Counted from the first letter of the stretch, positions 1 through 48,568 are shown. The stretch: DNA of 48,568 bases from an uncultured Gammaproteobacteria bacterium (GCA_964593215.1 CAZQIA010000001.1:1-48568); one strand, 5' to 3'. Notes: generated by a model from the sequence alone, not told the origin. Numbers and translations: made by a program.

Positions 1-1
1 A

Positions 2-475
2 AAGTACAATATTGAGCTTACTTCCAAAACAGCGCAGATCATAGCTGAAAGGTTTGAAAACACACGTGCCCTTGAAGGTTTTCTGCTAAAACTTTCGACG
101 CTTCAAACAGTACAAAGGGGACTGGAACCAACAGAAAAAGAAATACTATCTCTTATGGGAAAACCTAAAGAAAAACCCACTTTTTTACATCCCGATACAA
201 TTATTGATTCTGTTTGTGATTTTTACAACATTAAGCCTACCCAGCTAAAGGGAGACAGACGCGACGCTGTTTTTGTTAAACCTAGACATGTGTGCATGTT
301 TCTATTAAAAGAAGAGGGGATGTTACCCCTAGCCGAAATTGGAAATCTTTTGGGTGGTCGGGACCACACAACCATTATGCATGGAGTTGAAAAGGTAAGG
401 GTTTTATTAGAAACACAGGAAAGAGTAAGAGAAGAGGTCTCTTATATCCGTGGAAAGATTTCTGAAAACAACTAG
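2..475 (+). CDS. dnaA: Chromosomal replication initiator DnaA, C-terminal part (5' end lies upstream of the window)
   Basis: Frame 2 is open from base 2 (..NTRALEGFLLKL..). It continues into the domain IV DNA-binding signature FVKPRHVCMFLLKE..IGNLLGGRDHTTIMHGVEKV. dnaN follows directly. Confidence 0.93.
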   Translation, partial: KYNIELTSKTAQIIAERFENTRALEGFLLKLSTLQTVQRGLEPTEKEILSLMGKPKEKPTFLHPDTIIDSVCDFYNIKPTQLKGDRRDAVFVKPRHVCMFLLKEEGMLPLAEIGNLLGGRDHTTIMHGVEKVRVLLETQERVREEVSYIRGKISENN

Positions 476-540
476 TTTTTTTTCTTTGTTTTGTTGGGTG
501 TTGTTTTTTTAAACAAAAAGTTAACACTGTTTTCCTTTAG

Positions 541-583
541 TTTTCCACATTTTTTCTTGCTTCTTTAATTGCTTTTTTCCACT
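541..583. promoter_or_regulatory. Two DnaA-box-like 9-mers in the dnaA-dnaN spacer (possible oriC fragment)
   Basis: TTTTCCACA at 541-549 matches TTATCCACA at 8/9. TTTTCCACT at 575-583 matches at 7/9. Both lie in a T-rich 148-bp spacer. Confidence 0.3.
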
Positions 584-623
584 TGTGCAACTATACTACT
601 ACTGTTTCTAAAGTATATTAATT

Positions 624-1730
624 ATGGAAGCCGAGTTTTTAATAGAAAATTTAATTCCTTACACGGGGTCTCTTCTTCGTGTCTTAACGCCACACTCACA
701 AATACCGGTTCAGACGAGCGTATTAATAGAGGCAACACAAAAAGGTCTTTCTTTTTCAGCAACAGACCTGGACTTTGCAATCCAACACACAATCCCCGCA
801 AAAACAGAGAAGGAGGGAGGAGTGATGGTACCAGGAAAACAATTTTTGGAAGTTGTAGCGTCTTTAGGACAAGGGAAGGCGATTATTACCCAGGATAAAG
901 ACACCCTAAAACTGCAAACACAAAAAAACAAATTCTCCTTTCAATGTCTTCCAAAAGACGAATTTCCAAAACTGTACGAAGAAAAGGGAAGACAAATTTT
1001 AAAAAAAGAAAAAAAAGCATTTGAAGAGGTGTTTTCAAAGTTAATTTTTGCGGTTTCTCAAGACGAGTCAAGACCGCATCTAACAGGGATCTGTGTTAAA
1101 AGAAGAGAAAAAACCACAGAGTATATCGCAACAGACGGGTACAGGCTGTCTTTGGTTAAAATAGAGGACGAAGAAGGGGAAGAAGAATTGGGGGAGGGAA
1201 TTATTTTATCGCCAAGACTAGTTGCTGAAGGACTATCCCTGAAGGAGGGCGAAGAAATAAACCTTTTTGTAAACGAAGAAAACAATCAAGCAATACTTCA
1301 GACAACAGGAACCACGCTTATAGGAAGGCTTATAGAGGGCTCCTACCCAGATTATGAGAGGGTTTTGCCTAAAAATTTATCCATAGACATCGAGCTAGAC
1401 GCTTTAGAAATGTCTAAGAACCTAAAAACAATTCTGGTTTTTGCCCGAGAGAACGCAAACGTAGTGAATCTAAGATTTGAACAGAACACGCTTTATATGG
1501 ATGCTTCCTCTGGAGCATTAGGGCAAGCAGAAGTAACAATGGATACAAAACAGGCAGGGGACGATGTGTCTATTAGTTTTAACATAAAGTTTCTTTTGGA
1601 TTTGCTGCGGGTTATAGAGGATAAGGAGATAAAAATAAGGCTGAACAGCTCAACAGAGCCAGCGTTATTTGAGATCTCAGGGTTAAGTACGTTTCTACAC
1701 GTTATCATGCCCGTACGGGTACAGGACTAA
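624..1730 (+). CDS. dnaN: DNA polymerase III beta sliding clamp
   Basis: 368 aa, three-domain clamp length. It sits immediately after dnaA. Typical motifs are present: ..SRPHLTGICV.., ..ATDGYRLS.., ..GSYPDYERVLP.., ..ISFNIKFLLDLL.., ..FLHVIMPVR. Confidence 0.95.
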   Translation: MEAEFLIENLIPYTGSLLRVLTPHSQIPVQTSVLIEATQKGLSFSATDLDFAIQHTIPAKTEKEGGVMVPGKQFLEVVASLGQGKAIITQDKDTLKLQTQKNKFSFQCLPKDEFPKLYEEKGRQILKKEKKAFEEVFSKLIFAVSQDESRPHLTGICVKRREKTTEYIATDGYRLSLVKIEDEEGEEELGEGIILSPRLVAEGLSLKEGEEINLFVNEENNQAILQTTGTTLIGRLIEGSYPDYERVLPKNLSIDIELDALEMSKNLKTILVFARENANVVNLRFEQNTLYMDASSGALGQAEVTMDTKQAGDDVSISFNIKFLLDLLRVIEDKEIKIRLNSSTEPALFEISGLSTFLHVIMPVRVQD

Positions 1731-2215
1731 TAAGCAGCCCGTGATGGAGGGGAGGAGGGAAGCGCTGAGTGGATAATGTAAACAAAAGGGGTGGAGAGGC
1801 GCGTGTTACTGTAGGAAACGGTTTCTTGAAGAATAGTAATTTTTGTTTCCCCGTTTTGCCATACTGTTTTTGGATAAAGAGTTAACTTATCTTTTTCGTC
1901 ACCCTGCGTAAAATAATATTCTACTTTTGGAAAAACATCTATCTTTATCCCTTCTTTAGAGACATTTTGGCTAAACAGTATTTCTATTGGCTGATCGGGA
2001 TAATAGGCTGTTTTCTGGTCGCTTGGTGTAAAACCTAACACCGTAAACTCTTCTGGATTTTTGGTTGTTTTTGTGGGATTTATATTGGTAGAATTTTCTG
2101 TGTTACTCTGTTTTTCATTGGGTTTTAGGAAAAAAGACAAAAATAGAAAAAAAATTATAATTAATAAAACAACAATACCAATTACAATAATTTTGAGTCT
2201 ATAACTAAATTCCAT
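1727..2215 (-). CDS. Bitopic membrane protein with extracellular Ig-like (SbsA/Big_5-like) domain, last gene of the T4SS-like operon
   Basis: N-terminal TM helix (IIVIGIVVLLIIIFFLFLSFF) followed by a beta-rich segment. Its stop overlaps the dnaN stop convergently. Confidence 0.55.
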   Translation of the reverse strand: MEFSYRLKIIVIGIVVLLIIIFFLFLSFFLKPNEKQSNTENSTNINPTKTTKNPEEFTVLGFTPSDQKTAYYPDQPIEILFSQNVSKEGIKIDVFPKVEYYFTQGDEKDKLTLYPKTVWQNGETKITILQETVSYSNTRLSTPFVYIIHSALPSSPPSRAAY

Positions 2216-2217
2216 AG

Positions 2218-2835
2218 CTATTTACAAAAGTAATCGGGTGCATCTACCCATTGTGTTCCTGATGCTGTAACCTTAGCAAATTCTACATGTACGTGGTGCA
2301 TGTTGCAACCATTTCCGCATATTTTTGCTCCTACATCTCCAGAGGAGAGGTTTCCTCCACCACTTCCCGGATCTGTATGGTGAAATTGAATTCTGTATTT
2401 TTCTCCGGAAGAAGGTTCAGTCCCAGAATAAACTTGGATTGCTTGATTCCCAATGTTGTTTGTTTGTCCCAAAAAAGCCCATGTAATTATCTTGCCATCT
2501 ACGGAAGGGAGAATCACGTTTTGAAAATCGCTACCCCCTATGTCCATAGCATAATGTATTCCGGGGTAATTTGGATCCGTGCAAAGAGGTCTTAATTGAG
2601 CAGGATCAATATTTATATAGTCTTGTGTGCAGTGTCCGCATCCATTAACGTTAACTCGTTCACTGCCACAGGTAATAACCCCATTTGGTATGGGACACGC
2701 TGCGATTGCTCCCGCAGGGCTTCCCACGCGTGTTGTGACAGTGTTACTGCTGTTACTAAATTGTGCCAATGTTTTTATTGGCACAATAAATAAAATGCCA
2801 GTGACTAAAAATAACAATATAATTAACTTTTTCAT
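2218..2835 (-). CDS. Secreted M23/LytM-family metallopeptidase-like protein
   Basis: Signal peptide MKKLIILLFLVTGILFIVPIKTLA. HxxxD motif (HYAMD) and terminal HxH motif (HHVHVEF, compare PHLHFE of M23). The ATG at 2835 is preceded by a GGAAGGG SD-like sequence; the ORF track shows a GTG at 2844. Confidence 0.55.
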   Translation of the reverse strand: MKKLIILLFLVTGILFIVPIKTLAQFSNSSNTVTTRVGSPAGAIAACPIPNGVITCGSERVNVNGCGHCTQDYINIDPAQLRPLCTDPNYPGIHYAMDIGGSDFQNVILPSVDGKIITWAFLGQTNNIGNQAIQVYSGTEPSSGEKYRIQFHHTDPGSGGGNLSSGDVGAKICGNGCNMHHVHVEFAKVTASGTQWVDAPDYFCK

Positions 2836-2837
2836 AA

Positions 2838-3374
2838 TTAACACCCTTCCGGTAATGGATTAAATAAAGCGTGAGATTCAAGAATGGATGATTTTACCTC
2901 AGAACTAAGATAAAAGGACAGAGGGAGCTTGCAAACATCTTCCTTCGTAAACCCTTTAGATATTAAAAAGTCTACCGCGTCTTTTTTAGCCTGAGAAATG
3001 TTGACACTTCTTATTTCTGCAATAAAAGCGTCCATAGACGGGAGGTAAGCTATTTGTACATTGCTATTGGTAAAAACCTCACCTGGCTTACTGTTTAGGT
3101 TTTGAACAATTGTATTTTTGGAATTTTGTCCATCATCAGAAAGAGCCCTTCTGTTTTTGGAAAGATCAATAAGTTTATTACTTTTTTCAGGGTTGTAAGA
3201 AAACGGAGGGGGGGAGACATTAGTTTCTTTTTGATTTGGAATAAGCGTAGGAATTGCCACTTTAGGATTATTGGGAATAGGTGAATTTTGTCCTAAGTAC
3301 TCAAAAATAATAAACACAACTATTAGAAATAGGGTAGTAAAGACGGCAACTAAAATAAAAAGTAGTGTTTTCAT
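2838..3374 (-). CDS. Bitopic membrane protein in the PrgL/VirB8 position (function unknown)
   Basis: Start MKTLLFILVAVFTTLFLIVVFIIF. The ATG at 3374 overlaps the TGA of the upstream gene (ATGA coupling). It has one N-terminal TM and an extracytoplasmic domain. The VirB8-like call rests on gene order only. Confidence 0.5.
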   Translation of the reverse strand: MKTLLFILVAVFTTLFLIVVFIIFEYLGQNSPIPNNPKVAIPTLIPNQKETNVSPPPFSYNPEKSNKLIDLSKNRRALSDDGQNSKNTIVQNLNSKPGEVFTNSNVQIAYLPSMDAFIAEIRSVNISQAKKDAVDFLISKGFTKEDVCKLPLSFYLSSEVKSSILESHALFNPLPEGC

Positions 3375-5986
3375 CTTTGGGTTACTCCCTGCCAGGCCTG
3401 CCAATATCCGGGAGGACCAGCGTAAGGAACACCGTTGGCTCTAAGAGTTGCGGCAAGTCCCATAGCATTTGTGGTTTGCTCACTCCATCCAACATTCCCT
3501 ACATCATTTGGGCCACTCGTGCTTTTTCCTTTAGGATTCATCTGGTAGAGTCCGTATGCGCCGTTGCCGCTCGTAGAAGATCCACTAAAAGCGTTTGGGT
3601 TCCAACTAGATTCCTTTGGAATAACTACCTGAAACCATGCATCAGCGTTATTTGGATCCTGTGATTTAAGAATTTCACCTACTGCATTTTGAGCTTGGAT
3701 ACGGCTTGCATCAGTTGCAAAGTCACAATTGGGATCTCCAAAGTTTGCCGAAGGGCTTGTAAGCGTATAATAACCATTGCAGGTATCTGAGTTTGGTGTT
3801 GTTACATTTTGTGTTGAATTTGCCATTGCCGTTGCGCTGTTGCTTATTATTATATTATCACTTACCGGTTCTACTATTAGAGTAAGCGGGCTTGTGTTTG
3901 CAGGGTCTGAGAGTTTCCAGCTCACCGTGTTAGCGCCGGTGTCAAAGCTGGAATTACCCGAGGCGCTTATAAATTTTGCACCGCTAGAGATTTTATCTGA
4001 AATTGTTATGTCTGAAATTTGAATGGTTGTACCGGAAGAAGGAGTGTAGGAGTAAGTTATTGTATAAGTGATTCTTTCAGGGCTAGATGGGTTATAAGTT
4101 ATCTGTGTTTTATCAACTTGTTTATTTATGGTAAAGCCAGGTATTGGATTTGTGTTTGGTGGAGTGGTTCCCCCATTGCTTCCTCCGCCTGTGTCTCCAC
4201 CTACTCCTCCTGAAAAATTACTGGATCCCCCACCAGTTGCTGTTATTATGATAATAAGCATTGCAACAAAAAACCCAACTACTAATAAGGCTATTCCTAT
4301 TCCCAAAAGGACTGGTGGATTGCCGATAATTGCCGCTGCAGCTTTTTGCTCTAATTGTTGAAGAGCTTGCCCCGCCAGTTTTCCCTCCTTTTTTTTTACG
4401 GCTCTCGTACCATAACCTGAACCTGATCCTCGCGTTCCTCCTCCAATCCATACGCTTCTTCCTCCCAAGATGCGTTTGGAGGTAAAGGATTTTAAAGAAA
4501 AAAAACGGGTGGGTATGTTTTGACTGTAACCTGCAAAAGTTTGTGAGGGTGAACCTCCTGCATTTTTTGACCCAGAAGTACCTTTTCCTTGAGTAAGCTT
4601 TTGATTGTTTTTTTTCTTTTCTCCCCATTCTCGCATTTTCCACACTTTTGAATCTCTAAGCTTGTTGTAAAGAGCTTTGGGGTTAAATCCTCTCAATTTT
4701 GCCAATGCAATAATCTGGTCATTTTTTTCCTTTTGATATTCAAACGCATTTTTTCTTCTTCTGGTTACTTTCTGCACCCCCTTACCGGTAACCGTTGTCG
4801 CAATGCCAAGAGGAGTAATGTTTTTTACAATCGAAAAAAGCCGGCTCTTTTTGTGTTTAGCTGTGTCAGGAGCTATCAATGAAGTGTCCTCGTTTTTGTA
4901 TTGTTTTCCACGTATTTTATTTATCCCGAGCTTTCCGATCGAGGCTGCGATTCCAACAGGGGTAAGGTTCTTGGCAATAGACATCCCCCAGTGTTTCGAG
5001 TGTTTTTTTTGCGCAGACTGCTCTTTTTCAATTTCCTCAACTGTTTTCTTGCCAAAAACGCGCTGTTTTGCGCGTGAGCCTAAGAACCCAACAACAAATC
5101 CTGCTGGAGTACTATAAAGAAGTGCTCGCCCTGCTTTTTCAGTCGCTGTATTTTTATGAGGTTTTAAGGAGGAGGATGCAGGTTCTTCAGCTTGTTTTTC
5201 TTTTGCATTTTTTCCTCTGGTACGTCTTAGCCCCTCGGTTGCGGCGCTATATGCAATTCCAGCTGGCGTTGTATTTTTAAGAATACTTGTGGCAATGTTC
5301 CCTTTTTTCCTTTCAGCTTCAGAAGGCTCACCCTCCAGAGGTTCTTGAGAAGAGCCACCTTCAGATTTTTGTAAATTTCCTCCCGAGAGCTTTTGGGATG
5401 CGGCTCCTGCAAGACTTGCTGCAATTCCTACTGGTGTTGAGTTCTTGACAACAGTCTTTAAAATACTTCCCGACTTTTTTTGAGAGTCACTTACTATCCT
5501 TTCGGCCTCATCTACCGCAGAGTTTGCTTCATTTGATGAAATGGCGTGTTCAGCATCAGTATTGGATGGTTTACCCGATGCCGGCTGTGCAGCTGGAGTA
5601 GTTTCTTGCTCCTCCACTATTCTTATAGCTTCCTGAACGGCTGCACGTGCGTCTTCAGAGGAAAGTGTTTTTGTTTGAGCACCTGAAATACCAGAGCGGC
5701 TTGCTGTCGATTGTCTTGAAAGTTCTTCGACCCGTGTGTTTCCCCGTCCTTCCTCTATTTGAAATTCACCAGCAGAGTTACTGTCAAATTCTATTTTTGT
5801 GCCTTTTCCCAGTGTTCTTTTTGTGTTAACAGTTGAGGTTGGCGTTTTCTGAGCTGCAGTTATAGGTGAGGAGGCTTGGCTAGGAATGGTTCTTTGTGAA
5901 GAAGGAGGACTCGAACTACCATCAGGATTTCTAATGCTTGTGGCTGGATTATTTGTTTTTTTGTCAGGAGCATTAGTTGTTGCCAT
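3371..5986 (-). CDS. 871-aa bitopic T4SS-associated protein: repeat-rich cytoplasmic N-terminus, TM, Ig-like region, C-terminal lytic transglycosylase (VirB1/PrgK-like)
   Basis: C-terminus reads ..VIPKESSWNPNAF..GNGAYGLYQMN.., the catalytic E-S and GLxQ motif of SLT/GEWL-type transglycosylases. The TM is PVLLGIGIALLVVGFFVAMLIIIITA. It lies directly downstream of VirB4. Confidence 0.7.
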   Translation of the reverse strand: MATTNAPDKKTNNPATSIRNPDGSSSPPSSQRTIPSQASSPITAAQKTPTSTVNTKRTLGKGTKIEFDSNSAGEFQIEEGRGNTRVEELSRQSTASRSGISGAQTKTLSSEDARAAVQEAIRIVEEQETTPAAQPASGKPSNTDAEHAISSNEANSAVDEAERIVSDSQKKSGSILKTVVKNSTPVGIAASLAGAASQKLSGGNLQKSEGGSSQEPLEGEPSEAERKKGNIATSILKNTTPAGIAYSAATEGLRRTRGKNAKEKQAEEPASSSLKPHKNTATEKAGRALLYSTPAGFVVGFLGSRAKQRVFGKKTVEEIEKEQSAQKKHSKHWGMSIAKNLTPVGIAASIGKLGINKIRGKQYKNEDTSLIAPDTAKHKKSRLFSIVKNITPLGIATTVTGKGVQKVTRRRKNAFEYQKEKNDQIIALAKLRGFNPKALYNKLRDSKVWKMREWGEKKKNNQKLTQGKGTSGSKNAGGSPSQTFAGYSQNIPTRFFSLKSFTSKRILGGRSVWIGGGTRGSGSGYGTRAVKKKEGKLAGQALQQLEQKAAAAIIGNPPVLLGIGIALLVVGFFVAMLIIIITATGGGSSNFSGGVGGDTGGGSNGGTTPPNTNPIPGFTINKQVDKTQITYNPSSPERITYTITYSYTPSSGTTIQISDITISDKISSGAKFISASGNSSFDTGANTVSWKLSDPANTSPLTLIVEPVSDNIIISNSATAMANSTQNVTTPNSDTCNGYYTLTSPSANFGDPNCDFATDASRIQAQNAVGEILKSQDPNNADAWFQVVIPKESSWNPNAFSGSSTSGNGAYGLYQMNPKGKSTSGPNDVGNVGWSEQTTNAMGLAATLRANGVPYAGPPGYWQAWQGVTQR
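4757..5467 (-). repeat. Five intragenic protein repeats with core N-x-(S/T)-T-P-x-G-(I/F)-(A/V)
   Basis: The five copies are VVKNSTPVGIAASLAG, ILKNTTPAGIAYSAAT, LLYSTPAGFVVGFLGS, IAKNLTPVGIAASIGK and IVKNITPLGIATTVTG. They fall at about aa 174-410 of the 871-aa protein, and each is followed by a basic stretch. Confidence 0.8.
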
Positions 5987-6004
5987 AGCATGTTAGTAAG
6001 TTTT

Positions 6005-8200
6005 TCATCCATTATTTGCTTGCTGGGTTGTAGTTGAGGATGGCATAGGTGGAGGTGTGGGTATATTTGGGGTTACAGCAGGCTGAGTAGGGGCTTGAGC
6101 TGGTTGCGGTGCAGTAGGAGAATTCCATGAAGCTGGTGCAGGGGCTTGAGTAGGTGGCGTTTGAGCAGGTTGTGATTGCAAGGCATCAGCTGGAGCTGGT
6201 GTAGCTAATGGTTGAGCTGTAGACACTGGTTGGGGTGCTGAGACGGGCTGAGGCGTCTCAACAGAAGGGATACTTGACGTTTGAGACGGAGAAGGGGCGC
6301 TTTGTTGTTCTATGAATTTTTCAGCAGCCCCATTTTTAGACTGTTCGTCTTCTATGATGTCTTGTGGTTTTGAAGTGATTATTTGATATTCAAAATTAGA
6401 CGCCATGAACTGTGCGGTTATATGATTCTGTCCTGCAAATAAAAGCCCTTCTCCTACCTGTGCGGTGAGCAAAAACTGCTTTTCTCCTTCTGATAGATTT
6501 AATGTTGCCGCTAAAGTTTCCACTTCAGAAGAGTTTTGTTTTAAAAGAATCTGCATAGAAGAGTTTGATAAAATTGCCTTTCCATAATCAGAAGACAAAA
6601 AGTCCTCTATGTCCTGTGTTAATGTGGTTACGCCTAGATAGTATTTTCTTGCACGCTTTGCAATTCCTTGTAAAAATGACGCCGAGTCCGGATTTTTCAT
6701 TAAGTACCATGCCTCATCCACTATTAAAATTCTTTTCTTAAGTCGTGTTCTTACTCTGTTCCAGATAAAGTCTAAAATTACCTGCATCGCAACAGGGCGC
6801 AGAGCATCTTCTAACTGCTTTATGGAAAAAACAGTGAGTTGATTTTTAACATCATAGTTTGTCTGTTCGTTTAAAAGCCCTGCAAATCCTCCCTTTACAT
6901 ATTTTTCAAGCCTAAACGCAAGGTCTTTTGCATCCTGCTCCTCCATATTAAGAAGTGTTTTATAAAGATCTTCTAAGATGGGTGGTTCTTTGTCATAAGT
7001 AGAAGGGTCAGGGGTAATTCCTTTTTGCTTGTAGCAAAGCACTAAGCTTCTGTCTAGAATTGCTTCTTGAGTTGGCGTAAAACTTCCAAGCATTGTTTTA
7101 AGAAGTGAGTGCATGGAAAGAATTTTTATACCAAGCTGAGCTTCTGTTTTATCATCAGATAAGAGCGCAAATGGGTTAATTTTTACCTCAGAGTCTTTTG
7201 AAAAAGATATATACTCTCCATCAAGCGCATGGCACAAAGTTTTATACTCATCCTCTGGGTCTATAATAAGAATTTCAGCATCAAACATCATTTGACGCAA
7301 CACTTCAAGCTTAACCAGGAAAGATTTTCCAGCACCAGATTTTCCAAAAACTACTGAATTTGCGTTCTCAAAAGAGAACCTGTCTATAATTACAAGTGAA
7401 TTGTTAAGAGTATTTACTCCGTAAAAAATTCCGTTAGGGTGAGAAATTTCATAAGAGGTAAAAGGAAATGTTGAAGCAACAGACGTGGTGTCCATATTGC
7501 GTGTTACAAAAAGCTTATCTGTTCCTAGGGGCAGTGTGGTTTTGAATCCGTCTTCCATCTGAAGAGTAGCGGGTTTAATAACTAAAAGGTTAGACGCAAG
7601 AAGTGAAGTCAATTCATTTGTCTTTTTATTCAGTTCATCTAGTGTTTTTGCAGCAAGCGTGATATACAGCCCAAACTGGAAAAACCGCTCCAAACCGCGC
7701 GCAAGTTCTTCCCGCAGGGCAACAGCATCTTCCAGCGCCGCTCTTACTTTTGGGTCTGGTTCTGTACCGTTTTTCATATCAGACTCTATGGTTGCCTCCA
7801 TTTCAGCAATTTTGCGTCTCAGGTTAGACAGAATATCCTTGCTTTCAACGGGATAAATAAACATGGAAACATTCATGGTTTCCTTATAATCTATGAGCAT
7901 AGAAAGCCATGAGGGAGAAACTTCTCTGGGATAATCAACCACTATAAAAGATCTGTAGAACGCGTCTCCAACTCTAATATGCTTAAAGTCAACCTCCACA
8001 GAAGAAGGAGCTATAAGATCAACCAGGGAGATGGACCCCTTTTTAAGAGTTTCAATCCCTTTTTGAATAGCAGGGTCAACGGCGTGATGGGTTGGTTGTT
8101 GGGCTGTGGTTCCGGAAGGAACAACTATAGTTCCTGTTGGGGCTGAGGTAACAGGAGGAGTCTGTGCTGTTTGATTTTTTTTTGATCCTAAACCTAGCAT
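6005..8200 (-). CDS. virB4: VirB4/TrbE/PrgJ-family type IV secretion ATPase with Pro/Gln/Thr/Ala-rich C-terminal tail
   Basis: Walker A FGKSGAGKSF and Walker B ILIVDEAWYLM. The N-terminal domain pattern ..IRVGDAFYRSFIVVDYPREVSPSWLSML.. is typical of VirB4. It sits next to a PrgI-like gene. Confidence 0.85.
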   Translation of the reverse strand: MLGLGSKKNQTAQTPPVTSAPTGTIVVPSGTTAQQPTHHAVDPAIQKGIETLKKGSISLVDLIAPSSVEVDFKHIRVGDAFYRSFIVVDYPREVSPSWLSMLIDYKETMNVSMFIYPVESKDILSNLRRKIAEMEATIESDMKNGTEPDPKVRAALEDAVALREELARGLERFFQFGLYITLAAKTLDELNKKTNELTSLLASNLLVIKPATLQMEDGFKTTLPLGTDKLFVTRNMDTTSVASTFPFTSYEISHPNGIFYGVNTLNNSLVIIDRFSFENANSVVFGKSGAGKSFLVKLEVLRQMMFDAEILIIDPEDEYKTLCHALDGEYISFSKDSEVKINPFALLSDDKTEAQLGIKILSMHSLLKTMLGSFTPTQEAILDRSLVLCYKQKGITPDPSTYDKEPPILEDLYKTLLNMEEQDAKDLAFRLEKYVKGGFAGLLNEQTNYDVKNQLTVFSIKQLEDALRPVAMQVILDFIWNRVRTRLKKRILIVDEAWYLMKNPDSASFLQGIAKRARKYYLGVTTLTQDIEDFLSSDYGKAILSNSSMQILLKQNSSEVETLAATLNLSEGEKQFLLTAQVGEGLLFAGQNHITAQFMASNFEYQIITSKPQDIIEDEQSKNGAAEKFIEQQSAPSPSQTSSIPSVETPQPVSAPQPVSTAQPLATPAPADALQSQPAQTPPTQAPAPASWNSPTAPQPAQAPTQPAVTPNIPTPPPMPSSTTTQQANNG

Positions 8201-8206
8201 AAAGTT

Positions 8207-8815
8207 TTAAATGATTATGTTTTTTATATCACTTGATGAGAAATCTACTGGAATTGCTTGCTGGTTATAAAGCTCAAAAAATATGCGTCCTAGTTCTTCT
8301 GCCTTCAAAGCTCTGCTTGAAAGACCAATTCTTTCAATTTGTGTCATGACGTTTGACCGTTTTGTTGCTAAAGATTCCGACACTCTGGTAGCAAAGTCTT
8401 TATTTGTTCCGGTTGGACCCAGCTCTAACGAGCTAAACGGAATAACGGCATATGTTTTTTTATCTAAGAGCCCGGCATCTTTAATGAGCTCCTGAATAAA
8501 CTCTTTATAAAGCCTTAGGTGTTCCTTGATTCTTTGGTTGTTAACCGTTCCTATTTTGTGGTCTAAGGACGCAATATATGAAGTAAGGTCTATTTTCTTA
8601 CTCACAATTACAATCTGAAGCGCAAAAGATAAAGAATTTAGTAGGGACATGTATCCATAAATCCTGGCATTCTGTTCATCTTGAGAAAGAAGAAAGAAGT
8701 TGACGCTTGAGACCTCTAAAATTGAGCAGGCGCCTCTTCCGCGCAAAAAAACTACATCTTCTTTAATGTCCTCTATTTCAATAAATGTTTGTGTGCTTGA
8801 TTTTATTTTCGACAT
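8207..8815 (-). CDS. Hypothetical T4SS-associated protein (202 aa, soluble)
   Basis: Lies between the PrgI-like and VirB4 genes in the same operon. The segment DVVFLRGRGACSILEVSSVNFFLLSQDEQNARIYGY resembles the N-terminal region of monoderm VirB4 proteins. This is a resemblance judged by eye only. Confidence 0.5.
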   Translation of the reverse strand: MSKIKSSTQTFIEIEDIKEDVVFLRGRGACSILEVSSVNFFLLSQDEQNARIYGYMSLLNSLSFALQIVIVSKKIDLTSYIASLDHKIGTVNNQRIKEHLRLYKEFIQELIKDAGLLDKKTYAVIPFSSLELGPTGTNKDFATRVSESLATKRSNVMTQIERIGLSSRALKAEELGRIFFELYNQQAIPVDFSSSDIKNIII

Positions 8816-8851
8816 ATTTATATAAGAAAAAATCTGTTCGTCGCTATATTT

Positions 8852-9901
8852 TTAAACTTGGGCAGTTTTTGCAACTCCAAAAAGCTCTTGTCTTAATTTC
8901 TCACGCTGATCTACTGAAGTTATTTCAAGGGGAGGAAGAATGATGCCTGAAAGTTGAATAGTTACGTCAGAAAACTCCTGCTTTTTGAGTGTGTCTTCCA
9001 GGTGAATGGTGTATGTTCCGTTTGGCATGGGGGTAGCAGCAGCAAACGCACCATTTTGGTTAGTTCTAAATGTTCTTTGCGGGATTTTATTCTCATCTAA
9101 GAATTCTACAATAATATGCGGAAGCAATTTCCCTCTAGGATCTTTTACAACGCCTTTTATAACATTAGGGGCGTCAAACTGTGATGGCGCTTGTGCAGGA
9201 GCCTGTATGGATTGCGGTAAAGGCTGTGAAGAAGCTGTCTGTTCTGCGGGGGCTTGTTGAGCAGGCTGTTGTATGGGTGAGGGAACATCTGGTATATGTG
9301 GTTTTGCGTCTATATCAACGTGTGGTGGTTGGATGACGGGGGCAGGGGCTGTAAGAGGGTTTTCTTCAGGGGGAATTGCGTCCGCGTTTACAACTTTTGT
9401 CTGGGTTGGAATGGGGGAATCCGGATTTTTAAATAAATCTGAAAGAGAAGCTATGCCTTTTTGTTCGTCATCGTCAGGTTTAAAATATGTTCTAGAAAGT
9501 TTGCTAAATAAAAGCGCTTTATCAGAAGCTGCTGAGGATACTTGTTGTTGCTGTGCTGCCGCAGGCTTTATGTGCTGAGGCTTTGGGTTGAAATAAAAAT
9601 ACGGCATATCAACCCCCTTTTTGTGATATATGTACTGGTTTTCTGAAGGTATAGTTCTTATAAAATTTGCAATCATTTTGTCCATGGGCCTTCCGTCGAT
9701 TGGAATAAAAGCAAGCGCAAGGCCTACAACAGCCGGTAAAAACATGCACGGAATTTTAATAACTATAGGAATAGGCAAAAAATATAGAATAAGCGCAACT
9801 ACCCCTGCTCCCAACAGGTATAAAAATTGTTTAACGGTAATTGATCCTATAAGCCTAAATTTAAAACCAGTAACATCCTGCGGAATCGGGTGATTCTCCA
9901 T
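8852..9901 (-). CDS. PrgI/VirB3-like membrane protein fused to a P/Q/A-rich linker and a carboxypeptidase-regulatory-like beta-sandwich
   Basis: From the ATG at 9901: MENHPIPQDVTGFKFRLIGSITVKQFLYLLGAGVVALILYF..IPIDGRPMDKMIANFI, matching the PrgI family pattern. The C-terminus IKGVVKDPRGKLLPHIIVEF..TNQNGAFAAATPMPNGTYTIHLE is CarboxypepD_reg-like. The track ORF starts at a TTG at 9955. Confidence 0.6.
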   Translation of the reverse strand: MENHPIPQDVTGFKFRLIGSITVKQFLYLLGAGVVALILYFLPIPIVIKIPCMFLPAVVGLALAFIPIDGRPMDKMIANFIRTIPSENQYIYHKKGVDMPYFYFNPKPQHIKPAAAQQQQVSSAASDKALLFSKLSRTYFKPDDDEQKGIASLSDLFKNPDSPIPTQTKVVNADAIPPEENPLTAPAPVIQPPHVDIDAKPHIPDVPSPIQQPAQQAPAEQTASSQPLPQSIQAPAQAPSQFDAPNVIKGVVKDPRGKLLPHIIVEFLDENKIPQRTFRTNQNGAFAAATPMPNGTYTIHLEDTLKKQEFSDVTIQLSGIILPPLEITSVDQREKLRQELFGVAKTAQV

Positions 9902-10106
9902 ATCACTAAGAGTATTACGTGAAAATTTGTACTTCAAGATTACAAAGTGGGTCAAAAGGTGAGGAAAATGTGCCTAACGTGAAAACACTGCATCTTTCCT
10001 TGACACAGTGTTCTTTTTTACGATAGGATTAGATTGTTGGGCGCATGTTAAGATGCGGTGATTTTGATGTCAAGATAAAAACCCTACACGTTGATATTAT
10101 GGCATC

Positions 10107-10496
10107 ATGTTTAACCAAGTAATCTTATCAACAAAAAGATTTATTGATTATTACCATATGCCGTTTGCGGAAGATCATAAGAAACAGACAGAAAAAGACA
10201 TAGTAGAAATGGTTATTGGAGCACTTGAAGGGAGTACAATAACAGAAGGAGATGCGACAGCTATAGGCAAAATGGTTCTTGAGAGAATTGACAATATTGA
10301 AAATCAGGAAGAGCTAATACTGTTTCTTGAGGTTTTAACTGAGCGTTACCCATTTTTTGCACCTTTAGTATTAAAAGAAAAAGGGAAAGTAGAGGAAAAA
10401 ATTGAAAAACAAGTAGTAGAAAACGTAGAAGGATTAATTCAGAATGGGAATATAGATGAAGCGCTCGAGATGGTAAAAGGCGCAACGCAAAATTAA
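10107..10496 (+). CDS. Hypothetical acidic protein (129 aa)
   Basis: Clean ORF divergent from the PrgI operon. TGATATTAT lies at 10092-10100, six nt before the ATG. No family recognised. Confidence 0.5.
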   Translation: MFNQVILSTKRFIDYYHMPFAEDHKKQTEKDIVEMVIGALEGSTITEGDATAIGKMVLERIDNIENQEELILFLEVLTERYPFFAPLVLKEKGKVEEKIEKQVVENVEGLIQNGNIDEALEMVKGATQN

Positions 10497-10503
10497 TAAA
10501 CAT

Positions 10504-12423
10504 ATGCCAACAGCACCAACAACAGAAGCAAGACAAAGAGCAACAGAAGCAACTTTGCGCCCTGATGTTAAAATTACAAGGGTAAGCACTGAAGCTCAGA
10601 AAAAAGTTGCGAGACTTCAGGAAAAAGTGAAGGAGGAGCCTCGTGTTGCTATTGAGGACATGGCTACAGCTGAGCCTATAGATCCAGCAAAGATTGCTAA
10701 GTCTCAAGAAAACTATCAGTTTAAAAAAGCTGACGGATCAGCAGATACAACTACATACGCGGCACAGAAAAGTGATGAAAAAACTGCTGTAGACAGTTTG
10801 AAGCAATTTGTTGAAACAGGGGTAGTTACCGGAGGAATAGAGCAAAAAGTCTTAGACCATCTTGTAAAAGATGCTGTTATTAAAAAACAACTGGAGGCGT
10901 TTGTGGGAGCAGGAAACAGTATAGATTTGGGAAATGCAGATGTACGGGGTGCTGTAACAAAGATACTGGAAAACCCTGTATTTGTTCAAAGCTTAAGAGA
11001 TACATTAAGTGGAGCGCTTTCTGAGAGTACTTCAGAGCTAGGGGACACAATCGCTTCCAAAGAAAGAGCTTATGACGAGGCTAAGAGAAAATGGCAGAAA
11101 TCAAATGATGAATTAGTAAAACTAGAAGGATCCGTGACTACTCCAGGAAGCCTTGCAGAGAAAACCAATAAATTAAACACAGAGTTTGTTCGGGGTGCAG
11201 TAGGTGGGCCGCCAACAAAAGCAGATACTATTGCGAATTTGGAGGCTAATGAGGGGACGTTAAATCGTGAACTCTCAGTGCTTCAAGCGGCACAAGATAA
11301 AGACAACACAAGACTTGCAGCGTTACGTTCACAACGAGATGCAGCCTCTGCTAGTGGAAAAACAGGCGATGCAACAATAGCACAGAGGCAGATTGATGCG
11401 ATAGAAACTGCCATGAGAGAACGAGAGACCTTAGAGATTAAGCCGAGGGACGCACAGGTACAAGAATTAAATAACTTAAGACATGAGAGAGATAGTTTGA
11501 AAAAGGAAGTGGAGGAAACGATTCCGGCAAGAATAGAGCAGTTAAAAGATGAGCTAGTTGGTTTAAATGAGCAAAAATTTGCTACTCAAGCGGATTTTGA
11601 TAGGGCTACGTTAGAATTTAAAGATGCCGTAAATGGAAGAGTAAAGGGTTTTCAAGAAATGGCGGGAGCACAAGCAGTGCAATTTGTTAAGGCTGAGATA
11701 GCCCATGCACAAAACATAGAGCAAACACGTCTTCAAAAAGCCATAGAAAAGGCTGAGGCTGCCGGGGATAAACAACTTGCTGCACTTCTAAAATCCGTTG
11801 AGACTAGATGGGATTCTCCACGAGATCATAAGGTTGCGAAGTGGAAGAATGCTGAGATAAAGCCCGATGAGGCTAAGGTTAAGCCTGATCTGGATGTCTT
11901 ATTTGCAGGTGGGCCAGAGGAGCTCGGGAAGCAGCTGTTTCTTGAGACGGTCCCTGACCCATCAAATCCAGGCAAATTTATAACAAGAAGAGCTATTAAT
12001 CCAGAAACAAAAAGAGCATATAAAGATGATGAGATTAAGGCTGCCATGGAAAAAGAAGGATTTAAGCAGGTGCAGGAGGAGGCTGTTCAGAGAGTTTTAG
12101 GAAAAGCTTTAGAGTTAGGATTAGTAAATAAAGACAATGCTCAGCAAATTTTACAAACCACATGGGGAGTGGATGCTCTAAAAAAGGCACGAGAATGGAA
12201 TAAATCAGTTGATGAGCAATTAAAGCTTTTTGAGAAAAAATCCGGAATAAAAAACATACTTGATCCTAAGAATATTGCAGAATTGACAAAGAAAAATAAA
12301 AAGTTCTCACTCTGGCTTCTTTTAACCATGCTGAGTCCTGGTTTAGGGTTTATAGTGGGAAGCGGTTTGTTAACAAAGAGCATGATTTCATCTGGAGGAG
12401 AACATGGAGAAAAAGCGCACTAG
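10504..12423 (+). CDS. Hypothetical 639-aa coiled-coil protein with C-terminal membrane anchor
   Basis: Long charged helical sequence rich in E/K/A/Q. The only hydrophobic segment is near the C-terminus (FSLWLLLTMLSPGLGFIVGSGLL). No family recognised. Confidence 0.6.
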   Translation: MPTAPTTEARQRATEATLRPDVKITRVSTEAQKKVARLQEKVKEEPRVAIEDMATAEPIDPAKIAKSQENYQFKKADGSADTTTYAAQKSDEKTAVDSLKQFVETGVVTGGIEQKVLDHLVKDAVIKKQLEAFVGAGNSIDLGNADVRGAVTKILENPVFVQSLRDTLSGALSESTSELGDTIASKERAYDEAKRKWQKSNDELVKLEGSVTTPGSLAEKTNKLNTEFVRGAVGGPPTKADTIANLEANEGTLNRELSVLQAAQDKDNTRLAALRSQRDAASASGKTGDATIAQRQIDAIETAMRERETLEIKPRDAQVQELNNLRHERDSLKKEVEETIPARIEQLKDELVGLNEQKFATQADFDRATLEFKDAVNGRVKGFQEMAGAQAVQFVKAEIAHAQNIEQTRLQKAIEKAEAAGDKQLAALLKSVETRWDSPRDHKVAKWKNAEIKPDEAKVKPDLDVLFAGGPEELGKQLFLETVPDPSNPGKFITRRAINPETKRAYKDDEIKAAMEKEGFKQVQEEAVQRVLGKALELGLVNKDNAQQILQTTWGVDALKKAREWNKSVDEQLKLFEKKSGIKNILDPKNIAELTKKNKKFSLWLLLTMLSPGLGFIVGSGLLTKSMISSGGEHGEKAH

Positions 12424-12773
12424 GGATTAGGAGTAAGACCTGCTCCAGGAGTAGTTAGTTGCTCAATTCCTACTCCGGTAAATGTTGAGATAAATCTTAA
12501 GATCATAAAAGAGGAAAAAATAAACACGAGTCCAATTATTGCATAGGTTAAGCGTTTTCTTGCAGAGTCTACCTTTTCTTTATCTCCATTAGAAGTTACA
12601 TACTGAAACCCTGACCAGATAATTAAAAATACCGCAACTACTCCCGCAAGAATTAATGCTGCGTTGATAACATTCTGTAGCACTATCCAAACACAAGAAA
12701 GTTTAGGTGCAGTATTTGTATCTATTACTCCTCCATCATAACAGGCGCTCCAATCATTAGTTAATAGATTCAT
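12420..12773 (-). CDS. VirB2/TrbC-like T4SS pilin paralog 1
   Basis: Two hydrophobic helices flank the loop WSGFQYVTSNGDKEKVDSARKRL. The motif is shared with the ORFs at 12824, 13289 and the C-terminus of 13622..15298. Confidence 0.6.
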   Translation of the reverse strand: MNLLTNDWSACYDGGVIDTNTAPKLSCVWIVLQNVINAALILAGVVAVFLIIWSGFQYVTSNGDKEKVDSARKRLTYAIIGLVFIFSSFMILRFISTFTGVGIEQLTTPGAGLTPNP

Positions 12774-12823
12774 TTATTAAAGTGTACACAGAAAAGAAAG
12801 AGTAATTCAAGTGGCGATAAGGT

Positions 12824-13237
12824 TTATGTGGGTTTCTGATTAAGTGAAGGGATACTAAATCCTCCGTTAAGACTCTTTCCGGTTAAGACCTGAAGAACAG
12901 CATTGATAATTATGTATGCAAGAATAACTATAATAAGCCCTACAATGGCCGCGACAATTGTAGAACGTGCTGAATCAACTTTTCCTTTATCTCCGCCTGA
13001 CAGAATCCATCTTACACCTCCGTAGAGAAGGAAAATAAGAGATAAAACAATTCCTACAACAATAATTGCATTAATAATAAACGCAATGAGGCTGTTTATG
13101 TCTGTATTAACCCCTCCAATAGAGTTAGGCGCTGCTATTGCAATTGTAGGAACATCTGCAAATGCCATTCCGGAAGAAAGAAGAAGCATGCCTGTAGATA
13201 CTGAAGTAGCTAGAAGAGCATTTTTTGTAATTTTCAT
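12824..13237 (-). CDS. VirB2/TrbC-like T4SS pilin paralog 2
   Basis: Signal peptide ending in ..GMAFA. Helix-loop-helix YGGVRWILSGGDKGKVDSARSTIVAAIVGLIIV. Confidence 0.65.
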   Translation of the reverse strand: MKITKNALLATSVSTGMLLLSSGMAFADVPTIAIAAPNSIGGVNTDINSLIAFIINAIIVVGIVLSLIFLLYGGVRWILSGGDKGKVDSARSTIVAAIVGLIIVILAYIIINAVLQVLTGKSLNGGFSIPSLNQKPT

Positions 13238-13288
13238 GAATAATTATATTAGAGCATGGATTTATTGACTTGTCAAGATGACGAAAAC

Positions 13289-13618
13289 TTAGTATTTTCC
13301 AAGATTACTGAGATACTCAGACCCTAAAAGATATCCTATGGTTTGAACTATGGTAAAGGCAAGAATCATAACAATAATTCCCACTACTGAAAAGACAATA
13401 GTTCTTCTGGCGCGGTCAAGTTTACTTTTATCTCCTTGAGAAGTAATCCATAAGATTCCTCCGTATGTTGCAAAAATTACCGCAAAAACTACTCCCGCAA
13501 CCAGAAAAAGACTAATAAAGGTTTTTATGGTGTTTGCAGGGGCGTCTGCTCCTGCAGGTATGTTGGGAGGCGGAGTAATCCCCCCATATCCAGGTATACT
13601 AAGAGATAAATATTTCAT
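13289..13618 (-). CDS. VirB2/TrbC-like T4SS pilin paralog 3
   Basis: Helix-loop-helix YGGILWITSQGDKSKLDRARRTIVFSVVGIIVM. It starts 3 nt after the stop of the 558-aa gene. Confidence 0.65.
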   Translation of the reverse strand: MKYLSLSIPGYGGITPPPNIPAGADAPANTIKTFISLFLVAGVVFAVIFATYGGILWITSQGDKSKLDRARRTIVFSVVGIIVMILAFTIVQTIGYLLGSEYLSNLGKY

Positions 13619-13621
13619 ATG

Positions 13622-15298
13622 TTATCTTCCAAAGCCGGGAATGTGCAGTACATTTATTCCTATAAATTCTAGTATAGTTATACTTAAAATTAAGAAGATA
13701 AGCCCGGTTATAGCAGCTGTTATTTGTTCGCGTGCTTGTCCTATTTTTTCTTTATTTCCAGCTGACGTTAGAATAGTGTATCCTGCCCGTATGAAAAATG
13801 CAAAAGATGCAATTCCTCCTAGGCTTAACGCGATTGAGAACAAGTCACTTATAAACTCATTAGGTTTTGTATGTATAGAAAAGCCTAAGGCTGTAGGAAT
13901 AGAGCTGCAGAGGCCTGTATCAGGATCTGGTTTACAAATAGGCTCCGGGGTAATCATTTTTACTGGTTTATACTTCTCTTTCCCAAAAGGATCTTTTATA
14001 GGTGAGCCAAAATCTCCTCTGTCTATACAATTTGTGCCTTTCCCATCCTTACACGAAATATGACCCTGTCCAATTCTAAACGGAATGTCATAATAGGTAA
14101 AGTCACCTTCATGACACGTAGGGTTGTTTGCGTCAAAATTTCCATCGGTTCCATCCTTAATGCGTAATACATAGCTCCCAGGAGAAAGGTCAACTGGCAG
14201 GATGTGTGGATCATCGGGTGTCCATGTTTGAGGAAGGGTAACTTTAATTGTTTGCGGAGTTGTATTAGGACCTTTGATAAAAATACACTGGCTCGTAGTA
14301 GTTCTATAGTCACTTTCTGTGCTAAAAACCTTCACAAAGTAGTCGTTATATCTGTCTGCGTCATTTCTTCCTTTTTCATTTCTTCCCTGCATGGTTAGAG
14401 TAATTTCAGCAGTCTTTCTGGTATTGTCTACGTAGAGATCATCCCACTGTCCTGGAGGGATGGGACCTACGATGAGTGTTGAAGTGGGCGCAGTAATATC
14501 CGGATAAAAGTGTCCTACATAAAAAGACGCAATTCTTACTACATTATTTTGTAAAATGTCCTTGTCTTTTAAATCGCTTTTTCCGATGGCAAGATACATT
14601 CTGTAGGTGGTCTCAGGCCAAAACCAGTCAGAACCATCATCATTACATTCATCTTCGTCTCCATGTATTTTTCCTTTTAACCCTTTATTTCTGTCTCCGC
14701 AAACAGTATAGACCCCGTTTTCAGGGTTACTAACCGTTACCCACTCGTCTCCTTTGCAATCATTCAGGCTGTTTTTTGCGCACATATAATATTTTAAGCC
14801 TGCCTTATTAGAAGAAAGATCTTTAAGGTCTTTAAAAGAGAGGTTTACTCTGAAGACGCTTTCATCAACTACGCAATACTCTTTTGAATTTGCAAAATGA
14901 GTAGTATCTCCTTCCTGTACGCAATCAACCGGTTTATTGTTTTTATCGTCTGGGTAGAGTTTTTTTAGCGCATTCCTACAGGAAGATTCGCTCGTTCTAT
15001 TTGCGCCGCTTGCATTGTCCATGAGTTTTTGCTTGCTTTTTGATGCCGCTTTGTATGCGGCGTTTGCTTGATCTACGAATGCCCGGTCACAATTATTTGC
15101 ACAAATAGTACTACCGTTTTTTTCTCCCGGCTCAAGAAGTCCAGAGTCAAAAAGAAAGTATCCATTATCTGGGCACATGCTGCCTGTACTTGGAACGTTA
15201 AGAGGGAAAAATGCAAAAGTTCTATTAACGCCAACAGTGGGGAGTAAGATTAAGATAAAGATAAAACATATGAAAGCAAAGAAAAGAAATTTCCGCAT
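13622..15298 (-). CDS. Secreted Cys-rich 558-aa protein with a C-terminal VirB2-like pilin module (candidate pilus-associated adhesin)
   Basis: Signal peptide MRKFLFFAFICFIFILILLPTVGV..FA. About 470 aa follow, carrying many Cys. The last roughly 70 aa read SLGGIASFAFFIRAGYTILTSAGNKEKIGQAREQITAAITGLIFLILSITILEFI, the same motif as the three small pilins. Confidence 0.6.
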   Translation of the reverse strand: MRKFLFFAFICFIFILILLPTVGVNRTFAFFPLNVPSTGSMCPDNGYFLFDSGLLEPGEKNGSTICANNCDRAFVDQANAAYKAASKSKQKLMDNASGANRTSESSCRNALKKLYPDDKNNKPVDCVQEGDTTHFANSKEYCVVDESVFRVNLSFKDLKDLSSNKAGLKYYMCAKNSLNDCKGDEWVTVSNPENGVYTVCGDRNKGLKGKIHGDEDECNDDGSDWFWPETTYRMYLAIGKSDLKDKDILQNNVVRIASFYVGHFYPDITAPTSTLIVGPIPPGQWDDLYVDNTRKTAEITLTMQGRNEKGRNDADRYNDYFVKVFSTESDYRTTTSQCIFIKGPNTTPQTIKVTLPQTWTPDDPHILPVDLSPGSYVLRIKDGTDGNFDANNPTCHEGDFTYYDIPFRIGQGHISCKDGKGTNCIDRGDFGSPIKDPFGKEKYKPVKMITPEPICKPDPDTGLCSSIPTALGFSIHTKPNEFISDLFSIALSLGGIASFAFFIRAGYTILTSAGNKEKIGQAREQITAAITGLIFLILSITILEFIGINVLHIPGFGR

Positions 15299-15401
15299 AG
15301 ATTAATCATATGGGTTTGTTAACATTTGTGTCAAGCAAAGTTAGTTTTCCCCGTCTATCGTAGCTTGTGTTAAGCAAGACATAGTAAAGGTGGAAGAGAA
15401 T

Positions 15402-16721
15402 TTACTCGGTAAACAAATATCCGCGGCCTTTTACTGTGGTGATATGTGTAGGGTTGTTAGGATCTTCCTCAATTTTTTTTCTTACCCGATAGATAATTTG
15501 ATCAAGCGCCTGATCAGTTACGCCTTCTCTGGTTTGTGAATCTGTCCAGACGGAGGAAATAATTTCATCCTTCTCGCATACGCGTCCTTTATTTTGAATT
15601 AAAAATCTCAAGAGCTTAAATTCAGAAGAAGAAAGTTTGTTGGTTAATTTGTCTTTTCCCTGGGAAATCTCATTTGTTTGTGGATCATAGATAATTTTTT
15701 CTCCGGAAGGTTTAGGAAAGTCAGGCAGCCTTTTTTCCAGTAGTGGAATCTGAATTTTTCCGTTTTTTGTGAGCCCAACTTTTTCTAAATATTCTTCAGA
15801 AGAGTTTTCTTTAAATAAGTCTTGCTGTTCCTGGGGTAGAAGTGCGTCCCAAATTTCAAAAAGGGACGCTTTTATGGCACTTTTGGAAAGAAGAAATGAA
15901 GATAAATCTTTTGGGAACACTTCTTCTGAAAGTATGTTTTCAAAAGACGCCCTTAACAGTTTTCCGTGTCCTCCGGTTATGTCTAAAATTTCATGTTTTT
16001 TTTCTTCAGAGACCTTTTTTCCAGAAACCTTTTCTAAATAAGAGATTCTAAAATCATTTGCATAAGAATCAGAAAGAGCAAGAAATACAGTATTTCCTGC
16101 AATAAATTCATAATATTCAGAAATAACTGCAGGTTCCAGAATGTCCTCAAGCGGTCTATTTAATGCAAATACACAGGAAAATCTGTATTTTGCTCTGTTT
16201 CTTAAGATTTTTAAATCCAGAAAAAATTGAGAAATTACGTGCGGGACATACGTGTCAAATCTATCAAACAAAAAAATTACCGTCAACTCTTTCTCCACAC
16301 ATAAAAAGTCTATGGTTTTTTTAAGTGCTTGAGAAAGGATGAGCTCATCCTGGAATGAGAGTGCTTCTTTTAAAAACGTATTTACAGTTTCAGCTTCTTT
16401 ATCCATTTTGCGTTCTGAGAGAGAATAAGAAATAGAGATAATGATGAATTTTAATATGTCTAGGAGACTTCTTTCCTGCACCTCTGAAAGATCCATGTAC
16501 ACAAAGTGAAACCATTTGTAGTTCTCCCCAAGGTGTTTCAGGCGCACAGCGTTATTGTAGGCAAGAAGTCGTAGAAAGTTACTTTTTCCCACTCCGGGAA
16601 GCGCTAGGACTTGAACAGAGGACCCTTTTTTTACGTAGGAAATGAGCTCAGACACTTCTTTTTCTCGGGTAGCCTCAGGATATAAAGATTCAAAATGTGT
16701 ATGGTCTGAAGCAGGATTCAT
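15402..16721 (-). CDS. P-loop NTPase (AAA/STAND-like) fused to C-terminal OmpR/PhoB-type winged-helix DNA-binding domain
   Basis: Walker A LALPGVGKSNFL and Walker B-like VIFLFDRFD. The C-terminus LSSSEFKLLRFLIQNKGRVCEKDEIISSVW..TDQALDQIIYRVRKKIE..ITTVKGRGYLF is a Trans_reg_C signature. There is no receiver domain. Confidence 0.7.
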   Translation of the reverse strand: MNPASDHTHFESLYPEATREKEVSELISYVKKGSSVQVLALPGVGKSNFLRLLAYNNAVRLKHLGENYKWFHFVYMDLSEVQERSLLDILKFIIISISYSLSERKMDKEAETVNTFLKEALSFQDELILSQALKKTIDFLCVEKELTVIFLFDRFDTYVPHVISQFFLDLKILRNRAKYRFSCVFALNRPLEDILEPAVISEYYEFIAGNTVFLALSDSYANDFRISYLEKVSGKKVSEEKKHEILDITGGHGKLLRASFENILSEEVFPKDLSSFLLSKSAIKASLFEIWDALLPQEQQDLFKENSSEEYLEKVGLTKNGKIQIPLLEKRLPDFPKPSGEKIIYDPQTNEISQGKDKLTNKLSSSEFKLLRFLIQNKGRVCEKDEIISSVWTDSQTREGVTDQALDQIIYRVRKKIEEDPNNPTHITTVKGRGYLFTE

Positions 16722-16773
16722 GTGTACCTATTGTAAGGCGTTTATAAGGTTGATATCAAGTTAAAAAGAGGTT

Positions 16774-19700
16774 TTGAGGCTAAAATGTGCGTATATGAAT
16801 GAGATATCACGCACAGGTAGAGAATTGACAGGAACGAGTGTATCTTTTAGACTAAATGAAGCTCCCTTACTAAACAGGGGAAGTTTTTCTATGCCTGAAC
16901 CACAGCCGCCTAATGAAGGATCACAAGAAAACCTAAGAGTTCCCAGAAGGGGAGGTCAGGGTGGAAGAAGAGAGGGTAGAGCTCCGGAAACTCTTGCAGG
17001 CTTGCTAGGTCCTCAAGCAGGAAGAGAAGCAGCAAGAGCGTTATTTGAGGAGTCTCAGGCGAATAATATCCCGCTTACCCCAAGTCAGAGGCAGTTTATG
17101 CGTTCTGTAGGGTTCGTGCCAGAAGGCGTAGAGTGGGAAGATTATGGGGATGAAAGAAGTGAACAAATAACACGAAACGGAGAGAGTTTTCAAACTGACA
17201 GAAGGGAAGCAGAGGGACAGGAGAGACACGGGTTGGTGCATCAAGTAGGGTTTGGAGAAGTTACCGATACACAATTTAAACGAACACTAGATGTTTTTAA
17301 CCACGATATTGCAGAAAGACTTATAGGAGATAATGCTGAGCACACACTTTCAAGACTAGGAAGCACTATTAAGGAATTGACAGACAGGATAGGAGCGGCG
17401 GATTTTCCCCAGGAACAGTACGACTCTGCGCTAGAAGCTTTGGACAATCTTAAACAGCAAGAGTTGGCTCTTATGAAAAGAGACGAAGACCCCAGAAGTA
17501 AAAGAAGAAATGAACTTTATAGACAGTCAGCGATATTTGAGCAGGAATTTGCTGAAGAAATAGAACTAGACAGGATTGGGGAAGATATTCCGGATTCTCC
17601 AAGAAAAGAGCAGTTTAGACTAAGACGCCAAGAACTTGTTAAAAACATAACTACCGCAATAGAAAATGCTCCTTCGGTAGAAGCTGCAAGGTTTGATCAA
17701 GTAGTTATGGAGATGGCATTAAAGTTTAGAGAGACTAGAGAGCTTCTCATCAATGAGATTCTCTTTAAGCCCTTTGAAGATAAAACCGAACAAGGACATT
17801 ACGAGTTAAACCTATATGCATCAGGAAATTTAGACGAACTTCTTGCAATGTTGTCTAGGAGGGGAAAAGAGGAAAAGTACAAAAAAGACAGAGAGATATA
17901 TCAGTGGTATAAAGCAATGCGTACTACTTCTAGAAATTTCTGGGAAATGAATAGAGGATTATGGACCGGAAACTTAGAGAACTTTTCAAGAATTGCAGAA
18001 GAAATGAATCATGATCAGTTTGAAACTATGCAGAAAATTCCCGGAGTAGGAGAGGTGGCGCGTATTTATGATGAGAAATTCTGGTCAATTATAGCAAGAG
18101 ACAAGCGTATAACTTCAGAGAATATACAGGAAGCAAAGCAAATGGCAAGGGATGCAGCGCTAAGACTTAACGATGCCGGACTTTTAGTAAGTAGCTATTT
18201 TGATGATAGGGAGGGAACAATAGACGAAAGAAGAAAACTGGAAACGTGGGAACTAGACCGTGCCCTTAACGTGGGGTATGTGTTTTTCAACATCACATTT
18301 AGAGGCGCAGAGCTTATATCATTAAGTCAGCTTCAAGAAGGAGGATTTAAATTTGCATCATGGCCACAAGAAAATGTAACTAGGTTTTTGGATCCCCTGA
18401 GATTGACAGGAGAACGCTTTACGATCGGTAATGAAAGAGGAGGACAAGATTATCTAAAAAGAGTTAAGAAAGTCCATCAAGAACTTATGGATAAAGATGG
18501 AAGACACTTAGGGAAAAATAGACTGTCTCAGATAGGGGGAGCAAAAGTTGAAGACCTGGAGTATATGTCTATGATGGGAATTTCTGGTGTATTTTCTTCC
18601 TGGAGAATGACAACTGCTGCCATGTCAGCAATACGACTTGACATGGATGGAGAAGCTACTGATCTTAAAAAATACATGGTTGATAAAAAATTTACATACG
18701 GTCATGGTGATAAACCAAAAGAAGTTCTTGGTTTACAAAACTATATAGGAGAAATAAGGGGTGATTCTAGTTTATCTCTTGAGGATAAACAAAATGCAAT
18801 AGTGGCAGCCTTAAAGCCGCTTATTGGAGAAAACGGTGCTCTCAATATAGGGTTTGGCATGCTTTTAAGACTAGGTCAGGGAAACGATGGTCTAGAAGGA
18901 TTTTTGTCCGGGCCTGAGGGTTATAAAGCGCGTCAAGAACTATGGAATCGGGTGGCAGAAAAAAATCCACTCATGATGATAAATCTCTTAACAAACCTAG
19001 AAGAAAAGGGTCATGGAGAGATTAAAGACCACGAATCTCATCATTCACTTAAGAATTTATTGAAGCATAATGGATGGATAACTGATGCAGAAGCAGGCGT
19101 TTCAGATCCATCCAAAGAAGGGTTTTATCTTAATAATCCAAGATGGCAAGCCTTGAAGAATAAACTTGAATTACGTCAAGAACATACTCTTAAAAAACAA
19201 AATAATCCCAATTTCGAATTAACCGCAGATATCAGTTTGACTGCGGACGAGCAGCACATGGTAGATAGCATTAAGAATGCTGGAAAGGCAATATCAGAAG
19301 ATCTTGCAGATGTTGTATTTCCTTACATGTTGTTCTTAAATGATATGCCATATGAAGACTTTACGTGGGCAAAGACTGGTGCGCAGTATTTTAAAAGAAG
19401 AATGGGGGATATAGGAAGCTACAATAAGGCAGGGTCCGCAGCTATTGGTATGCTTGACAACTTAGGAGGACTGAAACCAGAAGATGTTATTGAGAAGCAC
19501 TTGAAAGAAATAGAAAGAGGAATAGAAGGCCCTAATGGAGATACATTTGCGTTTAAGGCTGTCATGCCTTTTATTCTCGCATATGTAGAAATGGCAGAAA
19601 CCAGTAGCGGGATTGACCAGATTGGATTAATCCAAGAGGTAAAAGAGTTCTCAAATAAGCCAACGTCTATATTGCAAAAATATGCAGGTACACACGCGCC

Positions 19701-19911
19701 TTCTCTTAGCAAAAAAGAACTGTATACATTTGCACACGCTCTACACAGCGCCGGGGTGGTTGGCCACCATCACGTAGAGGAATTAAGAAAATATAAACAC
19801 TTTACATTTATTGACATTTTAATATCAGTTTTAATGAATGCAGCTCCGGTAATTGTAGGAGAAATGGTTTTTGGAGCAATTAAACCGGCGGGAAGTCTTA
19901 AGGCTGCCTAG
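16774..19911 (+). CDS. Hypothetical large protein (about 1000 aa) with R/G-rich N-terminus and C-terminal hydrophobic anchor
   Basis: Uninterrupted ORF. The track start is a TTG. Alternative ATG starts lie at 16795 and 16891, and the latter is preceded by AGGGGAAG. The C-terminal hydrophobic segment is ILISVLMNAAPVIVGEMVFGAI. No family recognised. Confidence 0.6.
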   Translation: MRLKCAYMNEISRTGRELTGTSVSFRLNEAPLLNRGSFSMPEPQPPNEGSQENLRVPRRGGQGGRREGRAPETLAGLLGPQAGREAARALFEESQANNIPLTPSQRQFMRSVGFVPEGVEWEDYGDERSEQITRNGESFQTDRREAEGQERHGLVHQVGFGEVTDTQFKRTLDVFNHDIAERLIGDNAEHTLSRLGSTIKELTDRIGAADFPQEQYDSALEALDNLKQQELALMKRDEDPRSKRRNELYRQSAIFEQEFAEEIELDRIGEDIPDSPRKEQFRLRRQELVKNITTAIENAPSVEAARFDQVVMEMALKFRETRELLINEILFKPFEDKTEQGHYELNLYASGNLDELLAMLSRRGKEEKYKKDREIYQWYKAMRTTSRNFWEMNRGLWTGNLENFSRIAEEMNHDQFETMQKIPGVGEVARIYDEKFWSIIARDKRITSENIQEAKQMARDAALRLNDAGLLVSSYFDDREGTIDERRKLETWELDRALNVGYVFFNITFRGAELISLSQLQEGGFKFASWPQENVTRFLDPLRLTGERFTIGNERGGQDYLKRVKKVHQELMDKDGRHLGKNRLSQIGGAKVEDLEYMSMMGISGVFSSWRMTTAAMSAIRLDMDGEATDLKKYMVDKKFTYGHGDKPKEVLGLQNYIGEIRGDSSLSLEDKQNAIVAALKPLIGENGALNIGFGMLLRLGQGNDGLEGFLSGPEGYKARQELWNRVAEKNPLMMINLLTNLEEKGHGEIKDHESHHSLKNLLKHNGWITDAEAGVSDPSKEGFYLNNPRWQALKNKLELRQEHTLKKQNNPNFELTADISLTADEQHMVDSIKNAGKAISEDLADVVFPYMLFLNDMPYEDFTWAKTGAQYFKRRMGDIGSYNKAGSAAIGMLDNLGGLKPEDVIEKHLKEIERGIEGPNGDTFAFKAVMPFILAYVEMAETSSGIDQIGLIQEVKEFSNKPTSILQKYAGTHAPSLSKKELYTFAHALHSAGVVGHHHVEELRKYKHFTFIDILISVLMNAAPVIVGEMVFGAIKPAGSLKAA

Positions 19912-19920
19912 GTAAAATTT

Positions 19921-21579
19921 TTAAATCTTTTTGCCAAGAGTTCTCCAAAGGCCTGGAGCTTCAGTTATGTTGTGACCTGGTGTATAAGCAGTGGTTGCCG
20001 TACTTACACCGCCCCTAATTGTTCCAATACCAACGCCTGTAGCCTTTTTAATATCTACGAGTCCAAAATCCATAGCGCCAACAGCTTTTCTGGTTCTGTC
20101 AAGAATGGTGGGAAGAGAGATGATAAATCCGAATCCAATAAAACCTGCGATTGCCGGATTTCCTCCAATTGCACCCCCAACTAGGGGCGGAGAAAATAAT
20201 TGCTGCTGACTTCCTGAAACGGCATCCATCATGGTTTTCCCTAAAAAAAGTACGGCAAAAGTTGCAGGGAATACGGATAGGTGCCCCATGAGATGTCTGA
20301 CCCATGAGGTAAATCCAAGTTTACTTCCTGGAAAAACTCCAGCGGCAATCCACAACGGCCCTACCATGGAGTCCACCAATACGTAAGCAAAAGACTTTAC
20401 CAATGTAAACCAAACCCTGAAGAGCGTGTAGAAAATTGCGACCAAAACTACGAGAAACGCAAGTACGCCAAAAATTAATCCCACCGTTTGCTTAAAGAAT
20501 TCAGTTGCAAAATCACATGACGGTTTATCAAACAAACCAAAGGAAATTTTATTTGTAACCCAGCCAAAGCCATTACACGCAATATCTAGTACTCCAAAAG
20601 GAGTAAAAAGAATTTGAAACCAGTGCCCTATGGTTGAGTCAATAAAATCTGAAGAGAGTGTTGAGAGTACGCTACTTATACCCTGAGAGACTGAATACGT
20701 AAGATTTAAAATTCCAGAACCTCCCACTGAATAGTTAACTTTGTTAGGTATAACTACTGGATCTAATACTGTTACGTTAAACGAACCATTAAATACTTTA
20801 TTGAATACCCCAAAAACACTATTGTCTATATTTACATGAGTAGAGGTTAGACTTGAGAAAGTGTATATAATAAAATAGGTGACTACATACATAATATCTA
20901 TTAAAAATCCTGCAATAGCATACGAGAAGGTGACTAAGATAAGCGCGATAACAATTTTAGGAATTTGGTTCTGTATGGTCATGACTGTTCTTGCGTCAAT
21001 TTTAACCCTAAACATAATGGCAAGACCTACGACAGTAAACGCTAGTACAAAGAAAAGGTAAGCGAGGTCTCTAAATTTGACCCAAACAGGGATGAGCGGA
21101 CCAAGCCTGCTGTAGCCAGACCCTCCTCCTTTTTGATCTGCTGCGTATGCATGTTTAGTTAATCCAAAATTATTAATAGAATAAGTAACATAATCTGTTC
21201 CAGAAATTGGAATGGCTGAAGTTCCTGCAATCATTCCTCCAATAAATTTTCCAACGCCTCCATTTGATGTTGCATATGCAATTTTTCCGGTCTGAGGGTT
21301 AAACGTGAGACATTGTTCCTTAGGGTTTAGAGGATCGTGTCCTGATAATGCACATACCACACTCGAGAGAGTTTCTATAAAAACACTCTGAGAAAGCGTG
21401 TGGAGATTTTTTGGAACATTCTGTTCTACGTTTCCGTAGATCATCTCAGAATTCTGTTGCTGAGCTGCTGTCTTTGGGGAAACATTGGGAGCCTGTGCAT
21501 AGGACGGTTCCAGCGTTATTATAATAAGGTAGAGAAGTAAAAACCCTGCAATAAATTTTAATCTTAACCGCAATGACAT
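19921..21579 (-). CDS. Polytopic membrane protein, VirB6/TrbL-like candidate
   Basis: Signal peptide ends ..PSYAQA, followed by an extracytoplasmic segment. There are at least six long hydrophobic helices and a Gly-rich tail. The call rests on topology and T4SS context, not on a recognised motif. Confidence 0.4.
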   Translation of the reverse strand: MSLRLRLKFIAGFLLLYLIIITLEPSYAQAPNVSPKTAAQQQNSEMIYGNVEQNVPKNLHTLSQSVFIETLSSVVCALSGHDPLNPKEQCLTFNPQTGKIAYATSNGGVGKFIGGMIAGTSAIPISGTDYVTYSINNFGLTKHAYAADQKGGGSGYSRLGPLIPVWVKFRDLAYLFFVLAFTVVGLAIMFRVKIDARTVMTIQNQIPKIVIALILVTFSYAIAGFLIDIMYVVTYFIIYTFSSLTSTHVNIDNSVFGVFNKVFNGSFNVTVLDPVVIPNKVNYSVGGSGILNLTYSVSQGISSVLSTLSSDFIDSTIGHWFQILFTPFGVLDIACNGFGWVTNKISFGLFDKPSCDFATEFFKQTVGLIFGVLAFLVVLVAIFYTLFRVWFTLVKSFAYVLVDSMVGPLWIAAGVFPGSKLGFTSWVRHLMGHLSVFPATFAVLFLGKTMMDAVSGSQQQLFSPPLVGGAIGGNPAIAGFIGFGFIISLPTILDRTRKAVGAMDFGLVDIKKATGVGIGTIRGGVSTATTAYTPGHNITEAPGLWRTLGKKI

Positions 21580-21684
21580 AGGCAGTACTTAAAGTATATA
21601 CTTATAATTATTCTGTTTGCAATATTTTTAACTTCCAGCTTGCTTGACTTTTCCCATTATGAAAGAGTATGATGGGGAAACTTC

Positions 21685-22224
21685 ATGATAAGACGAATAA
21701 TTATCTTCATTTTTATTCTGCTCGTTTCTTTTTCTTTTGCAAAGACAGTTTTTGCTCAAGCTGATACATCCTCATCCTCTGCTATGAAAAAAGAGGAAAC
21801 TGTTGACTACACACTTCCATATCCAGGGCTTCTTCCGGATAATCCCTTGTATTTTTTAAAGTCAGCAAGAGACAAGATCATAGAAATGCTAATCTCATCT
21901 CCTCAAAAAAAAGCAGAGTATTTTTTACTCTCATCTGATAAAAGACTAAATACCGGATACTATCTTATTCAGAAAGATAAAGATGACATGGGGGTCTTAT
22001 ACATTTCAAAAAGCAATAACTATATGCATATGGCCGTGTCTCAAGCAAAAGAAGCAGGACAAAACGGAGTAGATACTCTTTCTAAGGCTTCTGTCTCCAT
22101 GCAAAAACACGAAGAGATCATGAAAAAAGTCATGACTCAAGTTGATAAAAAAAATGGATCAAAATTACAAGAAGAGATTAAAAGATTAAAAGAAATAACT
22201 ACGCTTATAAAGTCAAAAAAATAA
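21685..22224 (+). CDS. Secreted DUF5667-like protein
   Basis: Signal peptide ending ..TVFAQA. The motif YTLPYPGLLPDNPLYFLKSARDKIIE is typical of DUF5667 proteins common in CPR genomes (recalled from memory). Confidence 0.45.
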   Translation: MIRRIIIFIFILLVSFSFAKTVFAQADTSSSSAMKKEETVDYTLPYPGLLPDNPLYFLKSARDKIIEMLISSPQKKAEYFLLSSDKRLNTGYYLIQKDKDDMGVLYISKSNNYMHMAVSQAKEAGQNGVDTLSKASVSMQKHEEIMKKVMTQVDKKNGSKLQEEIKRLKEITTLIKSKK

Positions 22225-22499
22225 AACCGTAAGTTTTTTAGAATGGTTATTCTGTTTTCAGCCGTTAAAAAACGAAACCTTAACTAATTCTTCGTAGAAG
22301 TAAAATTATAGCCTAAAGTTATCTTTGTCTCTTTATTTTTTTATACTTCTTGCTGCAGTTTTTCTTTAAACAAGAGTCTTAAAAGAAAAAATGTGTAGAA
22401 AATGTACCCTTGAATCTTTAATTTTTTCACTGATTTTTTCTTACTAAAAAACTTGAGGCTAAAAAATAAGATGGTACATTTTGATACAGAAGTTACCTG

Positions 22500-22528
22500 T
22501 TGACAGTGTAAATCTAGTGTCTTACCAT
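22500..22528 (+). promoter_or_regulatory. Candidate sigma70-type promoter of nrdR-nrdJ
   Basis: TTGACA at 22500-22505, a 17-nt spacer, then TACCAT at 22523-22528. It overlaps NrdR box 1. Confidence 0.4.
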
Positions 22529-22552
22529 AGTCTATGGCACTAAATCTAGTGC
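22505..22552 (+). promoter_or_regulatory. Tandem NrdR boxes
   Basis: AGTGTAAATCTAGTGT at 22505-22520 and GCACTAAATCTAGTGC at 22537-22552. They share the core TAAATCTAGTG. Centres are 32 bp apart. They match the NrdR-box palindrome acaCwAtATaTwGtgt at about 11/16 and 12/16. Confidence 0.6.
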
Positions 22553-22594
22553 ATAGCTTAGAAAGGCACATTTTATAAGAAAATAGGTAGGAAT

Positions 22595-23044
22595 ATGCGT
22601 TGTCCATACTGCACAAGCACAGAAACAGAGGTTGTAGAAACAAGAGTATCAGAAGACGGAGGCAATATCAGACGTAGAAGAACATGTTCTTCTTGCCAGA
22701 AACGTTTCACAACATACGAGAGAATAGAAAACATTACATTATTAGTAAAAAAGAAAAACGGGAACAGGGAGCAGTTTGACAGAAGCAAGTTGCACAAAGG
22801 GATCTTTCAGGCAACACAAAAAACGGCGGTATCATTGGAAGATATCGAGAGGATAGTAGATGAGATAGAAAGAGAGTTAAGATCCGGAGATAGCGTAGAA
22901 ATAGAAAGTAAAAAGATAGGGAGTTTGGTTGCAGCAAGACTTAAAAAGATAGATAAAGTAGCATACATTAGATTTTCAAGCGTATTTAAACAATTTTTAG
23001 ACCTTGAAGATTTTCAAAAAGAATTAGAGAAATTAGTAAAGTAG
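22595..23044 (+). CDS. nrdR: Transcriptional repressor NrdR
   Basis: MRCPYCTSTETEVVETR..RRRRTCSSCQKRFTTYE zinc ribbon plus an ATP-cone. It lies directly upstream of an RNR gene. Confidence 0.95.
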   Translation: MRCPYCTSTETEVVETRVSEDGGNIRRRRTCSSCQKRFTTYERIENITLLVKKKNGNREQFDRSKLHKGIFQATQKTAVSLEDIERIVDEIERELRSGDSVEIESKKIGSLVAARLKKIDKVAYIRFSSVFKQFLDLEDFQKELEKLVK

Positions 23045-23051
23045 AAAAAAC

Positions 23052-25532
23052 ATGACACAATTACAAGGCTTATCATTAAAAGTATTTTTAGATAGGTATT
23101 CTTTAAAAGATAAAGATGGGGCACCGTTAGAACAAACCCCGGAAGAAATGTGGAAAAGAGTAGCCCGTGGAATTTCTGAGGCAGAACCTAAGGAAAAAAG
23201 GGCAGAGTGGAGGAAAAAATTTTATGACGTCATGAAGGATTTTAAATTTCTTCCGGGAGGACGTATTTTTGCAGGTGCTGGAACCGGATATGACGTTACT
23301 TATTATAATTGCTTTGTTATTCCTTCTCCTAAAGATTCCAGAGACGGAATTTTAGAAAACCTCAAGTCTATGATAGAGATTATGGCCAGAGGCGGAGGAG
23401 TAGGGTTAAATCTTTCTTCGTTAAGACCCAGAGGTTCCAGAGTTAAAAAAGTAAATGGATTTTCCTCAGGCCCTATTAACTGGGCAGAATTGTATTCTTT
23501 AGCAACAAAAGACATAGTACAGCAAGGCGGGTCAAGACGCGGCGCATTAATGTTAATGCTTCATGACTGGCATCCGGACATTGAGGAATTTATTACGGTA
23601 AAACAGGATTTAACCAGAATTAACGGCGCTAACCTTTCAGTCTGTGTTTCTGATGCGTTTATGGATGCAGTGAAAAAAGATGCGGACTGGGAACTTTCTT
23701 ATCCAGACCTAGACGACCCTATGTATGACGAAAAATGGGATGGGGATCTAGACGGTTGGAAGAAAAATGGCGGAAAGGTAAAAGTATACAAAACCATTAA
23801 GGCTTCATATCTCTGGGATCTAATTTGCACTGCAGCATGGAGATCTGCTGAACCGGGACTGCACTTCTTAGAGCGTTCTAATAAATACTCAAACACATGG
23901 TACTTTGAGAAATTAGTTGCTACAAATCCTTGCGGAGAGCAGCCGCTTTCCCCATGGGCAGTATGTAATTTAGGAGCAATGAACTTAGTTGCATACGTTA
24001 AAAATGGAAAGTTTGATTATGATTCATTTGGGGAAGATGTAAAAGTAGCCATGAGATTTCTGGATGACGTGATAGATCAGACATACTATTTCTTAGATGA
24101 GAATGAAAAATGCGCAAAGGATATTAGAAGAACAGGCTTAGGAATAATGGGATTAGGGGACGCACTCATTATGATGAAGTTAAGATATGGTTCCCCTGAA
24201 TCCCTTCCAGTAATTGAGAAAATCTTTAAAGTTTTAAGAGATAGTGCGTATATTTCCTCAACGGAGATAGCACGCGAAAAAGGCGCATTTCCTAAATTTG
24301 AAAAAGAAAAATATCTTCAAGGACATCACATTAAAGCTCTTCCAAAAGCAATAAGAGACAGAATTGAAAAATACGGTATAAGAAATGCAGTCTTACTTAC
24401 CATAGCACCTACCGGTACCACATCTCTTCTTGCAGGAGTAACATCCGGAATAGAGCCAGTATATGAGTTTGAATTTATTAGAAAGAGTAAATTAGGAGTA
24501 GATAAATTATATCATCCCCTCTATGACGCATGGAGAAAGGATCATCCGGGAGAAGAACGTCCGGAGTACTTTGTTTCCGCAAATGATTTAGCTCCCATGG
24601 ATCACGCAAAAGTTCAGGCGGTTGCACAGGAATACATAGATTCTTCTATCTCAAAAACAGTGAATGCACCAAATAATCATACCGTAGATGACGTAAAAAC
24701 TCTGTATATGGCTGCATATGATCTGGGAATGAAAGGAATTACCTATATGAGAGATGGATCCCGCCAGGGAGTACTGCAAAGAGAAGAGAAAAAAGAGGAG
24801 AAGAAAGAAGAGGTAACAGAGGTAAAACGCGCTCCTGTTATAAGCCGCCGTCCTATGGTAATGCGCGGATTAACCTATAAAACCCAGACTCCATTAGGAG
24901 ATGCGTTTGTTACTCTAAATAGTGATGACAATAATCAGCCCTTTGAGATGTTTATAACAATAGGAAAATCTGGTTCAGATGTTGCAGCAATGGCAGATGC
25001 ATTAGGAAGAATTATATCTTTGGTTCTTAGAATTCAAAGTCCGGTTGAGTCCAGGGAGCGCATTAGACAGGTTGTTGCTCAGCTTTCAGGAATTGGCGGA
25101 ATGCGTTCTGTAGGATTTGGTCCTAACAGAGTTAGATCTGTTCCAGACGCTTTAGCAAAAGTTCTTGCTGAAGAGTTTAACTTTAAAGTAAACGGAAAAG
25201 TTGTAGATGCACCAACCCATACGCCTGCTGCGGCAGATGCAACTACTACTAACGGGAATGGACATGCAGCTGTTGTGAACGGGAATGGAAACGGGAATGG
25301 CCATACTGCAAATGGAATGACCCCTATTAAAGCAGATGTAGTGCCAACAGAAGTTATCCAGCATGTAGTTGAAGCGGTAGGAGAGACGAGGCCTCAAATG
25401 TTAGAGCAGCTTCCGCTAGAAGCCGCAGAGACAAACTCTCACGCAGATGTATGTCCGGAGTGTGGAGTAGCCTCATTTGTTCATGAAGAAGGGTGTTCTA
25501 AATGCTATAACTGTGGCCACGCTGAATGCTAA
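23052..25532 (+). CDS. nrdJ: Class II (adenosylcobalamin-dependent) ribonucleotide reductase
   Basis: 826 aa. It has ..TNPCGEQPL.., ..IAPTGTTS.. and ..SISKTVNAP.. motifs and a C-terminal CPECG..CSKCYNCGH zinc ribbon. It is co-transcribed with nrdR across a 7-nt gap. Confidence 0.9.
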   Translation: MTQLQGLSLKVFLDRYSLKDKDGAPLEQTPEEMWKRVARGISEAEPKEKRAEWRKKFYDVMKDFKFLPGGRIFAGAGTGYDVTYYNCFVIPSPKDSRDGILENLKSMIEIMARGGGVGLNLSSLRPRGSRVKKVNGFSSGPINWAELYSLATKDIVQQGGSRRGALMLMLHDWHPDIEEFITVKQDLTRINGANLSVCVSDAFMDAVKKDADWELSYPDLDDPMYDEKWDGDLDGWKKNGGKVKVYKTIKASYLWDLICTAAWRSAEPGLHFLERSNKYSNTWYFEKLVATNPCGEQPLSPWAVCNLGAMNLVAYVKNGKFDYDSFGEDVKVAMRFLDDVIDQTYYFLDENEKCAKDIRRTGLGIMGLGDALIMMKLRYGSPESLPVIEKIFKVLRDSAYISSTEIAREKGAFPKFEKEKYLQGHHIKALPKAIRDRIEKYGIRNAVLLTIAPTGTTSLLAGVTSGIEPVYEFEFIRKSKLGVDKLYHPLYDAWRKDHPGEERPEYFVSANDLAPMDHAKVQAVAQEYIDSSISKTVNAPNNHTVDDVKTLYMAAYDLGMKGITYMRDGSRQGVLQREEKKEEKKEEVTEVKRAPVISRRPMVMRGLTYKTQTPLGDAFVTLNSDDNNQPFEMFITIGKSGSDVAAMADALGRIISLVLRIQSPVESRERIRQVVAQLSGIGGMRSVGFGPNRVRSVPDALAKVLAEEFNFKVNGKVVDAPTHTPAAADATTTNGNGHAAVVNGNGNGNGHTANGMTPIKADVVPTEVIQHVVEAVGETRPQMLEQLPLEAAETNSHADVCPECGVASFVHEEGCSKCYNCGHAEC

Positions 25533-25609
25533 TTCAGCGGACACAGTTACATGAGCAGAGAGAAGCAATTGCGGCCATGCAGAATGTTAAGCAATTGTAT
25601 GTAAGTTTC

Positions 25610-25752
25610 TAAGATTAACGAAAGGTAAACCAAGTGTAATTCTTGGGGTGTGCCGCAACTGTAAACCCAGAAAACTTCGTTAATTATTTCCCGAGCAGGA
25701 TTTTTTTGTGCCAAAAACACGCTAAACCTCCCGGGAAAAAGGAGGTTTTTTA
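25610..25752 (+). promoter_or_regulatory. Cobalamin-riboswitch-like element (compact form) with SD-sequestering, terminator-like hairpin
   Basis: A 9-bp helix pairs ATTAACGAA (25614-25622) with TTCGTTAAT (25676-25684). It encloses AGGTAAA-CCAAG-TGTAATT-CTTGG-GGTGTGCCGCAACTGTAAACCCAG, which resembles the conserved cobalamin aptamer core (GGGAA, hairpin, GCCGCnACUG). Downstream, AAACCTCC (25724-25731) pairs with GGAGGTTT (25741-25748), followed by a T-run. The 3' arm contains the GGAGG SD of the ATG at 25753. Confidence 0.5.
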
Positions 25753-33680: not shown

Positions 33681-34529
33681 ATGACTGACAGCCAAGCCGA
33701 AACATCGGAGACTGGTTCTCGTAGTGGTGGTTTTAGGCCTCATTTAGAGTATTTTGGCGCCGCGAGAGGAGCAGTTCCAAGTGAATCGCCCTCGGGTTTT
33801 GGACAAAGATTTAGACAATTTAGTGAAGGCATTTATCCTCAAGGTGCAATACAGCGAATACATACTGATGGGTATAATCCCACGATTTTCGGCTATTCTC
33901 ATGCTAATGTGGCAGAAGAGGTGGCAGCAATAACCAGAAGAATTGGTGAAATGAAACAAGCGTCAAATCGGCCATTAGTAGCGCTACAAGAAATTGATCC
34001 GCAACAACTCCAATGGATTAAGGATTTTCTAGGAGCAGAAGCAGAATTCAACACGAGCGGAACAATCGGTGGTAAAACTCCAAGACCTGATGAGAAACAA
34101 AGATTAGAAGCATACCGAGGGAAATTAAGAAGTAATAACGCAGAGCATTTATCTCTTTGGTATTTGGACAATGGGATTGATGTTAAGTCAATTGAGCACC
34201 CTGATGTTAAGAAGTGGATACAGGAAGACAGGGCAAAAGGAATATTTGGCGGTGATGAAGAAGAAACCTTTGGAGGATATGGTAGAGAGGATATTCAACC
34301 TTTTTATACTGCGATAAGAAGAGACATTCATGGAATCGAAGCCATTGAGCAAGTTCGGCCGGATATTATAAGCGTTGGTGCTATGCACGCTTTAAAATAC
34401 GATATGTTATTAGATCGAAATGGAGAAAATAGTTATTATTATATAAACAGGCCTTTGGAATGGGGAACAATTTTAAAACATTGGGAAGATACTCATGCAA
34501 GGTATAAAACAGCAAGCCCCCGAGCATAA
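33681..34529 (+). CDS. Hypothetical protein (282 aa from the ATG at 33681; the track ORF starts at a TTG at 33600)
   Basis: TGGTATAAT at 33666-33674 lies exactly 6 nt before the ATG. No family recognised. Confidence 0.5.
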   Translation: MTDSQAETSETGSRSGGFRPHLEYFGAARGAVPSESPSGFGQRFRQFSEGIYPQGAIQRIHTDGYNPTIFGYSHANVAEEVAAITRRIGEMKQASNRPLVALQEIDPQQLQWIKDFLGAEAEFNTSGTIGGKTPRPDEKQRLEAYRGKLRSNNAEHLSLWYLDNGIDVKSIEHPDVKKWIQEDRAKGIFGGDEEETFGGYGREDIQPFYTAIRRDIHGIEAIEQVRPDIISVGAMHALKYDMLLDRNGENSYYYINRPLEWGTILKHWEDTHARYKTASPRA

Positions 34530-34708
34530 GTTCTAATACTTCCATGTGATTAAGATTAAAAAACTTGAGGCACGGTTAGACTCCTATTGGCAAGTAGAGG
34601 ATACCATTTGTAAACGTAGTCTTGAATCTTGTTCCAACTTTTACTTATAATGTCCACAAATGGATTGTATAAATTGACATTCCTAAAAGGTCTTTATACA
34701 ATAATTGA

Positions 34709-35116
34709 ATGTCCTCAAAAGACGTTAGTCATCCACCTTTTGGTACTCATCTTATGCTTGATGGCTATAATTGCGCAAAAGAACCGTTGGAGAATGCAAA
34801 TATCCTTTTTGAGTTATTAGATAAATTGCCTATGAAAATTGGCATGACAAAAATGACTGCTCCATATATAGTGTTTACTGAGGGTAATGATAAAAAAGAT
34901 CCGGGAGGTTGGAGCGGGTTTGTTCTGATTCAGGAGTCTCATATAAGTATTCACACTTTCATTAAGAGAAAATTTTTTACGTTTGATGTTTATTCTTGTA
35001 AAGAATTTGACACGCAAATTGTAATAGATCACCTAAAAAGTCTTTTTCAAACTGAAGATTTAGAATATACAATTGAAGAACGTGGAAAAAGATATCCGAC
35101 TGAAAATTTAGAATAG
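34709..35116 (+). CDS. speH: S-adenosylmethionine decarboxylase proenzyme (small SpeH/class 1 type)
   Basis: GTHLMLDGYNC.. and the self-processing site ..FVLIQESHISIHTF (Glu-Ser cleavage that forms the pyruvoyl group). Length is 135 aa. Confidence 0.85.
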   Translation: MSSKDVSHPPFGTHLMLDGYNCAKEPLENANILFELLDKLPMKIGMTKMTAPYIVFTEGNDKKDPGGWSGFVLIQESHISIHTFIKRKFFTFDVYSCKEFDTQIVIDHLKSLFQTEDLEYTIEERGKRYPTENLE

Positions 35117-35119
35117 CAG

Positions 35120-36019
35120 TTACTGCATAAGCCAAATCCCCACAAACAAGAACACCATAAGAACAAGTTTTTTTATTATTTCTTCCTTAGCGACACTTTC
35201 TTTAAACACTTTTGGCATAAATATAGTTAGAACTAAGCCGAATACTATTCCATAAAACACCTGTGTCCCTCCTAAAACGCTTACCAGTGTAACCGGTCCC
35301 AGAGAAATGGCAAGAAAGGTAATTGTTTTTGCCAGGATATAAACACCTTCATTAAAGAGCATGATTCCAAGAACTTTATTCCCAGCGGTTTTTGTTGTTT
35401 CAAGAAATGCAACTCGAGATGCTTTATAAAATATAAAAAGAAACAGGGCGCCAATAGCTATTCCCCAACTTTCATACGAGACTATTTTAGTAAATGAATT
35501 TGCGTTTATAGCAAATTTAATTAATATACTGCCTCCTGCAAAAAAAACATCGGCAGCAAGTACGTAATAAAAAGAATTATCAAATTTGAATTTCTTTTTT
35601 TGTTTTTTATATGAAAGTAAAATTGCACACGTTAATATAAGAAAAAAACCAAATAACTGACTTATGGAGATAATTTCGTGGAGGAATAAGAAGGAAAAAA
35701 TGAGAGTAAAAACTGGAATAAGTTGAAAAAGCGCTATAACATAGCTAGTTTGAGCAGAAGAAAGTGCTTTAAAATAGAATAAAAACGCCCAAACCGTAAA
35801 CATCCCTACAATGATAACAATAAGTCCATCCAAAAAAGGTAGGATGGGTTTCTCAAAAATCAACCAAAAAAGGGTTCCCGCAATTAACCCCACAATGCCT
35901 GAGTAGATGGGTATTCCTCTATAATCCTTTACCTTACTTTCAAGAATATATTTATCAATAAAGTTACATACTGTAAAAACAGCAGGTGAGAGGAGTGCAA
36001 GAAAAATCCAATTATTCAT
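35120..36019 (-). CDS. EamA/DMT-family transporter
   Basis: 299 aa with about ten hydrophobic helices in two similar halves, the typical EamA duplication. Confidence 0.7.
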   Translation of the reverse strand: MNNWIFLALLSPAVFTVCNFIDKYILESKVKDYRGIPIYSGIVGLIAGTLFWLIFEKPILPFLDGLIVIIVGMFTVWAFLFYFKALSSAQTSYVIALFQLIPVFTLIFSFLFLHEIISISQLFGFFLILTCAILLSYKKQKKKFKFDNSFYYVLAADVFFAGGSILIKFAINANSFTKIVSYESWGIAIGALFLFIFYKASRVAFLETTKTAGNKVLGIMLFNEGVYILAKTITFLAISLGPVTLVSVLGGTQVFYGIVFGLVLTIFMPKVFKESVAKEEIIKKLVLMVFLFVGIWLMQ

Positions 36020-36953
36020 TATTTTTTATAGTATATTTTTTTAAAAAAAAATCAGGATTGTAATCTAGCTTAGAACGTCTCAATCCTTCAATTCCCAGAT
36101 CCTGTTCTATATTATAATATCTAATCCTCCTTTCTTTTAGAAAATTTGCCACGGTTTGGTAGAGGAATTCATAAATGCCTTTATACTGAATGTCTCCTTT
36201 TAAAAAATCTCCAACCGCAAATTCATTTTCTAGAACCTCTATAACGGAGATCCCGATGGTTTTACCATCTAAAGAAACTACTATTATGAAGATATTTTTT
36301 TCTAAACCTAATCCTGAAAACAGGTTGTTAAGCGCAATTTCTTCATTTGCAGAGTCATAGTCTCCTTTATTTTTCTTCCAAATATCAAAAAAATTCATCA
36401 CTATTTTTTTTGCGCTGACATCCGAAATTGATAAGATTTCCACTTTTGGTGTATAAAGCTTTTTAAAATGATTTAACAGTTTTCTTTTTTGGTGAAGTTT
36501 TTTTCCGCTCATTGACGTTAGGGCATCAACAGACAAGACGTAGTCAAATCCATCCCTATCTTCAGAAATTTTATATTTTGAATTTAAGAGGCTAAACGAA
36601 TTTTTTATGGAATCTTCAGGTATAAGAAATAGTTCTTGGGCAAGACCATGTTCTTTTTGAAAGGTAAAGAGCTCTTCAATAGTCTTCTCTGTTTCATTTT
36701 TCCCAATAAACATATAAATTATTTCTTTTGTTACATAGTCCTCCATTCTTACAACTATGTTCTCACGTAAGAGAGAAACTTCTGTTTTCTGGGATAGATT
36801 CCAGCACCAAAGGCTTACAAAATTAAAATCCGAATATGGGGGGAATTGATTCGTGATATTTTCAATAAACTTTTTGTGGGATACAGAAAGTGGAATAAAT
36901 TCAGGAAAATTAGGGATCATCTTTGGAAAAAGTATAACATTCTGAGAAGGCAT
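36012..36953 (-). CDS. DUF2156 (LPG_synthase_C-like, GNAT-fold) domain protein
   Basis: The N-terminus ..FIPLSVSHKKFIENITNQFPPYSDFNFVSLWCW.. matches the standalone DUF2156 pattern (recalled from memory). Length is about 310 aa. It overlaps the EamA start by 8 nt. Confidence 0.5.
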   Translation of the reverse strand: MPSQNVILFPKMIPNFPEFIPLSVSHKKFIENITNQFPPYSDFNFVSLWCWNLSQKTEVSLLRENIVVRMEDYVTKEIIYMFIGKNETEKTIEELFTFQKEHGLAQELFLIPEDSIKNSFSLLNSKYKISEDRDGFDYVLSVDALTSMSGKKLHQKRKLLNHFKKLYTPKVEILSISDVSAKKIVMNFFDIWKKNKGDYDSANEEIALNNLFSGLGLEKNIFIIVVSLDGKTIGISVIEVLENEFAVGDFLKGDIQYKGIYEFLYQTVANFLKERRIRYYNIEQDLGIEGLRRSKLDYNPDFFLKKYTIKNNE

Positions 36954-36998
36954 CTTGCATTACTTGACAAGAAGGAACCTAAAGGCATATGCTAAATT

Positions 36999-37811
36999 AT
37001 GGCTAAAAATAGTTTCATTAGAAACGATATTCAAGCAACATCTACTCTTCTTATCTTTGTGCTTCTGTTAATTTTTTGGGTTGTCATATTTTTAGGAGGT
37101 ACAAAAGAGGCACCTGTAAATCATATTTTTGGCTTTATCTACGGTGGATTTTCATTATTTGGAGGAGCATGTGGTCTTATAATCTCTAGGCAATGGGGAG
37201 GGTTTAAAAGCATAATGGGGCGGGCAATTCTTGCATTATCAGCAGGCCTTCTTTTACAAGGATTTGGACAATATTCATTTTGGTATTACAACTTTGTTTT
37301 AAAAATTGAAGTGCCTTACCCTTCAGTTCCTGATATAGGTTATTTTGGGACAATACCTTTTTATATCTTTGCAGCATTTTGTTTTGCCAAGGCGTCAGGG
37401 GTTAAAGTTTCCTTGCGTTCCTTTAAGAGTAAACTTCAGGCAATTATTATTCCGGTTGTGATGTTGGGAATTGGATACGGTCTTTTTTTAAGAAATTATG
37501 ATTTCACGAGTACAACTCCCCAGCAAGTTTTTTTTGATTATGGATATCCATTGGGACAAGCAATCTATATCTCTATTGCTATTCTTACATACAGCTTATC
37601 CCGCGGATTACTAGGTGGAGTTATGAAGAACAAAATACTTCTTCTTCTCTTTGCTTTTTTTGCTCAGTTTTTGGCTGATTACATATTTATTTATTTTCAT
37701 CAATTTTATTTCCCAGCAAGTTTTATTGACCTGTTTTATTTAATCGCATATGCAATTATGACTTTAGGGATTTTACAGCTAAGAACAAGCACCCTTAAGA
37801 TTAAAGAATAA
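36999..37811 (+). CDS. Polytopic membrane protein (270 aa), first gene of the kinase operon
   Basis: At least seven hydrophobic helices. The next ORF follows after 1 nt, then the TM-less histidine kinase. Confidence 0.6.
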   Translation: MAKNSFIRNDIQATSTLLIFVLLLIFWVVIFLGGTKEAPVNHIFGFIYGGFSLFGGACGLIISRQWGGFKSIMGRAILALSAGLLLQGFGQYSFWYYNFVLKIEVPYPSVPDIGYFGTIPFYIFAAFCFAKASGVKVSLRSFKSKLQAIIIPVVMLGIGYGLFLRNYDFTSTTPQQVFFDYGYPLGQAIYISIAILTYSLSRGLLGGVMKNKILLLLFAFFAQFLADYIFIYFHQFYFPASFIDLFYLIAYAIMTLGILQLRTSTLKIKE

Positions 37812-37812
37812 T

Positions 37813-38091
37813 ATGGATATTTTTGCGCAGATCACAGAAAAAATTATTAAAGAACAGGAAAGCGTTATAGGTCCCATTGCTCTTGAACAAGCTCAAAAAG
37901 TAAAGGGTTTAAAAGTTGATTTAAAAAATCATGACATTTCATTTGATGGAAACAAAACTGATATTGTAGAAAATCTTATTGAACAATATAAAAAATTGTT
38001 TGGGCAGGCATCAGTTGAGATGTGTAAAGATGCTGTGAAAGGAATAATAACCCAGGTACCCTCCTCTCAAGTTCCACCTCTTCTGAAGTAG
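37813..38091 (+). CDS. Hypothetical small soluble protein (92 aa)
   Basis: Clean ORF tightly packed between the membrane protein and the kinase. No family recognised. Confidence 0.5.
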   Translation: MDIFAQITEKIIKEQESVIGPIALEQAQKVKGLKVDLKNHDISFDGNKTDIVENLIEQYKKLFGQASVEMCKDAVKGIITQVPSSQVPPLLK

Positions 38092-38119
38092 ACTTTTTTC
38101 TGTATATAATAAGTAAAGT

Positions 38120-39565
38120 ATGGATTCTACAAAACCTACAAATGGGCAGTCTAGTGTCCAAAGTGCACCTGTTAACGTGGCTTCAGAACTAGAACACGTA
38201 ACTCAGGAAATGTACAAAAAAAACGCTGAGTTATTTCATACAAATAAAACGCTTTCAATTCTTCAAAAAATAAATACGATTATTTTGTCTTCCGTAACTG
38301 ACTTGCGTCAGGTTTCGTCACAGGTTGCAGAGGTTTTAATTTCTGACGCAGAGTTTAAGCGGGTTTCTATTTTTGTAGTGCGAGATCACGAAGGCCTAGT
38401 GAAACTGTCGTCTTCTGGAGGAGAAGCTGTTAAGCGTGCCGAGTTTTTAGTGAAACGATCTTTTCCGAGTGAATTTATTCCAGTTGAGCACAAAAATAAT
38501 ATTTTAATTAGAGCTCTTGAATCGCGACAGCTTCAGATCGCCAGTTCGTATCAGGAAGTTTTATTTCCAGACTACACTTCTAATGAGGCGCTTTTAATCC
38601 AACAAACTCTTAATGTTCACTCTATTTTTGCGTATCCTCTTATAGTAAGGGACGAGGTTATAGGAGTTATGGCAATTGGTTTGGGGGAAGATGCAGGGGG
38701 AGTCTCTGCACAAGAACAGGATTTGATGGGGAGACTAGTAGGTGTTATTGGAATTGCTGTAGACAATGCTCTTCTCTATAAAAAAATTCAGGACGCAAAT
38801 ACACAATTAAAAGAATTGGATAAATTAAAAGATGAATTTGTTTCCTTAGCCTCTCATGAACTAAGAACCCCCATGACAATTATTAAATCCTACGTATGGA
38901 TGCTTTTAGAAAAAAAGGCAGGGGAGATAAATGATAAACAGAAAGAGTACCTAGAGAAAACATACCACTCTACAAACAGATTAATAGACTTGGTTAACGA
39001 CATGCTAAATGTTTCAAGGATTGAATCGGGAAGAATGAGTATTGAGGCAAAGGAAGTAGATATGATACAGCTTATTGCTGAGACTATGGCTGAAGTAAAG
39101 ACTCGCGCACAAGAGCTTGGCATTAATCTCTCTTTGCAAAACGATGAAAATCATGTGATTGCGGTTTGTGATCCGGGGAAAATTAAGCAGGTATTAATTA
39201 ATCTTGTAGGAAATTCCTTAAAATTTACACCTAACGGAGGCAGCATATCTATTTCTATTTTTGATAATGTTCCTGTAGGTATGGTGCGAATTACCGTTTC
39301 TGATACGGGTAAAGGAATAAACCCAGAAGATCTTACAAAATTATTTCAGAAATTTAACATGGTAGGAAATTCTCATCTAATTAAAAATAAAGATCAAGGA
39401 ACAGGTTTAGGGTTGTATTTGTCAAAGGCAATTGTTGAGCTTCATGGTGGCGAAATTAAGGCAGCTTCAGAAGGGGAAGGAAAAGGATCACAATTTTCGT
39501 TTACTCTACCCAAGAGTATTAGCTCAACTAAACCTGTGGAGCCTGCTGTTTCAGGTACACGTTGA
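38120..39565 (+). CDS. Sensor histidine kinase (cytoplasmic, GAF-like sensor, HisKA, HATPase_c)
   Basis: H-box FVSLASHELRTPMT, N-box LINLVGNSLKFTP, G-boxes SDTGKGI and GTGLGLYLSK. No TM helix. Confidence 0.9.
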   Translation: MDSTKPTNGQSSVQSAPVNVASELEHVTQEMYKKNAELFHTNKTLSILQKINTIILSSVTDLRQVSSQVAEVLISDAEFKRVSIFVVRDHEGLVKLSSSGGEAVKRAEFLVKRSFPSEFIPVEHKNNILIRALESRQLQIASSYQEVLFPDYTSNEALLIQQTLNVHSIFAYPLIVRDEVIGVMAIGLGEDAGGVSAQEQDLMGRLVGVIGIAVDNALLYKKIQDANTQLKELDKLKDEFVSLASHELRTPMTIIKSYVWMLLEKKAGEINDKQKEYLEKTYHSTNRLIDLVNDMLNVSRIESGRMSIEAKEVDMIQLIAETMAEVKTRAQELGINLSLQNDENHVIAVCDPGKIKQVLINLVGNSLKFTPNGGSISISIFDNVPVGMVRITVSDTGKGINPEDLTKLFQKFNMVGNSHLIKNKDQGTGLGLYLSKAIVELHGGEIKAASEGEGKGSQFSFTLPKSISSTKPVEPAVSGTR

Positions 39566-39911
39566 CAAGTTCAATTAAATCTCCTGGAGAAATTTGACTT
39601 TTCATAATATACCCGCTTCCCAAACTTAGTGCTTTTTTAATTTCTTCTCCCTGATCAATATTGGTTAAAAATACAACAGCTTTATTTGGAACAGTGGGGG
39701 GTTGTTCTTTAATTTTATGCATTACATCTATGCCGTTCATCTGTGGAAGCATGATATCTAATAAGACTACGTCCCATCCACCTTGCTGCATTTTGGAAAG
39801 CGCTGTGATTCCGTCTTCTGCTGTTTCAACAATGTGACCATTTTCTGTGAGAATGTCAAGATAAACCTCTCTAATGTCTTTTTCGTCTTCCACTAACAAT
39901 ATCTTAGCCAT
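39528..39911 (-). CDS. Single-domain response regulator (CheY-like receiver only)
   Basis: KILLVEDEKDIREVY..WDVVLLDIMLPQMNGIDV..VVFLTN..K signature. 127 aa with no output domain. Its 3' end overlaps the kinase 3' end by 38 nt. Confidence 0.9.
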   Translation of the reverse strand: MAKILLVEDEKDIREVYLDILTENGHIVETAEDGITALSKMQQGGWDVVLLDIMLPQMNGIDVMHKIKEQPPTVPNKAVVFLTNIDQGEEIKKALSLGSGYIMKSQISPGDLIELVNVYLKQQAPQV

Positions 39912-39957
39912 AATATATAAAACTTTAACAACTTAAAAATGAAAAGTCAAACCGTGT

Positions 39958-41718
39958 TTATAGGTCTAGAGCGTAAATATTTCCGTCGCTTGCGATATAC
40001 ATCTTTTTATTTTTCTCATCAGCGGTTATCGCGGTTATGTGCTTCATACCATTAAGACTTATTTCTTGTGCAATATTACCGGTTTTGTCAGTGATGGTAG
40101 CAATCTTTTTTTCTGGGTCAACAATATAGATATTAGTATATTCTTCATCTGTATATATTTGAGACATAACAGATAACGCTTTTCCTTTAAATGAAAAGCT
40201 GTCTTGATTTCCTCTTGTATATTTTTTTATCCCCCCGTTATCAATTACATATATAGAAGAATCTATTGCAAGGCTTGATGGGTTTGCTAATTTTGTGTCA
40301 GACGTAAAGTAAGCTTCTTTATTGAAATCATTAGGTCTGTATTTGTAGACTGTTTTGTCAGCCCCAGAAAGAAGATAAATATTTCCGCCAAACGTACCAA
40401 TTGAGACAGGACTATTTTGGTTGTCAATAATAGTTGAATTTTTACCAGAAGATTTAGCAATTTGAAAAACTGAATTACCGGATATAATATATGCATTTTT
40501 TTCATCACTGGTAAGGCTCTTTACATTACTCACATCAAAAACAGAAGATATGCTTCCGTCTGATTTAATAATTCCTCCTTTTTTACTGCCAGTTCCAACA
40601 AGTTCCCCGCCTTTAAAACTTATGTAGGTAACAGTTGAAAGTTCCGAATTATTAGAACTATCATAAAAAAGTTTTATTTTTGATGATGTTTGACCAGAAC
40701 CTCCTAATGCTTTATTTACTTCATCTAAAAACTTTTGCAGTTCTTGTCTTTGTTTACTTCCCTGAGGAAGTTTTTCTAAATTCTTTTCAACATCATTTTT
40801 CACCTGCAATACATCCTGCATTCCCATGCCACGGTTTAGTTCCATAACCGCAAGCGCATCTTCATATTTTTGTTTTTCCAAAGATAATATTTTTTCTAGA
40901 ATTGCTTGATTTTTTGAATCGGTTGTTTTCATCTTTTGTATATAGAAGCCAAGGATTAAAACAATAACAAGAAGTAGAGAGATTATAACTGCGGCACTTT
41001 TTCTATTTATTTTTCTTAACGAGAATGTGGGAAGAGAAAACTTAAGAGAAATTTTAGGAAGACTTCTTCTTACAGGTTCATCCTTTGAAGCCTCAATTGT
41101 ATCAGTAGAATCCTCGATTACGTCTTCGTGTGTTTCTTTTGCGATACCTCCAACTTTCCATATAAGTGCTGCCTCGGATCCATTTGAGCGCTCATGAATG
41201 GATGGAGCAAGAGTTTCTGCAATTTCACCTGGAGTTATGCATGTTAAAGCATCTTTTACTTGTTCAAGAGAAAGAGTTTGGAGAGTTTGGTATGTAGCAA
41301 TTATTATAACGTCTCCAGATAAAATTTTTCCTGAAAAGGAAGAAACCATGTCTTTTTCTCCAGAAGCAATAACTGTAGTTTGTTTATCTCTTTGTAAAAT
41401 TGCGAATCCAGAGTTGGCGCTAACTATATACAAAACATCTTCAACGACAGTTGTAAGAAGAAGAGACACAGTAAGAGTTGACGGTATACTTTCAAAAACT
41501 GTTGAAACAGCTTTGGAAACGCTTTCTAAGTTTTTTTCATCTAAGGCAAAAAATTCTCGCTGAAGTTTTTCAAGTGTTTCTTTACCAGTTCCAGCAATGG
41601 CTTTTTCCTCACCCTGAAGACTAAGGACTATGTGAAGCTTGCCCGCGCTATATGCTTGAGCCCAAGAGGATTCAGTTGCGCTTCCTACAATTTTTGCAAC
41701 GGACAGATGGTGTTCCAT
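39958..41718 (-). CDS. Bitopic membrane protein: PP2C-like-looking cytoplasmic N-domain, TM, extracytoplasmic beta-propeller-like repeats
   Basis: Central TM AAVIISLLLVIVLILGFYI. The C-terminal half has a recurring pattern: IYLLSGADKTVYKY, IYVIDNGGIKKY, IYIVDPEKKIATI, MYIASDGNIYALD. Domain names are tentative. Confidence 0.5.
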   Translation of the reverse strand: MEHHLSVAKIVGSATESSWAQAYSAGKLHIVLSLQGEEKAIAGTGKETLEKLQREFFALDEKNLESVSKAVSTVFESIPSTLTVSLLLTTVVEDVLYIVSANSGFAILQRDKQTTVIASGEKDMVSSFSGKILSGDVIIIATYQTLQTLSLEQVKDALTCITPGEIAETLAPSIHERSNGSEAALIWKVGGIAKETHEDVIEDSTDTIEASKDEPVRRSLPKISLKFSLPTFSLRKINRKSAAVIISLLLVIVLILGFYIQKMKTTDSKNQAILEKILSLEKQKYEDALAVMELNRGMGMQDVLQVKNDVEKNLEKLPQGSKQRQELQKFLDEVNKALGGSGQTSSKIKLFYDSSNNSELSTVTYISFKGGELVGTGSKKGGIIKSDGSISSVFDVSNVKSLTSDEKNAYIISGNSVFQIAKSSGKNSTIIDNQNSPVSIGTFGGNIYLLSGADKTVYKYRPNDFNKEAYFTSDTKLANPSSLAIDSSIYVIDNGGIKKYTRGNQDSFSFKGKALSVMSQIYTDEEYTNIYIVDPEKKIATITDKTGNIAQEISLNGMKHITAITADEKNKKMYIASDGNIYALDL

Positions 41719-41732
41719 AGAGGATGTATTTA

Positions 41733-41975
41733 TTATACAAAAATTACAGCTATAAGAATGGTAATAGTTGCTAAGATGAGTAAATACCCAATAAATTTTA
41801 AAACCGGTGAAAAAGATACTTGATTTAGCTGTACCGTAAGAAGAGAAATTTGTCTCGATACTATAATAGTAAACAGCAAGAAAAGAGTTGATAAAAGTAT
41901 TAAAACAACTTTAAGAATCTGATTCTGATTTTCTAAAAGATCTTTTACGGCTAAAAATACATCTTGTAATGTCAT
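41733..41975 (-). CDS. Small membrane protein (80 aa, two helices)
   Basis: Starts 2 nt after the upstream stop. It has two long hydrophobic segments. Confidence 0.5.
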   Translation of the reverse strand: MTLQDVFLAVKDLLENQNQILKVVLILLSTLFLLFTIIVSRQISLLTVQLNQVSFSPVLKFIGYLLILATITILIAVIFV

Positions 41976-41976
41976 A

Positions 41977-42657
41977 TTATGTTACTAATTTATCAGCTAA
42001 TAGTTCTCCGATTATTTTTCTGATCATATTTGGGTTAGGTGCTCTATCAAACTCAATGTTTTGTTCGTACGTTTCTGTTAACACTCGTACGTCTCCATAA
42101 TCAAAAATCCCTCTAATTCCCCCGACTTGAGTATATGTTACATCCGCAATGCTTGAAAGTCTTGCTTCTGAGGTTTCTTTGACAAGTATATTTGCTACAT
42201 CTAAATCAATAATTCTTTTATTTGTAACTAGCCCTACATTAAAATACCAGATCGTGAAATAGATAAGGGTAAATGCCATAAGCACCGTATAATAGAACGA
42301 TACAGAAATAAGAATTAAAATTTGGTTTACTACAATGTTTGGGAATAAAAGGGGAACAGCAATAAAAAGCCCCGGGAGCAAAAGAGCAAAGAACAAAACA
42401 GAAAGTATCCATGGAACATTTGTAATAAAGTCGCGTCTAATAAGAAGAATAATTTCCTCATCAGCCTCTTGATTTTGAAATGTTACACCTTCAGGATAAT
42501 GACACAATGAAGAAAAGAATTTTGGCTTTGAATGCGTATGTAAGTGGTTTGTAGATGGGGACTGTTTTAAAAAAGTCTGATCATTTTTTGTGTCGTCTTT
42601 TTTTTCTTGAGAAAGAATAAACTCTCCGCTTAAAGAATTTTGAGATGGTGTAGGCAT
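41977..42657 (-). CDS. Membrane protein with YdbS/bPH-like domain (tentative)
   Basis: FQNQEADEEIILLIRRDFITNVPW.., then two TM helices, then the C-terminal segment ..LVTNKRIIDLDV..DVRV. The family call comes from pattern memory only. Confidence 0.45.
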   Translation of the reverse strand: MPTPSQNSLSGEFILSQEKKDDTKNDQTFLKQSPSTNHLHTHSKPKFFSSLCHYPEGVTFQNQEADEEIILLIRRDFITNVPWILSVLFFALLLPGLFIAVPLLFPNIVVNQILILISVSFYYTVLMAFTLIYFTIWYFNVGLVTNKRIIDLDVANILVKETSEARLSSIADVTYTQVGGIRGIFDYGDVRVLTETYEQNIEFDRAPNPNMIRKIIGELLADKLVT

Positions 42658-42671
42658 AGGCGTATTATTAT

Positions 42672-42761
42672 ATACTCATTAAATTCTAATTTATAGGTTT
42701 CGTTTTCTGAGTATGTACTCAAAATAGATATAAAAATTACAAACTTGAGTATCTTGAGTAT
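42672..42761. repeat. Cluster of five TGAGTAT/ATACTCA heptamers upstream of the gene starting at 42657
   Basis: ATACTCA at 42672-42678, TGAGTAT at 42708-42714 and GTACTCA at 42715-42721. The second and third form the palindrome GAGTATGTACTC. A tandem CTTGAGTAT pair lies at 42744-42752 and 42753-42761. Confidence 0.6.
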
Positions 42762-42771
42762 AGTCTAATTA

Positions 42772-44526
42772 TCACTGTTTTTCGATATTAAACAAAGGAC
42801 CAACAATTTGAATATTTGAAGGGGCGCGAAGATTAAAGTAAGATTTAAAGTCAGATCCAGAAAATGAAGCTGATCCGGCGTCTCCAGAAATTGTTACCGT
42901 TGTAGTTCTTCCAGATCCTTTATCCCAATCAATGGATACACCGGAAACTGAGTAGAAGGGTGTTTTTCCTCTATTTTGAAGTTCTGATTTTACGCGTCCA
43001 GCGTCCCACGTATCTGTTCCGGCGGGGTTAGGTTTATCAGGTTGATACAAGTGTTCTCTCACTCCGCTATCGGCTTGAGCTAACATAATTGTGTTTGCCA
43101 TGTCAGCAACCTCTTCGCTTTTTAGCCATGCAGTGTTTGCATAAGAACTTCTAGATCCCCAATCACAATAAAACCATGGAGAATTTTTATCATATGCATT
43201 ATTTTTTAAATCATCAAATGAGTTAATTGAGTCGGTTGTGGTGTCTTTTGCGTTTTTTGTAAAAGATGTTGCCGACCAGCCTATGTCTGCAGAAGAATAT
43301 ACATAACCACCATGAGTTGAAGAAAACCATGCCTTAATAGGTTGTCCGCCCGAGGTAAGCACCTGTCCTGATGTTGCATTTACCGCATCAATCCAGGATT
43401 GAGCATTCAATTCTTGTTTTACCACTTGGCAGGATTGGGACGGACAAATATTTCCCGATCCGTTATTTGTATAAGCAAGCGCGTATGAACGTGCGGCAAT
43501 AGCCTGAGCCTTAAGAGATTCAGATGGCCATGATGATGGAACTTCATAAACATGCTTCAAATATTCTTCAATGCTCCAGTTATTGTCAAACGATTGTCCA
43601 TATTCATTTGTTCCAGTCACATGAATATTTGTGGAGGTGCTATATCCGGATGTAAGGTCGGCATTATAATATGCCTTCAGAATTGTTTCTGCGTTTTGAC
43701 CCGCTTCAGCTCTTCCTTTTGCTCCGTACTGGTTAAGACCTACCCTGTTTGGAACACCGTAGGAAAAGAACCCAAAACGCGGAGAAAAACCCGGATCTTT
43801 TCCATTTGTTAGATCAGATGAGCACCCGCTTCCCAATCCTGCGTATGCAGACTGTGGAATGTTAAGACTTGCAAGGCGCTGAGATAAAATTGCCTGCTGC
43901 TTTGCTGACAGTTCTGCTATCTGAGTAGATAGTTTTGCTTGAAATTCTAACGCACCATCTACTAATTTTTGTACATCTTTTTGTTCAGCTGACAGCTTAT
44001 CTTTCATAGTTTTTAACCTGGCTTCTTCTTCCTCAAGCGCCTTACGTTTTTCCTCAAGATCCACAACTTTTATGGCAATATTTGTGATAATAGCTCTATC
44101 TGAATCAGCTCCTTTTTTTTGGTAGGCAATAAGTCTCGTTGCATCCTGCGCATCTTTAGATGAGAGAAAGATGAGAAGCGGGGAAAATTGGTAATTTCTT
44201 ATGTAATAGGATCTGACGGTTTTGTTAAACGTTTCTTTTTGCGCCGCTAAATCTTCGTAGCCTTTTAATATTATTTGCTTTTTAGATTGTATATCCTGTT
44301 CAATATTTGAGACTTGAAGGGCAATTCCGTCAAGCTGCTTTTTCAATGTAATTAATTGAGTTTGAAATGGTGCTGTTGCCCGTTGAGACGAAGATAATTG
44401 ATTTGTTAAGTCAGATATTTTCTTACTGATGTCATCCAGCTCATCTGAATAAACTTTTTCCTGAGATAGAAAGATTGACACAATAAGAAAAAAGATGACA
44501 GAAAACATTAGAAGAATTTTTCTCAT
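42772..44526 (-). CDS. SpoIID/LytB-domain protein with N-terminal coiled coil (CwlO/PcsB-like arrangement)
   Basis: Signal/anchor MRKILLMFSVIFFLIVSIFL, then about 200 aa of coiled coil. SpoIID signatures follow: ..SLKAQAIAARSYAL.. and ..WFSSTHGGYV.. Confidence 0.75.
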   Translation of the reverse strand: MRKILLMFSVIFFLIVSIFLSQEKVYSDELDDISKKISDLTNQLSSSQRATAPFQTQLITLKKQLDGIALQVSNIEQDIQSKKQIILKGYEDLAAQKETFNKTVRSYYIRNYQFSPLLIFLSSKDAQDATRLIAYQKKGADSDRAIITNIAIKVVDLEEKRKALEEEEARLKTMKDKLSAEQKDVQKLVDGALEFQAKLSTQIAELSAKQQAILSQRLASLNIPQSAYAGLGSGCSSDLTNGKDPGFSPRFGFFSYGVPNRVGLNQYGAKGRAEAGQNAETILKAYYNADLTSGYSTSTNIHVTGTNEYGQSFDNNWSIEEYLKHVYEVPSSWPSESLKAQAIAARSYALAYTNNGSGNICPSQSCQVVKQELNAQSWIDAVNATSGQVLTSGGQPIKAWFSSTHGGYVYSSADIGWSATSFTKNAKDTTTDSINSFDDLKNNAYDKNSPWFYCDWGSRSSYANTAWLKSEEVADMANTIMLAQADSGVREHLYQPDKPNPAGTDTWDAGRVKSELQNRGKTPFYSVSGVSIDWDKGSGRTTTVTISGDAGSASFSGSDFKSYFNLRAPSNIQIVGPLFNIEKQ

Positions 44527-44629
44527 GGGAGTATTTTATGATAACAAAAAATGAACGTACTTTACAACTTTTGAGGCGTAAATAAGAAGAGATAAATTTT
44601 AAGTCCTGTAGGGATTTTGGGGAATATTT

Positions 44630-44638
44630 TGGTATAAT
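44630..44638 (+). promoter_or_regulatory. Extended -10 element upstream of tRNA-Ile
   Basis: TGGTATAAT lies 37 nt before the tRNA 5' end. A 9-bp AT-rich hairpin follows: ATTTAGAAA-ATG-TTTCTAAAT at 44651-44671. Confidence 0.4.
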
Positions 44639-44674
44639 AAACACTACTCAATTTAGAAAATGTTTCTAAATTTC

Positions 44675-44748
44675 GGGCGTGTAGCTCAGCTGGTTAGAGC
44701 ACGAAGCTTATACCTTCGCGGTCCCTGGTTCGAATCCAGGCGCGCCCA
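44675..44748 (+). tRNA. tRNA-Ile, anticodon TAT (UAU)
   Basis: Manual cloverleaf: acceptor GGGCGTG/CGCGCCC, D-arm GCTC..GAGC, anticodon stem CGAAG/CTTCG, loop CTTATAC, T-arm CCTGG-TTCGAAT-CCAGG, discriminator A. 74 nt. CCA is not encoded. Confidence 0.85.
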
Positions 44749-44821
44749 CAAAAAATTTTAAAAAATAATACCCTTGAAATCTTACTTGATTTCCTGCTGA
44801 CTTCTTATATAATTCATATTT

Positions 44822-45082
44822 ATGGGAATTGATAGATTTACACCTGGTAAAATTCCAGATTCAGTTGAGAGAACAACAACGCGCGTAAATAATGGATCAG
44901 ATAGGCCACCGGTGCGAGCGCAGGAAGAAAGAGTCTTTGGAGACAGTTTTACATACGTGCAAACACAACCATTAACTGAGCATCAGATTGTGCCTGTTGC
45001 CGGTGGAAGAACAATTGGCGGGGGGACAAGTAGAGAGTCATTAAGAAGAGCACAGAAGAAGACAGCTCGAGGGAAAAAATAG
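44822..45082 (+). CDS. Hypothetical small basic protein (86 aa)
   Basis: An ORF only, with no recognised family. It is convergent with the coupling-protein gene. Confidence 0.35.
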   Translation: MGIDRFTPGKIPDSVERTTTRVNNGSDRPPVRAQEERVFGDSFTYVQTQPLTEHQIVPVAGGRTIGGGTSRESLRRAQKKTARGKK

Positions 45083-45085
45083 AAT

Positions 45086-47518
45086 TTACACTAATCCACC
45101 TTGGTTTCCGCCACTTCCTATTGAACCTTCACCGCCGCCAAACGGATCATTGTCTCCAGGACCTAAATCTCCAAACACTTCAAATAATTTAGAGCGTTTT
45201 GCAATCTCTGCTTCTACTAATTCTCTAGGTTTCCCGTATTTTAATCTAGAAAGTTCTCTTACTAATTCTGCGACTCTGGGGTTTTCCATTTTCTTTTCTG
45301 CTGTAAGGTCCCTAGTTAAATCCATAGAAAAGGGTGGCGCTGGTTCATTTTTAATAACCGTTTTTACATATGCGTGGCGGGCTTCTATATTAATAAGGTC
45401 TGCTTCAGAAAAAGTGGGTTGAAATTCGTGCTGGAGGTAATTTGCGTCCGCAACTCCTACCCTGAAGGAGCAGATAGTTCCTACGTTTCCAAAGATAGCA
45501 TTTTTAATTTCTTCTTCAATCTGTCCTATAAACTGATTTGCAACAATTAAATTCAGTCTGTATTTTCTTGCCTCTGATAGGATTTGTGCAAAGTCAGGGG
45601 TTGCAAAATTTTGAAACTCGTCCACATATAGAAAGAAATCCCGACGTTGATCCTGTGAAATATCTTGCCTACTCATAGCAGCAACTAGTAATTTAGGAAC
45701 TAAGATAAGACCTAAGAAGTTAGAATTTTCTTCACCTATTTTCCCTTTTGCTAAAGAAATCAAAAGAATTTTTCCTTCGTCCATAGCTTTTCTGAAGTTA
45801 AATGAAGACTCAGATTGTCCGATCATATTTCTAATCATGGTGTTTGTGACAAATCTCCCAAATTTAGAAGTGATGTAGTCTAAAACTTCCGACTTATGAA
45901 AGTCAGAGGTTTGGGCAATCTGGTCTGTCCAGTAGCGTCTAATAATAGGATCTTTTACCTTAGGTAAAAGTTCCTGGACAAAGTTTTGGTCAGTTAAGAC
46001 TCGCATAACTTCTACAAAGGTGTTTCCGGGTTCTGACATAACAGTAAGCATGGCGTTTCTTACAGCGTGTTCAAACCTAGGTCCAATGATTCCCGTCTGA
46101 TGTGGATCAAAGAGCTTATACATGAGCCCGATAACTGAGGTAACTACCAGATGTTTTTCTTCATCCGTGGATGCCTCGAGCATATTAAGTCCCATGGGGC
46201 GTTCTGTATCTGAAGGATCAAAAAGAATAACATCCTCAGCTCTTTCTGGTGGAATAAGAGGTAGGATTAAATCTATGGTATCATGCGGATCTATAAAGCA
46301 GACTCCGTGACCCGCTCTAATGTCCTGCAAAATCATATCTTTCAAAAACTCAGATTTTCCTACACCAGTTTTTCCAACAATATACATATGACGTCTTCTA
46401 TCATCCTCTCCTATATAAATAGGTTTTTCATTTCCCCTGTAAACACTTTTTCCTATATATAAACCTGATGATGGAATGGTTGCTGGAGCCGGAGCACTGC
46501 GCGCAGCAAGCCAGTGAATGTGCGGACTCTCCACTGATTTATTAGGGAAATGAAAAATGGTTGCAAGTTCATCAATTGAGAGAACTGACCCTTTTTTAAA
46601 TAGTGGAATCGTACGGTAAATGAAATCAACCATAAACATTCCCTTAAAGTGCTTAATCTTTTCTTTAGAAAAAGAATTATAGGAAGAAAATTGAGTAAAT
46701 GAGGTAACTAGATTTTCCAAATGTGCGTCTGCAGATTCTTTCGTGGAAGAAGACACAACTAAACGAATAAACGTATTAAATGCGGGTTTGCTTATTTTTT
46801 GCTCGATTGCCTCTAATTCTTTTTGGTCTACCGAATATTTTGCAGTTTCAGGATTTGCTTCCCGTTTTTTAATTCCAGAAATATATGTTCTTCCAAATTT
46901 TTTCCACTTGTCCCCTGCGGGAGTAATAAGAATCTGCATGGCAGCTGATTCCCCTTCTTGCATTTTTCCTAATGTAGAAACAAATGTAGAGAGTGGGTCT
47001 ACAGGAAGTTGTTGGAACGTTTTTATAGGAGAATAAGGAGAACCTTTTTTAAGCTGTAGACCTGCAAAGGCAACTTTTCCAGTTTCTGAAAAAAGATCAT
47101 ATTCCTCAGCTTCAACTATTGAAGCGTCAGGATATGCTCCGTGGATCTGTTTTTCTACCATGTCCTGAAGTTTTTTAGGAACAGATACGTAAAACCTGAT
47201 ATCTCCCGGTTTTGCAACAACTTCAAAAACTATGTAATCCGGGACTTTAAAAAAGGAAAGTCTACCCTTGGCCCCTTTTATTCCGGAAAAGGATGAAAAC
47301 ATTTGTTCAGCAGCGTCTATCTTAATTTCATTTTCTCTTGGAAGCTGTACTTCCAATAAAATCATCTCAAGCGCTTTTTTTTGCCTATCTTTATTTTTCT
47401 TCCACAGTTTATACGCTGCAAAAACCCCGGCAAAAAACGCTATAACAACGCTTGTCAAAAATATAGCCAGTAAAAAGGCAAAAAATACATTCATTGCGTA
47501 ATTAACTTGTTCTATCAT
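45086..47518 (-). CDS. Type IV coupling protein-like ATPase (VirD4/TraD/TraG family)
   Basis: N-terminal TM helix. Walker A IVGKTGVGKSEF and Walker B FFLYVDEFQNF, followed by ..LSEARKYRLNLIVANQF.., which is typical of T4CPs. The C-terminal tail is Gly-rich. Confidence 0.7.
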   Translation of the reverse strand: MIEQVNYAMNVFFAFLLAIFLTSVVIAFFAGVFAAYKLWKKNKDRQKKALEMILLEVQLPRENEIKIDAAEQMFSSFSGIKGAKGRLSFFKVPDYIVFEVVAKPGDIRFYVSVPKKLQDMVEKQIHGAYPDASIVEAEEYDLFSETGKVAFAGLQLKKGSPYSPIKTFQQLPVDPLSTFVSTLGKMQEGESAAMQILITPAGDKWKKFGRTYISGIKKREANPETAKYSVDQKELEAIEQKISKPAFNTFIRLVVSSSTKESADAHLENLVTSFTQFSSYNSFSKEKIKHFKGMFMVDFIYRTIPLFKKGSVLSIDELATIFHFPNKSVESPHIHWLAARSAPAPATIPSSGLYIGKSVYRGNEKPIYIGEDDRRRHMYIVGKTGVGKSEFLKDMILQDIRAGHGVCFIDPHDTIDLILPLIPPERAEDVILFDPSDTERPMGLNMLEASTDEEKHLVVTSVIGLMYKLFDPHQTGIIGPRFEHAVRNAMLTVMSEPGNTFVEVMRVLTDQNFVQELLPKVKDPIIRRYWTDQIAQTSDFHKSEVLDYITSKFGRFVTNTMIRNMIGQSESSFNFRKAMDEGKILLISLAKGKIGEENSNFLGLILVPKLLVAAMSRQDISQDQRRDFFLYVDEFQNFATPDFAQILSEARKYRLNLIVANQFIGQIEEEIKNAIFGNVGTICSFRVGVADANYLQHEFQPTFSEADLINIEARHAYVKTVIKNEPAPPFSMDLTRDLTAEKKMENPRVAELVRELSRLKYGKPRELVEAEIAKRSKLFEVFGDLGPGDNDPFGGGEGSIGSGGNQGGLV

Positions 47519-47525
47519 AGGTTTT

Positions 47526-48074
47526 TTAGGCAGCTTTTTTAATCTCGGGCGTTTGATTTTGTGTCTGGGTAATGTCTGCCGGTGTACGAGTTTCAGTGGG
47601 AGTTAACGGTGCTGATGTACCTTGAGTAGAATTTCCAGCGGTATTTCCTTTCTGAAACATAGTTCGTAATTTATTTACCCAAGCTGAAAGGCTCTTCCAG
47701 TTTCCTGATTCTGATGTGGAGCCAAGATTAGGTCTATGTAGGATTTGATATTCTGGCTTGGCAGAAGTTACAGGAAACGTTATAAGACCAGAATCTTCTA
47801 CCGGTGGGTGGAATTCATGGTTTACCGTTACGCCTGTGTCTGATAAATTTTGTGCAGCTGCAGTTGCATGAGTAGATTCACTTATTGCCGTAACTCCAGC
47901 TTCTGCAACCTCTGAAGATACTTCTGGCTCTACATGTTCTCCAGCTGGTTGAGCAGATGGCGCTTCTTCAGGTATGTCTATAGGCGCAGGAGTAGTAAAT
48001 TCTTGGGAGTCTTGAGTAATATTCTCAACAACAGGCGAGTCCATTTTTTCTTGATTTTTTAGTTCTGTTGTCAT
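47526..48074 (-). CDS. Hypothetical acidic/Thr-rich protein upstream of the coupling ATPase
   Basis: 182-aa ORF on the same strand, ending 7 nt before the T4CP start. It is low-complexity with no TM helix. Confidence 0.45.
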   Translation of the reverse strand: MTTELKNQEKMDSPVVENITQDSQEFTTPAPIDIPEEAPSAQPAGEHVEPEVSSEVAEAGVTAISESTHATAAAQNLSDTGVTVNHEFHPPVEDSGLITFPVTSAKPEYQILHRPNLGSTSESGNWKSLSAWVNKLRTMFQKGNTAGNSTQGTSAPLTPTETRTPADITQTQNQTPEIKKAA

Positions 48075-48172
48075 ATGTTCATGATAGCATCATTAGCCTT
48101 ATTTGGCAATTTATTAACCTCACAAAATGATAACAAATTAGGCAAAAACCTTTGTTGTCTAGGCGTACATTC

Positions 48173-48181
48173 TGATATAAT
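48173..48181 (+). promoter_or_regulatory. Extended -10 element upstream of the tRNA-Ser pair
   Basis: TGATATAAT lies 31 nt before the tRNA-Ser(GCT) 5' end. TTGTTG at 48152-48157 is a possible -35 with an 18-nt spacer. Confidence 0.4.
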
Positions 48182-48212
48182 CAACAGACTCAAATCTTTT
48201 AGAGAGTGTTTT

Positions 48213-48304
48213 GGAGGAGTCGCATAGCTGGTCCATTGCGGGGGGTTGCTAACCCCCTGAGCCCCTTAAACAGGCTCGCGCAGGTTCAAATCCTGTCTCC
48301 TCCG
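48213..48304 (+). tRNA. tRNA-Ser, anticodon GCT
   Basis: Acceptor GGAGGAG/CTCCTCC, anticodon stem GGGGG/CCCCC with loop TTGCTAA, a long variable arm, T-arm GCAGG-TTCAAAT-CCTGT, discriminator G. 92 nt. Confidence 0.85.
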
Positions 48305-48401
48305 CCCGAATTTGATGAGAAAATAAGACGTTACTAGGAGAGGTCGCACAAGAACACTTGCTTCCGCAAGAACCTTGTGTAACCATGTCCTCATTTCATT
48401 C

Positions 48402-48488
48402 GGAGAGGTCGCATAGCGGTCTAGTGCGAAGGTCTTGAAAACCTTTGTGGGGGCAACCTCACCGGGGGTTCGAATCCCCCCCTCTCCG
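48402..48488 (+). tRNA. tRNA-Ser, anticodon TGA
   Basis: Acceptor GGAGAGG/CCTCTCC, anticodon stem AAGGT/ACCTT with loop CTTGAAA, a long variable arm, T-arm GGGGG-TTCGAAT-CCCCC, discriminator G. 87 nt. Confidence 0.85.
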
Positions 48489-48568
48489 CAGAATATTTCT
48501 TTAATCTTCATAATTTGTTTTTCTTCTTCTAATTTTCCCATTTATTAGTATATTTAATTTATTCACAG

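What the first reader, a model, noticed from the sequence alone, without database searches (positions are those of the whole stretch)
1727..21579. Origin-proximal, relaxase-less, monoderm-style type IV secretion/pilus locus
Seen in the sequence: minus-strand operons encode the following.
- A PrgI/VirB3-like protein and a 202-aa unknown.
- A VirB4 ATPase (GKSGAGKS, IVDEAW).
- An 871-aa bitopic protein ending in an SLT lytic-transglycosylase motif.
- A bitopic 178-aa protein and an M23-like peptidase (HxxxD, HxH).
- Four VirB2-like pilin-module proteins.
- A polytopic VirB6-like candidate.

The order PrgI, VirB4, cell-wall hydrolase, bitopic protein mirrors prgI-prgJ-prgK-prgL of enterococcal pCF10 (established knowledge). 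I see no relaxase, no VirB7/9/10/11, no replication or partition genes, and no integrase at this locus. It begins 0 bp from dnaN, so it looks like core chromosome rather than an ICE.

Inference: the apparatus is used for something other than conjugation, such as host-cell contact, effector delivery or DNA uptake in an episymbiotic reduced-genome bacterium. About half of its roughly 17 genes have no recognisable family.
Basis: partly seen in the sequence, partly recalled or inferred. Interest (0 to 1): 0.7.

Follow-up and report, generated by a model that had tools for sequence, protein, structure and literature searches.

The report
Patescibacterial type IV secretion/pilus locus
This is the chromosomal, origin-adjacent type IV secretion and pilus gene cluster of a Candidatus Levybacteria (Patescibacteria/CPR) genome; it is real and well conserved, but this kind of system and its odd features were already published in 2023-2025.

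Summary
Window 1727-21579 encodes these parts:
- a CD1110-type VirB4 ATPase
- a PrgI/VirB3-like protein
- a 202-aa split VirB4 N-domain (TrsD-like)
- an 871-aa bitopic protein with an SLT domain
- four VirB2-like pilin-module proteins
- a secreted protein with an M23 fold
- a divergent VirB6/TrbL-like polytopic protein
- an ATPase plus winged-helix regulator
- several orphan proteins

The cluster abuts dnaN-dnaA. No relaxase or outer-membrane core component was found anywhere in the 48.6-kb window.

The block is syntenic in 45 species-level relatives. In 33 of 33 loci with enough flank, dnaN lies 1.8-6.5 kb from virB4. It is therefore inherited core chromosome, not an ICE.

Wang et al. 2023 (Cell) and Quinonero-Coronel et al. 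2025 (Microb Genom) describe this relaxase-less, monoderm-derived, pilin-bearing, dnaA/dnaN-proximal T4SS. Their dataset includes Levybacteria.

Small additions made here:
- a likely VirB6 family in a class where VirB6 was reported to be scarce
- an M23 fold for the 208-aa protein
- a conserved block of VirB6-like gene, 1045-aa orphan, regulator and pilin array
- a T4CP-like gene 37 kb away

What the apparatus transports remains unknown.

The parts
2..475 (+). 3' part of dnaA (cut by the window edge); context marker for the replication origin region
   Evidence: Open frame runs off the left end; Bac_DnaA_C 4.3e-23. Aligns with a full 447-aa dnaA in L001.
624..1730 (+). dnaN (DNA polymerase III beta clamp); context marker, convergent with the T4SS operon and overlapping it by 4 nt
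   Evidence: All three DNA_pol3_beta domains, 1e-21 to 1e-23. Found next to the T4SS in 33 of 33 related loci with enough flank.
1727..2215 (-). 162-aa bitopic protein with a weak Ig-like (Big_5) ectodomain; last gene of the core operon
   Evidence: One TM segment at residues 9-27. Big_5 at 0.0021, below the cutoff. Homologues occupy the same position in about 14 related loci.
2218..2844 (-). 208-aa secreted, Cys-rich protein with an M23 (LytM/lysostaphin-like) fold; putative peptidoglycan endopeptidase
   Evidence: No Pfam, NCBIfam or PDB-profile hit. AF2 pLDDT 87.4. Foldseek top 7 are lysostaphin, LytU, LysTt72 and phi29 gp13, probability 0.96-1.0. H97xxxD101, H155/H156 and H184xH186 are present. 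H97 is not conserved in the family. L002 has a Peptidase_M23+YkuD protein at this position.
2838..3404 (-). 178/188-aa bitopic protein: TM segment, Pro-rich linker, about 90-aa conserved domain with a Cys pair. Function unknown; VirB8/PrgL analogy not supported.
   Evidence: TM at residues 15-33. No family or PDB match for the sequence or for a 10-member profile. The ATG start at 3374 gives 178 aa, as called in L001.
3371..5986 (-). 871-aa bitopic cell-wall hydrolase (VirB1/PrgK-like role): cytoplasmic N-terminal part with 5 KNxTPxGIA repeats, one TM segment, DUF11-like Ig region, C-terminal SLT lytic transglycosylase
   Evidence: PF01464 23.2 bits against a cutoff of 21.3, at residues 777-820. 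TM at 563-581. ES and GAYGLYQM motif conserved in 11 loci. Repeats.
6005..8200 (-). VirB4 ATPase, MPF_FATA/CD1110 type, lacking the first ~177 profile positions
   Evidence: NCBIfam conju_CD1110 424.6 bits (cutoff 325), covering profile positions 178-732 of 752. Pfam P-loop_TraG 1.7e-36. PDB 4ag5 at 1e-46. 7262 homologues, the closest all from Levybacteria.
8207..8815 (-). 202-aa TrsD-like protein, a separately encoded VirB4 N-terminal domain
   Evidence: Matches positions 2-181 of conju_CD1110 (2e-4), 100-279 of VirB4_plasma (3.3e-11) and TrsD NF041427 (1.5e-4), all below their cutoffs. Precomputed PF26593 TraC-like in L001 and L002. Adjacent to virB4 in 46 of 47 loci.
8852..9955 (-). PrgI/VirB3-like membrane protein (2 TM segments) fused through a Pro/Gln-rich linker to a CarboxypepD_reg-like beta-sandwich domain
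   Evidence: PF12666 4.5e-11, 43.6 bits against a cutoff of 27. PF13620 2.6e-6, below the cutoff. TM segments at 39-57 and 68-86. Present in 45 of 47 loci.
10107..10496 (+). 129-aa soluble orphan protein, divergently transcribed from prgI
   Evidence: No family. Homologues at the same position in about 20 loci.
10504..12423 (+). 639-aa orphan protein without a signal peptide, ending in one C-terminal TM segment (tail-anchored)
   Evidence: No Pfam or NCBIfam family. TM at 601-619. Proteins of 636-655 aa at the same position in L001, L002 and L048.
12420..12773 (-). VirB2-like pilin (117 aa)
   Evidence: PF18895 T4SS_pilin 47.4 bits against a cutoff of 26.6. TrbC/VirB2 at 0.002. Two TM segments.
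12824..13237 (-). VirB2-like pilin (137 aa) with a signal peptide
   Evidence: PF18895 27.5 bits against a cutoff of 26.6.
13289..13618 (-). VirB2-like pilin (109 aa)
   Evidence: PF18895 28.8 bits against a cutoff of 26.6.
13622..15298 (-). 558-aa protein: signal peptide, large Cys-rich ectodomain, C-terminal pilin module. First gene of the pilin array; candidate pilus-associated adhesin (inference).
   Evidence: PF18895 29.9 bits at residues 479-546. A 426-604-aa protein with the same architecture heads the array in L001, L002, L048 and L049.
15402..16721 (-). 439-aa putative regulator: N-terminal P-loop ATPase-like region plus C-terminal OmpR/PhoB-type winged helix
   Evidence: Trans_reg_C 2.3e-21. 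Conserved upstream of the pilin array in 22 of 29 loci with enough flank, and in L048 and L049.
16774..19911 (+). 1045-aa orphan protein without a signal peptide, with one C-terminal TM segment; conserved between the regulator and the VirB6-like gene
   Evidence: No Pfam, NCBIfam or PDB match, even for 36 family members or their profile. Only 177 cluster representatives among 1.84 billion proteins. Syntenic in L001, L002, L048 and L049.
19921..21579 (-). 552-aa polytopic VirB6/TrbL-like membrane protein (divergent)
   Evidence: At least 5 hydrophobic segments. 2 of 32 family members exceed the PF04610 TrbL cutoff (32 against 25.9 bits), in a region that maps to window residues 311-488 at 32% identity. 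Foldseek top 8 hits are all R388 TrwI/VirB6, but weak (E 0.08-0.18, model pLDDT 63). Synteny.
45086..47518 (-). 810-aa T4CP-like (VirD4/TraD-type) ATPase, 37 kb from virB4; a possible remote component whose membership is uncertain
   Evidence: TraG-D_C 23.8 bits against a cutoff of 22; TrwB_AAD_bind 22.8 against 20.5. SXT_TraD 1.2e-13 and conju_CD1115 1.7e-7, both below their cutoffs. Walker A and B motifs are visible.

Best explanation
The locus is the chromosomally fixed, vertically inherited type IV secretion and pilus apparatus typical of Patescibacteria, here in a Candidatus Levybacteria (Microgenomatia) genome. It descends from the monoderm MPF_FATA conjugation machinery but is not a conjugative element.

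Shown by the analysis:
- A CD1110-type VirB4 ATPase is encoded as two genes, the TrsD-like N-domain and the ATPase body.
- It sits with a PrgI/VirB3-like membrane anchor, a divergent VirB6-like polytopic protein, an SLT-domain protein, an M23-fold protein, four VirB2-like pilin-module proteins and a dedicated ATPase plus wHTH regulator.
- All of these lie in conserved order beside dnaN-dnaA.

Inferred mechanism:
- VirB4/TrsD docks on the PrgI and VirB6 membrane platform.
- It extracts membrane-embedded VirB2-like pilins and polymerises a pilus or tube.
- The SLT and M23-fold proteins open a passage through peptidoglycan.
- The large pilin-fusion protein decorates the structure as an adhesin.
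- The structure contacts or penetrates the host cell and serves as a conduit for exchange with the host (protein export or uptake of host macromolecules), not for self-transfer of DNA.

Identity of the system: about 0.95. Not self-transmissible conjugation: about 0.85. Conduit to the host as its function: about 0.5-0.6.
For: - Family assignments are. VirB4 (profile positions 178-732) and the 202-aa protein (positions 2-181) together cover the CD1110 model.
- Monoderm affinity.
- Fold evidence for M23. Transitive and fold evidence for VirB6.
- Synteny with dnaN-dnaA across 45 species-representative genomes, 33 of 33 with enough flank. The block of VirB6-like gene, 1045-aa gene, regulator and pilins is conserved.
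- No relaxase, integrase, replication or partition family among ORFs of at least 100 aa in the locus, and no relaxase anywhere in the window.
- Literature: the homologous Southlakia epibionticum cluster (SEML1_0006-0019), including its pilin array, is essential for epibiotic growth and lacks recognisable coupling and relaxase proteins (PMC10633639).
- A phylum-wide survey describes a Patescibacteria VirB4 clade nested in MPF_FATA, with TrsD, PrgI, pilin arrays, only 109 relaxases in 3,035 genomes, and dnaA/dnaN proximity in Microgenomatia (PMC12102498). Levybacteria are in that dataset.
- Tubular structures that may be T4SS pili reach towards the host in a cultivated member of the phylum (bioRxiv 10.64898/2026.06.21.733656).
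Against: - No functional data exist for Levybacteria, and no host is known.
- The substrate and the direction of transport are unknown in every Patescibacterium.
- No VirB8/PrgL-like component was found.
- The VirB6 assignment rests on weak, indirect evidence.
- A T4CP-like ATPase is present in the window, so DNA or nucleoprotein transport cannot be excluded.
- Only 48.6 kb of the genome could be searched for relaxases.
- Several conserved genes (129, 639 and 1045 aa) have no assignable role.
Confidence: 0.8

Rival explanations
1. The locus is (part of) an integrative conjugative or mobilisable element that transfers DNA between cells. It would use the T4CP-like ATPase at 45 kb and the serine recombinase at 30 kb.
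For: - The VirB4 belongs to a family named for a conjugative transposon.
- A T4CP-like gene and a large serine recombinase abutting tmRNA lie in the same window.
Against: - The order and position next to dnaN-dnaA are conserved in 33 of 33 species-level relatives, with VirB4 identity falling from 99% to about 50%. That is vertical inheritance.
- No relaxase family hit was found in any ORF of at least 100 aa in the window.
- Housekeeping genes (nrdR, RNR, comFC-like, smpB, tmRNA) separate the locus from the recombinase, and that element extends away from the T4SS.
- No att repeat was found.
- GC content is unremarkable.
- No plasmid homologue exceeds 37% identity.
Confidence: 0.03
2. It is a DNA-import machine, analogous to the archaeal Ced system or the Helicobacter ComB T4SS, that feeds nucleotides or genes to a cell unable to make them.
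For: - VirB4 gives weak sub-threshold matches to CedB (6e-12) and CedD.
- A comFC-like gene lies 7 kb beyond the locus.
- In class ABY1 the T4SS co-localises with competence genes.
- Patescibacteria lack nucleotide synthesis.
Against: - The CD1110 match (7e-127) far exceeds the Ced matches.
- In Southlakia, natural transformation depends on comEC and type IV pili.
- In Southlakia the comEC deletion is viable, whereas the T4SS is essential. Its essential role is therefore not DNA uptake through ComEC (PMC12857230).
Confidence: 0.1
3. It only builds an adhesive pilus for attachment to the host and translocates nothing.
For: - Four pilin-module genes, including a large ectodomain fusion.
- There is no adjacent coupling protein.
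- Pilin arrays are divergent, as expected for surface-exposed, host-matching parts.
Against: - Patescibacteria already use type IV pili for adhesion.
- A VirB6-like channel subunit is retained and conserved.
Confidence: 0.12

Closest known systems
Patescibacteria-clade T4SS (Southlakia epibionticum SEML1_0006-0019, Wang et al. 2023 Cell; survey by Quinonero-Coronel et al. 2025 Microb Genom)
   Same: - VirB4 of MPF_FATA affinity, with an adjacent TrsD-like gene and a PrgI/VirB3 gene.
- A tandem array of divergent VirB2-like pilins.
- Peptidase and lysozyme-type genes downstream of virB4.
- No relaxase and no outer-membrane core.
- Chromosomal position near dnaA/dnaN.
- T4CP homologue encoded far away.
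- Levybacteria genomes are in the published dataset.
   Different: These are differences of detail only.
- In this Levybacteria lineage PrgI is always adjacent to virB4 (45 of 47 loci). The survey found only 22.6% association for Microgenomatia.
- A VirB6-like family is present, although the survey found VirB6 scarce in this class.
- The locus also carries a conserved ATPase plus wHTH regulator and tail-anchored orphan proteins of 639 and 1045 aa, which the text read here does not discuss.
Enterococcal pCF10 prgI-prgJ-prgK-prgL and other MPF_FATA conjugation systems (pGO1, CTn2, pIP501)
   Same: - Gene order: VirB3-like, (TrsD as in pGO1), VirB4, then a bitopic cell-wall hydrolase.
- Monoderm architecture without VirB7/9/10.
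- The VirB4 matches the CD1110 model above its cutoff.
   Different: - No relaxase, oriT, adjacent T4CP or PrgB-type adhesin.
- The hydrolase has an SLT domain but no CHAP domain.
- No VirB8/PrgL-like protein was detected.
- It has VirB2-like pilins, which Gram-positive systems lack.
- It is fixed in the chromosome beside the origin region rather than carried on a mobile element.
Archaeal Ced and Helicobacter ComB DNA-import T4SS-like systems
   Same: VirB4-family ATPase used without a relaxase, in a non-conjugative role.
   Different: - Matches to the CedB and CedD models are far below their cutoffs.
- The component set (PrgI, TrsD, VirB2 pilins, SLT) differs.
- Published genetics in Southlakia separates competence from the essential role of the T4SS.

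Membership tests
Patescibacteria-clade T4SS (PMC12102498; PMC10633639) | VirB4 ATPase with MPF_FATA affinity | tested here: met
   conju_CD1110 424.6 bits against a cutoff of 325. The next best models are the Mycoplasma ICE VirB4 (272 bits) and TraC-F (206 bits). The nearest plasmid and PDB relatives are from monoderms.
Patescibacteria-clade T4SS (PMC12102498; PMC10633639) | VirB4 falls inside the monophyletic Patescibacteria clade in a reference phylogeny | not tested
   No reference VirB4 set for the eight MPF classes was available. As a proxy, the 120 best-scoring homologues listed (68-99% identity) that carry a source name are named Levybacteria or Patescibacteria.
Patescibacteria-clade T4SS (PMC12102498; PMC10633639) | TrsD-like (VirB4 N-domain) gene next to virB4 | tested here: met
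   The 202-aa protein matches CD1110 positions 2-181, VirB4_plasma at 3.3e-11 and TrsD at 1.5e-4, all sub-threshold. It is adjacent to virB4 in 46 of 47 loci.
Patescibacteria-clade T4SS (PMC12102498; PMC10633639) | PrgI/VirB3 homologue | tested here: met
   PF12666 43.6 bits against a cutoff of 27.
Patescibacteria-clade T4SS (PMC12102498; PMC10633639) | Array of VirB2-like pilin genes near virB4 | tested here: met
   Four consecutive genes exceed the PF18895 cutoff.
Patescibacteria-clade T4SS (PMC12102498; PMC10633639) | No relaxase and no VirB7/9/10 outer-membrane core near virB4 | tested here: met
   No such Pfam or NCBIfam hit in any ORF of at least 100 aa in the 48.6-kb window. The rest of the genome cannot be tested.
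Patescibacteria-clade T4SS (PMC12102498; PMC10633639) | Chromosomal location near dnaA/dnaN (Microgenomatia, Paceibacteria) | tested here: met
   The cluster overlaps dnaN by 4 nt. dnaN is present in 33 of 33 related loci with enough flank.
Patescibacteria-clade T4SS (PMC12102498; PMC10633639) | Required for epibiotic growth | not testable with these tools
   Known only from Tn-seq in Southlakia epibionticum.
MPF_FATA conjugative T4SS (pCF10 type) | Relaxase, oriT and coupling protein linked to the mating-pair genes, on a mobile element | tested here: not met
   No relaxase was found. The T4CP-like gene is 37 kb away. The locus is syntenic core chromosome.
MPF_FATA conjugative T4SS (pCF10 type) | VirB8-like (PrgL/TraM/TcpC) bitopic component | tested here: inconclusive
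   The 188-aa protein and a 10-member profile match nothing in Pfam or PDB. Its folded domain of about 90 aa is small for an NTF2-like fold.
MPF_FATA conjugative T4SS (pCF10 type) | No VirB2-type pilin | tested here: not met
   Four PF18895 pilin modules are present.
Peptidase M23 (for the 208-aa protein) | Match to PF01551 or to M23 sequences of solved structures | tested here: not met
   No hit in Pfam or NCBIfam. A 12-member profile finds no M23 protein in PDB. hhalign against a lysostaphin sequence recalled from memory gave nothing.
Peptidase M23 (for the 208-aa protein) | M23 fold with HxxxD, catalytic His and HxH | tested here: met
   The AF2 model (pLDDT 87) has lysostaphin, LytU, LysTt72 and phi29 gp13 as its top 7 matches, probability 0.96-1.0, E 5e-3 to 7e-2. 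The motifs are present in this protein. The first His is not conserved across the family, so some members may be non-catalytic.
VirB6/TrbL (for the 552-aa protein) | Match to PF04610 above its cutoff | tested here: inconclusive
   The window protein gives no hit. Two of 32 homologues score 32 bits against a cutoff of 25.9, over a region that aligns to window residues 311-488.
VirB6/TrbL (for the 552-aa protein) | Polytopic membrane protein with a VirB6-like fold, encoded with other T4SS genes | tested here: inconclusive
   At least 5 hydrophobic segments. The top 8 Foldseek matches are all R388 TrwI/VirB6, but at E 0.08-0.18 and TM 0.26-0.30, from a model with pLDDT 63. Synteny with the pilin array is conserved.
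Integrative conjugative element | Integrase and att sites bounding the T4SS genes; variable presence among relatives | tested here: not met
   No integrase lies in or beside the locus. The tmRNA-linked recombinase is 8 kb beyond it, past housekeeping genes. The locus is present in all relatives examined.

The most novel reading that the evidence does not exclude
The Levybacteria version could be a complete pilus-forming conduit with parts specific to this lineage. Those parts would be a highly divergent VirB6, a Cys-rich adhesin fused to a pilin module, two tail-anchored giant orphan proteins (639 and 1045 aa) and a dedicated ATPase plus wHTH regulator. In this reading it works in the import direction and draws host cytoplasmic macromolecules such as RNA into the symbiont. 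The orphan proteins would be new structural or gating subunits without counterparts in any described T4SS.
Probability: 0.15. Interest if true: 0.75.

Novelty: already known. Interest (0 to 1): 0.25.

Why it matters
Patescibacteria make up a large share of bacterial diversity and depend on host cells. Their T4SS is the first T4SS reported to be essential for the survival of the bacterium that carries it, and what it transports is still unknown.

This window adds nothing new in kind. It does give a clean, complete Levybacteria example, with three leads for work on Microgenomatia:
- candidates for the components reported to be scarce in this class (a VirB6-like protein) or only loosely linked to virB4 (an M23-fold hydrolase)
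- a conserved putative regulator
- two conserved orphan families that are reasonable targets for structure prediction

Tried and rejected
1. ICE or conjugative element: rejected on synteny, absence of a relaxase and the gene context.
2. The apparent stand-alone DnaA C-terminal ORF (155-475) is an artefact. The frame is open to the window edge, so it is simply a truncated dnaA.
3. Sequence-level tests of M23 membership for the 208-aa protein all failed: Pfam, NCBIfam, a profile against PDB, and hhalign against the syntenic M23+YkuD protein and against lysostaphin. Only the fold search succeeded.
4. A profile of the VirB6-like family against PDB sequences found nothing.
5. A VirB8/PrgL test of the 188-aa protein by profile found nothing.
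6. The 1045-aa orphan was searched against 1.84 billion representatives. Pfam was then run on 36 members and their profile was run against PDB. No assignable domain emerged.
7. DnaA boxes are not enriched in the window: 19 found against 13 expected. Origin proximity therefore rests on the dnaA-dnaN adjacency and a monotonic cumulative GC skew.
8. Sigma-70-like promoters and terminators are not enriched over shuffled sequence. The best promoter-like sites do fall in the intergenic gaps upstream of the pilin array, prgI, the regulator and the VirB6-like gene.
9. No repeat of the tmRNA 3' end was found that would mark an att site.
10. The exact window VirB4 sequence is not on record. A 99%-identical copy lies on a 588-kb JGI contig.

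Full report
**What is in the sequence.** The window is a low-GC (about 38%) stretch. Its left edge cuts dnaA: the frame is open to base 2 and aligns with a full-length dnaA in a 99%-related contig. dnaN follows at 624-1730.

A run of minus-strand genes converges on dnaN and overlaps it by 4 nt:
- 162 aa, bitopic, with a weak Ig-like match
- 208 aa, secreted and Cys-rich
- 178/188 aa, bitopic
- 871 aa, bitopic
- 731 aa, VirB4
- 202 aa
- 367 aa, PrgI-like

Two plus-strand orphan genes (129 and 639 aa) come next. After them lies a minus-strand array of four proteins with a pilin module (558, 109, 137 and 117 aa). The remaining genes are a 439-aa regulator, a plus-strand 1045-aa orphan and a minus-strand 552-aa polytopic protein.

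**Checking the assignments.**
- VirB4: Pfam P-loop_TraG 1.7e-36 and AAA_10 1.9e-17. NCBIfam conju_CD1110 scores 424.6 bits, above its 325-bit cutoff.
- PrgI: PF12666 scores 43.6 bits against a cutoff of 27.
- SLT: PF01464 scores 23.2 bits against a cutoff of 21.3, at residues 777-820 of the 871-aa protein. The catalytic Glu and the GAYGLYQM motif are conserved in 11 related loci.
- Pilins: all four modules exceed the PF18895 cutoff.

The 202-aa 'unknown' is not unknown. It matches positions 2-181 of the CD1110 VirB4 model, while the 731-aa protein covers positions 178-732. It also matches the Mycoplasma ICE VirB4 model (3.3e-11) and TrsD (1.5e-4). It is therefore a separately encoded VirB4 N-terminal domain, the TrsD-like protein of the literature.

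The 439-aa protein carries an OmpR/PhoB-type winged helix (2.3e-21).

**The weaker claims.** The 208-aa 'M23-like' protein fails every sequence test: Pfam, NCBIfam, a 12-member profile against PDB, and hhalign against the syntenic M23+YkuD protein and against lysostaphin. An AlphaFold model built on 25 homologues is confident (pLDDT 87.4). Its seven best PDB matches are all M23 enzymes: lysostaphin, LytU, LysTt72 and phi29 gp13, at probability 0.96-1.0. HxxxD, a central His and HxH are present in this protein. The His of HxxxD is not conserved in the family.

The 552-aa protein has at least five hydrophobic segments and no direct family hit. Two of 32 homologues pass the TrbL/VirB6 cutoff (32 against 25.9 bits), in the region that aligns to window residues 311-488. 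A moderate model (pLDDT 63) has R388 TrwI/VirB6 chains as its eight best PDB matches, but weakly (E 0.08-0.18). I accept 'VirB6-like' as probable.

The suggested parallel between the bitopic 178/188-aa protein and PrgL has no support.

**Mobile element or core chromosome.** The closest VirB4 homologues, at 68-99% identity, come from Candidatus Levybacteria and Patescibacteria MAGs wherever a source names them. A scan of species-representative genomes returned 45 loci.

tblastn of the window proteins shows one recurring order: regulator, pilin array, PrgI, TrsD, VirB4, a variable cell-wall module, then dnaN-dnaA. dnaN lies 1.8-6.5 kb beyond virB4 in 33 of 33 loci with at least 8.5 kb of flank. 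TrsD is adjacent to virB4 in 46 of 47 loci and PrgI is present in 45 of 47. In relatives with only about 50% VirB4 identity, dnaA-dnaN follows virB4 directly. The block of VirB6-like gene, roughly 1000-aa orphan, regulator and pilins is also conserved.

No relaxase, integrase, replication or partition family appears in the locus, and no relaxase appears anywhere in the window. A large serine recombinase overlaps the 3' end of a tmRNA gene at about 29.9 kb. Housekeeping genes separate it from the T4SS, and the element extends away from the cluster. An ICE is rejected.

**Monoderm affinity.** The best VirB4 model is that of C. difficile CTn2. The nearest plasmid-borne homologues reach at most 37% identity and all sit in Firmicutes or Actinobacteria. 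The nearest solved structure is the Thermoanaerobacter VirB4 (1e-46), against 2e-4 for R388 TrwK.

**Comparison with what is known.** This system has been described.
- Wang et al. 2023 found the Southlakia epibionticum T4SS cluster (SEML1_0006-0019), including its pilin array, essential for epibiotic growth. They noted its Gram-positive-like composition and the lack of coupling and relaxase proteins.
- Quinonero-Coronel et al. 2025 surveyed 3,035 genomes. They report a monophyletic Patescibacteria VirB4 clade nested in MPF_FATA.
- The same survey found TrsD to be the commonest companion of VirB4, and reported PrgI/VirB3 homologues.
- It found VirB2-like arrays to be especially abundant in Microgenomatia.
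- It counted only 109 relaxases, and found T4CP homologues mostly far from virB4.
- It reported dnaA/dnaN proximity in Microgenomatia and Paceibacteria.
- The survey's genome table lists Levybacteria with VirB4 present.
- A 2025 review restates these points and speculates about a pilus conduit for uptake from the host.
- A 2026 preprint shows tubular structures that may be T4SS pili and reports uptake of host RNA.

**What is mildly new here.**
- A probable VirB6 family in a class where VirB6 was reported to be scarce.
- An M23 fold for a hydrolase that no profile recognises.
- Consistent PrgI adjacency to virB4 in Levybacteria, against 22.6% for Microgenomatia in the survey.
- A conserved ATPase plus wHTH regulator.
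- A large pilin-fusion protein heading every array.
- Two conserved tail-anchored orphan proteins. The 1045-aa family has only 177 representatives among 1.84 billion proteins and no detectable domain.
- A T4CP-like ATPase lies 37 kb away.

**Mechanism and verdict.** The parts list and its conserved chromosomal position are shown by the analysis. The rest is inferred:
- VirB4/TrsD on a PrgI and VirB6 platform polymerises VirB2-like pilins through a breach in the cell wall made by the SLT and M23-fold proteins.
- The resulting structure connects to a host cell for exchange rather than for conjugation.

Cargo and direction of transport are unknown. The finding is real and correctly read, but already known, so interest is low to moderate.

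Noticed in passing
window 29552-34600: A tmRNA gene (29552-29957, plus strand; Rfam 116.5 bits) has its 3' end overlapped by a 519-aa large serine recombinase (29911-31470, minus strand). Unannotatable ORFs and lower GC follow. This looks like a small integrated element at ssrA. No att repeat was found.
   Followed up: partly
window 45086-47518 (-): An 810-aa T4CP-like (VirD4/TraD-type) ATPase with one N-terminal TM segment and Walker A and B motifs. It lies 37 kb from virB4, between tRNA-Ile and two tRNA-Ser genes. It may or may not work with the T4SS.
   Followed up: partly
window 25615-25683 (+): An AdoCbl-II riboswitch (39.9 bits against a gathering score of 36.5) lies between a class II (B12-dependent) ribonucleotide reductase and a cob(I)alamin adenosyltransferase gene.
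   Followed up: no
window 44675-44749 (+): A tRNA-Ile with anticodon TAT. To my recollection (not checked here), most bacteria instead read AUA with a lysidine-modified CAU tRNA.
   Followed up: no
window ~4750-5446 (-), residues 181-410 of the 871-aa protein: Five copies of a roughly 30-aa motif (KNxTPxGIAxS followed by a basic tail) lie in the cytoplasmic N-terminal half of the SLT-domain protein. Their role is unknown; they could be a repeated docking motif.
   Followed up: partly
window ~2716-2748 (-); L002 16377-17498: The 208-aa family and a syntenic Peptidase_M23+YkuD protein in a relative share only a signal peptide followed by the motif SNxVxTxxGxP (hhalign probability 89%). This suggests a common sorting or processing signal on interchangeable cell-wall enzymes.
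   Followed up: partly
window 13622-15298 (-): The first gene of the pilin array is always a 426-604-aa protein: signal peptide, Cys-rich ectodomain and a C-terminal VirB2-like module. It is a possible pilus adhesin and is conserved in L001, L002, L048 and L049.
   Followed up: partly
window 10504-12423 (+) and 16774-19911 (+): Two conserved orphan proteins (639 and 1045 aa) lack signal peptides and end in a single TM helix (tail-anchored). The 1045-aa family is very restricted (177 cluster representatives) and has no detectable domain.
   Followed up: yes
window 1727-9955 (-) relative to dnaA-dnaN: The core operon is transcribed towards dnaN-dnaA in all Levybacteria loci, and towards dnaA in the more distant relatives L038-L040. 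It would be head-on to replication if oriC lies by dnaA. Cumulative GC skew rises across the whole window. DnaA boxes are not enriched within the window.
   Followed up: partly
loci L005, L007-L009, L012, L014 and others: Many GTDB species-representative records that carry this Levybacteria-type locus are titled 'uncultured Gammaproteobacteria bacterium' or 'Pseudomonadales bacterium'. The gene content suggests these titles are placeholders or mislabels.
   Followed up: no

What the first reader, a model, noticed from the sequence alone, without database searches (positions are those of the whole stretch)
12420..15298. Four-member VirB2-like pilin family, including a 558-aa Cys-rich protein carrying the pilin module at its C-terminus
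Four consecutive minus-strand ORFs share one helix-loop-helix module. Its pattern is hydrophobic helix, [YW]-x-G-x(4,5)-[ST]-x-G-[DN]-K-x-K-[VLI]-x-x-A-R, hydrophobic helix:
- FQYVTSNGDKEKVDSARKRL
- VRWILSGGDKGKVDSARSTI
- ILWITSQGDKSKLDRARRTI
- YTILTSAGNKEKIGQAREQI

Three are small (109-137 aa), as expected for VirB2/TrbC pilins. The fourth places the module after a signal peptide and a Cys-rich ectodomain of about 470 aa.

Inference: a large disulfide-bonded ectodomain is anchored or polymerised through a pilin module, acting as a tip adhesin or minor pilin. I do not know this architecture from classical T4SS pili. Pilin 1 also carries a pair of Cys upstream of the module.
Basis: partly seen in the sequence, partly recalled or inferred. 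Interest (0 to 1): 0.75.

Follow-up and report, generated by a model that had tools for sequence, protein, structure and literature searches.

The report
Four pilin genes, one carrying ectodomain
Four adjacent genes of an ultra-small (Patescibacteria) bacterium encode the pilin-like subunits of its type IV secretion system; the first is a real, widely conserved variant whose pilin hairpin carries a large, disulfide-rich, Ig/fibronectin-like surface domain that probably mediates attachment to a host cell.

Summary
Four co-directional minus-strand ORFs (117, 137, 109 and 558 aa) all score above Pfam's threshold for PF18895 T4SS_pilin. They lie 4 kb from VirB4, TrsD-like, PrgI/VirB3 and lytic-transglycosylase genes, near dnaN, in a Patescibacteria (Levyibacteria-like) genome.

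Such VirB2-like pilin arrays are already published (Wang 2023; Quiñonero-Coronel 2025), so the array is a new member of a known kind.

The 558-aa protein is not an assembly fusion. Orthologues at 37-49% identity keep the same architecture, and the junction is among its best-conserved stretches.

It represents a distinct "large-type" (LT) pilin class:
- It is always gene 1 of a conserved four-gene cassette (37/37).
- It has its own signature: a Cys-x8-Cys loop, TA[LI]G, and a C-terminal IG[VIF][DN]ILx[IL]PG.
- Its N-terminal ectodomain ranges from almost nothing to about 480 aa, and its sequence is hypervariable.

In this protein AlphaFold predicts tandem FN3/Ig-like β-sandwiches, with 16 Cys.

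The most likely role is a low-copy (tip or minor) pilin-anchored host-binding subunit. A static membrane-anchored adhesin remains possible, because some LT genes lie outside T4SS loci.

Homology to classical VirB2/TrbC is only weakly supported. I found no paper describing the LT class.

The parts
13622..15298 (-). Large-type (LT) pilin, 558 aa; gene 1 of the pilin cassette
   Evidence: PF18895 hit at aa 479-546. Orthologues keep the architecture. It is gene 1 in 37/37 full cassettes.
15212..15298 (-). Signal-peptide-like N-terminus of the LT pilin (aa 1-29, ...NRTFA|F)
   Evidence: Hydrophobic segment at aa 1-31. 108 of 123 large relatives have such a segment. The cleavage site is inferred from the -3/-1 rule and was not predicted with a tool.
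14876..15211 (-). Lineage-specific, low-confidence N-terminal region of the ectodomain (aa 30-141, about 6 Cys)
   Evidence: Shared only with the 95%-identical P0001. Other orthologues align from about aa 140 onward. Most of aa 23-139 has pLDDT < 50.
14054..14875 (-). Conserved ectodomain core (aa 142-415): two predicted FN3/Ig-like beta-sandwich domains
   Evidence: AF2 with 37 sequences gives pLDDT 80-96 and an all-beta fold. Foldseek matches tandem FN3 proteins at E about 3e-4, prob 0.9-0.98. No Pfam or PDB sequence match. The core is shared by 75 of 123 large relatives.
13865..14053 (-). Linker with the conserved D-P-x-G-x-E, Cys455-x8-Cys464 loop and TALG motif (aa 416-478), joining ectodomain to hairpin
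Evidence: D436, P437, C455 and C464 are invariant and T469, G472 nearly invariant in 37 sequences; P479 just beyond the linker is also nearly invariant.
13625..13864 (-). LT pilin hairpin (aa 479-558): helix 479-511, loop SAGNKEKIGQAR, helix 516-550, C-terminal IGINVLHIPGFGR
   Evidence: The C-terminal signature IG[VIF][DN]ILx[IL]PG found 520 confirmed metagenomic matches.
13289..13618 (-). Small pilin, 109 aa; cassette position 2; no signal peptide
   Evidence: PF18895 at 28.8 bits. Orthologues in L001-L003. Typical position-2 size is about 113 aa.
12824..13237 (-). Small pilin, 137 aa; cassette position 3; classical signal peptide (…GMAFA|D)
   Evidence: PF18895 at 27.5 bits. Position 3 matches this paralogue in 36/37 cassettes.
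12420..12773 (-). Small pilin, 117 aa; cassette position 4; conserved Cys pair in its N-terminal tail
   Evidence: PF18895 at 47.4 bits; TrbC E = 0.002; NF045849 E = 4e-8. Position 4 matches this paralogue in 37/37 cassettes.
15305..15334 (-). Promoter-like site TTGACA-18-TATGAT, 6 nt upstream of the LT start codon
   Evidence: Matches 11 of 12 consensus positions. A -35 CTTGAC is also present upstream of the orthologues. This is a consensus match only.
15402..16721 (-). 439-aa regulator (NTPase-like N-terminus plus OmpR/PhoB-type winged helix) directly upstream and co-directional
   Evidence: Trans_reg_C E = 2e-21. A homologue lies upstream of the LT gene in 19 of 32 loci and in L001-L003.
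6005..8200 (-). VirB4-type ATPase
   Evidence: P-loop_TraG E = 2e-36; AAA_10; CagE_TrbE_VirB.
8207..8815 (-). TrsD/TraC-like protein (homologous to the VirB4 N-terminal domain)
   Evidence: NCBIfam TrsD E = 1.5e-4 and VirB4_plasma E = 3e-11. PF26593 is annotated on the orthologue.
8852..9955 (-). PrgI/VirB3-like membrane protein
   Evidence: PF12666 E = 4.5e-11.
3371..5986 (-). 871-aa protein with a C-terminal SLT lytic-transglycosylase domain (VirB1-like)
   Evidence: PF01464 at 23.2 bits, above its cut-off.
19921..21579 (-). 552-aa polytopic membrane protein, syntenic with the cassette; VirB6-like candidate by topology only
   Evidence: Five to six hydrophobic segments. Homologues occur in many LT loci. 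No family match.

Best explanation
The four genes are the VirB2-like (PF18895) pilin cassette of a chromosomal, monoderm-type (MPF_FATA-like) type IV secretion system in a Patescibacteria bacterium of the Microgenomates/Levyibacteria type.

The cassette holds four ancient, non-interchangeable pilin classes in a fixed order. Gene 1, the 558-aa protein, belongs to a distinct large-type class.

Proposed steps (all inferred):
1. A Sec signal peptide exports the N-terminus.
2. A disulfide-stabilised ectodomain folds outside the cell. It consists of a variable cap plus two FN3/Ig-like beta-sandwiches.
3. The C-terminal helix-loop-helix inserts with both ends outside and the charged S-x-G-N-K-E-K...A-R loop inside.
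4. The loop motif is shared with the three small pilins, so the same VirB4-driven machinery most likely handles all four.
5. In solved conjugative pili the loop lines the lumen and the termini face outward. An N-terminal domain would therefore project from the fibre.
6. A domain of about 450 aa cannot sit on every subunit of such a lattice. The protein should therefore be a low-copy subunit, at the tip or initiating assembly, or sparsely decorating the fibre.
7. It would present a lineage-specific host-binding domain.
For: Shown:
- All four proteins exceed the PF18895 threshold.
- VirB4, TrsD-like, PrgI and SLT genes lie 4-9 kb away, near dnaN. This matches the published picture.
- The architecture and gene order are conserved in L001, L002 and L003 at 37-96% identity.
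- 123 of the 152 best representatives have a >150-aa N-terminus plus one C-terminal module. 108 of those have a signal-like N-terminus. The Cys count is even in 85% (p = 2e-15).
- Among loci with enough flank, the LT gene is followed by at least one small pilin in 32/39 and by three in 26/39. VirB4 is present in 11/17.
- Cassette position predicts paralogue class: 37/37, 36/37 and 37/37 for positions 1, 3 and 4.
- S, G, K, K, A, R and G are invariant across all four classes.
- LT pilins form a continuum. It runs from 'bare' forms (128-150 aa: signal peptide + Cys loop + hairpin) to 568 aa.
- Modules are 53% identical on average, while only 27% of ectodomain pairs are detectably similar.
- Some relatives carry Cys-rich extensions after the C-terminus, which fits both ends being outside.
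- The AF2 model has mean pLDDT 75, and 80-96 over most of the core. Its Foldseek matches are FN3/Ig tandems, and one relative hits Pfam fn3.

From the literature:
- The pilin array is essential in Southlakia.
- In conjugative pili the hairpin loop faces the lumen (PMC12037004).
Against: - No filament has been observed for any Patescibacteria T4SS.
- Homology to structurally solved VirB2/TrbC pilins is weak: PF04956 is sub-threshold, hhalign gives 7.8% and 27.6%, and there is no PDB sequence hit.
- The LT module has its own C-terminal motif, absent from the small pilins. This could mean a different fate.
- Five of 80 LT loci place LT genes between hrcA-grpE-dnaK-dnaJ and metG. They have no small pilin alongside the LT genes (only one about 5-7 kb away on the opposite strand) and no VirB4 within 7-10 kb.
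- Foldseek TM-scores are low (0.1-0.3), so the fold assignment is generic.
- No binding partner is known.
Confidence: 0.55

Rival explanations
1. The 558-aa protein is a static surface adhesin or receptor. The pilin-type hairpin serves only as a C-terminal membrane anchor in the bacterium's own membrane. The protein is never extracted or polymerised, and is merely co-regulated with the T4SS.
For: - LT genes also occur in housekeeping neighbourhoods with no T4SS genes nearby; the only small pilin lies 5-7 kb away on the opposite strand.
- The LT-specific C-terminal IPGF motif and Cys loop are absent from the small pilins.
- Tandem FN3/Ig domains are typical stalks of membrane-anchored receptors.
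- A polyprotein with six modules exists (P0114). This shows the hairpin can act as an ordinary membrane element.
Against: - The LT gene holds a fixed first position in the pilin cassette in 37/37 cases.
- 'Bare' LT pilins without an ectodomain exist. They make no sense as anchors with no cargo.
- The loop motif is conserved with the small pilins.
- A single transmembrane helix would be enough for anchoring.
Confidence: 0.25
2. None of the four proteins forms a pilus. The hairpins build or line a membrane channel or stalk of the T4SS, or insert into the host membrane as a translocon. The large ectodomain then acts as a structural spacer across the cell wall or a docking element, functionally analogous to VirB5, VirB6 or VirB8.
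For: - Monoderm T4SSs normally have no pilus.
- No VirB5, VirB8 or PrgB-type adhesin was recognised in the window.
- Four fixed, non-redundant classes suggest a defined hetero-oligomer rather than a homopolymer.
Against: - The family's nearest annotated relatives are pilins or pilin-like conjugal transfer proteins.
- Ectodomain hypervariability suits an exposed recognition surface better than a structural spacer.
Confidence: 0.15
3. The 558-aa ORF is an assembly or frameshift artefact that fuses a secreted-protein gene to a small pilin gene.
For: None found. The only hint was the unusual length.
Against: - Independent assemblies from JGI, Logan, NCBI and ENA encode the same architecture at 37-96% identity.
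- The junction (aa 433-499, nt 13800-14000) contains invariant residues D436, P437, C455 and C464 and nearly invariant P479 and F482 in 37 sequences.
- 65 complete LT ORFs of 67-568 aa were found in metagenomes.
Confidence: 0.02

Closest known systems
VirB2-like pilin arrays of Patescibacteria T4SS (Southlakia epibionticum SEML1_0014-0019, Wang et al. 2023; survey by Quiñonero-Coronel et al. 2025)
   Same: - Same Pfam family (PF18895).
- Tandem divergent pilin genes near virB4, PrgI and TrsD, close to the replication origin.
- A monoderm-type T4SS without a relaxase nearby.
   Different: - The Southlakia pilins are all small, about 125-185 aa.
- Here gene 1 carries a 450-aa ectodomain and belongs to a separate class with its own signature.
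- Here the four classes are fixed by position. The survey instead suggested variation that might help adaptation to different host strains.
- The survey counts such proteins simply as 'VirB2' and gives no lengths.
Classical conjugative pilins VirB2/TrbC/TraA (PF04956; T, RP4, F, H and R388 pili)
   Same: - A small helix-loop-helix with a basic loop.
- In some members, a signal peptide.
- Encoded beside VirB3 and VirB4 homologues.
- The profile alignment is in register.
   Different: - Sequence similarity is below family thresholds.
- Classical pilins are about 70-120 aa with no appended domains.
- Their tip protein is the unrelated VirB5.
- No relative of the 558-aa protein occurs on 72,556 plasmids.
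Mycoplasma ICE pilin-like protein (NCBIfam NF045849, Mbov_0395 family)
   Same: A hairpin protein in a monoderm MPF_FATA-type conjugation locus. All four window proteins match it, at E 4e-8 to 4e-3.
   Different: All scores are below the curated cut-off (at most 32.8 bits against 40). That family is small, about 80 aa, with no ectodomain.
Two-domain adhesin-pilins of other filament systems: FimH (chaperone-usher) and the type IV minor pilins CofB, TcpB and GspK (comparison from general knowledge, not tested here)
   Same: The logic is the same. A polymerisation module is fused to a receptor-binding or bulky domain, giving a low-copy subunit that sits at the tip or initiates assembly.
   Different: The folds and assembly machines are unrelated. 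In type IV pilins the bulky domain is C-terminal to the helix, whereas here it is N-terminal to a hairpin. This is an analogy, not membership.

Membership tests
Pfam PF18895 T4SS_pilin | Score at or above the curated gathering threshold (26.6 bits) | tested here: met
   Scores are 47.4, 27.5, 28.8 and 29.9 bits for the 117-, 137-, 109- and 558-aa proteins. All 12 orthologue modules match.
Pfam PF18895 T4SS_pilin | Two hydrophobic helices joined by a short charged loop | tested here: met
   Shown by hydropathy segments. AF2 places helices at 479-511 and 516-550. The loop residues are invariant.
Patescibacteria VirB2 array (as defined by Quiñonero-Coronel et al. 2025) | At least two PF18895/PF04956 genes in tandem near virB4 | tested here: met
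   Four tandem genes lie 4.2 kb from VirB4. The definition is quoted.
Classical VirB2/TrbC pilins (PF04956) | Score at or above the gathering threshold (27.9 bits), or significant profile-profile similarity | tested here: not met
   The best score is 18.8 bits (E = 0.002), and only 5 of 12 members match at E <= 1. hhalign gives probabilities of 7.8% and 27.6%, with P = 6.5e-4 for the second comparison; both alignments are in register. There is no PDB sequence hit. Southlakia pilins hit both families, which gives a transitive link only.
Classical VirB2/TrbC pilins (PF04956) | Polymerises into an extracellular pilus, with a lipid-bound lumen-facing loop; some members are cyclised | not testable with these tools
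   This needs fibre purification, cryo-EM or cryo-ET.
MPF_FATA-type (monoderm) T4SS locus | VirB4 together with PrgI/VirB3, TrsD and a cell-wall hydrolase, and no outer-membrane core genes | tested here: met
   VirB4, PrgI, the SLT domain and the TrsD-like protein were all found. No VirB7, VirB9 or VirB10 match was found in the window. VirB6 is represented only by a topology candidate.
Large-type (LT) pilin class (defined here) | Cys-x8-Cys loop + TA[LI]G before helix 1; C-terminal IG[VIF][DN]ILx[IL]PG; first gene of the cassette | tested here: met
   The 558-aa protein has C455/C464, TALG and IGINVLHIPGFGR. LT holds position 1 in 37/37 cassettes.
Tip adhesin / minor pilin (functional class) | Low-copy incorporation at the fibre tip, and receptor binding | not testable with these tools
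   Inferred only from topology, sterics and ectodomain variability.

The most novel reading that the evidence does not exclude
VirB2-type secretion pili of Patescibacteria carry a built-in adhesin subunit. A dedicated pilin class (LT) uses its exposed N-terminus as a display site for interchangeable, disulfide-rich domains. These domains would determine which host cell the episymbiont's T4SS engages. This would be the first adhesin-pilin fusion in the T4SS pilin superfamily. It would also give a sequence-readable host-range marker for uncultivated Microgenomates.
Probability: 0.3. Interest if true: 0.8.

Novelty: new variant of a known kind. Interest (0 to 1): 0.55.

Why it matters
The T4SS and its pilin array are essential for the epibiotic life of the one genetically tractable Patescibacterium. 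Nobody knows what the system binds or moves, and no PrgB-type adhesin has been found in these bacteria.

A conserved pilin class that carries a hypervariable, extracellular, Ig/FN3-like domain is the obvious candidate for the missing host-recognition element. It gives concrete targets for antibodies, pull-downs and cryo-ET.

It would also extend the 'adhesin fused to a polymerisation module' principle to a third, unrelated pilus superfamily. That principle is already known from chaperone-usher and type IV pili.

If the protein is only a membrane-anchored adhesin, it is still a very abundant family of surface proteins. I found no description of it in microbial dark matter. There are at least 520 confirmed metagenomic loci from one short motif, and PF18895 dominates freshwater-specific structure clusters.

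Tried and rejected
1. Assembly or frameshift fusion. Rejected on orthologue conservation across the junction.
2. First AF2 run with 5 sequences. Mean pLDDT was 49.6, too poor to use. It was replaced by a 37-sequence run.
3. A second homologous-protein search with the 37-sequence profile returned the same four proteins, so nothing was gained.
4. Sequence searches of PDB with the module profile and with two ectodomain profiles found nothing meaningful.
5. Pfam scans of the ectodomains of 37 + 43 relatives found only PF18895, plus one fn3 hit.
6. Foldseek against viral structures gave only generic beta-sandwich matches.
7. hhalign against A. tumefaciens VirB2 alone, and against 12 annotated MPF_T VirB2/TrbC proteins fetched from plasmids. 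The alignments were in register but probabilities were low, so homology to classical VirB2 stays unproven.
8. tblastn of the 558-aa protein against 72,556 plasmids found no match.
9. Recent tandem duplication or antigenic variation as the origin of the array. Rejected, because each paralogue has 1:1 orthologues at 63-77% identity against 21-35% between paralogues, and position predicts class.
10. Literature searches for large VirB2 or T4SS_pilin fusions found none.

Full report
**1. Observation**

Between 12420 and 15298 the minus strand carries four consecutive ORFs of 558, 109, 137 and 117 aa in transcription order. They are separated by 3, 51 and 50 nt. All four exceed the curated threshold of Pfam PF18895 'T4SS_pilin', with 29.9, 28.8, 27.5 and 47.4 bits against a cut-off of 26.6. 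An HMM built from the four modules finds no other copy among all window ORFs of 40 aa or more.

Each protein has two hydrophobic helices around an S-x-G-[DN]-K-x-K-x3-A-R loop. S, G, K, K, A, R and a following G are invariant across the four proteins and their orthologues. The only slip is that the leading [YW] of the proposed pattern is R in the large protein.

The large protein has a hydrophobic N-terminus (aa 1-29). Residues 30-478 contain 16 Cys, or 3.56% against 0.68% in the other 37 ORFs of the window (p = 1e-7). The Cys pair in the 117-aa pilin is conserved in its orthologues.

**2. Genomic context**

The window looks like a Patescibacteria chromosome:
- GC content is 32-43%.
- dnaN lies at 624-1730.
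- An almost identical locus sits on a 588-kb metagenomic contig.
- The only species-representative genome with an orthologue is a Candidatus Levyibacteriota MAG.

Downstream of the array, beyond a convergent 639-aa gene, lie several T4SS genes:
- a VirB4 ATPase (6005-8200);
- a TrsD/TraC-like protein (8207-8815);
- a PrgI/VirB3-like protein (8852-9955);
- an 871-aa protein with an SLT domain (3371-5986).

A syntenic 552-aa polytopic membrane protein (19921-21579) is a VirB6-like candidate by topology only. A T4CP-like gene lies 30 kb away.

This is the monoderm-type T4SS described for Patescibacteria. It lies near the origin and includes arrays of 2-11 divergent VirB2-like pilins, which are especially common in Microgenomates (Quiñonero-Coronel et al. 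2025). In Southlakia the array is essential (Wang et al. 2023; review). The 'four-member pilin family' is therefore a new member of a published kind.

**3. The 558-aa ORF is not a fusion artefact**

Independent assemblies encode the same architecture. One search found proteins at 95% and 40-45% identity, and one search found about 20 more at 39-49%. In a 37-sequence alignment the suspected junction (aa 433-499, nt 13800-14000) is among the best-conserved stretches. D436, P437, C455 and C464 are invariant, and T469, G472, P479 and F482 are nearly invariant.

The gene order regulator, large pilin, three small pilins recurs in L001, L002 and L003.

**4. A distinct large-type (LT) pilin class**

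phmmer of the 558-aa protein against 1.84 billion representatives gave 6654 hits at E <= 1e-3 and 2000 at E <= 1e-10. The 152 sequences examined were the query, P0003 and the 150 listed hits. Among them:
- 123 have a single C-terminal module preceded by more than 150 aa;
- 108 of those 123 start with a signal-like hydrophobic segment;
- the N-terminal regions hold a median of 10 Cys, and the count is even in 85% (p = 2e-15).

Their modules share a signature that the small pilins lack: a Cys-x8-Cys loop, TA[LI]G, and a C-terminal IG[VIF][DN]ILx[IL]PG. Of these, 520 were confirmed by tblastn, and 80 loci were retrieved.

In those 80 loci:
- Complete LT ORFs range from 67 to 568 aa, with a median of 371.
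- Where at least 1.5 kb of downstream sequence is available, 32 of 39 have at least one small pilin and 26 of 39 have three.
- The three small pilins have typical sizes of about 113, 137 and 108 aa.
- VirB4 is present in 11 of 17 loci with at least 7 kb downstream.
- The 439-aa regulator is present upstream in 19 of 32.

In 37 full cassettes, position 1 is always LT. Position 3 best matches the 137-aa paralogue in 36 of 37, and position 4 best matches the 117-aa paralogue in 37 of 37. Orthologues are 63-77% identical, against 21-35% between paralogues. The cassette is therefore an old set of four specialised subunits. It is not a recently duplicated, antigenically varying array.

**5. The ectodomain is an add-on at the pilin's exposed N-terminus**

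Short LT pilins exist that consist only of signal peptide, Cys loop and hairpin (128-150 aa). Others carry small Cys-knot-like inserts (189-207 aa), and the series continues up to 568 aa. Some relatives also carry Cys-rich extensions after the C-terminal IPGF. This fits a topology with both termini outside the cell and the loop inside.

The modules average 53% pairwise identity. Only 27% of ectodomain pairs are detectably similar, and the ectodomains fall into 39 clusters.

In the window protein:
- Residues 30-141 are lineage-specific and modelled with low confidence.
- Residues 142-473 form a core shared by 75 of 123 relatives.
- AlphaFold2 with 37 sequences gives mean pLDDT 75, and 80-96 over most of the core. 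It predicts two beta-sandwich domains followed by the hairpin.
- Foldseek matches tandem FN3/Ig-like ectodomains such as contactin FN1-3, L1CAM, cytokine receptors and GH3 FnIII. E is about 3e-4 and probability 0.9-0.98, but TM-scores are low.
- One relative hits Pfam fn3.
- No Pfam family or PDB sequence matches the core.

**6. Mechanism**

Shown:
- family membership;
- T4SS linkage;
- the conserved architecture;
- the fixed first position in the cassette;
- the loop motif shared with the small pilins;
- ectodomain variability and Cys enrichment;
- the predicted fold.

Inferred:
- export through Sec and disulfide formation outside the cell;
- hairpin topology with N and C termini out and the loop in;
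- handling by the VirB4 machinery together with the small pilins;
- outward projection of the N-terminal domain;
- low copy number, at the tip or as an assembly initiator, because a 450-aa domain cannot decorate every subunit;
- binding to the host surface.

The outward projection rests on solved conjugative pili, where the basic loop of the hairpin lines the lumen and the termini lie on the opposite side (PMC12037004).

I put this explanation at about 0.55.

The main rival, at 0.25, is a static adhesin that uses the hairpin only as an anchor. Five LT loci support it. They lie between hrcA-grpE-dnaK-dnaJ and metG, and have no adjacent small pilin and no VirB4. The LT-specific C-terminal motif also supports it. 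The bare LT pilins and the fixed cassette position argue against it.

A role in a channel, stalk or translocon gets 0.15. An assembly artefact gets 0.02.

**7. Comparison with known families**

Membership in PF18895 and in the published class of Patescibacteria pilin arrays is met.

Membership in classical VirB2/TrbC (PF04956) is not demonstrated:
- The best score is 18.8 bits against a threshold of 27.9, and 5 of 12 members match at E <= 1.
- hhalign against A. tumefaciens VirB2 gives 7.8% probability. That sequence was recalled from memory and validated at 99% identity to an annotated virB2.
- hhalign of a 219-sequence module profile against 12 annotated MPF_T VirB2/TrbC proteins gives 27.6% (P = 6.5e-4). 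It aligns helix 1, the GxxW turn, the loop (with a 7-residue gap) and helix 2 in register.
- Southlakia pilins hit both families, which gives only a transitive link.

All four window proteins also match the Mycoplasma ICE 'pilin-like conjugal transfer protein' NF045849, below its cut-off (E = 4e-8 to 4e-3). No relative of the 558-aa protein exists on 72,556 plasmids.

Functionally, the closest analogues are two-domain adhesin-pilins of unrelated systems, such as FimH and the type IV minor pilins CofB, TcpB and GspK. This comparison comes from general knowledge and is an analogy, not membership.

**8. Novelty and score**

The array is known. The LT class is not described in any paper I could find. 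What appears undescribed is its signature, its fixed first position, and its continuum from bare pilin to a protein carrying about 480 aa of hypervariable, disulfide-rich ectodomain. The 2025 survey lists such proteins simply as 'VirB2', without lengths.

I rate it a new variant of a known kind, with interest 0.55. It is a concrete candidate for the missing host-recognition element of an essential but mysterious secretion system. Its function remains inferential, and the underlying family and arrays are already published.

Noticed in passing
window 15305-15334 (- strand): A near-consensus promoter-like site (TTGACA-18-TATGAT) ends 6 nt before the ATG of the 558-aa gene, and no Shine-Dalgarno sequence is evident. 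This suggests a leaderless transcript and a promoter for the pilin cassette separate from the upstream regulator. A CTTGAC -35 box and a -10-like box also precede the orthologues in L003 and L001.
   Followed up: partly
window 15402-16721 (- strand): A 439-aa protein with an NTPase-like N-terminus and an OmpR/PhoB-type winged-helix C-terminus lies directly upstream of the cassette. It is co-conserved with the cassette: present in L001-L003 and in 19 of 32 metagenomic loci. It is a candidate dedicated regulator of pilin expression.
   Followed up: partly
protein P0114 (representative library hit): A single 552-aa ORF contains six tandem T4SS_pilin modules behind one signal peptide, which means 12 transmembrane helices. 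It is either a pilin polyprotein or a fused array.
   Followed up: no
proteins P0080, P0091, P0107: In these large-type pilins the IPGF motif is followed by an additional C-terminal Cys-rich domain. Both ends of the hairpin can therefore carry extracellular domains.
   Followed up: no
L028 6592-9326; also L049, L025, L056, L069: Large-type pilin genes, sometimes two in tandem, sit between the hrcA-grpE-dnaK-dnaJ operon and metG. There is no adjacent small pilin and no VirB4 within 7-10 kb. A lone 97-98-aa pilin lies on the opposite strand about 5-7 kb away.
   Followed up: partly
window 2218-2844 (- strand): A 208-aa protein with a signal-like N-terminus and 8 Cys has no family match. It is encoded among the T4SS genes and may be another secreted, disulfide-bonded component.
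   Followed up: no
window 29911-34529: A large serine recombinase (519 aa) lies next to a DUF5677 protein and unannotated ORFs. This may be an integrated mobile element.
   Followed up: no
window 12420-12423: The convergent 639-aa coiled-coil, C-terminally anchored protein (10504-12423, + strand) overlaps the end of the 117-aa pilin gene by 4 nt, leaving no room for a terminator. This gene and a 1045-aa protein (16774-19911) have no family match. The pair flanks the cassette in L001-L003, and homologues recur in only some of the metagenomic loci.
   Followed up: no
L002 9881-11554 (protein P0001): The public gene call for the 95%-identical orthologue (517 aa) starts 40 codons too far downstream and so lacks the signal peptide. 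The ORF is 557 aa.
   Followed up: yes
window 45086-47518 (- strand): A T4CP-like ATPase gives weak TraG-D_C and TrwB matches. It is encoded about 30 kb from the T4SS cluster, and no relaxase was seen anywhere in the window.
   Followed up: no
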